DNA of 64,000 nt from the IMG/VR virus record IMGVR_UViG_3300027743_000025, positions 22,174-86,173 of that record. One strand, 5' to 3'. The notes below the pieces were generated by a model. It ran no database searches. It had not been told where the DNA came from and was given only the letters and a program-made list of their open reading frames with translations. Of this stretch, positions 1 to 64,000 are shown piece after piece; position 1 is the stretch's first letter, and each line of letters starts with the position of its first letter. This stretch comes from a virus. Both the position numbers and the translations under genes were made by a program.

Positions 1-68
1 GTCGATGTTGACCACGTACACGTGAAAGAACGTGCCGGCGTAGCGCCACTTCCTCCGCTCCCAGTGGC

Positions 69-251
69 TTACCGGTTCCCCTTGAGCCATGCCGCCGCAT
101 CCTCTCCAGCCCGCTTCAGTTCTAGCTGGCCGTCTTCAGTATGCGTGCACTCCCGGCACACCCCCGCCGGCCGGTTGCCGATCCAGGTAGTCCCCACGAC
201 CCCGCGCACCTTGTAGCACACGACGCATATGCCGTTGGCTATCAGGCTCAC
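69..251 (-). CDS. hypothetical protein, possible Zn-binding (CxxC...CxxC)
   Basis: ORF overlaps the upstream gene by 4 nt in a tightly packed minus-strand operon; CVVC and CREC motifs. Confidence 0.6.
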   Translation of the reverse strand: MSLIANGICVVCYKVRGVVGTTWIGNRPAGVCRECTHTEDGQLELKRAGEDAAAWLKGNR

Positions 252-436
252 GGCCCCACCTCCGTAATCCTGCCGACGAACATCAGGTCCCCGTGCGTGT
301 GCGCCCGCTTGCGTAGCTCCTCTTGCACGAGCGCCTCAGGCAACGCCTTGTACGCCATCCAGACGCCATCATTCTCGTCCAGCGCCTCAACGAACACCTC
401 AGGCAGGCGGTCGAATTTCACCCGGTAGCGCGCCAT
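248..436 (-). CDS. hypothetical protein
   Basis: Coupled to neighbours, phage-like codon usage. Confidence 0.7.
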   Translation of the reverse strand: MARYRVKFDRLPEVFVEALDENDGVWMAYKALPEALVQEELRKRAHTHGDLMFVGRITEVGP

Positions 437-666
437 CAGTCCTCCACCAGCTCAATGGCCTTCATGCCATACTCCGGCTTCTCGTCGAGCAGATCCCACT
501 CGCCGAGATCCAGCCCCCACGGCTGGCCCCAGCCCGAGCACTGTGCGCAGACGCCGTTAGGGATGTCGTTCCACGCCTTCTGTTCGGCCGCCTCTTCATC
601 TTCCGCCTCCACGATGATGGTCACACTGGCCACCGTCTCGTAATACACCCGGTACTTAGGCATCAC
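436..666 (-). CDS. hypothetical protein (VEAEDEEAAEQKA-type small phage protein)
   Basis: Coupled ORF; Y-x-V...VEA-x-x-E-E-A pattern common in phage small proteins. Confidence 0.75.
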   Translation of the reverse strand: MMPKYRVYYETVASVTIIVEAEDEEAAEQKAWNDIPNGVCAQCSGWGQPWGLDLGEWDLLDEKPEYGMKAIELVED

Positions 667-845
667 TTACCATCCCAGTTCACGAAATTGGTCAGGAAGC
701 GGATGATGTCCTTAGCTTCCTCATGGTTGACACGCAGTCGAATCATCCGGTCCGACTCCCGTTCCAGGTGCACACGCAGGGTTGCATCCTGGCTGTTATA
801 CCAGCCACCGCCCCCGTACGAGACTTCCCACGACCTCTTAGACAT
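663..845 (-). CDS. hypothetical protein
   Basis: AAGGAGAG RBS upstream; overlaps next gene. Confidence 0.7.
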   Translation of the reverse strand: MSKRSWEVSYGGGGWYNSQDATLRVHLERESDRMIRLRVNHEEAKDIIRFLTNFVNWDGK

Positions 846-856
846 CAGCGCTCTCC

Positions 857-1087
857 TTACAGATCATCGTGCGAACCGTCTGGCCCGCTAGGTCGCCGGG
901 GGAATCGCTGGTAGTAGCGCCGCCGCGTGTTGTAGTAGGTCTGCCGCGTGCCCACGTCATAGTGCCAGAGGAAGAACATCCAGGCCGGGACACCGAGGAA
1001 CCCCCACGGGGTGAGGCAGAACCCGATGGCCAGACTCAGCCCGATCGCGATCAGTGCGCAGGCCCGGAGCACCTCCCGCTGCATCAC
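857..1087 (-). CDS. small membrane protein
   Basis: Two hydrophobic segments followed by a basic tail. Confidence 0.65.
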   Translation of the reverse strand: MMQREVLRACALIAIGLSLAIGFCLTPWGFLGVPAWMFFLWHYDVGTRQTYYNTRRRYYQRFPRRPSGPDGSHDDL

Positions 1088-1287
1088 GGCGCATCCTTAA
1101 TGCTCACGTCCAGGCCAGCCGTCTCGGCCAGCGTTAAGATCAGGACTTCAACCTCGGACGGCTCCAGCATGACGGAAGCCGAAGCCCCACGCTGTCCTTC
1201 CAGGGTGAGCTGAACCCCAGGCCGCGTGGCCCGCTCGTCTATGTAGAGATACCCGTTGCCGTCTACCAGCTGCATGATGTGTTCCAT
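1084..1287 (-). CDS. hypothetical protein (leaderless)
   Basis: ATG 6 nt downstream of a TAGATT -10 element. Confidence 0.7.
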   Translation of the reverse strand: MEHIMQLVDGNGYLYIDERATRPGVQLTLEGQRGASASVMLEPSEVEVLILTLAETAGLDVSIKDAP

Positions 1288-1293
1288 GCCCCT

Positions 1294-1323
1294 AATCTAG
1301 CACACTGTCAACGAGAGTCAACC
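1294..1323 (-). promoter_or_regulatory. sigmaA-type promoter with tandem GTTGAC boxes
   Basis: TTGACT(1321-1316)-16 bp-TAGATT(1299-1294)-6 nt-ATG; second GTTGACA 10 bp after the first box. Confidence 0.7.
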
Positions 1324-1332
1324 CCCCAGTTT

Positions 1333-1363
1333 GGTTGGCACCTGTTGATAGTCCTGCTATAGT
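1333..1363 (+). promoter_or_regulatory. sigmaA-type promoter with tandem boxes
   Basis: TTGGCA(1335)-17 bp-TATAGT(1358)-6 nt-ATG 1370; GTTGATA 10 bp after the first box. Confidence 0.75.
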
Positions 1364-1369
1364 CGAGGT

Positions 1370-1723
1370 ATGGAAACCACCACGATCACTCAGTCCCAGA
1401 TCCAGCTCACCCGCGCCGACACTGTTGTGGCCGGCTCTACCATCATCCGGAACCGGTACGACAGCGGCGTGATGATCGAGCCGTCCTCGCACCTGGTTGA
1501 GCGCGCCGGCTTTGACTCCAAGGAGAACCGCGTCGTCTTCAAGTGTGGATACCGGATCTTCACCTACCGGCCGGCCGACCTGGTGATGGTCGTTGCCGGT
1601 GCTATGGTCCCCGACCCCCAGCTGGAAGACCTGGTTGACATGACCCTGCGCGGCGCCGGGATCACCGAGGAGACTCTGACCAAGGCCGACGAAAACCTTG
1701 ACGACGTTTGGCAGGTCGGCTAG
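1370..1723 (+). CDS. hypothetical protein (possible SH3-like N-terminus)
   Basis: Strong GC3 codon bias; leaderless start after promoter. Confidence 0.8.
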   Translation: METTTITQSQIQLTRADTVVAGSTIIRNRYDSGVMIEPSSHLVERAGFDSKENRVVFKCGYRIFTYRPADLVMVVAGAMVPDPQLEDLVDMTLRGAGITEETLTKADENLDDVWQVG

Positions 1724-1733
1724 TTTTCTCTTC

Positions 1734-1868
1734 GCCGGTCACCGCGAACCCCACAGGAACAGACCGCCTGTGGTCCACGCGGAACGCACTCACAACGCGG
1801 TGGCCGGCACCCTAACCTTACTGAGGGGGAGGGCCGGTAGGGATGCGGACGGGCGACCCTACCGGCCC
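1734..1868 (+). ncRNA. candidate structured RNA
   Basis: 13-bp closing stem (1734-1746 with 1796-1808) enclosing a CCACAGG/CCTGTGG hairpin; second 12-bp stem 1831-1868; no ORF in the track covers it. Confidence 0.4.
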
Positions 1869-1881
1869 GCCCTGTAAGCGA

Positions 1882-1913
1882 AGAAAACCCCCAGCCTAGG
1901 CCGGGGGTTTTCT
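1882..1913. terminator. bidirectional intrinsic terminator
   Basis: AGAAAACCCCC-AGCC-TA-GGCC-GGGGGTTTTCT inverted repeat with A and T tracts. Confidence 0.8.
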
Positions 1914-2008
1914 ACACATGTAGTAGCCCGCCAGGACATCCACGACTGGCTCTGCTACTGGTATGACTATGTAGTTGTCCCGAAACTCTAGCATGGTAGG
2001 GGTCCTAG

Positions 2009-2440
2009 GTGTACGACGATGACACTCAGGCCAGATTTTGGTCTAAGGCCGATGTGCGCGGGCCGGATGAGTGTTGGCCCTGGTCGGGATCCAGAGCCGA
2101 TAGAAACGGCAGACCTGGCTATGGGCACTTTTGGCTGAGAGGCAGCAACCGTCAGGCTCACCGCATCTCATGGGAGATAGCAAACGATGTTCAGATGACC
2201 GAGCCGTGTGCTCGGCATACCTGTGACAACCCACCGTGTGTGAATCCCTATCATGTGCTGCCTGGCACGCAGGCAGACAACATGTCGGATGCTTCTGTCA
2301 AGCAGCGATGGAGAACTAGTCACTGCCCCGCTGGACATGAATACGCTGGCATGAACCTGCACACCCGGCCCGATGGTAGACGTGTATGTCGTGCATGTGC
2401 TCGGGAACGGGAGCGCCGTCGTCGTGGATCCAAGAGATAA
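2009..2440 (+). CDS. HNH endonuclease with C-terminal Zn domain
   Basis: RFWSK...ECWPW, AHRISW, HTCDNPPCVNPYH, GTQADN, CPAGH...CRAC. Confidence 0.9.
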   Translation: MYDDDTQARFWSKADVRGPDECWPWSGSRADRNGRPGYGHFWLRGSNRQAHRISWEIANDVQMTEPCARHTCDNPPCVNPYHVLPGTQADNMSDASVKQRWRTSHCPAGHEYAGMNLHTRPDGRRVCRACARERERRRRGSKR

Positions 2441-2441
2441 G

Positions 2442-2615
2442 ATGTCTCTCTTTCCCGTGACTTCATGGGTACCTCAATATCTCAAGCCTGTGACGACCAG
2501 CCTTTGCAGTAATTGCTACCGGCTGTGCGCCCACGATCCTCCGGTTGAGCCTGACGACTTCGTGCTCCCGGGACGGTATGGTGAGAGACTCTTCGTTGTG
2601 GTTGACACTTGTTGA
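2442..2615 (+). CDS. hypothetical protein
   Basis: ATG 1 nt after the HNH stop; CSNC motif. Confidence 0.45.
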   Translation: MSLFPVTSWVPQYLKPVTTSLCSNCYRLCAHDPPVEPDDFVLPGRYGERLFVVVDTC

Positions 2616-2630
2616 CACCCAAGCTAGGAT
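2600..2630 (+). promoter_or_regulatory. sigmaA-type promoter with tandem GTTGACAC boxes
   Basis: TTGACA(2602)-17 bp-TAGGAT(2625)-6 nt-ATG 2637; second GTTGACAC at 2611. Confidence 0.85.
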
Positions 2631-2636
2631 GGCAAT

Positions 2637-3056
2637 ATGACCGTTCAGATCGTCACCCCCGAGCAGTGCAAGGCCGGAGCATGCGGCCGTGGTCCCCACG
2701 TCGTAAGCAAGTTCAGCAGCTGCTTTGATGAGGCTGTTTACCAGTGGGCTATCGAGTACCCAGACCAGGAGACCGGAAGCGTCGAGTGGCACTATCACCT
2801 GGTGATGCTTCAGGTGAAGCTAGACCCCATGCTCATCCCCGTGGCTGAGGAAGATGACCCGTGGTACGTGAACGTCCCGGTGGGCACCTATCTTGTCTAC
2901 ACACGCGACAGTGGCGCCGTCACTGTCAACCACTACAAGAATCACAGCGACGCTGAGGAAGCGTTCAATGAGGACCATGACGATTACAGCCGTTGGGACG
3001 ACCCGGAGGCTTACTACGCCCCAGACCCCGACGACCGAGAGGGAGCGTGGATGTGA
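2637..3056 (+). CDS. hypothetical acidic protein
   Basis: Leaderless start, good codon bias. Confidence 0.8.
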   Translation: MTVQIVTPEQCKAGACGRGPHVVSKFSSCFDEAVYQWAIEYPDQETGSVEWHYHLVMLQVKLDPMLIPVAEEDDPWYVNVPVGTYLVYTRDSGAVTVNHYKNHSDAEEAFNEDHDDYSRWDDPEAYYAPDPDDREGAWM

Positions 3057-3340
3057 TGGGTGAGGCAACCATAACGTTCGCAGATGGAGTGGTGGCCCAA
3101 GCCATCCCCGAGAGCATCACGGTGGCCGGGATCCCCGGAGGCCGGCCGGGGGAAGTCTCGCACAAGCTTGTCTACCGGACTCCAGGCTTGACTATGTGGT
3201 ACGTGCCGCTGGACTCAGTGCTCTCCATTGTGTTCCACATGGAGCGTCCCAAGCGCACGCGCAGGCGCCGCAAGCTACACAGTCAGGTGGTCCGGACGCA
3301 AGTCCCCACGCCAGTTGACAAGGATCCTGACCAGTCCTAG
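3056..3340 (+). CDS. hypothetical protein
   Basis: TGATG overlap with upstream gene, GAGGGAG RBS. Confidence 0.65.
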   Translation: MGEATITFADGVVAQAIPESITVAGIPGGRPGEVSHKLVYRTPGLTMWYVPLDSVLSIVFHMERPKRTRRRRKLHSQVVRTQVPTPVDKDPDQS

Positions 3341-3343
3341 TGT
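3314..3343 (+). promoter_or_regulatory. sigmaA-type promoter
   Basis: TTGACA(3315)-17 bp-TAGTGT(3338)-6 nt-ATG 3350. Confidence 0.7.
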
Positions 3344-3354
3344 GTTGCCATGAG

Positions 3355-3397
3355 GCTGAGCGCCGACCTCGGAGGGGTCGCGCTCAGCTTTTTCTTT
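3355..3397 (+). terminator. intrinsic terminator
   Basis: GCTGAGCG-C-CGACCTC/GGA/GGGGTCG-CGCTCAGC followed by TTTTTCTTT. Confidence 0.85.
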
Positions 3398-3410
3398 GTG
3401 CGCGAAAGGG

Positions 3411-3680
3411 ATGACGATGACTATTTTGGATCAGTCTGACGTTGTGCACACGCTGCTCTTGCAGCGGGATCAGTTGACTAAATCGGTTGCTGCTATGGAT
3501 TCCATAGCCCGAGCAGAGCAGGCCCGCTATGCGCGCCTCCTGGCGCTGGCTCAGGCCCTGGTTGACACGTGGGGGGTAGGCCCGCTCTCCGCAGTGGAGC
3601 AGGAGTTCGCTGACGCACTGGAAGCGCTCGAAGACCCGGTAAGCATGGCCGAGCTGCTCAGATTTCCAACGTCAACTTAG
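3411..3680 (+). CDS. hypothetical coiled-coil protein
   Basis: GAAAGGG RBS; helical composition. Confidence 0.7.
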   Translation: MTMTILDQSDVVHTLLLQRDQLTKSVAAMDSIARAEQARYARLLALAQALVDTWGVGPLSAVEQEFADALEALEDPVSMAELLRFPTST

Positions 3681-3966
3681 GACGGTAGTTCCGTCTAGCG
3701 AGGTATCCTCGCACCTGCCGCCGCGTGTCCTCAGAGACCGCGCCGACGAACACCACCTCATCATCAGGCTGGTAGTTCGTGCGCGCGTGATGTTCCTGGC
3801 CGTCCACGTGTAGGAAGAACTCAGCGTGAGTGAGCCTCCGAGCCCGGATGTACTGCGTACCGCGCTTCAGGTTGACAGCGTAGATGTAGACCACCGCGCT
3901 CCGTCCCTCACGTTCTTTCCACCGCGTGCCGATCCGGTGACCTTCGTAGTCAAGCTCAAGTTCCAC
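3658..3966 (-). CDS. hypothetical protein
   Basis: ORF in a minus-strand cluster; GAGGA RBS. Confidence 0.65.
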   Translation of the reverse strand: MELELDYEGHRIGTRWKEREGRSAVVYIYAVNLKRGTQYIRARRLTHAEFFLHVDGQEHHARTNYQPDDEVVFVGAVSEDTRRQVRGYLARRNYRPKLTLEI

Positions 3967-3995
3967 AGCTAAAGATCCTCGCGTAAAACAGGATG

Positions 3996-4349
3996 CTAGA
4001 TAGGAGCCACTTCAACAGACTCATCATCATCATCTTCTTCAATGTAATCGAAGGAGTTGTTGATCTCGTCGACAGCTGCCTTGGTCTTCTCGATCCAAGG
4101 CCCCAGGGTGTTGGCACCCAAGGACCCCAGTTTACCCAGCGTGCCGGCAGCCACCTTGACAGCCGAGTCCAGGACATGAGCTGTCATCCCGACCAGCGCT
4201 CCTATGGTTGACACGGCCACCTCCAGCCGCGCCACGCGGGAGGACAGGCTTAGCAGCTCAGCGTCTACCGGATCCATAGGCTCCGGCTCCTCAGAGTCCA
4301 GGATCTCTTGAATGACCTCCCCGGCGTACTTCTTGTCTTCTGGCATCAC
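3996..4349 (-). CDS. hypothetical protein with acidic C-terminus
   Basis: Coupled to upstream gene. Confidence 0.7.
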   Translation of the reverse strand: MMPEDKKYAGEVIQEILDSEEPEPMDPVDAELLSLSSRVARLEVAVSTIGALVGMTAHVLDSAVKVAAGTLGKLGSLGANTLGPWIEKTKAAVDEINNSFDYIEEDDDDESVEVAPI

Positions 4350-4654
4350 TCGGCCGCCACGTAGCGCAGGTAGAGTTCCACCCGGTCAGTGGCGCCTTCG
4401 CGCTCCTCGGAGCTAGCGACGTACGCCTCCCACGAACCGCTGTCAACCACGAATGCGGCCAGCTGGCCGCGCCGGATGCGCCACGCCGTCTGGGAGATAA
4501 CGCGCAGCCGATCCTTAGGGCCAGACCCCACTAGATACCACTTACCCGGAGTGCCCTTGCACTTGGTTGCCACGGCCGCGTACGGCTCAAAGAGCACGGT
4601 TGCACGCTGGGAAGCGCGCGGGGGTGGGCTCGCCACTTTGCTGATCTTATCCAT
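4346..4654 (-). CDS. putative DNA-binding protein
   Basis: PGKW...IRRGQLAAF...GSWEA...LYLRY pattern seen in actinophage small proteins; leaderless. Confidence 0.6.
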   Translation of the reverse strand: MDKISKVASPPPRASQRATVLFEPYAAVATKCKGTPGKWYLVGSGPKDRLRVISQTAWRIRRGQLAAFVVDSGSWEAYVASSEEREGATDRVELYLRYVAAE

Positions 4655-4660
4655 GGCTCT

Positions 4661-4702
4661 AGGTTACCTGCTCTTGCCAACGATTGTCAACCAAGGTAGG
4701 GT
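4661..4702. promoter_or_regulatory. overlapping divergent promoters
   Basis: Minus: TTGACA(4690-4685)-18-TAACCT(4666-4661)-6-ATG with GTTGGCA 10 bp after the box. Plus: TTGCCA(4674)-17-TAGGGT(4697)-7-ATG 4710. Confidence 0.7.
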
Positions 4703-4709
4703 AGCCCAC

Positions 4710-5024
4710 ATGCCAAGGAAGCGTCGCATGGACGCACACATCTACTTTGGCAGCTTCATGTCATTCCGCGACATTGAGACCGTCCGCGCCCCCGTGCTGG
4801 AGGGAACCCCGGTTATCGCCGCTCACCTGTACCGCCGGGAAGACCAGACTTCGCTGTGTGGGGTGGCGCTGCCCGGCATGCAGCAGTCTTCGTTCACCAC
4901 GGTCCAGTGTCAACTGTGCTGGTTGCATGCCAGGCGCCTACAGGAAGGCCCCCGCAAGCCGTTGCTGGCTCCACGGTGGAAGCCATACGCCTACGGGGAC
5001 CGCTGGTCTTACCGGTTCGTCTAG
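4710..5024 (+). CDS. hypothetical protein, possible Zn-binding (H...LCG...CxxC)
   Basis: Start chosen from the promoter; AHL...SLCG...CQLC. Confidence 0.6.
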   Translation: MPRKRRMDAHIYFGSFMSFRDIETVRAPVLEGTPVIAAHLYRREDQTSLCGVALPGMQQSSFTTVQCQLCWLHARRLQEGPRKPLLAPRWKPYAYGDRWSYRFV

Positions 5025-5692
5025 TAGAAGGCGTCGTTCGCCAGCATCTGGATAGCGATGACGTGCACCGACCCGGCAGCACCCTTGTCCATGTTCGCAG
5101 CCGCTTCCACATCCAGCCAGGCGGTTGACTGCGCCTTGATGGACAGGAGCAGGTCAGGGTTGTTGGACGCTAGGGCGATAGCCGGGACCTGCGTAAAGCG
5201 GCCGGCCGGGAAGTTGATCCGCTTCGTCTGCAAGTGTCCAGCGCCGGCCGTGACCGAGAACCCACTGAGGTTGCCAGTGAACATCGCAAAGGGCAGGTAC
5301 TCAACCCGCGTGCCAGCCACCCTGGCAATGTCCCCGCCAGGCAGCATATGAAGCTGATTCTTCACTGTGCTGCCATCGAAGTTCTGGAGAATGGTGGCCC
5401 CGTCACTGGTCCGAGTGTAGAGCCTGGTGGTAACGGCATGGCCCGGAGTTGAGAGGTTACGGATGTCCAGGAGAGCTTCCTTCCTCACGGTGTGGCTGCC
5501 GAGCGTGAGGCCATCCGACACCGCGAGAGACTTCGTAGACATCGCCGTGGACAGCGCAGCTGCCTGATTTTGCAGCCCCTTGAGAGCTAGGTCAACCGCC
5601 CGAGCCAGATTCTCGAAGGCGTCCGGCCCGTCCGCGTCGTCTGTATAGTCCGGCCATGGGAGATTGTTCGGAGCGCCGGTAGTCTGTGCCAT
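5021..5692 (-). CDS. short tail fibre / receptor-binding-like protein
   Basis: N-terminal LPWPDYTD...ENLARAVD shared with the fibre genes at 56.5-59 kb; C-terminal FPAGRFTQVP...IAIQM lectin-like domain. Confidence 0.6.
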   Translation of the reverse strand: MAQTTGAPNNLPWPDYTDDADGPDAFENLARAVDLALKGLQNQAAALSTAMSTKSLAVSDGLTLGSHTVRKEALLDIRNLSTPGHAVTTRLYTRTSDGATILQNFDGSTVKNQLHMLPGGDIARVAGTRVEYLPFAMFTGNLSGFSVTAGAGHLQTKRINFPAGRFTQVPAIALASNNPDLLLSIKAQSTAWLDVEAAANMDKGAAGSVHVIAIQMLANDAFY

Positions 5693-5696
5693 CTCG

Positions 5697-7589
5697 TCAC
5701 CTCTCTTTGCCCAACAGCAAGTCTATAAGGCCCTGCCGATCCTTGTCCCGGATCACTTGCTCGATGGCAGTTTCGTTCTGGCCGAGCCGCTCCAGCTGGG
5801 AGAACTCCACGGTGCCCTCCGTGAAGTAGTCGATCACCGTCAGAGAGCTATGCTTCTCCGCCCCAGGCCGGTGGAAGCGAGCGAGCGCCTGCGTCATCAT
5901 CGGGCTGGACCAGGACCGCTGAACCATCAGGATGGTGTCGGCCGCCGTCAGGGTGATGCCCTCGGCCGCTGCTCCGAACGTGCAGAAGATCAGCTTCCTC
6001 TTGCCGTCTTGGAACAGCTCCATGGCCCGCTTGACCTCATGGTCCGGGAGCCCGCCCGCGATCACCGCGATCTCGTTCCAGTGCGCTCCCATGCGCTGCC
6101 GGAGCACATCCTCTGTCAACCGGAGCAGCTTCTTGCTCTCGAAGAAGACGATGCACTGAGAGTCCCCGAAGTCTCCCGAGGTGATGTCGTCCACGACCGC
6201 GTCAACCTTGCAGCTCGGCATGGCCAAGTTGATCGTGACGCGCGGCGTCTCCTGCCCCGGCACCACCGAGGTGATCACCGAGCCGTGCGCCTGAGCCAGC
6301 ATCATCAGCCGGCCGGTCTTGATCATGATGGACTGCGCTGTCAACCGGTCCGTGGTCCCGTCCGGCTGCTTCAGCCAGGCAACCATCTGGTCCCTCATCT
6401 GCGTGTAAGCCTCGGCCTGCTGCTTGCCCATGGCCACCGTCCGGACCAGCGACCCGCCGCGCTGGATCTCCGGCAGGCTGAGGACATCAGCTTTGAGAAC
6501 CCGCCGGGAGATCGCTTGGAACGTCGACTGAAACTCCCGCTCCCGCTCGTGCTTGAGCCCCAGCACCCGTTCGAACCCAGCGTTGTCGAATCCCTTCCGG
6601 CAATACCAGTCCACCCAGCTGCTCTTGACCGGCCACGCTACCGGGTCCAGCCAGTGCAAGGGAGACCAGCAGTCGTCGGGGGTACGAGAGACCAGGGTGC
6701 CGCTCAAACCCCACCTACGGGCTTCTGGACGGGCTGCCGAAAGTCCCCATAACGCCTGAGCGTTGACAGTCTTCGCATTCCGGATCCTGTGTACCTCGTC
6801 CGCGACGATCACCGACCACGGGATGACGTTCAGTTCCTTCTCGTGAGCCTGGCACTGCGCCGGCTTGATCGAGCCTTCCTCGGACAGCTTTGGCCCGCCG
6901 CACCTCGCGCACTTCTTGAGCGCGTGGCCGGGGAACGCCCGGAGCCGGGTGTGCGTGCGCATGGCCTCCCACCCGATCACGACTATGTCGCCCGGCCCGA
7001 CATCGAACAGCTGCTTCCGCCGGGCTGCCAGCGTCCCGCCGACCACTACCGCCCGAGTCCCCGGCCCCAGGTACTCCGCGATCTCTGACTGCCACCCCCA
7101 GCGGACCTTATTCGGGCAGACGACCAGGACCGGCCCTGACTCCAGCAGCCCATCAGCCGTGAGCGCCGCCAGGACCGCGCGGGTCTTGCCGACCCCGACC
7201 TCACTCAGCAGCAGTCGACCAGGGATCTCTGGCTGCTCTGTCAACCACAGTGCATCCTGCATCTGGTGGGGGTAGAGCGCCCCAGCCGCCTGCAACGTAT
7301 CGGCCTCCCGCTGAGCGGACTGCTCCAGCAGCTCAGACCACCGCGCCTTGTCCTCGGCCACCCACATGCCTACGGCCTCGTCCGGCTTCAGTGGAATCCG
7401 AAGGTATCTCGCGATATCACCCAGCGAGAGCACCGCCGGCCGCCGAGCCGGGATCGTCCAGCACGCCCCGTCACGCCAGTAGAGAGCCCCAGGGATCTCC
7501 TTGATCCGGCCCAGCGTGGCCGGGGGAGCCTTGACCGCCAGCCGGCCGGTGTAGCGGTTGCCCTCAGGGACGAACGAAACGTTGATCAC
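5697..7589 (-). CDS. SF2 (SNF2-like) DNA helicase
   Basis: EVGVGKT, DEVH, LSGT, AAEGITLTAAD, QALARFHRPG motifs. Confidence 0.92.
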   Translation of the reverse strand: MINVSFVPEGNRYTGRLAVKAPPATLGRIKEIPGALYWRDGACWTIPARRPAVLSLGDIARYLRIPLKPDEAVGMWVAEDKARWSELLEQSAQREADTLQAAGALYPHQMQDALWLTEQPEIPGRLLLSEVGVGKTRAVLAALTADGLLESGPVLVVCPNKVRWGWQSEIAEYLGPGTRAVVVGGTLAARRKQLFDVGPGDIVVIGWEAMRTHTRLRAFPGHALKKCARCGGPKLSEEGSIKPAQCQAHEKELNVIPWSVIVADEVHRIRNAKTVNAQALWGLSAARPEARRWGLSGTLVSRTPDDCWSPLHWLDPVAWPVKSSWVDWYCRKGFDNAGFERVLGLKHEREREFQSTFQAISRRVLKADVLSLPEIQRGGSLVRTVAMGKQQAEAYTQMRDQMVAWLKQPDGTTDRLTAQSIMIKTGRLMMLAQAHGSVITSVVPGQETPRVTINLAMPSCKVDAVVDDITSGDFGDSQCIVFFESKKLLRLTEDVLRQRMGAHWNEIAVIAGGLPDHEVKRAMELFQDGKRKLIFCTFGAAAEGITLTAADTILMVQRSWSSPMMTQALARFHRPGAEKHSSLTVIDYFTEGTVEFSQLERLGQNETAIEQVIRDKDRQGLIDLLLGKER

Positions 7590-7885
7590 TGGTCCCGGAA
7601 CTCCTCGTCAATCTCTTTCTCCGGATTTTCCCACTTCTCCGGCAGGTGCTCGAACACCTTCCCGTCACCGGCTGGCCGCTCCTCCCGGAGCTGAGCTTTG
7701 ATCCGGATGTGCGCTGTCGAGTCAGTGAACGTGAGAGCCTGTAGCCGACCGCGCCAACCGGAGATCTCAGCCCTCTTGATGTACTTGGCCCCGTAAAGAT
7801 CGGCCATGTCCAGCGCGGCCTTCAGCTCGTCCGTTGTCATGCCCACGTCGCGATTGCCGGCACTAGCCGTGAACTCAACGCCCAT
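7586..7885 (-). CDS. hypothetical protein
   Basis: Coupled within the replication operon. Confidence 0.7.
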   Translation of the reverse strand: MGVEFTASAGNRDVGMTTDELKAALDMADLYGAKYIKRAEISGWRGRLQALTFTDSTAHIRIKAQLREERPAGDGKVFEHLPEKWENPEKEIDEEFRDQ

Positions 7886-7886
7886 C

Positions 7887-8324
7887 TTAGACCACCCTTA
7901 TAGTGCTTTCGGATACGTGGTTGCTTGCCCACAGTAGACAGTGCCTGAGAGCGTCCCGCGCGTGCCCGTCCTTGGTCTTAGGAACGGGGTAGTGCTTCAC
8001 GCGCTCCTCCGTTCCGAACTCCTTGGCATCCGCCGGGTCTTGCAGATAGATCTTGTTCCCGTTCAGGTGACACTCGCCCTTCATCCATCCGATCATCTCT
8101 AGGCTGGCTGGCTGCCACGTCTTGTAACCCGGTCGCGGCTTGAAGGACTCAGTCACCACGCACAGGCTGGGAAGGGATGTGTGGAGGACCCTGTGGAAGT
8201 AGTCGATGAATTGAGTCTGCGTGTACTCGTGCCACTCCAGCACCGAGATATCTTCAGGCCCGTACGCCACCGCCCGGACGACCCCAGTCATGACCCCAGG
8301 ATCCACTGCCACGATCGTGACCAT
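7887..8324 (-). CDS. RuvC-like Holliday junction resolvase
   Basis: VAVDPGVMTG, VVTESF, HARDALRH motifs; start uncertain. Confidence 0.8.
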   Translation of the reverse strand: MVTIVAVDPGVMTGVVRAVAYGPEDISVLEWHEYTQTQFIDYFHRVLHTSLPSLCVVTESFKPRPGYKTWQPASLEMIGWMKGECHLNGNKIYLQDPADAKEFGTEERVKHYPVPKTKDGHARDALRHCLLWASNHVSESTIRVV

Positions 8325-8341
8325 CCTGACCACCTTCTCTT

Positions 8342-10129
8342 TTACTTGCAGTCTGCCCACGTTCGGCCGATCACTGGAGTTGCCGTGATGGAGACCCCGT
8401 ACTCCTCCTTGTCAACAACAGCGTTCATCACCTCGCGGATCGTGTCAACCGCCTCCACGACAGCCCACGCTGGCATCTCGAACAGCACTTCGTCGTGGAC
8501 CGGCAAGATCATCCATTGCTCCAGACCAGCTTGTTGCAATCCAATCAACGCCATCTTCAGGATCTCCGCCGCATGGCCCTGCGTGGCCCAGTTGGGGAGC
8601 TTGCGGATCTCCTGCCGCCGCTTGAGCTTGAAGCGCCGGCCCGTAGGGGTGGTCACGTAGAAGCCCTCAGGGTTGAGCTTGTTGATCATTCCGGAGCCTG
8701 CCGACGCCACCGAGCGGTAGCGCGCCTGTAACGCCTTGAGGACCTTCACCGCCTGGTAGACATCCACCCGAGCAGTGGCCGCGATCGTCTCGACACCGCC
8801 GCTGTAGAGAGTCGCGTACATGGTTGACTTCAGGATCTGCCGCCGCTTGTCTGACTTCTGGAAGTTCGGCTCCTTGTAGAGGTCCCGCCCGAGCATCACA
8901 AAGAAGTCTTCGCCCTGCTCGTCCGCCAGCCGGAGCGTCTCCTTGAGCGCGTCGTCAAAGTTCAGGAAGGCCCACGTGCGCAGCTCGATCTGGCCGTAGT
9001 CCGCCGAGACGATCACGTGCCCATCTCGGGCCTCCACCGCCTTACGGACCGTCAGGTCCCCAGCAGGGAGCTGCTGCAACGGGGGGTCAGCTACCGACAT
9101 ACGGGTGGTCCGCGCCTGGCACGGGTTGATCTGCGGGTGGATGCGGGCCGTCTCATCCAGTTGGTACCCAGAGGCTTCCGACATAGCAGCCAGATAATTG
9201 ACCCGCGTCCGGTGCACATCTCTGTACTCCAATACAAGATCAGCAATCGGGTGGTCGATCGCTCCTAGTGCGTCCTTGTCAACCGACAGCTGGCCGCCTG
9301 CCGTCTTCCGCGCGCCGGGCGGCATGACTCCCGCCAGCTGGAGCGCTTTAGCTACGCTCGCGGGTGCAGACGGGGTGATGCTGTATTCCGACTGGAGCCG
9401 GGCAGCAATCATCTTCTCCCGCTCCACCAAGAGATCAGCCTGGTTGGCCAGGTACAGCCCGTTGACGGGTAGGCCGTTGCGCGCCATGGCCGTGCAGATG
9501 CTCGCTGTAGCAACCTCCGTCGAGTGGCATCCCTGCCACTTCACATTGCGCCGCCGAGCTTCGTACGTGTCCCACAGCGCCGCCGTGAGGCACGTGTCTA
9601 GCACCCCGTAGCCCACGTAGGGCCGCCAGTCCAGCGGGACAGTGGCCCAGGTCCAGCCGTTCTGCGCCATGCCCGCCTTGAGCCGCTCCTCGCCCGAGCC
9701 CGCCCACGGCCCGAACTCCCGCACCGCCAGCGGCTTCAACCGGCGGGTGTCATCAGACCAGTTGTCCAGGCCGGCCCAGATCATGCCGTCCTCCAGATGC
9801 TCGATCGGCATCCGGTATCCCATCTCCCAGATGGCCCAGTAGTCGTACGGGAGATTCCACCAGACCTGTTTGACGCCGGCCCGGTCACACCACTTCAACG
9901 CCTCCAGCGCGAGCCCCCGCCAGTCATCCCAAGGCACTGACCAGCCGCCGTCCGTGTCTCCAAACTGGAGAGTCCGAACACGGAAATCCGGGCGCCACTG
10001 CTGGAGCCCGGTGCCCTCCGTGTCAACCCCGACCCGAGTACGGCCGGGACGTGTCAACCAAGCCCAGAACTCAGTCACGTCCGACACGTCGGAGACCATC
10101 TGGAAAGTCAGGTTGAACGGGTCGATCAC
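8342..10129 (-). CDS. DNA polymerase family A with 3'-5' exonuclease
   Basis: DTEGTG (ExoI), TTRMS, ADYGQIELR (motif A), RQILKSTMYATLY (motif B), VHDE (motif C). Confidence 0.95.
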   Translation of the reverse strand: MIDPFNLTFQMVSDVSDVTEFWAWLTRPGRTRVGVDTEGTGLQQWRPDFRVRTLQFGDTDGGWSVPWDDWRGLALEALKWCDRAGVKQVWWNLPYDYWAIWEMGYRMPIEHLEDGMIWAGLDNWSDDTRRLKPLAVREFGPWAGSGEERLKAGMAQNGWTWATVPLDWRPYVGYGVLDTCLTAALWDTYEARRRNVKWQGCHSTEVATASICTAMARNGLPVNGLYLANQADLLVEREKMIAARLQSEYSITPSAPASVAKALQLAGVMPPGARKTAGGQLSVDKDALGAIDHPIADLVLEYRDVHRTRVNYLAAMSEASGYQLDETARIHPQINPCQARTTRMSVADPPLQQLPAGDLTVRKAVEARDGHVIVSADYGQIELRTWAFLNFDDALKETLRLADEQGEDFFVMLGRDLYKEPNFQKSDKRRQILKSTMYATLYSGGVETIAATARVDVYQAVKVLKALQARYRSVASAGSGMINKLNPEGFYVTTPTGRRFKLKRRQEIRKLPNWATQGHAAEILKMALIGLQQAGLEQWMILPVHDEVLFEMPAWAVVEAVDTIREVMNAVVDKEEYGVSITATPVIGRTWADCK

Positions 10130-10305
10130 TGGAAGCGCCGCTTCCGGATCTCGATCGTGGCATCCTCCAGCTGCTGCCAGGCCGCGTCCACGGTGTGCGG
10201 CAGATCCTTGCCCTGAAGGAGCGAGAACAGCTGAGTGGCTTCCGTACGGGTAAGCCCAGCCACTTGAGCGTAGGTAGCAAACAGCATCGAAACTATGGCA
10301 TCCAC
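10126..10305 (-). CDS. hypothetical 59-aa protein (not in ORF track)
   Basis: AGGAG RBS, GTG start, MDAIVSMLFATY...IRKRRFQ; GTGA overlap with the polymerase start. Confidence 0.65.
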   Translation of the reverse strand: MDAIVSMLFATYAQVAGLTRTEATQLFSLLQGKDLPHTVDAAWQQLEDATIEIRKRRFQ

Positions 10306-10324
10306 GTGGTGTGCTCCTAAAGAT

Positions 10325-10352
10325 CGGGCCGGTAGCTCACGCTACCGGCCCG
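10325..10352 (-). terminator. hairpin / terminator after SSB
   Basis: Perfect 12-bp stem CGGGCCGGTAGC-TCAC-GCTACCGGCCCG. Confidence 0.65.
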
Positions 10353-10367
10353 TACTGGTTGTTGGTG

Positions 10368-10943
10368 TCAGGACCAGTCATCATCTTTGGTCGGGGGGTT
10401 GACAGCGCCGGTCATGGTGAGACCCTCGCCGCCAAGTTCAATGTCGTCGTCTTCCAAGCTGATCTCCTGCTCTCCATCACCGAGGGTGCTGGCCCCGGAG
10501 TAGTCGCCGGATGAGATAGCTGAGTCAACCCCGAGATTCTTGCGGAACCGAACCCGGTTCCGAGGCTGCCCCAGGTACTCGTCCTCATCCAGCCCGACCA
10601 GGATCTTCTGGCCGAGCATGTGCGCCGCGATCTGGTCGGCCGTAGGCCGCTCAGACTTGATCCACTCCTGCGAGGCGCCCATAGCCTTGAGCCCCTGAGC
10701 GAAGATCCGCGCAGCCACCGAGTTTTCCGGCGACCACGTGAGCTGCTCAGAAACCTGCCGGCCCTGCTGTGGACCGTTCATGGCCTCCAGTACGACTTTG
10801 AAGCACTGCTTGCCACCCTGCGTAATGGCCGCCGTGGATTTAACCACGACCATCTCATACTCCCCTTTGGGGAGCGGCTTGCCTTCCAGCTCCTCCCCGA
10901 ACGCCTCGAACTCGTCCGCGAAACTGAACTCACCGTCAGACAT
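10368..10943 (-). CDS. DUF669-type single-stranded DNA-binding protein
   Basis: PLPKGEY...G...EYLGQPRNRV with acidic tail; follows the AAA_24 gene. Confidence 0.8.
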   Translation of the reverse strand: MSDGEFSFADEFEAFGEELEGKPLPKGEYEMVVVKSTAAITQGGKQCFKVVLEAMNGPQQGRQVSEQLTWSPENSVAARIFAQGLKAMGASQEWIKSERPTADQIAAHMLGQKILVGLDEDEYLGQPRNRVRFRKNLGVDSAISSGDYSGASTLGDGEQEISLEDDDIELGGEGLTMTGAVNPPTKDDDWS

Positions 10944-11778
10944 CTTCCTCCTTCCCTTCTCCCGTGCTGGCCGACGCATCTCCGATGGTTGACACGACGG
11001 CCGGCTCCGCCATCAGCGGACCGCCATCCTTGAACACCAGCTTGATCAGTTTGGAGAACGTGGTATTCCTCGCCGCGATCTCCGCCGTAGTCGAGCCGGT
11101 CACTTGCGGCAGGGTAACGATGGCCGGTATCCGACCGCCCACCCGCTCGCCCGCCTCTATCCGGCCAGGAAGGCGCCGCGTGCGAAGCTTACGCACTTCC
11201 TGCCCAGTCTTGTTGTCCGCCTCCACAAACAGATACGCCGTGACATCCATCAGGTACGGCACCACGGTGTTGAGCTGTCCCTGCAAGTGTGGCCGGAGCA
11301 TACCGTCTCCGGTTTCCTTCGTCATGGCCGTGACGACCACAGCCTCCAGCGGGTGGTTGGCATGGAACGTCAGGTCCCGAAGGTCCCGCATGAACCCGCC
11401 GACAATTCGCAGTACAGAACCCCAGTCCTGAAGCTTGACCTGGTTACGCCCGGCCACGTCCTCGATATAGCGGTACTGAAGTTCAGAGATACTGTCAACC
11501 GACGCCGACCGGAACGGGTGCTTCCCGCCGTGCAGCCAGTCAAACGCCCGCTGCGCATCCTGCCACTCCCGCACCGAGACCACGGCCGTATCCCAGTCAG
11601 CTGTCTTAGACCAGGATGGAGGGGGATCCCGTGGATCCCAGTGGACCCCCCTGATAGGCAGGAACCGCGCCGCGCTCTCTACATCGAAGTAGACACGGGG
11701 TGCCGGAGTGCTGGCAGCCAGTAGGCTCTTGCCCACTTTGGACATACCATGCACCAGCATGGAGAGCGCCGGCTCCAT
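10936..11778 (-). CDS. AAA_24 / Sak4-like ATPase (recombinase)
   Basis: HGMSKVGKS, FDVE, VDSISE, DWG motifs. Confidence 0.85.
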   Translation of the reverse strand: MEPALSMLVHGMSKVGKSLLAASTPAPRVYFDVESAARFLPIRGVHWDPRDPPPSWSKTADWDTAVVSVREWQDAQRAFDWLHGGKHPFRSASVDSISELQYRYIEDVAGRNQVKLQDWGSVLRIVGGFMRDLRDLTFHANHPLEAVVVTAMTKETGDGMLRPHLQGQLNTVVPYLMDVTAYLFVEADNKTGQEVRKLRTRRLPGRIEAGERVGGRIPAIVTLPQVTGSTTAEIAARNTTFSKLIKLVFKDGGPLMAEPAVVSTIGDASASTGEGKEEDV

Positions 11779-12443
11779 CAGGCCCTCGCAGGAGCCTGCT
11801 GCTGCATGTAGCCGTTAGGGGTATTACCCCCGTTAGGGCCGAACCACTGCTGAGGGGTAAAGACATCATCATTAGGGTAGGGAGGCTGCGACGGCTGCTG
11901 CGCCTGCTCAGCCTGGTTGACCTCAGCCTGCGTCTGCCACTGGCCGTTAGGCCAGCGGGTGAGCATCTCGGCCCGGGACTCCGAGCTGACCCGGTTGGTG
12001 TAGTTGACCAGCTCCTCAGCCGACGCACGATCCTGCGTGCGCATGTCAACCACGTTGCCGCCGTTGAAGATCCGAACGCCGTACTCCGGCTCCGGCGCCG
12101 GCTCCGGCGGGGGCTCCGAGTAGCCGATGCCCTCCGGGACAGCCAGCCGCTGCCGGAAGCTGTGAAGGTTGACATCGGTCCGCGCCCACCGACCACGGTG
12201 GACAAAGATCCAGACATCCCCACAGCGCAGGCAGGCCCACATGATGCCGGGGTGCCAGTTGTCCGCCGAGGGGCGGATGCACTCGTGCTGACCTTCTGCT
12301 GTCATGTTGCTACGGACCTCTCTTATAGCATCGACGACCTCAGGCTCGGGGACCGTCGACCGCTGGCTGGTGGGCCACATTCTCCAACCGGTCATAACTA
12401 CGATTACCTCTCTACTATCTACAAACACGGTCACCCTAACCAC
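11778..12443 (-). CDS. hypothetical protein with Cys/His cluster and Q/P-rich tail
   Basis: HEC...WACLRC; start uncertain. Confidence 0.6.
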   Translation of the reverse strand: MVRVTVFVDSREVIVVMTGWRMWPTSQRSTVPEPEVVDAIREVRSNMTAEGQHECIRPSADNWHPGIMWACLRCGDVWIFVHRGRWARTDVNLHSFRQRLAVPEGIGYSEPPPEPAPEPEYGVRIFNGGNVVDMRTQDRASAEELVNYTNRVSSESRAEMLTRWPNGQWQTQAEVNQAEQAQQPSQPPYPNDDVFTPQQWFGPNGGNTPNGYMQQQAPARA

Positions 12444-12604
12444 TTGTGTAGGGCCACGATCTCAGCACATGGCCAGCGCTGGCTGCAAGAGTTACACAAG
12501 CGGCCCCCATACATCCCTGCTGTGTGCTCTGACAAGATGACCTCCACCAAGGCATGAAGGTGATCATCAGTGATCAGTAGCGCCTTGTCCCTCAGACTTT
12601 CCAT
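12431..12604 (-). CDS. hypothetical small Zn-binding protein
   Basis: H...CNSC...WPC motif typical of actinophage small proteins. Confidence 0.6.
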   Translation of the reverse strand: MESLRDKALLITDDHLHALVEVILSEHTAGMYGGRLCNSCSQRWPCAEIVALHKWLG

Positions 12605-12626
12605 GTTCACCAGGAGTTTGCCCACG

Positions 12627-13553
12627 CTACACCGCCTCCCGGTCATCGGTATAGCGCTCGAACGGATCGCCGACCACGTATAGATCCTCCAGCATATTCT
12701 CCGCCGCTGCCTTGCCGGTGGCCTGGTATTCAGCGCACGGGAGTTTGAACGGGCACGTAGCGCACTGCCACGACGGGTGGAACGGTGTGGCAATGCGATG
12801 GTCCATCCCCGAGTCAAGATCGCGCTTGGCCCGGATCATGTTGTTCAGAATGCCGATCAACCGGAACCGGTACGCCATCAGGTCCATGTGACTGATCGGG
12901 ATCACCAGCCGCTTGTAGAACGGTGGTTTGGCCGCCGCCGTGCGGAGCACCTTGCGCAACAGCGTGTAGACGATGCCGGCCACCCAGGGATCGTTGCGAT
13001 CTGAGCTGGCCTCCAGCAGCATGTAGAGCCGGCCCTGCGGGGACATCTCCAGACCCAGGATCGTAGGTTCCCCGAAGTTGCCCACTGTCTTGTAGTCGTT
13101 GATGAAGATCGCCCCATCCGAGAGCCGCCGCGAACGCCGGTCCAGCTTGCCCCGGACCAGGATGTCAACCACTACCCCGTCGACCTCCAGCGTGACCACT
13201 TCCTTGAGCTGCGCTTCAATCCCCAGCGTCTCCCAATCGGCAGCCTCGCTGGTTGACCACTCCGCATAGCCCTCCAGCATCGCGCGGCCGAGCTTGTTCT
13301 CCTTGTCCAGTCCGTCCGTGAACCCGCCGGCAGCCTTCTCATACTCGTACATCATCAGGGTATCCCAGATGATCTTGATATCGGTACGACCCTCATCCTC
13401 CTCCCACAGCTCCAGCGCGGTGTGGATCCGCGCGCCGAACGGAAGCGGCCCCACGGGAGGCTCATCCCTGCGCCTGAGCCGCCGATAGGTACCGAAGTAC
13501 CACGAGCGCGGACAGCTCATGAAGCGCTGCATGTCCGAGTAGCTGGTCTGCAT
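12627..13553 (-). CDS. Cas4-like / PD-(D/E)XK exonuclease
   Basis: SYS...CPRSW, GARIH, GKLD, DYKT, CATCPFKLPC. Confidence 0.9.
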   Translation of the reverse strand: MQTSYSDMQRFMSCPRSWYFGTYRRLRRRDEPPVGPLPFGARIHTALELWEEDEGRTDIKIIWDTLMMYEYEKAAGGFTDGLDKENKLGRAMLEGYAEWSTSEAADWETLGIEAQLKEVVTLEVDGVVVDILVRGKLDRRSRRLSDGAIFINDYKTVGNFGEPTILGLEMSPQGRLYMLLEASSDRNDPWVAGIVYTLLRKVLRTAAAKPPFYKRLVIPISHMDLMAYRFRLIGILNNMIRAKRDLDSGMDHRIATPFHPSWQCATCPFKLPCAEYQATGKAAAENMLEDLYVVGDPFERYTDDREAV

Positions 13554-13599
13554 AGTTGCGTATACTATGGTTGACTACCAGACCACACAAGGGGTAAAC

Positions 13600-14346
13600 A
13601 TGACCTTCACCCACAGAGACCTACGAAAGTTCAACTCCGACGCCAGGAAGCTGATCCTGAAAGTGCAAGAAGCCGGCTGGCACGGGGACCGGATAGCCCG
13701 TCACGGGGCCGTGTTGCTAGCACCAGACGATCAGCCGTTCCGGATCTGCGTACCAAGGAATGTGAACGGCCGGCTGCTCAACAACACGATGGCCCCGTTC
13801 AAGCGCTGGATGATCCAGCAAGGCCCGTCTTTCGCCACCACCACCGAAGAGGTTCAGCAGATGCCAGCGTGTGCCGAGTGCGGCAAAGTTTTCGAGCGTA
13901 AGCAGCAGGTCACAGTCCACCACGCGATGGTCCACGACCTGAAGCAGTGCCCAAACTGTGAGCGGAAGATGAACGCCAGCAACCTGGCCCGTCACATCGC
14001 CTCTGCGCACAAGCCGTTCCCTGAGCCCGAGACGGCTCCGGTTGACATGGAAGCGCCCCTCACGCTGGCCGGGATCGAACTGAACATCCCATCGGCTAAC
14101 CCGGGGCTGATGGAGTACTTCCGGGAGCCGCCGCTGGTGGAGCACACCCCCGAGCAGCCGTCTGAGCAGCTGACCGCCATCCGCGCGATCCTCATCCCCA
14201 GCATGGAACGGGAAGCGAAACGGAACCGAGCCCGCATAGCCGAGCTGGAGCGGATGATCGTTGACCAGCAAGAGGTACACCGCAAGGAGATGGAAGAGTG
14301 CTCCGCCAAGCTGGATCTGATCCGGGGTCTAGTTGACAACCGTTGA
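13600..14346 (+). CDS. HicA-like N-terminus + two C2H2 zinc fingers + coiled coil
   Basis: CAEC-x12-H...H and CPNC...HIASAH; start 13600 or 13567. Confidence 0.7.
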   Translation: MTFTHRDLRKFNSDARKLILKVQEAGWHGDRIARHGAVLLAPDDQPFRICVPRNVNGRLLNNTMAPFKRWMIQQGPSFATTTEEVQQMPACAECGKVFERKQQVTVHHAMVHDLKQCPNCERKMNASNLARHIASAHKPFPEPETAPVDMEAPLTLAGIELNIPSANPGLMEYFREPPLVEHTPEQPSEQLTAIRAILIPSMEREAKRNRARIAELERMIVDQQEVHRKEMEECSAKLDLIRGLVDNR

Positions 14347-14361
14347 CCGTTGGTGTAGAGT
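14331..14361 (+). promoter_or_regulatory. sigmaA-type promoter with tandem boxes
   Basis: TTGACA(14333)-17-TAGAGT(14356); GTTGACC at 14342. Confidence 0.8.
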
Positions 14362-14395
14362 CGTTCCTATACAGCGAGTCAACTAAGGGGTCGGT

Positions 14396-14968
14396 ATGTG
14401 GATCGTAGGACAGTATGGCTTTATCTCCCTGGTGCAGCACAAGAACGACCCAGGGATCATGCAAGTCCGCGCACGGGTGCGGGAAGACATCCTCATGTAC
14501 TTCCCCGGATATGAGATCGACATGATCATCGGGGCCGACTACCTTTACCGCACGAACGTCCCGCGTGAGATCGTGGCCGAGACCATCGCTGCCGAGATCA
14601 TGGGATACAGCGTGACCAGCCACGTCAAGGATGAGGCTATCCGGGCTTCCCAGCCGAACGCCTACCGGCAGACCGCCTACTACGCCTGCTGGAGAGCCCT
14701 CTCGGACATGCAGCCATACGCACCATACTCCCGGCTGCCGCGCGCTGAAGAGAAGCGCCTGCTCAATCGGCGGGTAGGAGTGCAGCAGCCGCTGAACTGG
14801 TGGGATGACGCCATGCTCCCGTTCGAGAAGGATGTGATGAACCCAGCGTGGGACGGTCCGACGCAGGACATCCCCGAGCTGGAGGAAGACGATAAGCAGC
14901 CCCGGGACAAGCACGGCCGGTTCGCCTCGAAGCACCGCAAGACCAAGAAGGGTAAGACCAATGGATAA
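14396..14968 (+). CDS. conserved phage hypothetical (MWI..GF.S.V..VRAR..DY.YR family)
   Basis: Recognisable N-terminal pattern; C-terminal PRDKHGRF motif. Confidence 0.8.
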   Translation: MWIVGQYGFISLVQHKNDPGIMQVRARVREDILMYFPGYEIDMIIGADYLYRTNVPREIVAETIAAEIMGYSVTSHVKDEAIRASQPNAYRQTAYYACWRALSDMQPYAPYSRLPRAEEKRLLNRRVGVQQPLNWWDDAMLPFEKDVMNPAWDGPTQDIPELEEDDKQPRDKHGRFASKHRKTKKGKTNG

Positions 14969-15347
14969 CGGGTATCCGCCGCTCCCGCACGACGACCGGG
15001 AGGAGAAGCTGCCCGCGTGGGCGCAGAAGCAGATGGGCGAGCTACGCCGCCGGACCAAGGCCGCTGAGGACGCCGTATTCAACGCCGCGAACGGGGAGAA
15101 GCTGGAGGAGTCGGATACGATCTTCCGGCCCTACGGGGACATCCCTAAGGGTTTGGGTGTGGGCCAGACAGTGCGATTCAAGCTGACTGGTGGGGAAGCC
15201 CAGCCGAAGTTCAGCAGTGACTACATAGATATTCGGGTGATGGGCGGCAACGGCCATGCCGTACAGATCATGGGCGGCCGAGCTGTTGTCCTACACCCAC
15301 AATCGTCTAATGTGGTCAACGTCCGTATGGCCCCGCCTTACCTGTAG
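14961..15347 (+). CDS. hypothetical protein (LPxWAQ family)
   Basis: KLPAWAQ motif; coupled ORF. Confidence 0.75.
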   Translation: MDNGYPPLPHDDREEKLPAWAQKQMGELRRRTKAAEDAVFNAANGEKLEESDTIFRPYGDIPKGLGVGQTVRFKLTGGEAQPKFSSDYIDIRVMGGNGHAVQIMGGRAVVLHPQSSNVVNVRMAPPYL

Positions 15348-15361
15348 GAAGGAGCAGCACC

Positions 15362-15901
15362 ATGAGCGGTAAGACCAAGATCTCGATCGCTGTCCTGTGG
15401 TTCATGGTGCTGCTCTCTGTGATCTGGCTGTTCGTGCCGAGCGTGTCAACCAAGGGCATCGGGGTGTTCCGGTGGTTCAACCCGGAGAAGGTCTACATCA
15501 GCGTAGATCCGAGTCTCAGCGAGGTAGTCTGGCCGGTGGCCGAGGCAGCCAAGTTCGTCGACCAGTACACCGCCAGCAAGATGGTGTTTGGTAACTGCCG
15601 TAAGGGCAGCCGGTGCATCACGATGCGAGAAAACCCGAAGCTGCCTATCACCGTCGCTGGCCGCGCTAGCTGGACTAGAGAACGTTTGACTGTACGAGTT
15701 GAGTTCAACTCTTCGTATGCAGACAAGCCCCATGATGCGCTGCTGCGCCTGGTGATCCATGAGTTGGGGCACACGTTCGGGATCCATGGCCATAACCCCG
15801 AGTGCACGTCCGTGATGTTCGCCTACCTCACGTGTGGGCGAGGCGTGCCACCGCCCCAGAGCTTCACCGCCGAAGAGATCAAAACCCTAGAGAGGCACTA
15901 G
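15362..15901 (+). CDS. membrane-anchored zinc metallopeptidase (metzincin-like)
   Basis: N-terminal TM helix; HELGHTFGIHGH and Met-turn SVM. Confidence 0.8.
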   Translation: MSGKTKISIAVLWFMVLLSVIWLFVPSVSTKGIGVFRWFNPEKVYISVDPSLSEVVWPVAEAAKFVDQYTASKMVFGNCRKGSRCITMRENPKLPITVAGRASWTRERLTVRVEFNSSYADKPHDALLRLVIHELGHTFGIHGHNPECTSVMFAYLTCGRGVPPPQSFTAEEIKTLERH

Positions 15902-15903
15902 GA

Positions 15904-16236
15904 ATGGTTGCCCGCATGGACCCCAGGATCGTGGCCGAGATCCTGACACTGCATGACAAGGTGCGCCGGAGCTATGCTCGCCACCTGCACTGGCAGTTGA
16001 CATGCGTGGCCTACCACATCAACCCCGAGATCTTCCCGCTTCCCCAGGAGCGCAAGAAGCCCGCGCTGGCACACCGAACTAATATGTACTTGATGGCCGT
16101 CCGATTGACCAAGCTGCTCCACTTGCCGTTGCCTGTCTCGGCTTCGCTGTATGAGATCGGCAAGCTGTTGCTGACCGTGGAGACCAAGCTGCTTAACATC
16201 CCGGAAGCTGACCCTGAGGAGATCGACTTTGTTTAG
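15904..16236 (+). CDS. hypothetical protein
   Basis: Operonic ORF. Confidence 0.65.
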   Translation: MVARMDPRIVAEILTLHDKVRRSYARHLHWQLTCVAYHINPEIFPLPQERKKPALAHRTNMYLMAVRLTKLLHLPLPVSASLYEIGKLLLTVETKLLNIPEADPEEIDFV

Positions 16237-16678
16237 GATGGGCGAGAAGATCTACAAGAAGGGCGAGTCCTTTGAGACCGCCAAAGCATTTGACCGCCAT
16301 GTCCTGTGGGCTAACGATGACACGGTCTTCTACGCTTACGCCGCCGGGGACAAAGGTATTGGGTACGCATCTAGTTCTCCGGAGGACTTCGTGATTCTGC
16401 CCCAGCCCCAGCGACCCGGCCTGAAGGTGGGCGACATTGCCAAGCTGCGCCACTCCAACGGTAAGGCTAGGTTCACGATCAAGTTCATCATCGATAATGA
16501 TGCTCTGGTCAAGGGGGACGACGGCACTGTCAAGATCATTGGGCTGGATAGTCTAGAGCCGGTCAACTGGAATATCACCAGGATCGACTGGACCGATGAC
16601 ACTACGTGGGTTGTCACGATCACCGGCACCGGCAAGATTCCGGACTGGGTGGGCGACACGGACCACCCGCTCTCTTAG
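16229..16678 (+). CDS. hypothetical protein (SH3/KOW-like segment LKVGD)
   Basis: Operonic ORF. Confidence 0.65.
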   Translation: MFRMGEKIYKKGESFETAKAFDRHVLWANDDTVFYAYAAGDKGIGYASSSPEDFVILPQPQRPGLKVGDIAKLRHSNGKARFTIKFIIDNDALVKGDDGTVKIIGLDSLEPVNWNITRIDWTDDTTWVVTITGTGKIPDWVGDTDHPLS

Positions 16679-16682
16679 AGGA

Positions 16683-16711
16683 TTGTCAACCACTAAACCG
16701 CCCACTAGTCT
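16683..16711 (+). promoter_or_regulatory. promoter using the inverted box as -35
   Basis: TTGTCA(16683)-17-TAGTCT(16706)-6-ATG 16718. Confidence 0.65.
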
Positions 16712-16717
16712 CCAACC

Positions 16718-16948
16718 ATGAACCTAGGGGACGTGTGGAACGCACTGCTCACAGCGGTTGAAGTTCTCGTTGTGGCCTGCGTACTCGTGCTTGGCGTGAT
16801 GATCCTAAGAAACGCCGCCGTGGCCTCCCGGACCTGTAGACAGATGATCTGGGCACCCAGCCGGCACAACCACAGATGCTCCGTAGCGCGCTATACGGAA
16901 CACGCCGCCCACCGATGCAAGTGTGGGTACTTATGGGAAAACTACTAG
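16718..16948 (+). CDS. small membrane protein with Cys/His tail
   Basis: One TM helix; HRC...HRCKCG. Confidence 0.65.
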   Translation: MNLGDVWNALLTAVEVLVVACVLVLGVMILRNAAVASRTCRQMIWAPSRHNHRCSVARYTEHAAHRCKCGYLWENY

Positions 16949-16955
16949 CCTGCCT

Positions 16956-16985
16956 GTTGTCATTCGTTGATAAGCCTGCTAAGAT
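16956..16985 (+). promoter_or_regulatory. promoter with tandem boxes
   Basis: TTGTCA(16957)-17-TAAGAT(16980); GTTGATA at 16966. Confidence 0.65.
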
Positions 16986-17019
16986 GGAGACATCAGCCAC
17001 CAAGCAGGAAGGCACCGAG

Positions 17020-17157
17020 ATGATCGTCTGGACTCCAGAAACCGGGAGCACCTACGGCCACGACCAGAACCCCGTCGTCTTCGCCGTACAGAGCTACCAC
17101 ATGTGGATCAAGAAGATCGTCCGGGACATCCGGTACCCGGAAGGACCACCACAGTGA
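17020..17157 (+). CDS. hypothetical 45-aa protein
   Basis: GGAAGG RBS; GTGA coupling to next gene. Confidence 0.55.
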   Translation: MIVWTPETGSTYGHDQNPVVFAVQSYHMWIKKIVRDIRYPEGPPQ

Positions 17158-17537
17158 GCTACACCGTCTTCGTAGACCACCCCGAGAGCGCAGCCATGCG
17201 CGAGGAGAACTGGACCGCTTGGAGCTTCTGGTCCGAGCAGAATGCTCCGTGGATCGGCCTTGGAGTCCAGGAAATGGCCGGCGTGCTGGAGCAGCTGGCC
17301 GACCAGCCCACGGGCAATGACATCCCAGCTGTGCTGAACAGCGGCGGGCACTTAACCCCTGACCAGGCTTTGTCGCTCAGACTGTTCCTGGCCCTGAACC
17401 CGAACATCCCGGTGCGCTTCGCACACGTGCTGACGTTCGCAGCCAACTATGGGCACGGGCTCCGGGTAGAGCTGTCACCTCAGGCTCCGATGACAGCCGT
17501 AACGTACTTGGCCAACAAGGGATCCGCCCGCAACTGA
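17154..17537 (+). CDS. hypothetical protein
   Basis: GTG overlapping the upstream stop. Confidence 0.6.
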   Translation: MSYTVFVDHPESAAMREENWTAWSFWSEQNAPWIGLGVQEMAGVLEQLADQPTGNDIPAVLNSGGHLTPDQALSLRLFLALNPNIPVRFAHVLTFAANYGHGLRVELSPQAPMTAVTYLANKGSARN

Positions 17538-17965
17538 GTGAGCACCTCGAACGCCAGCCGTGGCAGGCTGTCAACCGGACGGCCCTCTGTTACCGCCGCG
17601 ACCACTTCCTCCGGCGTGCGGAGCACCCAGGCCCGGTAACGCTGGACCTCCAGCCGGGTATGTGGGTCCATCCGATCTCCCACTGCCGGCCGGCACTCCA
17701 CACAGGGAACCCGCCGCACAAGGCCCTCTTCCCCCGCGTCGAGCCAGGAGATCATCCGCCAGTTGACACGGGGACAGGTCGGCTTGTGTGCCACTGTCGA
17801 GCGGCCGATCTTGCTCATGACCCACTCGTCTGAGCCAGCTAACCGATAGATCGCCAGCTCCGTCCACCGCACAGCAGAAGTCCGGGCACTGGTGGCTGAG
17901 GCGACAACGGTTGCTTCAAACTTCAGGTACCGCCGGCCGTCTCGGACGACATGCGGCGCGGCCAC
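17480..17965 (-). CDS. conserved actinophage hypothetical protein
   Basis: RWTELAIYR...GRSTVAH...C...CVEC. Confidence 0.7.
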   Translation of the reverse strand: MAAPHVVRDGRRYLKFEATVVASATSARTSAVRWTELAIYRLAGSDEWVMSKIGRSTVAHKPTCPRVNWRMISWLDAGEEGLVRRVPCVECRPAVGDRMDPHTRLEVQRYRAWVLRTPEEVVAAVTEGRPVDSLPRLAFEVLTQLRADPLLAKYVTAVIGA

Positions 17966-18240
17966 TAGCCGGCCGCCTGCCGCTTGCGGTACTTGCTCCG
18001 CCCGGTGCCGTTGGTCTGGCCGTCCTTGCCGCTGAACTCCCGCTCGATCAGCCCCCGGCGGGCCAAACGCCAGAGCCTGGTGGCTGCCTCATGGGTAGGA
18101 ATCGCGAGCACCTCAGCGACCTCTACCGGGCGCATGCCGTCAGCAGCTTTCCGCCGGTTCAGGAGCTGGACGATCAGCCGGTCGCGCTCAGCTCGGATCT
18201 CGGGAACCTCCGGCGGCTTCTTGGGCTTGATCTTCTGCAT
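17965..18240 (-). CDS. winged helix-turn-helix DNA-binding protein
   Basis: GMRPVEVAEVLAIP...LWRLARRGLIER. Confidence 0.75.
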   Translation of the reverse strand: MQKIKPKKPPEVPEIRAERDRLIVQLLNRRKAADGMRPVEVAEVLAIPTHEAATRLWRLARRGLIEREFSGKDGQTNGTGRSKYRKRQAAG

Positions 18241-18264
18241 GCTGAGTAGCGTACTATACTCCGC

Positions 18265-18825
18265 ATGATTAGTGGTGAGGCTGCGAAGGATGCGCTAGTT
18301 GTGGCGGCCCGCAAGGTGCACGCAGAGCAGATGACGATAAACGGCGACAGAATTCACGGAGTGAACATCACCGTTGACCCAGCGTTATATCTCGCTGCCT
18401 GGCAGGGTGGAAAGCTGAAGGTTGAGAAGGTGGAGATCCCCAGCGTCATGTGGGACAACGCCAACCCGGAAGTGGTGCTCAACTCCCTGATCCCGAAGGA
18501 AGGCGCCGACCAGCTGGAGGGCTTCATCGGAGCCCTGTTCACCGGCGAGGTCGTCATGGTTGACACGGAGAAGAAGGGCAAGGCCGGAGTGCCGAAGGGA
18601 ACGCTTCCCGTGACCAGCGTTTCAGGCCGGTTGACAGTGGGAGTGCTCGCCACTGAAAAGACCCAGGTGGGGTTGCTCGAAGTTGAAGGAGAGCCCGCCC
18701 CGACCATCTTCACCGAGATCGGGAAGTTCGGCCCCGTGGGGAAGGCTCTCCTTGCGTTCTCTAAGCGGATCGTGGACGCTGCTGCCACCAAGGCGACCAA
18801 TGAGGATCCGTTCAGCCCGCTCTAG
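18265..18825 (+). CDS. hypothetical protein
   Basis: Good codon bias; divergent from the HTH gene. Confidence 0.75.
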   Translation: MISGEAAKDALVVAARKVHAEQMTINGDRIHGVNITVDPALYLAAWQGGKLKVEKVEIPSVMWDNANPEVVLNSLIPKEGADQLEGFIGALFTGEVVMVDTEKKGKAGVPKGTLPVTSVSGRLTVGVLATEKTQVGLLEVEGEPAPTIFTEIGKFGPVGKALLAFSKRIVDAAATKATNEDPFSPL

Positions 18826-19691
18826 GGGACGAAATTCATCCCAACAGCGAACCCGATCGCACCGCCGATGATCAGGAATGCAATGGCGACCAGAGCGACC
18901 ACACTCCGTAAGGTGGCGTTGGCCGCCGTGAACGCCGAGGAGCTGGCATTCAGGGAGTTCAGGTTGGCGATCACCGTGGGAGCGAAGTCGTTCGCCAGGT
19001 AACCCGTGCGGTTGAAGGTGGTCCACTGAGCGCCGGCCGCCGTGTAGCTGCCCCCACTCGGGTCCACGTCGTACTGCCATACATCCTTAGCGCTCACTTC
19101 GTCCTCATCTCCTTGTCCCCACTGCCCGCGATCTTCCACCTCGGACTCATTCTTATCGCAGTCAGCGCCTGCGATATAGACCCCGTTCAGCACCTGCTTG
19201 ACGTGGTTGCCGGGATACCAGCTGCCATAGCTCCAAGCGTAGGTCTGCCAGAACCACTCGCACCAGCCATTGTTAGCCGCCTCGGTCACGGCGCGGTAGC
19301 TGCCATAGATGCCGAGCCGGGAGCGAGGCAGAACGGAAGCCAGGCCGTCAAAGTAAGACTTGGCTGTTGGCAGCTGGTTGGGCTGGATATCAAAGTCCAC
19401 TGAGAAGTAGATCGGACGATTCTCCGGCATGCCGAGAGCCCTCGCCTGCGCGATAGCCTCACGTGCGTGCTCCACCCCAGCTGAGTAGCCGCCAAGGGAG
19501 TCCTGCGTGTCCCACTCCCAGTTGCAGATCACCGAGAGTCCGGCCGCTAGCAATGAGTTCAGCTCACTTTGCCCGAGATTCTTGCCCGTCGTGTCGTACG
19601 ACAGGTAGCGAAGCACATAGCGGTAGCCGAGCCGGTACAGCTCTTGTGGGTTGGGCCGTCCCCAGGAGTAGTCAACTCCGTATACGGTCAT
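18822..19691 (-). CDS. endolysin, DUF1906 (Rv2525c-like) glycoside hydrolase with C-terminal TM helix
   Basis: GVDYSW, LRYLS, PIYFSVDFD, GIYG, WQTYAWS. Confidence 0.85.
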   Translation of the reverse strand: MTVYGVDYSWGRPNPQELYRLGYRYVLRYLSYDTTGKNLGQSELNSLLAAGLSVICNWEWDTQDSLGGYSAGVEHAREAIAQARALGMPENRPIYFSVDFDIQPNQLPTAKSYFDGLASVLPRSRLGIYGSYRAVTEAANNGWCEWFWQTYAWSYGSWYPGNHVKQVLNGVYIAGADCDKNESEVEDRGQWGQGDEDEVSAKDVWQYDVDPSGGSYTAAGAQWTTFNRTGYLANDFAPTVIANLNSLNASSSAFTAANATLRSVVALVAIAFLIIGGAIGFAVGMNFVP

Positions 19692-19700
19692 GCTCCCCTC

Positions 19701-21896
19701 CTACTCTTTCTCCTGCTTAGGCTGAGCCTTCTTGGCCGGAGGCTGCGGGACAGCCTTCTTGGCCGGCTGCTCCGCCGCCGGAGACTTGGGCTTGGGCTTG
19801 GGCTTCTCCTCCGGCTCCACCTCAGCCACGATCGGGTACGTGTCAACCGGGAAGTCTTCCAGCGGCATAGCCGACTCGTCCACAGGGGACTCCTCAGCTG
19901 TTGCTGCCAGCCCGCCGCCGTCAGTGATCTGGAAGATCAGCCTTCCGGATCTGGTTCCATCCGCGTTCTGGACAACAAGCGCCAAGGCGTACGGAACGCC
20001 GGGGGTGACAGTGAACTGAGAAACAGGAAGCACAGCAGTCAGTTGCGTTGGACTGACGGGAGTAGTCACCAGCTGAATGTCCTTGATATTGGTATTTCCT
20101 GTGGTGAATACCAAGACTTTCGGGTTGTTGAACCCTGTTCCGTTAATCGTCAAAACGGTGTCAGGGCTGCCGGGCAACACATCTGGAGGGGACACGTCGA
20201 CAATTGTCGGAGAGGAAGCGCTAACGATGATTGACTGAGGAGCCTCCGCTCCTGAAGAGTCAATCACCTTGGCCGAGTAGGTGCCGGGGCCTGCATAGGT
20301 GTGGGCGTAAGCCGCGTTGTTCTGGAATGGAGGGAGGAAATCCTGCGTCCCATCGCCCCACACGAAAGTCTGCTGTGCACCAAGGCCGCTCATGTTCCGG
20401 CCGGCCATCCCGCCGTTGTACCAGTATGAAGTGAGCAGAGAGGCAGGTGCCGCAGTGATGGGGAAGCTCTGCTCTCCCCAGGCCCCAGTGGAATCCGTAG
20501 CCCGAACCGTGTAGGTCCCAGCAGCAGCATAGGTGTGAGACGTGGTAGCTGTGCCATTGGCAGCCGTGGTGAACGTTCCGTCTCCCCAATCGTAGGTAAC
20601 CGCCCCCGTAGAGAACTGAGCAGTTGCATCGAGCTTGAGCGCAACGTGAGTGCCTGCAACCTTGAGCCCGGTAACCACCAGCTGCTGAGTCTTCAGAGCG
20701 GCCCCAGCAGTGGGGGTCTGCCCTGATCCGCTGGAGAGCAGTGAAACGGTATACGTCCCAGGGGCCGGGTAGGTGAAGATCGGTCCCGCTCCTGCCGATG
20801 CACAAGCCTGTCCGCCCGCTGCGCCGAAGTCGTAGCAGAAGTGTGGAGCCTGGTTGGTTGACAGCTGTGCCTTGAGGCCGCCCATGTTGTGCACGCTGAA
20901 GGTGACATCCACCGGGACAGGCTCTGTGCTGGAAGCTCCGCCGACATCAGTTGCCGTGATGGTGTAGGCACCCAGCGTGGCGTAGTAGTGGGTCGTCGGG
21001 GTAGTCCCGTTAGGAGCGACCGTATCTGTGGACCCGTCTCCCCAGTCGTACGTCACCGCGCCGGTAGCGTTCGGGGCTGTGACCGTCACCGTCTGACCGG
21101 TCCGGACCACCGTGATCGGGAGGAGCACCAACGACGGGTCAATGGGTCCGAGCCGCACCGCCGCGCAGGGCGCGAAGTCGACGGCCGCGATCTCGTTGGC
21201 CTGCACCATGGTGTGGTTCTGCTGCGCGTTCAAGATCAGCCCGGACGTGTCAACCGGGGTGAGGTAGATCTTGATCGGGCCGGTGAACCACAGCCACGGG
21301 ACGACGCGGGGATCTCCGGTCGGGAAGGGGTTGGAGTATCCGGTGGACGACACCACCACGTCACCCCAGACCGAGACCAGGTCTCCGTCTCCCGTAGTCG
21401 TCAGGACCCCAAGCTGGATGAGCTTGGGCACGTGATCCGGGGCCACATGCATTAGTGGGGCTTCGCCGATCACTGAGCTGGTCCACATCTCCCGAGCACC
21501 CGAGATAGCGGCGACCCAGTCAGCGTCAGTGGCGTTGTCCGGGTCGGCCGGCAGCGGCGCCTCTCGCATGCCCCCCAGCCAGGTCTGCGCGTCGCCAGTC
21601 GCCTGCATGATGAATGACCGGCCCAGAGCCCGCTCGTTGACATCCTTCAGTGCGCCTTTGAGCCAGGTCGGGGCGTCTTCCCGGTAGCAGGATGTGCCGC
21701 TGAACAGCTCAGCGTTGATAGCGAACGGCGCCACAAAGTATACGGAGTCATCTTCCCCCGTGATGATCTGGCTGTCCTCTACTGCACAAGCGTCAGAGAG
21801 GTACACGTTCACGTCACACTCGCGCGCCTTTGCCTCGTAACCCACCATCCAGTTGCCCTCGGACACCTGCACGTCGGCCGCGTCAAGTAGTCTCAT
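19701..21896 (-). CDS. virion protein: capsid-pentamer-like N-terminus + PKD repeats + IPT/TIG-like domain
   Basis: YDWGDG / HTY...GTYT repeats; LTINGTGF; pentamer-like assignment is inference. Confidence 0.65.
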   Translation of the reverse strand: MRLLDAADVQVSEGNWMVGYEAKARECDVNVYLSDACAVEDSQIITGEDDSVYFVAPFAINAELFSGTSCYREDAPTWLKGALKDVNERALGRSFIMQATGDAQTWLGGMREAPLPADPDNATDADWVAAISGAREMWTSSVIGEAPLMHVAPDHVPKLIQLGVLTTTGDGDLVSVWGDVVVSSTGYSNPFPTGDPRVVPWLWFTGPIKIYLTPVDTSGLILNAQQNHTMVQANEIAAVDFAPCAAVRLGPIDPSLVLLPITVVRTGQTVTVTAPNATGAVTYDWGDGSTDTVAPNGTTPTTHYYATLGAYTITATDVGGASSTEPVPVDVTFSVHNMGGLKAQLSTNQAPHFCYDFGAAGGQACASAGAGPIFTYPAPGTYTVSLLSSGSGQTPTAGAALKTQQLVVTGLKVAGTHVALKLDATAQFSTGAVTYDWGDGTFTTAANGTATTSHTYAAAGTYTVRATDSTGAWGEQSFPITAAPASLLTSYWYNGGMAGRNMSGLGAQQTFVWGDGTQDFLPPFQNNAAYAHTYAGPGTYSAKVIDSSGAEAPQSIIVSASSPTIVDVSPPDVLPGSPDTVLTINGTGFNNPKVLVFTTGNTNIKDIQLVTTPVSPTQLTAVLPVSQFTVTPGVPYALALVVQNADGTRSGRLIFQITDGGGLAATAEESPVDESAMPLEDFPVDTYPIVAEVEPEEKPKPKPKSPAAEQPAKKAVPQPPAKKAQPKQEKE

Positions 21897-21905
21897 GTCC
21901 TCTCC

Positions 21906-22643
21906 TCAGTTGGTGTAGCTGGCCGTGAGCTGGCCCTGGTTGGGTACGGTGGTCTGGATTACCGTTTCGTATAGGTCTGAGTGTAAGCCGATTCCGACCG
22001 CCGTAGCGTCGCGAAATGCCTGTGCCCACGCTATGGGGAGGTAGATCGTAGTGAGCACGCCAGTAGGGATATACGGAGTAAAAACCCTAGAAATACTGGT
22101 ATAAGACCCCGGAGAGCCGGTTCCTGTCCCTGCCTTCAACAGGTCAACCGCCAGCGATACCTTGCTGAATACCTGAAAGGGCTGGATCTTGATGTTGAGA
22201 CCAGTCAGGGTCTTGCCCACCAGCGAGGTGCCGAAGGCTGCCGGGTAGAACATGGCCACATTCTGTTCCCCGCCCACGGGGAGGTTCACCCCGCTGCTCC
22301 ACGCCCCCGTGTCTTCGCGATACCCGGCCCAGCTACTGGCTGTGGTGGAAGTAGGAGTGATTACCGGATCTACTGGAGCCGTCACCAGAGTTACCTTGCC
22401 GAGCAGCAGCATTCCCCTGGTCTCCATGACCAAAGTCTCGGCAAAGTCCCCCACGGCCGGCGTGTAGTTGCCCGTATATGCCACACCAGTGATATCTACG
22501 TTGGATGGGTTGGTAGTCGTCGACTCATCGGTGTATCTGACCGTCGCCGTGCGCGTGGTGGTGTTCACGGCCGTTACATAGGTCCGGATGACCCGGATGG
22601 GAGTTTCTTTCTTGAGCACATGGGCCAGGTCGTAGGACATCAC
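21906..22643 (-). CDS. minor tail protein
   Basis: YTPAVGD...LLLG OB-fold-like N-terminus; position after the hub gene. Confidence 0.7.
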   Translation of the reverse strand: MMSYDLAHVLKKETPIRVIRTYVTAVNTTTRTATVRYTDESTTTNPSNVDITGVAYTGNYTPAVGDFAETLVMETRGMLLLGKVTLVTAPVDPVITPTSTTASSWAGYREDTGAWSSGVNLPVGGEQNVAMFYPAAFGTSLVGKTLTGLNIKIQPFQVFSKVSLAVDLLKAGTGTGSPGSYTSISRVFTPYIPTGVLTTIYLPIAWAQAFRDATAVGIGLHSDLYETVIQTTVPNQGQLTASYTN

Positions 22644-23746
22644 TCATCCCCCAGGTCGGTCTTGGTAGCCAAGGTCGTCAAACTAGACGTACCTCCGGCC
22701 AACGGGGTGGTGATGCTCTGTATAATGTGGATTTCTGACTGTCCATCCTCCAGAATCATCTCAAAGGCATCCCCCGCCTCTGGATACATGAGCGGAAGCA
22801 GCTCCAGACCCACAGTGCGGGACTTGGCCAGGGCCAGTGCCAGGGCATTGTTAGCCATTGCCTGGCATTCAGCCGCCGTCCGGATGAACGGGCTGGTGAC
22901 GAATCTAGGCACCATGCCGAACGGGCCACCCCAGCGGGTAGGGGATTTTGATTCCACTCCTCCGACCATGAAGGGGTCGTAGGCAACCGCGAATGCCGGT
23001 TTGATAGCTGGATCAGTGGGCTGCGTTGTTGCCACCACTGCGTTGTACACAGCTGAGCGGTTGGACTCGATGGTAGGCATGACGATAACGCCGTTCTGGC
23101 CTACCTTCAGCTGAAACGCAGGGCCAGAGTTGCTGATATTGGGGATGTCCTTGATGATGAACCGCCCGGACCAGTCCACAAAGACCTCAGCGTCAACGCT
23201 CCGGGCCAGCGTGTCAACCGCTTCCCATCTCTCCCGATCCCAGGGCACTTGAGTCCTCACCCTGCCGTCTCTGGTGTTCATCGCGATGACCTCTGCTGAA
23301 GGTAGAACCTCAGTGATCAGTCCTGCGATAGAGGCTGTAGCCATGGAGTTGTACACCGGCATCCGAGGCGTAATGAACCGAGCGTCAATGATGTAGTTCT
23401 CCAGCCCGACACCTTTGATTGGCACCGTTCCCCGGCTGGTCGTGCGGCTTACGGTGTCAACTCGGAATTCCCCCAGCTGGAGCAGCTCATTGATACCGCC
23501 ACTGAGTCCCTTGTACACCTTGAACCGGCACTCCAGTGCGTCGATGTTCAGATTTTCCCACTGATTCAGGGCCACCTCGAAGTCGCATGTCAACCGGCTA
23601 TTGCTGCCGCGATCGCTGGTCAAAGAGCCACGTGTGAACTTCACATTCTCGACTGCCAGCACACCGTTCCGGTAGATGTCGATCTTGGTGGTGTATGTGT
23701 GGGAAAGCTGCACGGCCTCGCGGAACCCGTCACTGACAGGGATCAT
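22640..23746 (-). CDS. minor tail protein (baseplate hub, DUF5047-like)
   Basis: F.EAV..SH, LG.FRV, YNAVVA, GGPFGMVPRF. Confidence 0.8.
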   Translation of the reverse strand: MIPVSDGFREAVQLSHTYTTKIDIYRNGVLAVENVKFTRGSLTSDRGSNSRLTCDFEVALNQWENLNIDALECRFKVYKGLSGGINELLQLGEFRVDTVSRTTSRGTVPIKGVGLENYIIDARFITPRMPVYNSMATASIAGLITEVLPSAEVIAMNTRDGRVRTQVPWDRERWEAVDTLARSVDAEVFVDWSGRFIIKDIPNISNSGPAFQLKVGQNGVIVMPTIESNRSAVYNAVVATTQPTDPAIKPAFAVAYDPFMVGGVESKSPTRWGGPFGMVPRFVTSPFIRTAAECQAMANNALALALAKSRTVGLELLPLMYPEAGDAFEMILEDGQSEIHIIQSITTPLAGGTSSLTTLATKTDLGDE

Positions 23747-25509
23747 GGCGTCTCCCCCTGCGGACCCTGAGGAGGCACGCCAGCCAGCGCCCATCCGGTC
23801 GCCGCCTGCACAGTAGGGAGTCTCTCCGGCTTCGTGATGCGCGGAACGGCCGAGCGTCCGGGACGACTGAACGTCCCACTGCTACCGCCAGGTATGGTGA
23901 CATCGAGCCAGGTGCCGCTCTGAGCCAGCTCCCGCCAGCCGCCTGCCGCGTCCTTGACATCCTGCCAATCCGGGATGGTAGTTAGCGCGATCAAACCCTC
24001 TGGCGCCTCAACCTTGTCGATCGGCACAGCCCACGAGCGCTCCGGCCTCCGGTGGTCTTTAAAGACCCTATTCTCAACTAGGTTGCCACATGCGATATAC
24101 CAGTTGTTCTCTGGATATCTAGAATCAGTGTTCCTCAGGAAGAGAATGTGGCCAGGGGCAAATAGTCCTAGGACTCTTTCCCGCTCCTCCAGTGTATGGG
24201 TAAAAAACACCATGTCTGTCGATGCATCTATGCGCTTATCAGAGACAGCTACCTGATCGAACCGGTTGACAATCGGGTAGAGATCCTGCCGTGCAGCATA
24301 GGTGATGTCACCGATACGGATCAAACCGACCCACATGCCTAGAGCAGGAGCGATGGGATCCTGAAGGAAGATAGGAGAGCACGCTAGCAGAGCATCGCTG
24401 TAGTCCGGACCCAGCAGCTCACAGTCCGCATAGGACACCGTGACGCTAGGTCCGTAGTACGTGACAGCCCCGTTCGGCTCTATGACGATACTGTCGTCAT
24501 GACTGAATTCCGAGGTATCCGGAGCTGTATAGACGACATCAGCTGCCGTTGTGTTCCTGTCGATGTAGTTATTGATCGCAGGGTGGAAGGTGTTCCCTGC
24601 TCCTGTTGCGTCTCCGGCTTGGAGGATCTGAAGCTTGTCAAAGTACCAGACAGAGACTGACTCAGCTGAGCTTCCTCCGTGCGAGAGGGTCAGCACATTT
24701 GTGGAAGACGTTGCTGGTGCTGTGAACTCTGCCGCGAAGAAAACCCACTTGCCACGATCCCCCGGCCTAATGCCGATGATCTTGATGGGAGCCAGCACAA
24801 CAGCCCCATCGCCGCTAACAGCATTGATGGAGGCATACAGCGCGCCTATCTCAGTCAGAGGTTCGCCGCCGGCAGGGTTTACCAGGAGATCCGACCATGG
24901 CACCCCCGTGTCGCCTAGCTGGTCCCACGTCTGGGAAGCCTGGTCATACACGTTCTGCCAAAGCTGTCCAGCAGGGCTGATCACCTGAACGTAGCCTGTC
25001 AACCGGTACCGCTTGCCGGCCACCCAGCCAGGGGCGCCCCCAGTGTGCGAGAGCGGGATCGTGTAGAGGAGAGCCGGCTGCGCGTCAGTGGACACCCGCG
25101 CCATGCTTGTGCCGTTGAGCGGGGCAGAAGCCTCAGGGTCTGCACTGCCATCAACGTAGGTCAGGACATGAGGGGCGACCGTCTTCCAGTCCTCCGGAGC
25201 GGTCTGCGTGTCCTGATCAAACATGGGATTGGAGAGCAGCTGACGCTGGACGAACCTCTGAGCGTTGGCCGGCAAGGTCATCAACATGCGGTAGAACACA
25301 GGCTGGCCCAGTGGCATCTCTGAATCCTCGAACGGGGTCAAGCCCCCCGGGTTGACACCAGTCCTGACTCCGCCCCGGATAGTGACCCAGGACGACTCCA
25401 CCGTGGGCGTGACAGTGCGCTGCACGTTCACGTTGGTGTTCGGGTACTGCACGTCACCGGTCAGGATGGCCACCCCGCGCTGTGTGTTGATGTCGCACTC
25501 CAGTGACAT
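23743..25509 (-). CDS. minor tail (distal tail) protein with inserted carbohydrate-binding-like domain
   Basis: Follows tape measure; D.E.PLG.PV.Y motif; NPMFD...CBM-like insert. Confidence 0.7.
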   Translation of the reverse strand: MSLECDINTQRGVAILTGDVQYPNTNVNVQRTVTPTVESSWVTIRGGVRTGVNPGGLTPFEDSEMPLGQPVFYRMLMTLPANAQRFVQRQLLSNPMFDQDTQTAPEDWKTVAPHVLTYVDGSADPEASAPLNGTSMARVSTDAQPALLYTIPLSHTGGAPGWVAGKRYRLTGYVQVISPAGQLWQNVYDQASQTWDQLGDTGVPWSDLLVNPAGGEPLTEIGALYASINAVSGDGAVVLAPIKIIGIRPGDRGKWVFFAAEFTAPATSSTNVLTLSHGGSSAESVSVWYFDKLQILQAGDATGAGNTFHPAINNYIDRNTTAADVVYTAPDTSEFSHDDSIVIEPNGAVTYYGPSVTVSYADCELLGPDYSDALLACSPIFLQDPIAPALGMWVGLIRIGDITYAARQDLYPIVNRFDQVAVSDKRIDASTDMVFFTHTLEERERVLGLFAPGHILFLRNTDSRYPENNWYIACGNLVENRVFKDHRRPERSWAVPIDKVEAPEGLIALTTIPDWQDVKDAAGGWRELAQSGTWLDVTIPGGSSGTFSRPGRSAVPRITKPERLPTVQAATGWALAGVPPQGPQGETP

Positions 25510-25513
25510 GGCC

Positions 25514-27718
25514 CTACCTCCGTCCGGTCACGATCTGCTGCGCCAGGGTCTCGTTGTTTTCTTCGATCTTGGTATCAATGATGGCGTCCAGCTTCTCCTG
25601 GCCAATGTAGACGTTGACCGTAGTGGCACCCGCAGTGGCCGTGGCCACCTTGGTGGGATTGGAGGAGTCGGCCTGCGATGGTCCAGAGGATGGTGTGGGG
25701 ACCTGGCCGGTGCGGTTCATGAAGTTCAGCGCCCCGACACCCAGCGCCTTGACGGCTGCCGACCTCAGTACGAACTCCCCGTTGGACAAGTTCGTCGGGA
25801 TGCTGTCAGAGGTAGCCGTGCCTGGCCCCGTGATCAGGCCGCCTGTAGCTTTGTTCTTCTCTATCAGACGCTCAGCGTTGATCCTGGCAATAGAGCCTTC
25901 AACATCCCGGAGTCCACTAAGAACCTTACCGATGTTCACCTGCGCTGCCTCGATACCAACCTGAATCTGGACCTTGATCGGGTCATCTGGGAACTTACCA
26001 ATCTCCCTGGCTAGGCCGTTCAAGGAATCCCGAGCTGTGCCAGTAGCCCCAGCCGCGTTTAGAGCACCGGTAGTGAAAGACTTGAACCTCTTATCAGCTT
26101 CTGCCTTGCTGATTTTTCCAGCTTGCACTTCCCCCAGCAAGGCACTGGCAGCTGTCTTGATGCTAGCTTCAATGGTCTTGTAGTTGGCTTGGCCAGCCCT
26201 GGTCCTAATGTCCAGGGTCCTACCATTTTCCTTAATGGACTCGGTTATGTCGAGCCAAGCCTCATTGATTGCTAGCTGAGGATCCAAACTGGACTGAGTC
26301 GAAGATATCAGGTCCTTTTGGGCCTGAATGACATCCCTATACGCTTTTTCCTGGCCCTCTAGGCTAAGGGTGACCGGGTCAATCCCCTTCTTGATTGAAT
26401 CAGCAGCTGACTTGCCGACCGTGTCAAATCCTTTCCCAATGTCCTCAAGGGACTTTGAGTCAAATCCATCTATAGCACCTCCCATCCTGTTGACTGAGGC
26501 CGCCATTTCAGAGGTACCAGCCGTGGCGACTGCCAGCGCTGCCCGTGCAATGGGGTTCATTTTGTTGACTTTTTCGCCCCACTTGTCGAGCAATTCAATC
26601 AGCTTGATGCCTATGAGTATCAGGCCCAGAATGGACCGAGCTACAACCACCACGGCCGCGCCGAGGAAGCCCATGGCTATCTTGACTTCCTTGGAATGGT
26701 TGTTCATTTGCTCGAACACGGCAGCCAAGTCATGCCCGATGACATCGACGATCTCAATCAGGATTGGCAAGAACATCTCACTGCCCTTAATGAGGGCATC
26801 GAAGATCCTCGTGATAACCAGCTCAGCCCTTTGGAATGCACCAGAGATCTGATTGGCAACGTTTCCCAGAGGCTTCAGGTTGACTCTCCTAAGTATTCCC
26901 AGGAGAGCATCAGTAGCCGATCTAAGGACTCCCATCAGCGGGCCGCGTATAGGCTCAAGGGCGCTTAGTAGCCCCGCCATCAGATTTTGTCCAGCCTGCT
27001 GACCGGCAAGCTTGAACGTTGGATCCTTGCTGATCAGCAGGATCAGCGCACCGCCCACCAGCCCGGCTCCAGCAACAGCGCTCAGGTAACCAGCAATTCC
27101 AGTAACTAGGAACGATCCCAGGAGTGTCGCTGCCGCCGCGATCGCTGCCAATACTGGCGGCGATGTAAAGGATGAGATTAGCCCACGACCACCCAACAGC
27201 TCTGTGGTCATAGCCTGGCTAATGTTCGAGCCAATAGAGCCCAGCCCTGAGACGATCCCTGCTCCCAGCGATTTACCGGCAGTGACTCCTCTTTCTCTGG
27301 CCAGTGCTCCGCCGATGGATATATTAGAGGTGACGCGCGAAGCGAGGCTCTTTACCTGACTAACAAACCCAGCGACGAAAGAGTTACCGGAGATCCGGCC
27401 GTCCTTGTCTACCTTCCTCCGAACTTTCTCAGTTACATCACTGATGGATTTGACTACCGTCTGGGAAGAGTTTTTGATGCCATTAGAAATGCCCTTAGTG
27501 ACATTCTTACCTATTTTATCTCCAGTCTGCTTAAGATCAGGTGAAGAGGAGACTCCCTTAGCAATACTCTTTCCAGCATCCTTGCCCACTGCTTCAGCTG
27601 CTTTGTCTATGTCTTTCTTTGCATCCTTAAGCGAACCCTCCACGGTCTTTTTGATATCATCGCTGACCTTGCTGGAGATCAGCTTGACCCTGATATAAGC
27701 AGTGCCAACGATTGCCAT
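25514..27718 (-). CDS. tape measure protein
   Basis: VGTAYIRV start, Ala/Gly/Leu-rich helices, ATGG..GPGT..SDSIP..LSNGEFV. Confidence 0.9.
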   Translation of the reverse strand: MAIVGTAYIRVKLISSKVSDDIKKTVEGSLKDAKKDIDKAAEAVGKDAGKSIAKGVSSSPDLKQTGDKIGKNVTKGISNGIKNSSQTVVKSISDVTEKVRRKVDKDGRISGNSFVAGFVSQVKSLASRVTSNISIGGALARERGVTAGKSLGAGIVSGLGSIGSNISQAMTTELLGGRGLISSFTSPPVLAAIAAAATLLGSFLVTGIAGYLSAVAGAGLVGGALILLISKDPTFKLAGQQAGQNLMAGLLSALEPIRGPLMGVLRSATDALLGILRRVNLKPLGNVANQISGAFQRAELVITRIFDALIKGSEMFLPILIEIVDVIGHDLAAVFEQMNNHSKEVKIAMGFLGAAVVVVARSILGLILIGIKLIELLDKWGEKVNKMNPIARAALAVATAGTSEMAASVNRMGGAIDGFDSKSLEDIGKGFDTVGKSAADSIKKGIDPVTLSLEGQEKAYRDVIQAQKDLISSTQSSLDPQLAINEAWLDITESIKENGRTLDIRTRAGQANYKTIEASIKTAASALLGEVQAGKISKAEADKRFKSFTTGALNAAGATGTARDSLNGLAREIGKFPDDPIKVQIQVGIEAAQVNIGKVLSGLRDVEGSIARINAERLIEKNKATGGLITGPGTATSDSIPTNLSNGEFVLRSAAVKALGVGALNFMNRTGQVPTPSSGPSQADSSNPTKVATATAGATTVNVYIGQEKLDAIIDTKIEENNETLAQQIVTGRR

Positions 27719-27725
27719 GGAGTGT

Positions 27726-28024
27726 TCACCTCATCCGTCTTCCCCAAAGGTGCGGCGGGACGTTCTGTAGATCTTCAATAATCTCAGCCTGATCGCTGCT
27801 TGCTGTCTTCTCTAGTCTGGCCATCTCTGTCCAGAATCTCTCTTTGCGTTCTGCTATCTCCGGACCATCAACGAACTTTTTCTCCAGCCAGTGCTCTACT
27901 ACTGAGAAAGCGCGGGCTGCGTCGAGCGTGAGTAGGTCAAGACCTCGGGAGAGGCACCATCCGTCGAGTTGCTTCCATCGGAGGTTGCCTGTGACGTAGA
28001 TTCCGAGGTCTCTCCAGTAGGGCG
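27726..28024 (-). CDS. tail assembly chaperone, post-frameshift (-1) portion
   Basis: Open -1 frame lacking an early start codon: PYWRDLG...WKQLDGWCLSRGLDLLTL...GRRMR. Confidence 0.65.
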
Positions 28025-28318
28025 GGCCGTGTAGACCTCCGAGAGCCAGTTGATGATTTCCATCAACGTGCTAAGAGGGATAGCTTTGTTAGGATCGTTG
28101 ATCATCTCGTTGAAAAGATCTAGAGAATCCGGTTCGAGAGCAGTAGCAAAGAACATCCGGATAGTCTTGATAGAAGACTCAGACTCGTCTTCACTGTTAG
28201 CGCCGATAGCGAGAATCACCCCCGCTGCCATTCTCGGCCGGCAGTAGAACTTCACCCCTTCAAGATCGAAAGACACAGGGTCCTTAGCCTGTGCCACTGC
28301 GAACACTTTGTGCGCCAT
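27899..28318 (-). CDS. tail assembly chaperone
   Basis: Directly upstream of tape measure; WL.EVY.ARPT motif. Confidence 0.8.
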   Translation of the reverse strand: MAHKVFAVAQAKDPVSFDLEGVKFYCRPRMAAGVILAIGANSEDESESSIKTIRMFFATALEPDSLDLFNEMINDPNKAIPLSTLMEIINWLSEVYTARPTGETSESTSQATSDGSNSTDGASPEVLTYSRSTQPALSQ

Positions 28319-28328
28319 CTCATCTCCA

Positions 28329-28541
28329 TCAATCTTCTGTATCCGGGTAGTGCCACGAACCCACCCGGTGCTTGTTGGTGTCGTACGGACTCTTCGTAGA
28401 GAAGAACATGTTGTCCGACCGGCTCACTGCCAGGTCAGCAATCTTGTCGTCCCCGTACAGTCGGGAGATCACTGCCGCGCGGCAGTAGGTGACCTCATAC
28501 TCGAAGTCGCGCTCTACGTAGTGGACCTCTTGGCCGTTCAT
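28329..28541 (-). CDS. hypothetical protein
   Basis: GAGAGGGG RBS; fills the gap in the tail operon. Confidence 0.55.
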   Translation of the reverse strand: MNGQEVHYVERDFEYEVTYCRAAVISRLYGDDKIADLAVSRSDNMFFSTKSPYDTNKHRVGSWHYPDTED

Positions 28542-28542
28542 G

Positions 28543-28968
28543 TCAACCGCCCCTCTCCCACATCCCCAGCGCCCGCCGGAACCCGCGCTCCACGTAGTGG
28601 ACCGCCGGGTTACCGGGGTGGCTGACCTTGGAGAAGTAGACGACCGCGCCGACCTTGGCCCAGTAGAACTTGAGTCTGGCGTTGGGGTTAGGGCTGCGCG
28701 GTCGGATCACGTGTGCCCGGCCACCCTGATCCTGAGCCGCCGAGTAGCCAACGCTGGCCCCTGCATCAAAATAGATGCCGGACTGCGTGCGACCTTTCTT
28801 ATAGCTCATGCTTTTGGCTAGGCCGCCGTGCCGTTTCGGGGCCATGCCAGCCATCCGAAAGACTGACTCCTTGGCCAGCCGCTCGAAGCGCCGGCCGACC
28901 TCGCCCTGCCATCCCAGGAACGCGCGTAGCGCCGGCTGATCTAGGACCACCCACACGTCTTTGGCCAT
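28543..28968 (-). CDS. HK97 gp10-like tail completion protein
   Basis: APKRHGGL..S, G.RAHVIRP, L.F, V.HPG. Confidence 0.75.
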   Translation of the reverse strand: MAKDVWVVLDQPALRAFLGWQGEVGRRFERLAKESVFRMAGMAPKRHGGLAKSMSYKKGRTQSGIYFDAGASVGYSAAQDQGGRAHVIRPRSPNPNARLKFYWAKVGAVVYFSKVSHPGNPAVHYVERGFRRALGMWERGG

Positions 28969-28969
28969 G

Positions 28970-29494
28970 TCACACCGCCCCGGCTGCTGGCAGGTTGAGT
29001 ATCAGCTCCACCGTCTGGAGGCCACCCTGAGGCGCATGCGTGATGACCTGCAACTCCGGGCCGATCTCGCCAACGGTTGACACGACGCACAGCATGGCCT
29101 CCGCGTCGGCTGAGGAGATCTGAGCCGCCTCGCGCTGCTTGGCCACGGGGGGTGTGCCGCCGTTCTTGGTCGGGACGGCCGGTGTGCAGCGGGTCACCAG
29201 ACAGCTGAAGTTGGCCAGCCAGCGGAAGGCGTCGCACATGATCGTGCCATCCCACACGGGGGTCGGCACCCAGCCGGAGAAGACGACGGCCGCCTGCTCG
29301 CAGTCCTGCACGATGGGCGACATGTAGACGATCTTGCGCTCCGGGAGTGTGAGCCCACGCCCGAGGAAGCAGGTCTCCATCCTGGCCAGCAGCGCGTCAG
29401 CCATCCCGTAAAGCGTGTCCGGGAACGGGGTTTGGATGGCCTCGTTGAGGTTCACAAAGTCGCCTGTGCGGCGATAGACCGGTGGGGTGGTCAT
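28970..29494 (-). CDS. tail terminator-like protein
   Basis: DCEQ, VTRC.P, PQGG motifs; synteny. Confidence 0.65.
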   Translation of the reverse strand: MTTPPVYRRTGDFVNLNEAIQTPFPDTLYGMADALLARMETCFLGRGLTLPERKIVYMSPIVQDCEQAAVVFSGWVPTPVWDGTIMCDAFRWLANFSCLVTRCTPAVPTKNGGTPPVAKQREAAQISSADAEAMLCVVSTVGEIGPELQVITHAPQGGLQTVELILNLPAAGAV

Positions 29495-30261
29495 AGCGGA
29501 TTCACCACCGGCGGAGGCTCAGCGAAGGTGGCCGTCCGCACGCAGACAGCCACGCCGGGAGGAGAGTCGGGGGTGTAGACGGCCGAAGGCCGCCGCGCCT
29601 TGTCCGGGTTAAACGGAGCCAGGAAAGAGTCAACCCGGGCCAGCCCGGTGAACCCCTTGTCCAGGAAGGTCTGCGGGTCGATGACCGTGTAGGAGATCCC
29701 CTCCCGGTTGACAGAGGTAACCCGATCAGGGAGCTGACACTCGTCGTCCCCGATGATCCCCAGATACAGCTCATGGGCGAAGATCAGGAGCGCCCGGCGG
29801 GCCGCCCTGGTGATGGTTGACCCGAACCGGTAGGCCATCTTGACCATGAACGTCTCGCGTGGCTCACAGCCGCACGCGCCCATCATCCAGCCCAGATTGC
29901 AGTGCTTCTCATTGAAGTAGACATCCTGCCCGACCAGGCAGGGAGTCCAGGGGAGCGGCACCGTGGGATCTCCGTCTGTGCCGCATACCCAGTAGACGCC
30001 GGTCACCTCGCGCAGTGGCCGGAAGGTCGGTGTCAACCGGTGCACCCGAGGCGTAGCCATGTAGTCCTCTTCAGCGCAGCCGGCCGGATGCAGCTTGAAG
30101 CCGGAGAGGCGCATGAGCACCTCTCCGGCTATAGCAATGGCCTCTGCGATGTCCTCGGCCTCGGCCGGCGTAGGGAAGATCTCCAAGTCCGGAGCAGGGA
30201 GTCGTGTCCCGTGCCAGACAGCGGCGATGACGGAAGGGTCCTTAGGGTCTACCCAGAGCAT
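29491..30261 (-). CDS. head-to-tail adaptor
   Basis: A.EVL.RLSG, C.LP.RVTSVNREGISY, TGL..VD.F. Confidence 0.8.
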   Translation of the reverse strand: MLWVDPKDPSVIAAVWHGTRLPAPDLEIFPTPAEAEDIAEAIAIAGEVLMRLSGFKLHPAGCAEEDYMATPRVHRLTPTFRPLREVTGVYWVCGTDGDPTVPLPWTPCLVGQDVYFNEKHCNLGWMMGACGCEPRETFMVKMAYRFGSTITRAARRALLIFAHELYLGIIGDDECQLPDRVTSVNREGISYTVIDPQTFLDKGFTGLARVDSFLAPFNPDKARRPSAVYTPDSPPGVAVCVRTATFAEPPPVVNPL

Positions 30262-30296
30262 TTCAGCCCTCCCGTCATCGCCATCAACCTGCTGCC

Positions 30297-31949
30297 TTAC
30301 ATGTTGCTGGTGCCGCGCCTCGCCCTACTCGTGCTAGGCGTAGTTCCCGTGGCCGGCGTGGGCGGCGTGCTGCTGCCCGTGTTCGGCGGGATCTCGTCAT
30401 TGCTCGGACCAGGGTTGACCGGGCCAGTGCTAGGCGCCGGAGTCGGCTCCAGCGTCAGGCCAGGCTCCGGGGCCGGAGTCTCCGTGCCACCACCGCCGGT
30501 CGTCGGCGTCGGAGGGGGAGGCGTAGTAGGCTCGCCGCCGCCGGAAGTAGGTCCGGCTTCCGGACCTTCCTCGCCGCCGGCCGCCTGTGCCCCGAAAGCC
30601 GCCGTTCCAGGTGCCCAAGCTGTGCCCGTCCAGTTGAAGTCGAACGTTCCGACCGTGAACGTCTGGCCAGTGGTCCACGCAGCCGGCAGAGCAGGGGCGT
30701 ACCCGAGCCCGGACAGCTTGTCCGCGTTGGTCTGGTCAGATGCCGTGATCGTCGTTTCGGCACTGAACGTGTCGCTAGGTTCGACAGCTTCCTTGACCGG
30801 GCCGGCGTACAAGACCCAAGTGCTGCCATTCCAAGAGACCTGGTCGGTAGTCAGCTGCGCATACTGGTCAGCCAACCACTGAGTGGTCGGGTTGGCCGTG
30901 ACAGCCGGCACCATGGCCAGCAGCTCCGCCAACGTGTCCGGAACTGCCGCGTTTGCCGGGACCTTCGTGGCCGGGCGACCGGCGTTGAAGGCTGTCAGAA
31001 CTGGCGGAACTGCGCCAGCTACCCAAGCAGTGCCATCCCAATGTGCCTGCGAACCATCGGCAAGAAGCACGTACTGGCCAGCAGTCCACGGAGCACTGTT
31101 GCCCAGCGGGCCGAGAGCCTGAAGGGCTGCCAGATCCGCCGGCCGCGTTGCATTGACCGGAGACAGCGTTGCCGGCGTGCCAGCCACGATCGCGACGACC
31201 GGGATACCGAGGTTAGCGAAGCAACCACGGAGCCCTACCGGAGCGTTCGTAGCCCGCGCGTAGGCATACACACGGTCCGCGTACTGCGGAAACTTCCAGT
31301 CAAATGCTCCAGACACGGGAGCCGGGGAAACTCCAGCAAGGTCCAGGTTCGGGCCAGTGCCGTAGTTCATGTTTCCCGTACCTACTCCAGTGAAGACAGT
31401 AGCCAGATTCCCGTTCTCGACTACCCGGTCCCCATCAAGCCGGAGCTTGACCGAGGGGAAGAGGTAATCCCAGTAGGGGCACTGATTAGCTGATTTTCCG
31501 TTGACGATCGCAGATGCCCAGACGCGAAGGGCAACCCCGTTTGGGTTAGCCTCCACACCAGTTTTCTCGGCTGCGTAGCCAACCGCGTGGAGGTCATCAG
31601 GCAAAGCACCGGGGAGCGGGCAAAGCGCCCCGGTGCTGTCCACAATGACCTCTCCACCGACCAGCATCTGGGTGAGCACCGGGTCCGGGTCACACAGCTC
31701 AAGGCCGATAGTCGTGTTCTTCAGGGTGTCAGGAAGCTTGTACGTGACGCAGATTTCACCAGCTGCGTTGATGATCTCGATCTCATCGCCCTCGACGTAC
31801 ACGGGGGTGAACGTGAAGGAGATATAGCCACCGGTCAAGTAATTGTCACACTCGCTACCCGACAGGGGAGCACCGTCCGGTCCGAGTCGCGTCGCCATAA
31901 GCGCTACGCCACGGACTGAAGCGGCATTGTCCTGTGTGTACTTAGCCAC
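30297..31949 (-). CDS. major tail protein with three C-terminal W-x-G-x-x-W repeats and Pro/Thr-rich tail
   Basis: ATRL...G, EGDEIE..NAAGEICV, C.PDP, ENG motifs. Confidence 0.85.
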   Translation of the reverse strand: MAKYTQDNAASVRGVALMATRLGPDGAPLSGSECDNYLTGGYISFTFTPVYVEGDEIEIINAAGEICVTYKLPDTLKNTTIGLELCDPDPVLTQMLVGGEVIVDSTGALCPLPGALPDDLHAVGYAAEKTGVEANPNGVALRVWASAIVNGKSANQCPYWDYLFPSVKLRLDGDRVVENGNLATVFTGVGTGNMNYGTGPNLDLAGVSPAPVSGAFDWKFPQYADRVYAYARATNAPVGLRGCFANLGIPVVAIVAGTPATLSPVNATRPADLAALQALGPLGNSAPWTAGQYVLLADGSQAHWDGTAWVAGAVPPVLTAFNAGRPATKVPANAAVPDTLAELLAMVPAVTANPTTQWLADQYAQLTTDQVSWNGSTWVLYAGPVKEAVEPSDTFSAETTITASDQTNADKLSGLGYAPALPAAWTTGQTFTVGTFDFNWTGTAWAPGTAAFGAQAAGGEEGPEAGPTSGGGEPTTPPPPTPTTGGGGTETPAPEPGLTLEPTPAPSTGPVNPGPSNDEIPPNTGSSTPPTPATGTTPSTSRARRGTSNM

Positions 31950-31991
31950 TTCACTCTCCTTGTCTCGTCACCGTCGCTGACTGCCGACCGG

Positions 31992-33635
31992 TTACGGGCA
32001 GCAGTACCCGGTGTCATCGAGCGGAGAAGTGATCCACAGTGGCAAGCCCCCGACGCTGGCCACGCTCTCGAAGATCTCGGAGAACTGCATGTAGTCGTTC
32101 GTCCGGACCAGCGCTGAATCCCGGATCAGACCGAGGTCCAGTGTGCCGCCGTCGAGCAGGAGCAGAGATCCCTCAGGGAAGAGAGCCCACTGAACCTGGC
32201 TCGGGAAGTCCGGCAGAGGCACCGGGGTTGCCAGGGTTGCCTCATCGAAGGGAACGTAGAACCCGCCCGGAGGAGCCGTTGTAGCCGCGCCGCCCGCGTC
32301 GGCCGCCGGCAGGGAAGCGGTCGGCATCCAGGTGTCCAGGGACCACGTCACCGTGATGCCCAGCTCATTGAGGATGCTGTTCAGCTCCGCCTCGGACATC
32401 CCGTAGTTGTCGGGAAGCCGGGCCGTCGAGTTCTCGGCCGTGACGCTGTCAGAGATCATCAGGTCGCGGAACCATGACGGGATGATCGCATGCAGCCGCT
32501 CGTTGTTGACCAGCCGGTTGACATCCCGCAGGTAAGCCGCCGCCCGGTGGATGGTCCGGATGAAGTCCCGGATCGCGCCGTACGCCATGGCCGGGCCGGT
32601 GACCAGCTTGGAGAGCGCCTTGATCTGCGAGAGCAGCACCGCCTCAGCGAACCGCGCCTGCTGAACCCGAAGCATCTCCGTGTTGGCCGTGACCATCTCC
32701 GGGAAGATCCGAGACTGGAGCACGCCGAACTTGATACACATCGTGATGGCCTGAACCTCGGCCGTCTGCTCCGGCGGGCAATCCGCCCGGATGCAGACCT
32801 TCCAGGTCAACTCGTCGGCCGGATCGACCGCTTCGTCGTCGTCACAGGTCCAGACAGCCACGCCGCCGGTCACGTCCGCGAGCTTTGGACCCTTGAAGTA
32901 CCGGATGCCACCACGGTCAGCTTGGAAGCCGGGAAGCGCGCCGCGCACCGGCCGGTCCGTGTCGCCGATCGTGTAGAGGTCGTAACGGGTCTCCAGCGGA
33001 GCACAGCAGCCGCCGGCCGCCACGATGGCTGCCTGGTTGGTCACGGCCTCGATCTTGGCCTTGTTCCCTTCCAGGTCACCCTGGTAGAGGATCCGGTCTT
33101 CCGGCGCCTTGGTCTTGATGGAAGCCACCACGACCTTCTCGCCATTGCCGCCGCTCAGGCCGTGGAGGGTGCGGATGCGCTTCGTGAAGGCGTCCGCGAA
33201 GTCCTTCAGGGTCGGAATTACAGTTCCAGCCGAGTAACCCGGGATGTCAGCGCCAGCGACCACGGAGGTCGTGGGCGCCGCCGTAACCGGCTCACGGTCA
33301 CGCGGCACGGTCAGAGCGCCGCCTGCTGTCTGCTGCTCCACCGGGTCACCTTCCTTAGCTTCGTCGTTGTTGTCTTCAGCAGCTGCGACCAGCTGCGGTT
33401 CCATAGCGGCTGGCACCGGAGTCTCAGCAGCCGGGGCCGCTTCGCTTCCGCCATTTGAGCGCTTCTCCAGCTCACTAGACACCTGGTCCAGCGCGTCAGC
33501 GAGAGCAGCCATGCGCACGTCGTCGGCCGCCTGATCGGCAGCGTCGAATGCCGCTGTGATGTCTGCCTGAAGGCTCGCGAGTTCTTCGTCAGTGAGGTTG
33601 GCGATATCTGCGAGCTTCTGAGCGAACTCGTCCAT
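31992..33635 (-). CDS. major capsid (hexamer) protein with N-terminal scaffold segment
   Basis: AAGGCCAPLETRYDL, LP.FQADRGGI, GGTLDLGL.RDS..V.TNDY..F.E; AAGGAGG RBS. Confidence 0.9.
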   Translation of the reverse strand: MDEFAQKLADIANLTDEELASLQADITAAFDAADQAADDVRMAALADALDQVSSELEKRSNGGSEAAPAAETPVPAAMEPQLVAAAEDNNDEAKEGDPVEQQTAGGALTVPRDREPVTAAPTTSVVAGADIPGYSAGTVIPTLKDFADAFTKRIRTLHGLSGGNGEKVVVASIKTKAPEDRILYQGDLEGNKAKIEAVTNQAAIVAAGGCCAPLETRYDLYTIGDTDRPVRGALPGFQADRGGIRYFKGPKLADVTGGVAVWTCDDDEAVDPADELTWKVCIRADCPPEQTAEVQAITMCIKFGVLQSRIFPEMVTANTEMLRVQQARFAEAVLLSQIKALSKLVTGPAMAYGAIRDFIRTIHRAAAYLRDVNRLVNNERLHAIIPSWFRDLMISDSVTAENSTARLPDNYGMSEAELNSILNELGITVTWSLDTWMPTASLPAADAGGAATTAPPGGFYVPFDEATLATPVPLPDFPSQVQWALFPEGSLLLLDGGTLDLGLIRDSALVRTNDYMQFSEIFESVASVGGLPLWITSPLDDTGYCCP

Positions 33636-33782
33636 GAGTCTGTTCCCTCCTTCTTTGGGCACACCTCAGTCAATAGCTGAAGAGTTACGCCCGGTTGGGT
33701 AGGAAAGGTCACTACCCGGATGGAGGGTCACTCGATACCCACAGAGTATGACACAGCGATCTGGGTCACAAGCCACACCCAC

Positions 33783-33813
33783 AGTTGACAGTGGTTGACC
33801 TGCTGTGTATAGT
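33783..33813 (+). promoter_or_regulatory. near-consensus promoter with tandem boxes
   Basis: TTGACA(33785)-17-TATAGT(33808); GTTGACC at 33794. Confidence 0.85.
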
Positions 33814-33854
33814 TGCCCTTGTACCGCTCACCACTACCACCCAGAGGAGTTCCC

Positions 33855-34166
33855 ATGAGTGAGAACAAGATCAACCTAGAGCCCATCCCCACCCAGCTGG
33901 ACACCAAGCCCCGCCACCGGATCTACTTCCGCCTCTTCTCCGCTGCCCAGCGTCTCGTCGGCGTGCCCGGCATGTCCCCGGCTCAGCGGATCGAAAACCT
34001 TGAGGTCATCCGGGAGAGCCTGCTGGATGCACTCGCAATGCTGGAGATCGACATCTCTACCCGCAAGGCTTTGGTTGACATTGAGGCAAACTTCCACACC
34101 ACTGCGGAGGAGCCCACCCAGACTGTTGAGGTTGAGGAGACCGATACCCCCGAGTGCCCCGAGTAA
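33855..34166 (+). CDS. hypothetical protein
   Basis: AGAGGAG RBS; own promoter and terminator. Confidence 0.8.
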   Translation: MSENKINLEPIPTQLDTKPRHRIYFRLFSAAQRLVGVPGMSPAQRIENLEVIRESLLDALAMLEIDISTRKALVDIEANFHTTAEEPTQTVEVEETDTPECPE

Positions 34167-34176
34167 TCCTCAGCAG

Positions 34177-34217
34177 GAGCGCCCACCGACTTAGGTCTGG
34201 TGGGCGCTTCGCTTATT
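34177..34217 (+). terminator. intrinsic terminator
   Basis: GAGCGCCCACC-GAC/TTAG/GTC-T-GGTGGGCGCTTC then GCTTATT. Confidence 0.7.
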
Positions 34218-34253
34218 GCTAGCCTACCCCTAAGGTGAGGTGGGAGGTTAGCG

Positions 34254-34562
34254 ATGAGACTGAAGTTGCTGTTGGTGGCACTGCCTATACTGCTGCTGGC
34301 CAACTGCGCAGCACCGGCTCAGACCTGGTCTTTCAAGATGCCCAACCTGGTGGGCCAGGATCTGCTTAAGGCCAAGGGTCGGTTGACACAGCTGGGATTC
34401 CCCATCGAGAACATCTCGGTATACGCAGGAGACTCAGTCCACGATCTTGGTGTGGAGTCTCGATGGGTAGTGGAAACACAAGAACCACCGCCCGGGACGG
34501 TGGTTCCTGTGTGCGAGGAATGCTACGTAAGCCTGATCATCATTCCACTGCTGGCGGAGTGA
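34254..34562 (+). CDS. PASTA-domain lipoprotein
   Basis: Signal peptide with lipobox LANC; MPNLVG...L..LG...WVVETQEP.PG. Confidence 0.75.
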   Translation: MRLKLLLVALPILLLANCAAPAQTWSFKMPNLVGQDLLKAKGRLTQLGFPIENISVYAGDSVHDLGVESRWVVETQEPPPGTVVPVCEECYVSLIIIPLLAE

Positions 34563-37286
34563 CTACTTGAACGGGGACACGATCTCGTCGTCCTTGAACT
34601 TCTTGGCCGCCTTGCTGTACAGGCCATTGATCTTAGACTGGATAGTGGCCCGGTCAGCCTGCGGAATGCTGGCCCCGCCCCGTGCACCCTTCAGCGCTGC
34701 TGCTGCCGCTGCGAGCCCGGAGTAAACGATCTGGAGCTTCCCGTTGACCACGTCAGCGATGGGGAGCTTCCACGATCCCTTGTTGTTCGGGTCAGCTTTG
34801 CTGTCGTGGTAGAGGAATCCCTGCGCCAGCTGCCCCGTGTCATAAGTGCCGTCCGACTTCTTGGCCCTAGCGAACATGCGGTTAGCTGCTGCTGCCCCAT
34901 CCCACGACCGACCCCTATCAGCAAAAGGGAGCCCTGAATCACCCCCCGCTGCCGCCGTGACCGGGTGAACCCGGTCGCGCAGCTTCTGGATCCTCAGCTG
35001 CTTCGCGGCCTCCCGCGCCCGCTGCACAGCCTCCGACGCCGGCTGTTCCACGGGAATGGCCGGCTCAGCCTCAGCCTCTTCTTGCTCGGCCTCCGGTTCG
35101 GCCTCCGGGGAAATGATCTCGACTTCGTCTGTCTCAGGGAGCTGCTCCGGCTCGGCCTCCACTGCTGCCGTTTCAGGCTCCTCCGTGAAGAGAGCCGTCT
35201 CCACAGCGGCCAGCCGCTCCAGCACGGCCGCGTCCGCCGTCATGCTGGCCTTGAGCACCGCGAGGGACCGCGCGCCGGCCGCCACCAGTGCGGTAACCGC
35301 GCCACTCGCGACCCTGGCCCGAGCGATCGGGAAGCCCGGCACGTTGACCTGGCAGACCGCGACCAGCTCCAGCGAGCCGTTGATGGGCCGCCAGTCCCCC
35401 GATGGGGCCGACGCGCGGAGCGAGCGGACCTGCTCAGGCTTGATGTCCGGCCGGAGCGCGCCGGCCACCCAGATCCCGAACTTGTCCTCCCCTACCACCA
35501 CGTCAGCGACCGCGCTGGCCGTGTTGTCGTAGTGGGCCACGGCGTGCCCAGCGTCCGCATTGAGCGGCGCGTGGCCGCCGGCCAGGGTCAGCTGGCCCAC
35601 GTTCACGTCCTTGCCGCTGGCCGTGCGCAGGGTGCCGGTGGTGAAGTAGCTGTAGTTAGACCGGGAGCGCGGCGGCTTGACGCTGCCGGGGAGCCCGATG
35701 TGCGCCTGGTGCCAGTCCGCGATGTGGCCGAAGACTCGGCCGCTGTCGTCGTGGGTCAGCGGTGTCAACCGCTCCAGACCGGGGTTGGCGAACCACTCGT
35801 CCGGGGGTGCCACCGGGAACCCGCCGGCCAGGACGGCGCGCACCAGGCCCACGTCGTCCAGTGCTTCTGTGTAGATGCCGTCCTTCAGCATGTCGACATT
35901 CCTTCCGTGATGATCACTCCATGCGCCGGCCACCAGGGCGGACAGCAGCGCCTGTTCGGTTGACATGGCCGATGCAGCATGGCCCCGGTTCCGGCCTCGG
36001 CCCGGCCACTTGCCCAGCACCCTCTTGTGAAGGTTCGCGCAGTAGCCCTCAGCCCGGCCGGGCATGTACTTGTTGAGCTGGTGGACGCACCGCTTGAAGT
36101 CTCCCGGAGCGCCCCACTTGATCTTGGCAGCACCCTTGCCCTCGGCCCAGTAGCGCCGGAGCTTCTCGGCCCGGGGGTCGGGGGAGACCGCTGCCGTGAC
36201 CCCGTCTATCTGCGCGATCACGTCAGACAGGGCCGGGTCATCCAGCTCTACCAGCGGCGGGGGGTTTACACCCTCCAGCTGCGCCAACAGCTCGGGGTCA
36301 TCGACCCATGACTTCTGGTCATAGCGCTGGACTTTCGGCCCCGGCTGGAGCCGGATCAGTGCGATCACCGCGCCGGGGTCCAGGTCATCGACCACAGCGA
36401 AGGGGGTCCAGTCTTCCTCGGCCACCGTGTCAACCGCTGCTGACAGCGGTGAGGCCATCCGGCTGATCCGGGAGCTGATCTTCTCTTGATCAGTCTGCGG
36501 GATCTGGAGGCTGGGAAGCAGCTCGGCAGCAGCAGTGAGGCCAGCCGAGACGATCTGAAGCTCACCGTTGACCACATCAGTGAAAGGAAGGAGCCAGGCC
36601 GCCTGCGTCTGCGGGTCCGCGTCAGGATCTCGGTAGAGGAATCCCTGGCTGAGCTTGCCCGTGTCGTAGGACCCATCCGTCTTCCTGGCCCGCGAGAACA
36701 GCCGGTTGACAGCAGCATCCCCATCCCACTTCCGAGCGCGGTCGGCAAACGGAAGGGTGAGGTCGCCGTTCACGGAAGCCAGCAGCGACAGATCCTGGTG
36801 CCCGGAATGCCGGAAGGCTGAGGGAGCCAGCCACGCCTGAGGCGTGTAGCAGCGCAGGGCCAGGCCTTCCGCGCCGGACAGCAGGGCATCCGCGAGGTCC
36901 ACCGCGTCCGGCATGGTGAGCAGGATCAGTGGGTCAGAGCCCTCCCAAGGCTCCCAGGCGCCGGCCGCTGTCAGGGTCTCGTAGGATGCCTCTCCCACCC
37001 GACGCACCAGCTGCCGATAGAGCATGTCGTCGGCCGCGTCCGCCGTGGCGTAGAACCCGATATCCTCGCAGTCTGAGTCCGGGCACTCCAGCGTCTCGCG
37101 GGCCGGCCGGCTCAGAGCCGAGAGCGCTGACTCCAGCGTGTCGTCCGCCCACTTCCCGCTGTCACCCCCGGATGCCGAGAGCGCGAGGAGCTGCCACGCG
37201 GGCACCTCATGCTGGCTGACTTCGCCGCGCAGACGCCGGGGAACCGGGTAAGCCTTGTTATATCCACACATGACCAAAGATGTCAT
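34563..37286 (-). CDS. capsid maturation protease polyprotein
   Basis: PPDEWF.NP, GRVFGHIA.W, SGDWR, VNVPGFP; LRRYW...GDF.RC...G.CANLH domain; duplicated WD...KLP.ADV domain. Confidence 0.85.
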   Translation of the reverse strand: MTSLVMCGYNKAYPVPRRLRGEVSQHEVPAWQLLALSASGGDSGKWADDTLESALSALSRPARETLECPDSDCEDIGFYATADAADDMLYRQLVRRVGEASYETLTAAGAWEPWEGSDPLILLTMPDAVDLADALLSGAEGLALRCYTPQAWLAPSAFRHSGHQDLSLLASVNGDLTLPFADRARKWDGDAAVNRLFSRARKTDGSYDTGKLSQGFLYRDPDADPQTQAAWLLPFTDVVNGELQIVSAGLTAAAELLPSLQIPQTDQEKISSRISRMASPLSAAVDTVAEEDWTPFAVVDDLDPGAVIALIRLQPGPKVQRYDQKSWVDDPELLAQLEGVNPPPLVELDDPALSDVIAQIDGVTAAVSPDPRAEKLRRYWAEGKGAAKIKWGAPGDFKRCVHQLNKYMPGRAEGYCANLHKRVLGKWPGRGRNRGHAASAMSTEQALLSALVAGAWSDHHGRNVDMLKDGIYTEALDDVGLVRAVLAGGFPVAPPDEWFANPGLERLTPLTHDDSGRVFGHIADWHQAHIGLPGSVKPPRSRSNYSYFTTGTLRTASGKDVNVGQLTLAGGHAPLNADAGHAVAHYDNTASAVADVVVGEDKFGIWVAGALRPDIKPEQVRSLRASAPSGDWRPINGSLELVAVCQVNVPGFPIARARVASGAVTALVAAGARSLAVLKASMTADAAVLERLAAVETALFTEEPETAAVEAEPEQLPETDEVEIISPEAEPEAEQEEAEAEPAIPVEQPASEAVQRAREAAKQLRIQKLRDRVHPVTAAAGGDSGLPFADRGRSWDGAAAANRMFARAKKSDGTYDTGQLAQGFLYHDSKADPNNKGSWKLPIADVVNGKLQIVYSGLAAAAAALKGARGGASIPQADRATIQSKINGLYSKAAKKFKDDEIVSPFK

Positions 37287-39970
37287 GATGCCGCCTCCCA
37301 GTGTGCCTCTCTCTGCAACTGCGCTACCTGGTCATTAGTGAGAATACGCTGATACTTCGCTCTCACTACCGTGTCCTCGAACGTCGTCTGGTCGACGGAG
37401 TTGAAGGCTTCATAGAGCGCGGCATGGTTATCCATAGTTGGCTCTGTCTTACGAACTGCGAACGTCGCGTTAGCCACTGCTTCCCGGACATCATCGAAAG
37501 TCTTGAGGCCGGCCTTGAAGGCATACAACATCGCGACCACATGATCGGTCCCGGAGGCAGTGCCGAAGACACCAGCAGCAGCAGCCACCGCGCCGGCCGG
37601 AGCAGCTGGAGCAACTGGAGGAACTCCGATGGCACCCGCGCCGGGCATCTCAGCAGAGTGGTCCAGGAGAGTAGCCGGCTTGGTGGTGTTGTCGTAAGAT
37701 GCCCAGCGGTCCATATAATCGGCGAGATCGTTGAAGTTGATGATGTTCTGGGTAGTGTCTCTCACCCTGTTCTTCTCGATGACCCTTGAGGGAACGTAGC
37801 GGCCACCAATGGTGTCATCGCTGTTCGCATCCCGGAGACGGTCAATACCGCGCCGGTGACGCTCTTGCACCCTCTTCAGGGAAACATCGATAGGAACGTC
37901 TACGAAAACTCCATCCACCGCGTAGCCCAGCTTCCTGAGATCGTCCACATTGACCGGTGGAGGATCACCGCCCATGGTGCCATCGAAGATGACGTTGTAG
38001 CCCTCAGCGATCAGTCGAGACTCAAACAGCATGGCTAGCCGACTGGACATCTTATGGATCAGGTCGGCCGTCTCCAGCTCTCCCATACCAGGGATATCTG
38101 GTGCGTCTCCCCGCTCTGCGATCCTCTCCTTGAAAAGGTCTGAGTTGATCTGCACCCAGTCCCTGTCTAGGATCTCCTCTCCGCCTACGGCTTCACTCAG
38201 GATGGTTGACTTACCCGCCCCCGGCAGTCCACCCAGGAGCAAAGACTTCCTACCTTGTGGTTTCGGCTTTCCAGCCTTAGTGACGGTCATCTCCGCATGC
38301 AGCTCATCAACGAGCTGCTCAAAGTACTCTTCTCGCTCGGTAGACCACTGGCCGTTAGAGTCTCTGAACGCATCTTCGTAAGCCAGTCCAGCTGCTCTAG
38401 CGTCTGCCAGGGTGTCATCCAGCCACTTCACATGTGCCTGGTATTCCGCATCAGTGAGCGGAGGCTGGCCCTTCACATTGACGTTGGGGGCCGGAGGCCG
38501 GCTAGCGATGAACTCCTGTAGCTTCTGGTCGTATTGCTCCAGGGAAAGAGTCGGCCGGTAGTTCGGATCAGCCGCTCTAGCTACGTCGACTTCCTCGATC
38601 GCGCTCAAGTTCTCAGTGAGGCTGCGGGGCAGAGTGGCCAACGACTTTGGAGCCATCATCACCTTGTCGTTGATGTCCCCTACCGGGATCACGTCAGGGA
38701 ATCCGGCTGCCGGGTCTGCGGGTATTGCATTCCCATCCCGGTCCACGTAGGAGACATGGGCGCCCTGAGGGGTGAGGTTGGTGATCTGGCCCCGGCGCCG
38801 ATCAGCCGTGCGGCTGGTGATCGGAGCGTTCTTGTCTGCGAAGACATTCACCAGGCCGAACTTCTCGATGAACGTGCCGTCCTTACCGCGCGGGTGCAGC
38901 CACTCTCTCCAGTTGATAGCCGCGATGACTGCCGGATGATCCAGCAACCTGTGCTCACGGGACTGCATCATCAAGGATCCGAAGATTCCAACCGGCTCAT
39001 CCCCATTGATGCACAGCTGCACGTAGTGCTTCGCGGCGGCCACGACGGCTGCCGCCGCCGTGGCTTCCTCAAAAGGGAGAGTCATCTCCTCGCTGTCAGA
39101 GGCGGGGAACTCCGGCAGTGTCTCGGGAGCGGTTTTGCCGAGCTGCCATTCCTGCGGGATCTTGTCGAGTGCCCCCAGAGCCTTTGCGCGCTTCACCACA
39201 TACCACCGGCTGTCGGGGTGGGTGATGGCATAGCGCACAGCCACCGGAAGATCATCCACCCGGTTGACAGACGGGATGTTCGCTCCAGATGCCACTACCG
39301 CTTCCTCCGGTTCGCCTACCGCCGGCTGTGCTTCTCCCGGCATCTCGATAACCTCGGCTTCTTCGCCAAGCAGCTTGGTCGGCAGATCAGCCACGCTAAT
39401 GGTCTTTCCGCTGGCATCGCCAGCGTCCCACACTGCCAGAGCGGATGGGGCCACCTGCACCAGGGACATATCGTCCAGCGTTGTGTTGCCCTCGGGGAGT
39501 GCGATCCATTCCCCGTCATACCGCACGAACGGTCCCATGCCAGTCTCGATAATCAGCGTGACGACTGTGTTGTCCGGAGCCACCACAGCGTCCAGTTGGA
39601 GTGCCAACATTCCTCCCCTCAAAATGTGAGCCTCAACCACGGTTAGCGGCTGCGGTACACCAGCGTCTGGAGCCAGAGTGATTGCATCATATGGGTCAAG
39701 TGGCCGGATCCGTATTGTCTCATCCGGAGCTGCCGGGTCAGAGAAGACAGCTGTCGCTGTCAAGACTCCTCCGCCCTCATCAACAGGTTCAGAGATCACT
39801 ACTCCACGCAGCTCATCCCCTTCGTCCCACACAAGCATGAGACCGTTTTCGCCAGTTTGTAGCTCCACGTCGGCACCATAACGAACCGAGGTCGTGTCAT
39901 ACGGCGCTGAAGTGATTGGATCAACTCTGTGGATGATCACCTCAATGACGGCCGGGTTGGGGGCTAGCAT
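37283..39970 (-). CDS. head-region polyprotein with zeta-toxin (P-loop kinase) domain
   Basis: GGLPGAGKS, INSD..K, NVIFDGTM, GGRYVP. Confidence 0.85.
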   Translation of the reverse strand: MLAPNPAVIEVIIHRVDPITSAPYDTTSVRYGADVELQTGENGLMLVWDEGDELRGVVISEPVDEGGGVLTATAVFSDPAAPDETIRIRPLDPYDAITLAPDAGVPQPLTVVEAHILRGGMLALQLDAVVAPDNTVVTLIIETGMGPFVRYDGEWIALPEGNTTLDDMSLVQVAPSALAVWDAGDASGKTISVADLPTKLLGEEAEVIEMPGEAQPAVGEPEEAVVASGANIPSVNRVDDLPVAVRYAITHPDSRWYVVKRAKALGALDKIPQEWQLGKTAPETLPEFPASDSEEMTLPFEEATAAAAVVAAAKHYVQLCINGDEPVGIFGSLMMQSREHRLLDHPAVIAAINWREWLHPRGKDGTFIEKFGLVNVFADKNAPITSRTADRRRGQITNLTPQGAHVSYVDRDGNAIPADPAAGFPDVIPVGDINDKVMMAPKSLATLPRSLTENLSAIEEVDVARAADPNYRPTLSLEQYDQKLQEFIASRPPAPNVNVKGQPPLTDAEYQAHVKWLDDTLADARAAGLAYEDAFRDSNGQWSTEREEYFEQLVDELHAEMTVTKAGKPKPQGRKSLLLGGLPGAGKSTILSEAVGGEEILDRDWVQINSDLFKERIAERGDAPDIPGMGELETADLIHKMSSRLAMLFESRLIAEGYNVIFDGTMGGDPPPVNVDDLRKLGYAVDGVFVDVPIDVSLKRVQERHRRGIDRLRDANSDDTIGGRYVPSRVIEKNRVRDTTQNIINFNDLADYMDRWASYDNTTKPATLLDHSAEMPGAGAIGVPPVAPAAPAGAVAAAAGVFGTASGTDHVVAMLYAFKAGLKTFDDVREAVANATFAVRKTEPTMDNHAALYEAFNSVDQTTFEDTVVRAKYQRILTNDQVAQLQREAHWEAAS

Positions 39971-39972
39971 GG

Positions 39973-42900
39973 CTACACCTCATAGCTTTCCGGGAGATCC
40001 AGAATGTTCCGGATGTTCGGTGGCAGGTAGAGGGGTGGCAGGTCGGAAGGCTTCATAGTCTTGGCTACAGCCATGGTGACGATGTACTTCTCAAGTGGAA
40101 TGCCATTGATCGACACGATTCCCTTGGCCTTCAGCTTCGCGATAGCCGAGTCAACTTCCTTCTGGCTGGGAACCGCGATCATGGAGGTCTGTTCAGGACT
40201 TAGACCACCGCTAATGTAGTAGTCCTTCACGTTGCCCCAGTTGAGAATGTTCTTGAAGACGTTCTCTTCCCCGTAAGTGGGGTTGCCGAACACGTCTCCC
40301 AGGGAGGCTCGCATGTCCCCGATACGCCCGTAGACAGCCTCAGGACGGTAGTAGGACATGATGCCGCCGCTGACGTAAGAAGCCTGGTCGTTGTGGTCTG
40401 GAAGCCTGGTGTAGCTCTTGGCTGAGGCATAGGCCCCGTGGCCGGCATACCCGCCAGAGTCGGACTGCGCCGACTTCCCTAGACCCTTCCCAGACGGCGC
40501 GTACACGGCTCCGTTAAGTCGCTTGTTCATGGAGTTGACCTGGCCGTACAGAGCCGCCGAGACGACGGTCTCGGCATCGGCTCTACTGCCACCCTTGACT
40601 ACCAGGTTCATCTTGCTCTTGGCCTTCATGGCAGTGATGGCTCGATCCGACCAGAAGAACGACACCTTGCCAATGGACTCATCCACGCCGACCCGCACGT
40701 CCTGCCAGCCAAGGTCAGGGATGCCCATCTGATCCCCGGCCAGTTTGAAGATCTGCTCATCAGACAGGCCCTGCGTGTTCTCCACATCAGCCTGGTTCCA
40801 CTTGACCATAGTGGACAGCATGACCCGAACCTGCTGCTTAGCTGAGGACTGCGTCATGGGGGAGTAGCCACCCAGGCCCAGCTCAGCCAGCGCGGCAGAG
40901 AGGTCTGCATCTGTCGCACCCTCAGGCAGGGATACCGAGGTCATGCCGTAGCGGGAATCGTTCTTGTAGGAACCAGACGGCTCCACCACTTCAATAACAA
41001 CCCCGTTACTAGCGACCAGGCGCACATTGGTGGAGGAACCGAAGTCGCTGAATGCACTCTTGTGAGCCGGCACCGCCTGTCCCGGCTCTACATCCAGTGT
41101 CCCGTCCGCGTGCATGGCCGAGAGTCCGCCGTCATGAGCGATGGTCCAGCCCTTATCCTTGGCCGTTTGGCTCAAGGTGAACTGCCCCGGGCTCAGCACC
41201 TTGATCTTGGTGGGATCCCACGTGTTTACCGTATAGGTGTGCCCGGATGCCCATGGGGTGGTGACGACATCAGTGCTTCCCAGGCTCTTGAAGGTGACCT
41301 TCTTGTTTCCATCCGGCGTGTCCTCGACAGCGACCACCTCGAAGTTCGGGGGGTTGCCAGAGTTGTCCGGCCGCCAGGCGCCCTGATTCTCCGGCTTGCT
41401 GCTGGCAGACGGCTTAAGAGCGACACGCTCGCCCACCGCGATGTCTCCGGTGAGCTTCTTGCTGCGTACCCAGTCGCCCTGTTCCTCCATGGCTCCGGTG
41501 GCCAGGTTGCTCGCCAGCGTCGCGCGCTGCTCCTTGGTCAAAGAGAAGATCACCCGGTTGTACTTCTTGCCGGATGGGCCGACTGCGCGGACCGTGACCA
41601 TCTCGCCGTTCCGGATGCCCGGGACGCTGGTGACGATCGCCCGCCACTTGCCGTCCTGCAAGGTCTTGCCCAGCGCCTCGGCCGGCGTGTCAACCGCCAG
41701 CGCCATGCCCTGCGGGACAACTGACGGAGGCAGCGGAGCCTTATATGGGGTGTACTCCTCCATGTCCAGCCGGAGTGCCGACACAAGCCGCGTCGACTTC
41801 TCGCCAGTGGAGGTCAGGACTACCGCGCTCTGCTTGTTCTTGCTGAGAGACACGATCTTGCCATGCATCGGACCCTTGCCAGCAACATGCATACCGACCG
41901 AAGGGATGTAGCCGTTCTTGGTGAGTGCCCCACCCCACGCCAGCGTCTCGTCCTCAGTCGGAAGCGCCGGAGCACCGGGCTTGACAACGACCGGTGCCGG
42001 GGGCGGGGCAGCCTTCTTCATCACGTAGACATTGGTGGTGCTCGGGGCCGTATCGGACTGCTTGAACGACTTGCTTTGGGTGAAGGAAGCCGTGTCCGTT
42101 TTCTGGTCAACGGTGTAGATATCCACGTCGATCCAGCCGCCGGCTAGCGCTCCGTTGTAGTCCTTGACCTTCATGTACTTAGGCGGGTAGTCCGGGTCGT
42201 TGTCCCCGTTGTCTACATAGAACCAATCTCCCGGTTCAAGCCCGATCTCACCCAGCGTGGTCGCTGTACTCTTCTCCAGCGTGCTCGGGTGTGGCGCTCC
42301 AATGGAGACGTTCGCTCCACTAGCCGCTGACTGAACCGGTGTGGCCGACTGTGGGGCGAAGGCAATCTTGACCAGGGGCTTGGTGAACCCATCGCCATAA
42401 GTAGCGAACTGAACTTTCTGCATCTCAGTCTCGCCATACGGGTGGTAAATCTGGTGTACCTGCAAGTTCTCAACGTCGGGGCCAGTGCCAGGGACGCTCA
42501 CGTAGGCATTAGTGCCAGTCGTGTAAAGCTCCTCCCCCGGCTGGAGTTCGTACGTGAGCCCCTCGAACTGAGGTAGACCGGTGACGAACCCGACATTGTT
42601 GATCTTCTGCGGAACCGGGCTGGCCGGACCAGGGCCGGAGAGGTCCGGCGCCGTTGTCGCGTCGTACTGGTCCAGCTTGCCCTGAGCCACTGACATCTTG
42701 ACGCCAGCGATCAGCTGCCCCGTGTTAGTGGCCTCGATGAACGACTTCATCGCGGACTCTTCGTAACCAGCTGCTTCCGGAGTCCCATTCACGATGGTGT
42801 GGTACTTGCCGTCTTCCCCCTTGACCAGGTAGGTGGTCCCAGCTGAGGTATCAGACTTCAGAACGATGTCATCCACTTGGGCGACGTAGTTGTCAAACGT

Positions 42901-45900
42901 CCCACCTAGGCCCTGGCCCTGAGACTTCAGGGTGGCATCAAGGAGATTCTGGAGCAGGTTGGGCTCAGCCTGTGGAGTAGTCGGCTCGGGGAACGGGTCA
43001 CCGTCCTCTTCAGACTGGTGGACCAGCGTCGCCTTATCCTCCGGTACCAGCGACATCACATGGTGGCTGATAGACGCAGATCCCAGGTTGCCATCTTCCT
43101 TTACCGGGAACCATGCTTTGCCGGGTCCAGCCTGCACATAGTAAGTATCTGTATCAATTACGTGGACTACTGATTCCCAGCTAGCAACAGTCCAGCCGCT
43201 GACGGTGTCCAGAGTAGCCACGGATCCCGGTCCCGGAGCTGGAGCCACGTCCACCACGTCAACCTGCGGGCTGAACGGGTCGTGGAACAAGGTCACCGCG
43301 TACGGCTCCCCGGTTGACAGGTACTTGTTGACGGCCGTGTTGACATCAACCGAGTCGTTACCGTCGATGTGATACCAGGCAGTGCTGGATGGCGTGGCAA
43401 TGTAATACTCGTTGCCGATCTTGGCAATCTGGTCTCCCGACTGGATAGTTACCCCGTACCCATTCGGGAGAGTGAGGAACTCAGTGCCGGTCACCTGATG
43501 GAAGTTCTTCAGGCCCAGAGGCCCTTCCAGGTCCCCCTCCCCGACCCACGTGCCGCCAGTGCCGGCGGCGTTCACCGTCCACATCTGCCAGCCGGAGGTG
43601 GTGTGCCGACGCCAGAATGTGCCTGCCCCGGAGACAAAGATCGAGTACTTAGCGTCGTCGTACTTGAGATTCTGGTTCAGTGCCCAGCCGGCCGCGTCCT
43701 GGCCCTGGTTGCCGGTCAGCTTGTGGTCGTCAGGAGTTCCCGGGCCGGCCTTCATCTTCTCGGCCATGGCGTGGGCTGCGTCTATCTGACCCTGCGTAAG
43801 CTCAGCATCTACGTAATCGGAGCCCTTCCGGGTTACCCGAATATTGGCCATGGGGCCGAAGTCAGTCGTAGACAGCAGATGCGGGGAAGGATTTCCGAGG
43901 TCTACGACCACAGCTGCCTTGTCATCCCCCAGTGGGAGGTTGTTCTCTACCACGATGAAGAGGTATTCACCAGCCTCGACTTCATCCCCCGGCTCCAGAT
44001 GGGGGATGATCTGGTGAGCCGGCAGGAACGCCCCGTCCTCGTCAAAGATGCTGGTCTCAGTCTTCTCAGTGAACGGAGACTCCGCGTCAAAGTAGCCAAC
44101 GGTGCCAGTAGAGAAGGAAACATAGCCGTGCCCAGCAGACTCAATTTGATCCACGTTGGTGACTAGGACAACTTCGTCACCGTGAAATACCGAGTCTCCC
44201 GGCTTCAGGGAGAAAACGTTTACCAGCGGACCACCGTGCGGTCCCGTCTTAGTTGGTGACTCCGGCACGCCGGCCGACTCCGGGATGACCGTGGGGGTCG
44301 TGTCAACCGTGAAGTCGTTGAGCGCAGTCTTCAGTACGGTGAATGGCGTCTCATTCTTGTCGATCATCCGCACTGTCGTGTCCGTGATGGCGATGATCTG
44401 GTAGCTGTTGTCAGGGCTGCTGATCGGGCTGACCTTGTGGCCGACCTTCAGCACACCACTGTCAATCCAGTCAGCCAGCGTCTTCGCCTCGTCGGACTGG
44501 TTGACAGGCTCAGCTGCCGAAACCACCGCGCCAGCATTGTCCGGAGCGGCAGGCACCTCCACCGGCTCCGGCTCCGGAATGTCAACCGCCGCGACCGACT
44601 CCTCAGTGATGGTCACCGTGCCGACTGACTTGCGCTTCCGGACTCCGGCCGCATTCTCGATGAACACGAACTTGCCATCGGGGCTGACCATCACGACCTT
44701 GCCCTCATGGCCATCCTTGGCCTTGGCCGACATGCCCAGCTGCGGAACCTTGCCGTCTCCAGTCAGGGGGGTCTTGGCGCCGTCCACGTTGGCAGCCGGA
44801 GTCTTGCCCGGCTGCGTCAGTGTGGAGGAAGCCTTCATCAGCTCCTTGCCGTTCTCATCCTTGACGACGGAGCTGTAGCCCTTCTTCTTGACGTAGGTGT
44901 AGGTCTTGCCGTCTTTCTTGGAGACCACCTTGGCACCCGGCGCCGCCTCGGTCCCGTCACCCAGGATGGAGTTCTTGCTGTCCGCCGTGGCGACAGCAGC
45001 AGCAGAAGACTCGGCAGCCGCCTTGATGTCTTCCTTGACCTGAGCCTCTACGGTGGCCGCCATGCCGGTCTTCTGCTGAGGCTCGGACACCTGCACCTCA
45101 GGCTCCGGAACAGGTACCGGCTCCAGCTGTTGGACAACCTGGTTAACCTCTGCCTGTGCGGCTTCTGGCAGGTTCGGCTTCTGCGCCTCCGGCGGCGGAT
45201 CCCAGCGGTGCACGGTGTAGGCGCCGGTCTGCATGTGCTCCGTGTCCAGCACTACTGAGTTCTGGTAGCCCTCCGGACGAATCATGATCTTCTTTTTGGT
45301 GGGGGAGACCCCCATCACCTCCATCACCTGCCCGAAGGGATCGGTGATCTTGTCTCCGCGCTCGAACATGACGCTGTGGAGGTCAGTGGAGTTCAGCACC
45401 GCGCCGTCATGTGGCCGGTCCATGGAGTTCAGCAGTGGGCTCTGGTAGTGGACCTTCGTGCTAGAGGTGTACTTGTCCAGCAGATCCCAGCGCTGATTTT
45501 GCAGTTGGTCCGGATCCATCAGCGAGCCGTCCGACTCATTGACCCCGATCCTGATCGTCTTGGAGTTCAGCCGGATGTAGTCCCCGGGGGAGGACATAGT
45601 GATGGCCTGGCCCAGGGCCATCGGGAACCACTTGCGGGATAGACCGCTGTTCTCAGCCACGTCCGGGATGTCTATCGGCTTGGAGGCTTCCGGGAGTGGG
45701 AGATCGTAGTAGCCAGCAATGTATTTACGGCGCGACTTGAGCGTGTCAGCCAAGGACTGAGGTAGTCCACGCTCCGCAACCAGGTCATCGATCTCTTCCG
45801 GAGAGATAGCCAGAACTCGAACGGCCCCATCTAGCTCATCCTCCTTGGGCATGTTGCCCTCGCCGTAGATGGGAGCCTTTTTGCCGCCGCGCATGGACTC

Positions 45901-48210
45901 CAGCTCGATCACCTTGTCACCGAATGCGCTCCCCTTGGGAGCGCCCTGCGCGCGGTAGGTGAGAGCACCGCCGTTGTCGATCCGCCAGGATGTGCCTTCC
46001 TTGTCAACCAGCACGTTGTCCCATGTCAGTCCGAACACATCCCAGTTGGACAGCCAAGCATCAACGACAAAGTTCTTACGGATCTGCGTCAACCACTCCT
46101 TGTCCTTCAACTTATCGTTGATAGTCTCACTGAGTTCCTGGCCCTCCACGATCTCGGAGTAGATGTTCTTCCCGTCGTAGTCCACATTAGGCACTGGCAC
46201 ACCGGCTGCTGAGTACAGGTCGTTGGCCAGTTCCTCAACCTTGCCGTGGTCCGGGCTCTTGGGCTTCTTGACGTAGAACTTCTTGGCCGGACCGCCAGCT
46301 GGGTCCGGGATGGTGTACATCCCGCCCTCATTGCTGCCGCCCTGCCCGCCGATCTTCGTGGCGCCTGCATCGTCTTTAGTGAGGTGGGCGATCTTCTTGG
46401 GTGCACGATAGACGGAGCCAGGGGAGAGAGTCAGCTCCTCGGCCCCGGGGGTAGGCGTGCCGGACAGGTCAGATGGCTGCACCTTCAGCTTGGCCTTGTT
46501 GTCGGCACCCTTGAAGATGTCCATGACCTGGCCGTAGTTCCACTTGCCGTTCTTCAGGAACTTGACGATCCCGAACTTGTTGATGAACCGGCCGTCTGCC
46601 CCGCGAGGGTGCTCCCACTCCTCGAAGACTGGAGCCGCCACGACCGGCTCCGGCAGGAGCTTCTGCCAGCCTGTGTCGTCTCCGGCCAGCGAGGCATACA
46701 TGACGTTGTTGCCGGCCTCATCGCTCACCGTGAGGTAGGACTTCTCGTCCATGAAGTCAGGGCCGTGGGTGACCTTCATGGATACGGTGTCGTTGTCAGG
46801 AAGATCATGTGCCCCGCTGAGGGTGAAGTCATACTTGCTCTCCCCGATCCAGAGAGAGAGCGTGTCAAAAGATACTGTGGACGGTAGGTGGCTAGGGTCC
46901 ATGACCTCGATCAGGAAGTCGTTGCCGTAACCAAGCGTGATGTGTGGAACGAATTCTGGATATTGCTCTACGCTCTCCATCTGGTATGCGATCACCGGGT
47001 CGGCAGTGAGAACACATCGAAGATCCGAAAGAGTCTCGGATTCCAGCAGCAGCACGGCCGCGTCGTGATCTCCCAGCCGGCCGCGCCCGTTCACCTCGGT
47101 CTCGATGGGCGTGCACTGCTTGGCCAGGTCCCCGAGACACTGGAGCACGTGGTCCAGCTCGTCGGTTGACAGAGCCGCGCTCATGTATACCAGCGTGGTA
47201 TGTGGGTCATCATCAACAACCAGTGCGTTCACCGGGTCATCAGCTGCCGTGCGACAGACGATCACAGCAGAAGGCACTTCCTCCACAAGGTCCGGCTCGT
47301 CCAGGATCAGGTCAGCAAGCAGAGCCTTAGGGAAGTTGTGTCCTACGGGCGGCCCGTAGTCATACCCCATCGTGTAGTCGTGTACGAACGGGGAGAGGTC
47401 GGCCGACCCCGTGATCGAGTTCAGTTCCTTGGTGCGCCGCTTGATCTCATTCCTGGCCCTCTTGATCCTGGCTTGGGATACCCGGACCCCTAGCTCCAGC
47501 ATCTTCTTCTTGGCCCGAAGAGTGCGCAACTCATTGACACCCTTGGAGGTCAGACCAGGTTCCCCGGCGGCGACATCGGCTGCCTTCTCTAGCTCCTTGA
47601 TACGGGCATTGTGGGCCTTGGATCCCTCCACTTGCTTGGCCAGCTCAGCAGTCTGAATTGCCAGAGCATCTACCGCACGTTCGATATTCAGCTTGGCCTT
47701 GGCTTTGGCGTTTTTGAGCTTCTTGGCCTTGGCTTTGTCAGCAGCAGCAGAGCCTCCTCCTCCTCCTCCTCCTCCTCCTCCTCCCCCTCCTCCTCCGCCC
47801 TTGCCGCCGCCCTTGAACTTGGCAAAGGAAGGTATGCCTCCGTTATCTGTTGCCTTAGACAGATCTCGGCCCTCTATGGCAAATGAGTTGAGAGTAGTGG
47901 ATTCCAGTGTTCCAGTCGGCTTCAGTCCATGCTTCTGCTGGTAGTCCTTGAGTGCTCGCGCTGTCTCCGGTCCGAAGTAGCCGGTGGCTGGGATGTTGTA
48001 GCCGGCAGCCCGCAATGCCTCTTGAAGGCGCGTGACGGCTGGCCCGGATGCTCCTTGGCCGAGCCCGCCGCTTTTAGTGTTGCCCTGCCCAGACGTGCTG
48101 AACTTGCCAGAAGGATCCCTCTTGATCTTGGATTCTTCAAATGCTCGCTGCCGCTCGGACGGGTCCTTGGCGCGGCTTGGCCGCTCCCGCTTTGGTTGAG
48201 TCACGTTCAA
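39973..48210 (-). CDS. giant polyvalent virion protein (PG-binding, 2H phosphoesterase, PI3/4K-HipA-like kinase, SH3-like repeats, unknown C-terminal domain)
   Basis: G..GPAV..LQ..L...G.FG..T..AL; HTTL and HITL; GSN.GG...YVK...E..A..LY...DAWL.NWD...DN...IDNGGAL; start TTG 48210 or GTG 48204. Confidence 0.85.
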   Translation of the reverse strand: MNVTQPKRERPSRAKDPSERQRAFEESKIKRDPSGKFSTSGQGNTKSGGLGQGASGPAVTRLQEALRAAGYNIPATGYFGPETARALKDYQQKHGLKPTGTLESTTLNSFAIEGRDLSKATDNGGIPSFAKFKGGGKGGGGGGGGGGGGGGGGSAAADKAKAKKLKNAKAKAKLNIERAVDALAIQTAELAKQVEGSKAHNARIKELEKAADVAAGEPGLTSKGVNELRTLRAKKKMLELGVRVSQARIKRARNEIKRRTKELNSITGSADLSPFVHDYTMGYDYGPPVGHNFPKALLADLILDEPDLVEEVPSAVIVCRTAADDPVNALVVDDDPHTTLVYMSAALSTDELDHVLQCLGDLAKQCTPIETEVNGRGRLGDHDAAVLLLESETLSDLRCVLTADPVIAYQMESVEQYPEFVPHITLGYGNDFLIEVMDPSHLPSTVSFDTLSLWIGESKYDFTLSGAHDLPDNDTVSMKVTHGPDFMDEKSYLTVSDEAGNNVMYASLAGDDTGWQKLLPEPVVAAPVFEEWEHPRGADGRFINKFGIVKFLKNGKWNYGQVMDIFKGADNKAKLKVQPSDLSGTPTPGAEELTLSPGSVYRAPKKIAHLTKDDAGATKIGGQGGSNEGGMYTIPDPAGGPAKKFYVKKPKSPDHGKVEELANDLYSAAGVPVPNVDYDGKNIYSEIVEGQELSETINDKLKDKEWLTQIRKNFVVDAWLSNWDVFGLTWDNVLVDKEGTSWRIDNGGALTYRAQGAPKGSAFGDKVIELESMRGGKKAPIYGEGNMPKEDELDGAVRVLAISPEEIDDLVAERGLPQSLADTLKSRRKYIAGYYDLPLPEASKPIDIPDVAENSGLSRKWFPMALGQAITMSSPGDYIRLNSKTIRIGVNESDGSLMDPDQLQNQRWDLLDKYTSSTKVHYQSPLLNSMDRPHDGAVLNSTDLHSVMFERGDKITDPFGQVMEVMGVSPTKKKIMIRPEGYQNSVVLDTEHMQTGAYTVHRWDPPPEAQKPNLPEAAQAEVNQVVQQLEPVPVPEPEVQVSEPQQKTGMAATVEAQVKEDIKAAAESSAAAVATADSKNSILGDGTEAAPGAKVVSKKDGKTYTYVKKKGYSSVVKDENGKELMKASSTLTQPGKTPAANVDGAKTPLTGDGKVPQLGMSAKAKDGHEGKVVMVSPDGKFVFIENAAGVRKRKSVGTVTITEESVAAVDIPEPEPVEVPAAPDNAGAVVSAAEPVNQSDEAKTLADWIDSGVLKVGHKVSPISSPDNSYQIIAITDTTVRMIDKNETPFTVLKTALNDFTVDTTPTVIPESAGVPESPTKTGPHGGPLVNVFSLKPGDSVFHGDEVVLVTNVDQIESAGHGYVSFSTGTVGYFDAESPFTEKTETSIFDEDGAFLPAHQIIPHLEPGDEVEAGEYLFIVVENNLPLGDDKAAVVVDLGNPSPHLLSTTDFGPMANIRVTRKGSDYVDAELTQGQIDAAHAMAEKMKAGPGTPDDHKLTGNQGQDAAGWALNQNLKYDDAKYSIFVSGAGTFWRRHTTSGWQMWTVNAAGTGGTWVGEGDLEGPLGLKNFHQVTGTEFLTLPNGYGVTIQSGDQIAKIGNEYYIATPSSTAWYHIDGNDSVDVNTAVNKYLSTGEPYAVTLFHDPFSPQVDVVDVAPAPGPGSVATLDTVSGWTVASWESVVHVIDTDTYYVQAGPGKAWFPVKEDGNLGSASISHHVMSLVPEDKATLVHQSEEDGDPFPEPTTPQAEPNLLQNLLDATLKSQGQGLGGTFDNYVAQVDDIVLKSDTSAGTTYLVKGEDGKYHTIVNGTPEAAGYEESAMKSFIEATNTGQLIAGVKMSVAQGKLDQYDATTAPDLSGPGPASPVPQKINNVGFVTGLPQFEGLTYELQPGEELYTTGTNAYVSVPGTGPDVENLQVHQIYHPYGETEMQKVQFATYGDGFTKPLVKIAFAPQSATPVQSAASGANVSIGAPHPSTLEKSTATTLGEIGLEPGDWFYVDNGDNDPDYPPKYMKVKDYNGALAGGWIDVDIYTVDQKTDTASFTQSKSFKQSDTAPSTTNVYVMKKAAPPPAPVVVKPGAPALPTEDETLAWGGALTKNGYIPSVGMHVAGKGPMHGKIVSLSKNKQSAVVLTSTGEKSTRLVSALRLDMEEYTPYKAPLPPSVVPQGMALAVDTPAEALGKTLQDGKWRAIVTSVPGIRNGEMVTVRAVGPSGKKYNRVIFSLTKEQRATLASNLATGAMEEQGDWVRSKKLTGDIAVGERVALKPSASSKPENQGAWRPDNSGNPPNFEVVAVEDTPDGNKKVTFKSLGSTDVVTTPWASGHTYTVNTWDPTKIKVLSPGQFTLSQTAKDKGWTIAHDGGLSAMHADGTLDVEPGQAVPAHKSAFSDFGSSTNVRLVASNGVVIEVVEPSGSYKNDSRYGMTSVSLPEGATDADLSAALAELGLGGYSPMTQSSAKQQVRVMLSTMVKWNQADVENTQGLSDEQIFKLAGDQMGIPDLGWQDVRVGVDESIGKVSFFWSDRAITAMKAKSKMNLVVKGGSRADAETVVSAALYGQVNSMNKRLNGAVYAPSGKGLGKSAQSDSGGYAGHGAYASAKSYTRLPDHNDQASYVSGGIMSYYRPEAVYGRIGDMRASLGDVFGNPTYGEENVFKNILNWGNVKDYYISGGLSPEQTSMIAVPSQKEVDSAIAKLKAKGIVSINGIPLEKYIVTMAVAKTMKPSDLPPLYLPPNIRNILDLPESYEV
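47753..47796 (-). repeat. (GGA)n trinucleotide run encoding poly-Gly
   Basis: About 14 near-perfect CCT units on the plus strand. Confidence 0.9.
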
Positions 48211-49715
48211 CCCCCCAGGATCTGCTGCGCTGAGTCAGGCATCGGTACCGGAGACTCTGCCACGTTCTGATCCCGCTGCTCCGACAGCACGTGTGGGAGT
48301 GCCACGTTCAGCAGGGAGACTGTGGTATCTGGAGGCAGGACTCCCTTAGATGCGACCAGCATGAGCGCCAGCTCCTGCTCAGTGGGGGCATCAGTCTCGG
48401 CCAGCCCGTTCTCCCGGCGCCAGGCTTTCGGCCCCACCAGGAAGTGCTCGAACCCGATCGTCACCTCATCCGACTGGTTGGGTCGGGTCACAATCTGCGA
48501 GGGGTCATACCAGACGACTACCCGGCTGACATCGGCCTCTGCGAAGCCCTCGGAGAGCAGCCGGATACGCAGGTACATGTCAGTGACAGCGTCGGACAGT
48601 GCCAGTGCCAGCGGCTCGATGTTGGCCTTATACAGGTTGTCGTCGATGACCACCGCGTTGCTGTACTTGACAGCCGCCAGGCCGGCCACCATTTCCTTAG
48701 GAACGTCGATGCCCTGAAGGATGCGCTCCAGCGAGCGCTCCGCCCGGTTGACAAGCCACTCATCACTGCTGCGCTCGAAGGTGATGTGTCGGATGGCCTG
48801 CCCCAGGTCGGACGGGCCGGTGACAACCATGGGCACTACGGAGCTAGCGCTGCCCTCATCCGAGACGGGAGTAACCATGGCGTCCATCAGCTCGGCCAGG
48901 AAAGCGTTGCCGGGGTCAACCACGGCCTGCTCTCCGTCTTCCGCGCTGGGATCTGCCACCGTAGCGGACGGTACGGTGACACCATCAGGGACGTACAGAA
49001 GGCCGGCGTTCAGCCGGCTGCGAGTCGCTGAGCGGACCAGCCGCTGTAGCATCAGGAGTTCCTCGATCGAGTCCGTGAGGGACATCAGAGAGGAATCCGG
49101 CTCCTTGGAGTACTCCGGGTGCTCGCGCCATACCCGGGCGATGTACGTAGAAGTAGGAAGTGGTTGCTGTGGTCCCCCGCGCATGGGCTGATAGAGAACC
49201 GAATTCTGCTCTACCTTGACTTCCTTTGTGGACTTGAAGACCCACTTGCCGGATCCCGGCAGCTGCATGAAGTAGACCTCTCCGGCCACGTTCATGTTCA
49301 GAGCGAAGGACCGAACCTTTGAGCTGAAGTTGTCAGTCGTGAACTCCAGCATGATCTCCTGAGCACGCTTCGCCAGGTCGGCGTCTACCTTGCCCTTCTC
49401 AGCCGCCTCGACGATGGAGGTCGGAGCCTGCTCAGGGTCCAGCACGACGGCCGGGTAGAGGCGTATCCGAGAGAGAATGCTGCCTACCAGGTTGAACCCG
49501 TAGTGGATCTCCCCCACTCGCTCGTACCCCACCCAGGCATCGGTCTGCCAGACCTCCCAAGGCCGCGAGCCCGGCTGCATCTCTTTGACCTTAATACGCT
49601 CGGTTGAAGCCGTAATAGGCCGTTGCGCGTTATATGCGGCAGGTATGGCCGGCTGCGCTTTGGCCCGCCGGGGTGGCTCCGGATTGCGCGGGGTATCGCG
49701 CGTGAAGATGCCCAT
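48207..49715 (-). CDS. portal protein
   Basis: WQ..AW..Y..VGE, N..VAGE, RVW..HP..S.EPDS, SRLNAG.L.VP. Confidence 0.88.
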   Translation of the reverse strand: MGIFTRDTPRNPEPPRRAKAQPAIPAAYNAQRPITASTERIKVKEMQPGSRPWEVWQTDAWVGYERVGEIHYGFNLVGSILSRIRLYPAVVLDPEQAPTSIVEAAEKGKVDADLAKRAQEIMLEFTTDNFSSKVRSFALNMNVAGEVYFMQLPGSGKWVFKSTKEVKVEQNSVLYQPMRGGPQQPLPTSTYIARVWREHPEYSKEPDSSLMSLTDSIEELLMLQRLVRSATRSRLNAGLLYVPDGVTVPSATVADPSAEDGEQAVVDPGNAFLAELMDAMVTPVSDEGSASSVVPMVVTGPSDLGQAIRHITFERSSDEWLVNRAERSLERILQGIDVPKEMVAGLAAVKYSNAVVIDDNLYKANIEPLALALSDAVTDMYLRIRLLSEGFAEADVSRVVVWYDPSQIVTRPNQSDEVTIGFEHFLVGPKAWRRENGLAETDAPTEQELALMLVASKGVLPPDTTVSLLNVALPHVLSEQRDQNVAESPVPMPDSAQQILGG

Positions 49716-49732
49716 AGGGGAATACTACGGTG

Positions 49733-49978
49733 TCAACCGGAGTGGGTCACCACGTGTGCACACTGCTCGCAAACTGGTCCAACCCCGAATGGGGCTTCCC
49801 ACCAGTCAGCGGCCTTTACCTTGTAAGAAAGGTCGGCCCCGCACATAACCTCTCCGAGAGGCATGGTCGGCAGAGCCAGGTGGACCGGGGGCTCATCTTC
49901 CGAGGACCACTCATCGATCACCCGGTACCACCGCTCCCTACGATCTTGGAAGTCCTGCTCCGTGAGTGGCTCAGTCAC
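49733..49978 (-). CDS. hypothetical Zn-binding protein (H...CG...CxxC)
   Basis: GTG overlapping the end of the upstream gene. Confidence 0.55.
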   Translation of the reverse strand: MTEPLTEQDFQDRRERWYRVIDEWSSEDEPPVHLALPTMPLGEVMCGADLSYKVKAADWWEAPFGVGPVCEQCAHVVTHSG

Positions 49979-50378
49979 GGCTGTACCGACCAGTGAACGG
50001 AGCCGGCTTAGCGGCTGCTGCCTGTTGCTGCTGCTCGGGAGCGATAGGGGTGGAGACAAGGAAGACCCCAGGGAACGGATTCCAGCTCTTGATCACCCGC
50101 GCCCCACAGGATGGACATCCTCCCCGGCGCTGCACGTTGTAGCCGCCAACCACTCCGCCGTGATACGAGACGTACGGAGCTATCTCCTCCGTGTCCATCT
50201 CGATGTCAACCCGCTCAACCTTGGTGCCCACCGACCAACCGATGGTCAACGCGCGCTCAGTGATGATGGCCCGGAGCTTGATGCTGCTGTTGGCCGGTAC
50301 GCCAGCCGGCAGCGGGGTGATGGTAGCTGGGTAGATGTCGGCATACACCGCTGCCCGCTGGCCAGGCTGGTAGATCAC
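49971..50378 (-). CDS. hypothetical protein
   Basis: GGGGAG RBS; GC.SCG motif. Confidence 0.7.
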   Translation of the reverse strand: MIYQPGQRAAVYADIYPATITPLPAGVPANSSIKLRAIITERALTIGWSVGTKVERVDIEMDTEEIAPYVSYHGGVVGGYNVQRRGGCPSCGARVIKSWNPFPGVFLVSTPIAPEQQQQAAAAKPAPFTGRYSRD

Positions 50379-50551
50379 GACTCCCCCTTATGCTGCCCGT
50401 TCAAGATCGGAGCCACGTGAGCCAGAATCAGCTGGAAGGCTTGATCCTGGCTGAACCCAGCTGACTTGTAAGACAGATACAGCTCATGCAGCGCCACGGC
50501 CGCGTGCTTCATGGTGGGCGGCTCGGATGGTGCCTTGTCCTTGGGGTCCAT
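50375..50551 (-). CDS. hypothetical 58-aa protein (not in ORF track)
   Basis: ALHELYLSYKSAGFSQDQAFQL, a common phage small-protein pattern; coupled at both ends. Confidence 0.7.
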   Translation of the reverse strand: MDPKDKAPSEPPTMKHAAVALHELYLSYKSAGFSQDQAFQLILAHVAPILNGQHKGES

Positions 50552-50877
50552 CAGTTCTCCGGCATCTCGTCAATCTTGGCCTGCACTGTAAGGAGCATGG
50601 CCGCCGCCATGGAGAGCGCGCCGGCCTTTGTCAACCAGCGCCCGGACTTGAAGCGGGAGGCTAACAGGACAGCGCCGCCGGCCCATATGGAGACGCACCA
50701 GGGGCAGTCAACCAGATACCCGGCCCTCTTGCGCAAGGCCCCGGCGCCAGGTTTCTCAGCCCAGGCCATGACCGCGTCGCGGATCGGGCGAGCGATCTCG
50801 TCGTCAGTTACCAGTCGTGTCAACCGGGCAGTGGCCGCCGCCATGACGACGGCCCTCCCAGCGTCTTGAGGTGTCAT
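50551..50877 (-). CDS. DUF1360 membrane protein
   Basis: RLTRLVTDDEI..PIR...LVDCPWCVSIW. Confidence 0.85.
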   Translation of the reverse strand: MTPQDAGRAVVMAAATARLTRLVTDDEIARPIRDAVMAWAEKPGAGALRKRAGYLVDCPWCVSIWAGGAVLLASRFKSGRWLTKAGALSMAAAMLLTVQAKIDEMPEN

Positions 50878-51044
50878 CGCCGCGTCAGGTGTGGGGTGAG
50901 CCGCTGGCCGCCGGACTTGGCACGCAGATCCATGCACATCTGGCCGGGGCCGGCCGCGCAGGTCGGGCACACAGTGGACAGCCGGAGGTCGAACTTCGTG
51001 ACCTTGCCGCAATCACAGCCGATTTCCAGGAACCGCTTCGCCAT
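50874..51044 (-). CDS. 56-aa zinc-finger protein (not in ORF track)
   Basis: AGGAGG RBS; CDC...CPTC.A.PG..C...H..R; ATGA overlap. Confidence 0.7.
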   Translation of the reverse strand: MAKRFLEIGCDCGKVTKFDLRLSTVCPTCAAGPGQMCMDLRAKSGGQRLTPHLTRR

Positions 51045-51107
51045 CTCTTGTTCCTCCTGAGAAAGAAGTTATCAGAAGGAATCCTAGTAGAGAGAAGTCC
51101 GTTTCTA

Positions 51108-51157
51108 CAACAACAAATGGAGCGGGTGACCTGCCACGAGAAACAGGTCACCCGCTC
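51108..51157 (-). terminator. intrinsic terminator
   Basis: 14-bp stem GAGCGGGTGACCTG/CAGGTCACCCGCTC followed on the minus strand by ATTTGTTGTT. Confidence 0.7.
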
Positions 51158-51260
51158 ACTTCATCATCCAGCCGCGCCACCACAGTCCACGGCTATCTGA
51201 AGTTAAGTGGGAGCTAGCACTCACGGGGGTCGGCGTAACTAGCTCCCAACGCCGGAGACG

Positions 51261-51410
51261 CTACCGGTTGAGGTCGCTCCGCGCAAGTAGCGCGAAGGTC
51301 ACCGCAAGGACAGCGAGACCGAACCCAATGTTGGCCTGATCCCGGATGTAGAAGATGAGAGACGCAACAGCGCCCAGCACCGCTACCAGGGGAACCCACT
51401 TGAGGTACAT
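51261..51410 (-). CDS. 49-aa two-TM membrane protein (not in ORF track)
   Basis: GGAGGGAGG RBS; MYLKWVPLVAVLGAVASLIFYIRDQANIGFGLAVLAVTFALLARSDLNR. Confidence 0.65.
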   Translation of the reverse strand: MYLKWVPLVAVLGAVASLIFYIRDQANIGFGLAVLAVTFALLARSDLNR

Positions 51411-51429
51411 GGAACACCTCCCTCCACCA

Positions 51430-52095
51430 CTAGGGATGGAATGTCAACCAACACCGGCATCCGATCACTTCGTCCAGCGGAGCACGCGGGTCTCCAGGGA
51501 ACCGAAGTTCGATCCCTTCTGGTGTAACAAAGTTGTCGGAGATCGGTACGGTACTACCGGGGTAGTTTCGCGACCCAAGTATTGCATGCGAGGTTCGTAC
51601 CCTGGTATCCCCGACGTTATGCCAGCGCTTCCGAGTCAGGCCGATGCCGTCTGCCGCGCTCATCTGCGCTGAGGAGATCACCGCGTGGGCCACCAGATTG
51701 TGCAGCCGCTCGGGGTCCAGGTACTCGGGGGTTTCCCCGGGAGTTGGTGGGTTATCGTGAACATTCCTCACGACTGACTTGGCCGCTTTGGTCAGGATCT
51801 GCATGCCGGCGTCATGGCCAGCCTCACGCGCCCGGTCGGCCGTGGCCAGTAGCGCCTCCGCGCGGCGGTTGGAGGAGCCTTCCCGTTGGCGGGCCAGCGC
51901 CCGGTCAGCCACCCGGTAGAGCGCCCCGCCGATGGTGTCCGGGAGCTGGAGAGTGTTCGCGATCTGCTGCCAGGACCCAGTCACCGTTCCCTTGGTGGCA
52001 CCGTAAGAGGCGTAGGCCGCGAGCACCACAGCTAGTGCCGGCAGCAGGGAGTTGGCATCCTCTTCCTGCTCCTGCTGCTCTGTGGGCTGTGTCAT
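51430..52095 (-). CDS. MuF-like minor head protein
   Basis: KRW...D.RVR.SH...FPGDP...EVI.CRC. Confidence 0.85.
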   Translation of the reverse strand: MTQPTEQQEQEEDANSLLPALAVVLAAYASYGATKGTVTGSWQQIANTLQLPDTIGGALYRVADRALARQREGSSNRRAEALLATADRAREAGHDAGMQILTKAAKSVVRNVHDNPPTPGETPEYLDPERLHNLVAHAVISSAQMSAADGIGLTRKRWHNVGDTRVRTSHAILGSRNYPGSTVPISDNFVTPEGIELRFPGDPRAPLDEVIGCRCWLTFHP

Positions 52096-53615
52096 GGCAT
52101 ATGCCTTCCGCGCCGCCGGTTCGGGATGCCCCGAGCGATCGTCAAGCTACCGGAGGTCCGGGACTGGTGGGTGAACTTGATGAACCCTGCCGGCCGCTGC
52201 GTCACCGTACGGGTGGTGGCCGATCCGGGAGCGCCGCCCTTCAGCGCATCCGGGAAGAGTGCCGCCGCTAGAGCCCATCCGGCCGCGTCCATTCGGTCGG
52301 GGGAGTAGCCAGACTCGCCGGGAACCCAGCTGGTCTCCTGATCTTCCAGGTCGACGAAATAACCGACGTGGTGAATGCGGCCTTTCTCGTATGCTGCTGC
52401 TACCGGCCCGAACCGCACTGCCTTGGAGGCGGTAGCCCAGACCTCGCGGACCGGTGGGGAGACGGTGTTGGCATGGCTGGCAGCCTGACGGATCACGCGC
52501 TTGACCAGAGCGCCGCCCTGGTTAGTTTCCACGATCACCGTCGCCTGGTGCTCGCGCGCTACCTGAATCACCTTGTCACCCCACACCGATGGGGAGGCCC
52601 GGAAAGAGTAGTCGGCTATCACGTAAGCGTGCCGTTTGAGGACCGGGTGTGTGAGTGGCACCGCTACCACGACGATGCCGCACTCATCGTTGGGCCGCTC
52701 GGCAACCGAGGGGTCAACCCCCACGTAGAAAGCCCAGCGGGTGCCGGGAAGCGTGGGCACCTGGTTGACACGGAACGCTTCTATTGTGGACTCCGCTACC
52801 TGCGCCCCATCTACCTCATCCAGCATCACTCCGTCCAGCTCCTGCTGGCCCAAGGTGGTGCCTTCGTAGAGATCCATGAGCACGTCGAGATACACGCCGG
52901 ACAGGTACGGGTTCGACTTCGTCGCCATGTTCTTGAGCAGGATTCGCTTGGCTGGATCCTTCGCGTCTGCGATCAGCTTGCGCAGCACCGCTACCCGCTT
53001 AGGAGTAGTCGCCGCAAGGATCTGCGGAATGCGGCCCATACGGGTGCCGATACGCAGGTTGTCCCACGCTGTCAGACCGTCCACGCCCGGCTTCCACTTG
53101 TGCGCGGCCAGTTCATCCGCCACGCCGATATGGAACGCCGGACCACGTAGCTGGTCAGGTTCCTCAGCCGAGAAGGTCAGGAGCGTGCCACCGTAAGGAA
53201 GTTCCACCAACCGGCGGGATGGGATCCAGTTCAGCGCGTCCACTTCAGAGGGTGGGTAGATGTTCATGAGACCGGATGGACCCTCAAGAAGAATGTCGCG
53301 AACGTCGGCCGACGTACGGCCGAGCAGTGCGCCCTTGAGCGACCGGCCAGGATCCCGGCCGAGCTTGGCCCAGTTCTTGTCGAGATCCCGGACCCATTCA
53401 GTCATAGAGCGGGACTTGCCGGCACCACGGCCGCCGAGCAGGAGCGCGACCGAGAAGTCTTCGCCGCCATCCTCCTTGCGGGTCGGCACGATCTGAGACG
53501 GCCGGCCCATGAACTCCCAGCTGTAGAGCAGCTCCATGGGATCCAGCCCAGCCAGAGCCTCGGCCTGCTCCTCTGAAGGAAGGGCCGCTAGCTGCTGCTC
53601 CAGCGATAGGTCCAT
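52092..53615 (-). CDS. terminase large subunit
   Basis: GGRGAGKS, LRGP.FH...DE, GVDP...DECGIVV, SPDRMDA. Confidence 0.93.
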   Translation of the reverse strand: MDLSLEQQLAALPSEEQAEALAGLDPMELLYSWEFMGRPSQIVPTRKEDGGEDFSVALLLGGRGAGKSRSMTEWVRDLDKNWAKLGRDPGRSLKGALLGRTSADVRDILLEGPSGLMNIYPPSEVDALNWIPSRRLVELPYGGTLLTFSAEEPDQLRGPAFHIGVADELAAHKWKPGVDGLTAWDNLRIGTRMGRIPQILAATTPKRVAVLRKLIADAKDPAKRILLKNMATKSNPYLSGVYLDVLMDLYEGTTLGQQELDGVMLDEVDGAQVAESTIEAFRVNQVPTLPGTRWAFYVGVDPSVAERPNDECGIVVVAVPLTHPVLKRHAYVIADYSFRASPSVWGDKVIQVAREHQATVIVETNQGGALVKRVIRQAASHANTVSPPVREVWATASKAVRFGPVAAAYEKGRIHHVGYFVDLEDQETSWVPGESGYSPDRMDAAGWALAAALFPDALKGGAPGSATTRTVTQRPAGFIKFTHQSRTSGSLTIARGIPNRRRGRHMP

Positions 53616-63108: not shown

Positions 63109-63573
63109 CTATCTATCACCTCCCCCGACACTCCTCTCCAGTCTATACCGCTCCAGAGCACGCAAACGCCCACACGTTCTGCATTCACGTTTCCCGTTCG
63201 GCCTGATATAAAGGTTAGCTCCGAGGTATGGATGCCCCTGCGGGCAATGTGTTCTATCCGCATATCCGTTGCGGTGTCGTCCCAGCTCTACCATGTCTTC
63301 CATGTTGGATTTATGCGTCCCGGGAGTTAGGTGTCCTGGGTTGACACAGTGCCTATTAAGGCATCTATGTCGGGTTTCCAGCTCCAGTGGAAACGGCACT
63401 CCAGCCTCTATTTCCCAGGCCACGCGATGTGCCAAGGCAGCCCGGCCGAGCAACCCGAACCTTCCGTATCCTTCGCGATCTGTATAGGCCAACCAGGGCC
63501 AACATTCGTCCGGCCCCCGCACGTCGACCTTGGCCCAAAATCTGCGCTCGGCCTTCTCGTCATACAGCGTCAC
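63109..63573 (-). CDS. HNH endonuclease with C-terminal Zn domain
   Basis: RFWAKVDVRGPDECWPW, AHRVAW, HRCLNRHCVNPGH, CPQGH...CRTC; GTG 7 nt after TATACT. Confidence 0.9.
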   Translation of the reverse strand: MTLYDEKAERRFWAKVDVRGPDECWPWLAYTDREGYGRFGLLGRAALAHRVAWEIEAGVPFPLELETRHRCLNRHCVNPGHLTPGTHKSNMEDMVELGRHRNGYADRTHCPQGHPYLGANLYIRPNGKRECRTCGRLRALERYRLERSVGGGDR

Positions 63574-63592
63574 GGGCCGTAGTATACCGAGC

Positions 63593-63946
63593 ATGGTCAT
63601 ACTGAATACCGATCTTAGGGTCGGAGACCGCATTTGGGTGCGCGGCCCGAACGACTGGGAAGTCACCAAGATCGCATGGATCGCTGACAACAAGCTGACG
63701 CTATGTGACAACCAGGGCCGCTACTTCGTCACCCTTGAGACGAACCCTGTGTCAACCGGGTTCACGCGGCAGCTGGCCATGGTGCACTTCATCGACGGCT
63801 CGAAGCTGGCCATCCTGGTCTGCTCGATCGGCGTTCAGGAGACCCGCGAAGGTGGCTATGAGCTGGTCTACCGGACCCCGACCGGGGAAGAGGAGCGCAC
63901 CCCCCGCGATGTCGTTCGCTCCATCACGTTCGGGGACCAGTCTTGA
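63593..63946 (+). CDS. hypothetical protein (SH3-like, DLRVGD)
   Basis: ATG 7 nt after TAGTAT; divergent from the HNH gene. Confidence 0.65.
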   Translation: MVILNTDLRVGDRIWVRGPNDWEVTKIAWIADNKLTLCDNQGRYFVTLETNPVSTGFTRQLAMVHFIDGSKLAILVCSIGVQETREGGYELVYRTPTGEEERTPRDVVRSITFGDQS

Positions 63947-64000
63947 GCATCACTCCCTACCCTGAACCACCCGTGAACGTCCGCGCTGAGATGCGTGACG

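Follow-up and report, generated by a model that had tools for sequence, protein, structure and literature searches.

Enzyme modules in the head gene cluster of an uncultured virus are preceded by a conserved domain, here called the header. Sequence comparison presents it as a widespread constant element that stands ahead of exchangeable enzymes in the head gene clusters of phages. The header enzymes may be head-internal cargo of the polyvalent type that the prohead protease of the phage cuts at hydrophobic-[TV]-A-[AS] joints and that leaves with the DNA, a reading that we consider evenly balanced between right and wrong. A header on head-region enzymes is apparently undescribed; the HPRG header is unmentioned in the main text of the survey of polyvalent proteins (PMC5512222), where "HPR" occurs only within "HHPRED".

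Organization of the head gene cluster

The analyzed stretch of DNA (the window) covers 64 kb at the right end of the complete genome of an uncultured, actinophage-like virus (record IMGVR_UViG_3300027743_000025, 86,173 bases, CheckV completeness 100%). The open reading frames and their Pfam and PHROG matches gave the gene order terminase, portal, giant protein, zeta protein, protease, capsid, and tail. Three long genes, with products of 2745, 895, and 907 amino acids, lie between the portal and capsid genes.

48207-49715, minus strand: portal protein, 502 aa (phrog_776 portal, E 1.1e-90)
39973-48210, minus strand: giant polyvalent protein, 2745 aa (ORF)
37283-39970, minus strand: zeta protein, 895 aa (ORF)
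34563-37286, minus strand: protease polyprotein, 907 aa (phrog_18402 head maturation protease, E 1.3e-55, aa 495-672; phrog_859)
31992-33662, minus strand: major capsid protein, 556 aa (phrog_777, E 4e-69), with a helical N-terminal scaffold-like region

The portal stop codon overlaps the start of the giant protein, and Arthrobacter phage Mimi and Gordonia phage GodonK have the same gene order. In 12 of 17 viral loci, the portal homologue was directly followed by an HPR-bearing ORF, which was an orthologue of the giant protein in 11 loci and an unrelated ORF in the twelfth (L019). An HPR ORF was accompanied by a portal, protease-core, capsid, or terminase homologue in 17 of 34 metagenome loci, most of the other 17 being contigs shorter than 5 kb. 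Only one relative was confirmed in 185,579 species genomes, and the carriers that were found resemble contigs of free phages more than prophages.

Judged from these relatives, the three long genes are fusions of modules that are encoded separately elsewhere. The 2H phosphoesterase module of the giant protein is a separate gene of about 210 aa after the portal gene in seven related contigs (L023, L025, L029, L030, L031, L033, and L034). Likewise, the first ~288 aa of the zeta protein and its header-plus-zeta part are two adjacent genes in L005, L006, L007, L014, L016, and L024.

The header domain

The motif HPRxxxGxF occurs on the minus strand at aa 534 of the giant protein (46611-46585) and at aa 359 of the zeta protein (38896-38870). 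The homology that the initial annotation had proposed for the two segments was borne out by BLASTP of the pair (20 identities in 40 positions, E 1e-7). When all six frames of the window were searched with a core HMM, the two header copies scored 41.4 and 35.9 bits. The next match, at 13.3 bits (E 0.0011), was a weak HPR-like motif at the end of ORF 14396-14968, outside the head module.

46381-46632, minus strand: header copy 1, giant aa 527-610, FEEWEHPRGADGRF loop and small beta-barrel, ending in APKKIAHL (matches the zeta copy in BLASTP at E 1e-7; 25-sequence alignment; core HMM, 35.9 bits)
38636-38917, minus strand: header copy 2, zeta aa 352-445, WREWLHPRGKDGTF loop and small beta-barrel, ending in APKSLATL
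48100-48141, minus strand: FEESKIKRDPSGKF, giant aa 24-37, before the PG-binding domain, proposed as a third header variant

The third variant, said to open the giant protein, was rejected: FEESKIKRDPSGKF scored -3.4 bits with the core HMM, which is not significant. A parallel context was seen in the protease of L024, in which a PG_binding-like segment comes after WDEEKHPRGEKGSSNGGKF (BLASTP 2e-4).

The segment had been described as a tag peptide of about 20 residues. The AlphaFold2 model built from the 25-sequence alignment instead predicts that the HPR segment is part of a folded header domain of about 95 residues (mean pLDDT 87.1, pTM 0.70, residues 31-120 above 90). The layout comprises a short helix ending in hydrophobic-hydrophobic-A-A, a W-x-E-x-L-HPRG-x-DG-x-F-I-x-K loop, and an SH3/Tudor-like barrel ending in AP-x-K-A-x-L. 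The best fold matches of the barrel were SH3/Tudor/KOW-like (the RecD2 SH3-like domain, Tudor, KOW, and CarD), with Z values of at most 6.2 in VIA-align, a tool with which Z below 8 is common, and the best E value against PDB structures was 2.8e-2 (Foldseek). Because the fold matches are generic, with Z at most 6.2, no function can be read from the barrel.

Enzyme modules associated with the header

In the zeta protein, an N-terminal protein (aa 1-218) and an RWYV tail come first and a linker leads on to the header; a zeta-toxin kinase follows, and a C-terminal domain closes the fusion. The giant protein opens with a PG-binding/coiled-coil part (PF01471, aa 55-108) and a 2H phosphoesterase (PF13563, aa 334-454), after which comes the header. 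Behind the header lie a kinase-like module, a body that is long and variable, and about 660 conserved aa at the C terminus.

47271-46711, minus strand: 2H phosphoesterase (LigT-like) module, giant aa 314-500 (Pfam 2_5_RNA_ligase2, E 2.6e-7)
46380-45571, minus strand: kinase-like module, giant aa 611-880, conserved in aligned orthologues
38275-37772, minus strand: P-loop kinase domain of the zeta-toxin type, zeta aa 566-733, Walker A motif GLPGAGKST intact

The initial annotation had placed enzymatic cargo behind both tags. For the zeta protein this was confirmed by PF06414 (E 5.2e-16, 59.1 bits against a cut-off of 22.3) and by the zeta structure 1gvn in the PDB (E 3.7e-5); the genes around the zeta-toxin gene are head genes. 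The kinase of the giant protein received no such backing, with no Pfam match at E≤0.1, no PHROG match, and no PDB profile match at E≤1. Its nearest named clusters by a language model were PI3_PI4_kinase, HipA_2, and LepB_N (scores 0.91-0.92), and these clusters partly carry PF00454, PF18640, and PF20613. A PI3/4-kinase/HipA-like kinase at aa 611-880 is a lead only.

The closest relative of the zeta protein, the orthologue P0004, is 73.7% identical over aa 1-459 and then unrelated, without a zeta domain. The enzyme after the header is thus swapped between the two proteins, with the breakpoint at the header's end.

The header profile matched 182 representative proteins (clusters) at E≤1e-3 and 33 at E≤1e-10. 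The loose expression [HK][PA]R...G.[FWY] was found in 149 of the 150 matches listed, with 287 instances and up to 7 per protein. Zeta-like domains among these 150 had the header upstream in 31 of 31 cases, at a median distance of 189 aa. The partner-domain scan covered 65 of the 150 and gave Zeta_toxin in 22, AAA_33 in 13, ART-PolyVal in 4, and ADPrib_exo_Tox in 2. Rarer partners in the same 65 proteins were PG_binding_1, 2H, and LigT (2 each) and RNase_T, portal, and PI3_PI4_kinase (1 each, the last with an E value of 9.5e-5). In P0012, an ART-PolyVal domain lies between two header copies, and the giant proteins of L016, L018, and L012 begin with the header. Culturable relatives with a header include Gordonia phage GodonK (gp67) and Sixama.

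These proteins might instead be late intracellular enzymes, acting in host takeover, lysis aid, or exclusion and never entering the virion, with the header as a common regulatory or oligomerization domain. A literature search found no virion proteomics of any relative, the PG-binding domain of the giant protein matches endolysin PHROGs, and the weak HPR-like motif noted above lies outside the head module. Against this stand the place of the genes between portal and protease/capsid, which is strictly conserved in distant relatives, the overlap of the portal stop with the giant start, and a domain set of the kind predicted for capsid-packaged polyvalent proteins (PMC5512222). We regard the intracellular role as very unlikely.

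Candidate cleavage sites

All motif strings named in the initial annotation were found in place on the minus strand: AIVAAGG at aa 212 of the capsid protein (33029-33009), ITASTE at aa 34 of the portal, LLASVNGD, VTAAVSPD, and VTAAAGGD at aa 168, 363, and 776 of the protease, VVASGA and VIAAINW at aa 225 and 348 of the zeta protein, and VVAAPVF at aa 523 of the giant protein. The candidate sites are as follows (a slash marks the candidate cut).

49605-49616, minus strand: ITAS of RPITAS/TE, candidate N-terminal processing site of the portal, aa 32-39
46633-46644, minus strand: joint VVAA, candidate cut site directly before the header, giant aa 523-526
38918-38929, minus strand: joint VIAA, candidate cut site directly before the header, zeta aa 348-351
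Protease aa 168-171, 363-366, and 776-779, minus strand: LLAS, VTAA, and VTAA, candidate sites
33276-33287, minus strand: VTAA of PVTAA/P, candidate maturation site of the capsid protein, aa 124-129
33015-33026, minus strand: IVAA of AIVAA/GG, candidate maturation site of the capsid protein, aa 212-218

The bare list of V-x-A-A sites was close to chance. Observed and shuffled counts of hydrophobic-x-A-[AS] were 9 and 3.9±1.8 in the capsid protein, 11 and 7.0±2.6 in the protease, 7 and 5.0 in the zeta protein, 14 and 9.6 in the giant protein, and 4 and 2.4 in the portal, and the terminase was equally raised (5 and 2.3). Most of the eight listed sites could be coincidence in an Ala/Val-rich proteome, only the two beside the header being meaningful, and we rate this as rather unlikely. 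The counts near shuffle expectation in every protein speak for such coincidence, as do the protease VTAA/VSPD site, which is not conserved (LLAY/TSPDP in aligned relatives), and the listed capsid site, which is possibly a fold element. A sharpened motif, [VIL][TV]A[AS], which was defined after seeing the data and has low information content, was enriched in head proteins only, in contrast to this reading: 16 occurrences in the five head proteins against 3.19±1.74 expected, a count reached in 0 of 2000 shuffles. The 36 control ORFs, which lie beyond the head region, showed no enrichment of the motif (9 against 6.1±2.5, with 17% of 500 shuffles reaching 9).

Conservation in relatives also counts against coincidence; it holds for the zeta VVAS site and for the positions in the portal, the capsid protein, and the protease tail. 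The portal motif R-x-[ILM]-[TV]-A-[SA] is kept in 14 of 14 aligned portals, and the leader before it varies. The protease polyprotein, which gave no Pfam and no PDB sequence match, is laid out as an N-domain, repeat R1 (aa 172-285), a middle domain, a phrog_6439 module (aa 368-436), the core (aa 478-718), an acidic coiled coil, and repeat R2 (aa 780-907). In 13 aligned relatives, LRxRVHG..[VL]TA[AG] precedes the C-terminal tail and a VVTAS-type motif ends the N-domain; LRxRVHG..[VL]TA[AG] also precedes headers in P0010, P0024, P0033, P0040, and P0042. The capsid string chosen in the initial annotation is conserved, and so is PVTAA/P in the same 12-sequence alignment; the two are indistinguishable as sites, and the AlphaFold model (pLDDT 48.3) is too poor to choose between them. 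The conserved capsid motifs VVVASIK and [IL][TV]A[AS]GGCCAP may belong to the fold and not mark cleavage at all.

The two header joints are genuine borders between modules and coincide with gene borders in relatives and with the swap breakpoint. The giant VVAA joint reads VTAAG, ITAAV, or VIAAG at the aligned position of orthologues, and the zeta VIAA column reads VLTAS, VLTAA, or IVAA. The site also lies at a fixed distance ahead of the header far above chance: a start of the strict site at offset -11 or -10 was seen in 85 of about 280 instances, against a background of 0.37% per position. Header copies that the profile had not selected contained the strict site in 32 of 133 cases, compared with 73 of 2740 random windows (about 9-fold).

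The remaining 101 of these 133 copies (76%) lack the strict site, which favors a different explanation: the proteins may be packaged or active uncut, with hydrophobic-x-A-A as the helix end of header and tail modules that recurs by module homology, and no protease code. The motif may be structural because it sits in a predicted short helix beside the domain (model residues 23-29, including the A-A residues) and, in zeta-type proteins, within a conserved leader of about 25 residues. The virion RNA polymerase of phage N4 is packaged unprocessed, as noted in PMC5512222. Conversely, the motif lies at the variable-to-conserved border of the portal (14 of 14), the capsid protein, and the protease tail, all of which lack the header, and the capsid protein and protease of the window are motif-enriched (5 against 0.43 and 5 against 0.65 expected). 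Furthermore, the pLDDT dips to 66 at the site, between 76 and 90; the short helix that holds the zeta VIAA joint has lower confidence (about 66-76) than the domain behind it (above 90). We hold the uncut alternative to be somewhat doubtful.

The RWYV tail

39140-39316, minus strand: RWYV tail module, zeta aa 219-277, opening with the VVAS/GA site (39287-39298)

An HMM of this module gave 33 domain matches, among them the C-termini of zeta-N and 2H proteins that are encoded by genes of their own. The module lies just before G[LV]TAA..HPRG in P0128, P0117, P0096, L012, L013, and L016, and phages without any header still carry 2H plus RWYV after the portal. It also aligns with the protease C-terminal tail of L023-type relatives (hhalign probability 68.6%, E 4.6e-5; hmmsearch E 0.0026). 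In HK97, the C-terminal tail of the prohead protease targets the protease into the capsid.

On these alignments, the RWYV tail is no weaker a candidate than the header for the loading signal and may be the actual signal. The corresponding alternative to our main reading is that the tail, as kin of the protease C-terminal tail, loads the proteins, and the HPR header is otherwise employed on the mature enzyme, for example in tail exit or in binding to DNA or a host target. The six proteins and loci with RWYV before the joint, the tails of the stand-alone genes, and the header-less phages agree with it. Pointing the other way, the homology to the protease tail is modest, the giant protein of the window has a header without an RWYV match, and the C-terminal repeat R2 of the window protease matches neither the RWYV tail nor the header. 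We place this alternative on the unlikely side.

Proposed role of the header

The header probably marks cargo that is loaded into the capsid and trimmed there. In our main reading, it would be a constant handle before exchangeable enzymes, such as the zeta-type kinase, the kinase-like domain, and ADP-ribosyltransferases. Header proteins would be built into the procapsid, where the prohead protease would cut the cargo at hydrophobic-[TV]-A-[AS] joints and trim the portal, the capsid protein, and itself at like sites, and the cargo would exit with the DNA. Presence in the virion, cleavage, and injection are what we infer for the header proteins, and the header may serve loading, exit, or a host target.

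A more elaborate version, a three-part code in large actinophages, seems decidedly unlikely as a whole. In that version, RWYV, derived from the protease tail, would load the proteins; an assemblin-like hydrophobic-[TV]-A-/-[AS] site would be cut in the polyproteins, portal, capsid, and protease; and the HPRG/Tudor-like header would stay on the released enzymes and direct exit or first host contact, with cassettes swapped behind it.

Comparison with known systems

Polyvalent proteins (Iyer, Burroughs, Anand, de Souza, and Aravind 2017, PMC5512222) are predicted to be packaged and injected. They are very large, multidomain, and encoded beside portal and terminase genes, like the proteins of the window, and they share a repertoire of zeta-toxin-like kinase, 2H phosphoesterase, ART-PolyVal, and peptidoglycan-directed domains. 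At least two distinct effector-type domains occur per polypeptide here (PG_binding_1, 2_5_RNA_ligase2, and kinase-like in the giant protein; the N-terminal protein and Zeta_toxin in the zeta protein). Two features set the proteins of the window apart: their modules are punctuated by the constant header together with a candidate cut site, and MuF and zincin peptidase domains are absent.

The SPN3US protease gp245 cuts the motif AXE at 14 sites in 9 substrates, among them portal, capsid, and ejection proteins, according to PMC10052503, whose discussion also names T4 gp21 with capsid-targeting sequences; propeptides of this type are thought to target proteins into the prohead. The window resembles SPN3US and T4 in having one phage protease in the head module; further parallels would be a short shared motif, N-terminal propeptides on portal, capsid, and cargo, and a C-terminal propeptide on the protease, all of which are candidates here. 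The T4 cleavage motif is LxE. The window differs in its protease family and in its candidate motif, which is hydrophobic-[TV]-A-[AS] and not AXE or LxE; moreover, cuts would part polyprotein modules and leave a folded header on the product.

The herpesvirus assemblin/scaffold polyprotein UL26 has release and maturation sites (PMC4498786). Like the window protease, it combines a protease and a scaffold-like coiled coil in one chain and has a site (a candidate in the window) just before a C-terminal tail, which in UL26 binds the capsid. UL26 belongs to a eukaryotic virus, unlike the window phage. The cleavage consensus of herpesvirus assemblin is (V/L/I)-x-A|S, in which the bar marks the cut. 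The candidate site resembles this consensus.

MuF-fused polymorphic toxins occur in temperate phages (Jamet et al. 2017, PMC5576092). They likewise join a constant, head-associated N-terminus to toxin modules that vary, and their genes come after the portal gene. Phage_Mu_F (SPP1 gp7-like) was absent from the giant, zeta, and protease proteins at Pfam E≤0.01 and from their pieces at E≤0.1, and the header carriers, unlike temperate-phage MuF toxins, look like free phage contigs.

In polymorphic toxins, a pre-toxin boundary motif, for example of the VENN type, marks the joint after which the toxin cassette is exchanged. Zhang and co-workers reportedly described such toxin systems in 2012. The header differs from pre-toxin systems in its motif, its carrier (phage head genes), and its delivery route, and it resembles them in that the window and its closest relative diverge at a breakpoint at the header's end.

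Gene order of the head module

The window covers bases 22174-86173 of a single virus record of 86,173 bases, which CheckV rates as complete, and has a G+C content of about 0.6. The genes considered here were assigned as follows.

52092-53615, minus strand: large terminase (Terminase_6N/6C)
48207-49715, minus strand: portal (phrog_776, 1.1e-90)
39973-48210, minus strand: giant protein, 2745 aa
37283-39970, minus strand: zeta protein, 895 aa, carrying a Zeta_toxin domain
34563-37286, minus strand: protease, 907 aa, of which aa 478-718 match head maturation protease families (phrog_18402, 1.3e-55)
31992-33662, minus strand: major capsid protein (phrog_777, 4e-69)
30297-31949, minus strand: major tail protein

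The capsid relatives are large actinophages: 801 phage records matched, every one at less than 60% identity, with Arthrobacter phage Mimi at the top (39.4%) and many Gordonia, Microbacterium, and cluster B Mycobacterium phages among the others. The order portal, very large protein, protease, and capsid is also found in Mimi and in Gordonia phage GodonK. Profile searches against PDB sequences gave no match for the capsid, the protease, or the kinase-like module of the giant protein, and scans of Pfam (nine pieces) and PHROG (five pieces) returned no family for the giant body, the zeta N-terminal part, the protease N-domain and repeats, or the ORF at 14396-14968. The "kinase" that the initial annotation read in the giant protein found no Pfam, PHROG, or PDB support, its only basis being a language-model lead to PI3_PI4_kinase/HipA_2/LepB_N clusters.

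The best-conserved part of the giant protein across relatives is its C-terminal stretch of about 660 residues (aa 2084-2745, window 41961-39976), which shows 46% identity in the related locus L007 and 32% in L024, matches no family, and may serve as an anchoring or structural domain. About 20 glycines in succession, GGGKGGGGGGGGGGGGGGGGS, at aa ~133-153 (window about 47750-47815) separate the PG-binding domain from a Lys/Ala-rich coiled coil and gave rise to spurious PDB matches to antibody linkers.

Spread, sequence, and fold of the header

The eight cleavage "sites" and the two HPRxxxGxF segments quoted by the initial annotation were all found where it had placed them. The two segments (zeta 340-379 and giant 516-554) are homologous, with 20/40 identities (BLASTP, E 1e-7), and the zeta-toxin domain downstream of the header, the segment of about 95 residues that contains them, is solid (Pfam; PDB 1gvn). 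When all reading frames of the window were scanned with a core HMM, the two segments scored 41.4 and 35.9 bits and everything else 13.3 bits or less. A "third variant" said to open the giant protein scored -3.4 bits, and the one point in its favor is a parallel in L024, where an HPRG variant also stands ahead of a PG-binding-like segment. Outside the head module, the C-terminal end of the 190-aa ORF 14396-14968 (plus strand), EEDDKQPRDKHGRFASK, is a weak HPR-like motif in which Gln replaces His (core HMM 13.3 bits, E 0.0011 within the window).

A tblastn comparison of a 101-aa zeta piece around the motif with 50,697 phage records gave nothing at E≤0.01. The small size and the divergence of the header put it beyond the reach of tblastn, and profile and pattern searches took its place. 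A three-row profile of the HPR segment, searched against 1.84 billion proteins, matched 182 representative proteins at E≤1e-3 and 33 at E≤1e-10; searching with zeta aa 335-385 by a word-based method yielded only 2 proteins from 2 candidates. Among the 150 matches listed, 149 carry the loose pattern [HK][PA]R...G.[FWY], in at least 287 instances and with up to 7 copies per protein, 150-500 residues apart. The column profile reads [LV][TV]AA-x2-[WF][DN][EP]-x-L-HPR-[GD]-x-[DG]-G-[RK]-F-I-[ED]-K-x-G-x-V, and in an alignment of 25 copies, drawn from the window and from related viral contigs, the conservation extends about 75 residues further, up to AP-x-K-A-x-L. A shorter motif type, DFDE.KHPRD..GRFG, which apparently lacks the barrel described below, occurs 5-7 times in series in some metagenome proteins (P0012, P0018, P0044, P0054, and L050:1411-7974), where the copies are set between uncharacterised modules of ~150-400 residues. 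For the many-copy proteins (P0012, P0018, P0044, and others), the one name obtained from their clusters is that of a hypothetical protein from an Acidobacteria MAG.

The AlphaFold2 model of the header, built on the 25-copy alignment, had a mean pLDDT of 87.1 and a pTM of 0.70, with residues 31-120 above 90. In the model, the HPRG loop is predicted to pack on a five-stranded small barrel, and the hydrophobic-x-A-A residues are predicted to form a short helix of lower confidence directly before it. The idea that the HPRG loop is itself a self-cleaving or protease site is unsupported, and the model predicts an ordered loop (pLDDT above 90). A Foldseek comparison with the PDB found nothing at E≤1e-3 (best E 2.8e-2), and a wide VIA-align search returned only generic SH3/Tudor/KOW-like small barrels (best Z 6.2). 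The best matches in a viral structure library were two uncharacterised proteins, from GodonK (1479 aa, E 6.9e-4) and Sixama (774 aa, 1.8e-3); among isolated Gordonia phages, the header occurs in GodonK (gp67) and Sixama (the 774-aa protein). We regard it as nearly certain that the header is a real conserved domain marking the starts of modules.

Header partners and genomic context

We scanned 65 of the 150 matches listed, of 250-1350 aa, for Pfam partners and found Zeta_toxin (22), AAA_33 (13), ART-PolyVal (4), ADPrib_exo_Tox (2), PG_binding_1 (2), and 2H and LigT (2 each), along with RNase_T, portal, DUF3990, and PI3_PI4_kinase (one each). The header lies upstream of all 31 zeta-like domains among the 150 matches listed, at a median distance of 189 residues, and the ART-PolyVal domain of P0012 (249-403) is flanked on its two sides by motif copies at 214 and 420. 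Such a domain repertoire is that of phage "polyvalent proteins" as described in PMC5512222.

In 12 of 17 viral loci, the portal homologue is directly followed by an HPR-bearing ORF. Among 34 metagenome loci, 17 have a homologue of the portal, protease core, capsid, or terminase next to the HPR ORF, and the other 17 are mostly short contigs. Additional header genes between protease and capsid (L042:14203-16239, L044:5023-7617, L046:14692-16698, and L049:11458-12801) indicate that the cargo genes also occur outside the portal-proximal slot. When 185,579 species genomes were scanned with a narrow pattern, a single relative was confirmed, on a MAG contig, so the carriers appear to be free phages and not prophages or plasmids. 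The genomic context of the header is consistently the head module.

Joints as module borders

Residues 1 to ~288 of the window zeta protein form a separate gene in six related loci (L005, L006, L007, L014, L016, and L024), and the next gene in each opens with a leader of 20-40 residues followed by VLTA[AS], the header, and the zeta domain. The 2H phosphoesterase of the giant protein (aa 314-500) is a stand-alone gene of about 210 aa directly after the portal in seven related contigs (L023, L025, L029, L030, L031, L033, and L034), which contain no header gene, and the giant protein opens with a header in L016, L018 (the GodonK genome), and L012. In the closest relative, a contig of 86.5 kb, the zeta orthologue P0004 (672 aa, L004:16690-18714) shares 73.7% identity with the window protein over aa 1-459, is unrelated beyond the header end, and has no zeta domain; this is a cassette swap behind the header. 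The C-terminal ~210 residues of P0004 have no Pfam match, and their Y-K-G-I-N ... F-E-L-Q-F-H-T pattern may resemble that of a RelA/SpoT-type nucleotidyltransferase. Judged by these comparisons of gene sequences, the flagged joints are true module borders, and this is the strongest new evidence of the present analysis.

The candidate site motif

The loose motif proposed by the initial annotation, hydrophobic-x-A-[AS], occurs near shuffle expectation in every head protein, and the terminase is equally raised. At one of the quoted protease sites, VTAA/VSPD (the slash marking the border), relatives have LLAY/TSPDP instead. A strict form, [VILMF][VILTAS]A[AGS], with offsets counted from the header histidine, starts at -11 or -10 in 85 of about 280 instances, against a background of 0.37% per position. 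As the search profile included the AA columns, copies not selected by the profile were analyzed separately: the site lies in the -14 to -7 window in 32 of 133, compared with 73 of 2740 random windows of the same proteins, an enrichment of about 9-fold with 76% of the copies lacking the site.

A sharpened motif, [VIL][TV]A[AS], which was defined after the data had been seen, occurs 16 times in the five window head proteins against 3.19±1.74 expected, a count reached by 0 of 2000 shuffles. The capsid contains 5 against 0.43 expected and the protease 5 against 0.65, and 36 control ORFs outside the head region gave 9 against 6.1±2.5.

Among relatives, R-x-[ILM]-[TV]-A-[SA] is retained behind a variable leader in 14 of 14 portals. 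The proteases retain residues of the VVTAS type where the N-domain ends and LRxRVHG..[VL]TA[AG] ahead of the C-terminal tail, and the extended string LRxRVHG..TA[AG] also stands ahead of the headers in P0010, P0024, P0033, P0040, and P0042. In the capsids, P-[VI]-[VTL]-A-[SA] lies ahead of the conserved core, and [IL][TV]A[AS]GGCCAP follows 85 residues further on. As far as sequence conservation can tell, its retention in relatives adds independent weight to the site motif. The capsid VVVASIK and GGCCAP strings may instead be elements of the fold. For the capsid, AlphaFold2 with a 12-row alignment gave a poor model (mean pLDDT 48.3), so neither of the two capsid candidates (PVTAA/P and IVAA/GG) is preferred and the mature N-terminus is left unplaced. 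An actinophage capsid preprint describes the cleavage sites between delta domain and N-arm as not predictable; the cluster J paper deals with another capsid family.

The RWYV tail and the protease repeats

The VVAS/GA site opens a module of about 55 residues at zeta aa 219-277 (window 39140-39316), with the pattern ..IP.[IV]....DL..A[IV]RY...HP..RWYV.KRA.ALG...IP..W. An HMM of this RWYV module gave 33 domain matches. Some lie at the C-termini of stand-alone zeta-N and 2H proteins (L007:18487-19353 and L023:2227-2865), others directly ahead of G[LV]TAA and a header (P0128, P0117, and P0096), and a further match is in the L033 protease, in its C-terminal tail (L033:3406-7140, E 0.0026). An hhalign comparison with the protease tails of six relatives gave a weak alignment over 41 columns (probability 68.6%, E 4.6e-5). 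The sequences make it possible that RWYV is a procapsid-targeting tail common to protease and cargo. In HK97, the protease tail carries the protease into the procapsid; if the same holds here, the loading signal could well be RWYV. The succession of tail, cut site, and header would mirror that of T4, in which a targeting peptide is followed by the cleavage site.

The window protease ends instead in a repeat, R2, also present as R1. The repeat was spotted by reading the sequence, and the copies were then aligned.

36432-36773, minus strand: R1, protease aa 172-285, domain of ~115 residues
34566-34949, minus strand: R2, protease aa 780-907, domain of ~115 residues

Their pattern, LPFADR.R.WDG.AA.NR.F...WKLP.ADVVNG.L.IV, has no Pfam match, and the closest relative here (L022) has a single copy, at the first position. 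A relationship of R1/R2 to the RWYV tail or to the relatives' protease tail was rejected (hhalign probabilities 0.9% and 0.2%). The protease homologue L024:5194-8394 (1066 aa) contains an insertion with the HPRG variant WDEEKHPRGEKGSSNGGKF followed by the PG_binding-like segment, which resembles the window giant N-terminus (BLASTP 2e-4); header-type modules can thus also sit inside the protease gene.

Proposed mechanism and comparison with known systems

Only in a few models (T4, phiKZ-like phages, P22, and N4) has the choice of capsid-internal proteins by phages been worked out in detail. From the comparisons we infer as the most likely mechanism that giant and zeta would be head-internal polyvalent cargo incorporated during procapsid assembly. 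The prohead protease, which would also process the portal, the capsid, and itself, would cut them at hydrophobic-[TV]-A-[AS] joints, and the cut cargo would be released along with the DNA, the header serving as a constant handle on each enzyme. We consider it reasonably probable that giant and zeta are virion cargo; cleavage at these joints is a tentative proposal with nearly even prospects, and it is rather doubtful that the header itself is the loading tag. A complex prediction for the portal (alignment A7) and the header (residues 17-125 of alignment A5), run without controls, gave ipSAE values of 0.00 and 0.00 and speaks neither way on binding. Literature searches found no virion proteomics for GodonK, Sixama, or GMA2. 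The initial observation of shared sites and tags was partly confirmed, and its interpretation as a cleave-and-tag cargo-loading code is partly supported.

If the mechanism is true, a constant and readily recognised header would allow injected effectors of uncultured actinophages to be found by a sequence rule; among these would be zeta-type kinases, ADP-ribosyltransferases, and 2H phosphoesterases, with a possible role against host signaling. It would also be a handle for loading foreign proteins into capsids and would give one more case in which cassettes are exchanged behind a conserved joint. The proposal as a whole is testable at present because isolated Gordonia phages carry the header.

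Polyvalent proteins, capsid-targeting peptides, and one-motif prohead processing are already known. The HPRG header, the protease-shared RWYV tail, and the Ala-Ala/Ala-Ser type site appear to be unpublished, as judged by a literature search of main texts. Several spellings of the HPRG motif retrieved only unrelated papers, and in the main text of PMC5512222, "HPR" occurs only within HHPRED. Among experimentally known systems, SPN3US (PMC10052503) and T4 come closest: in each, many head and ejection proteins are matured at a single motif, which in SPN3US is AXE, at 14 sites in 9 substrates.
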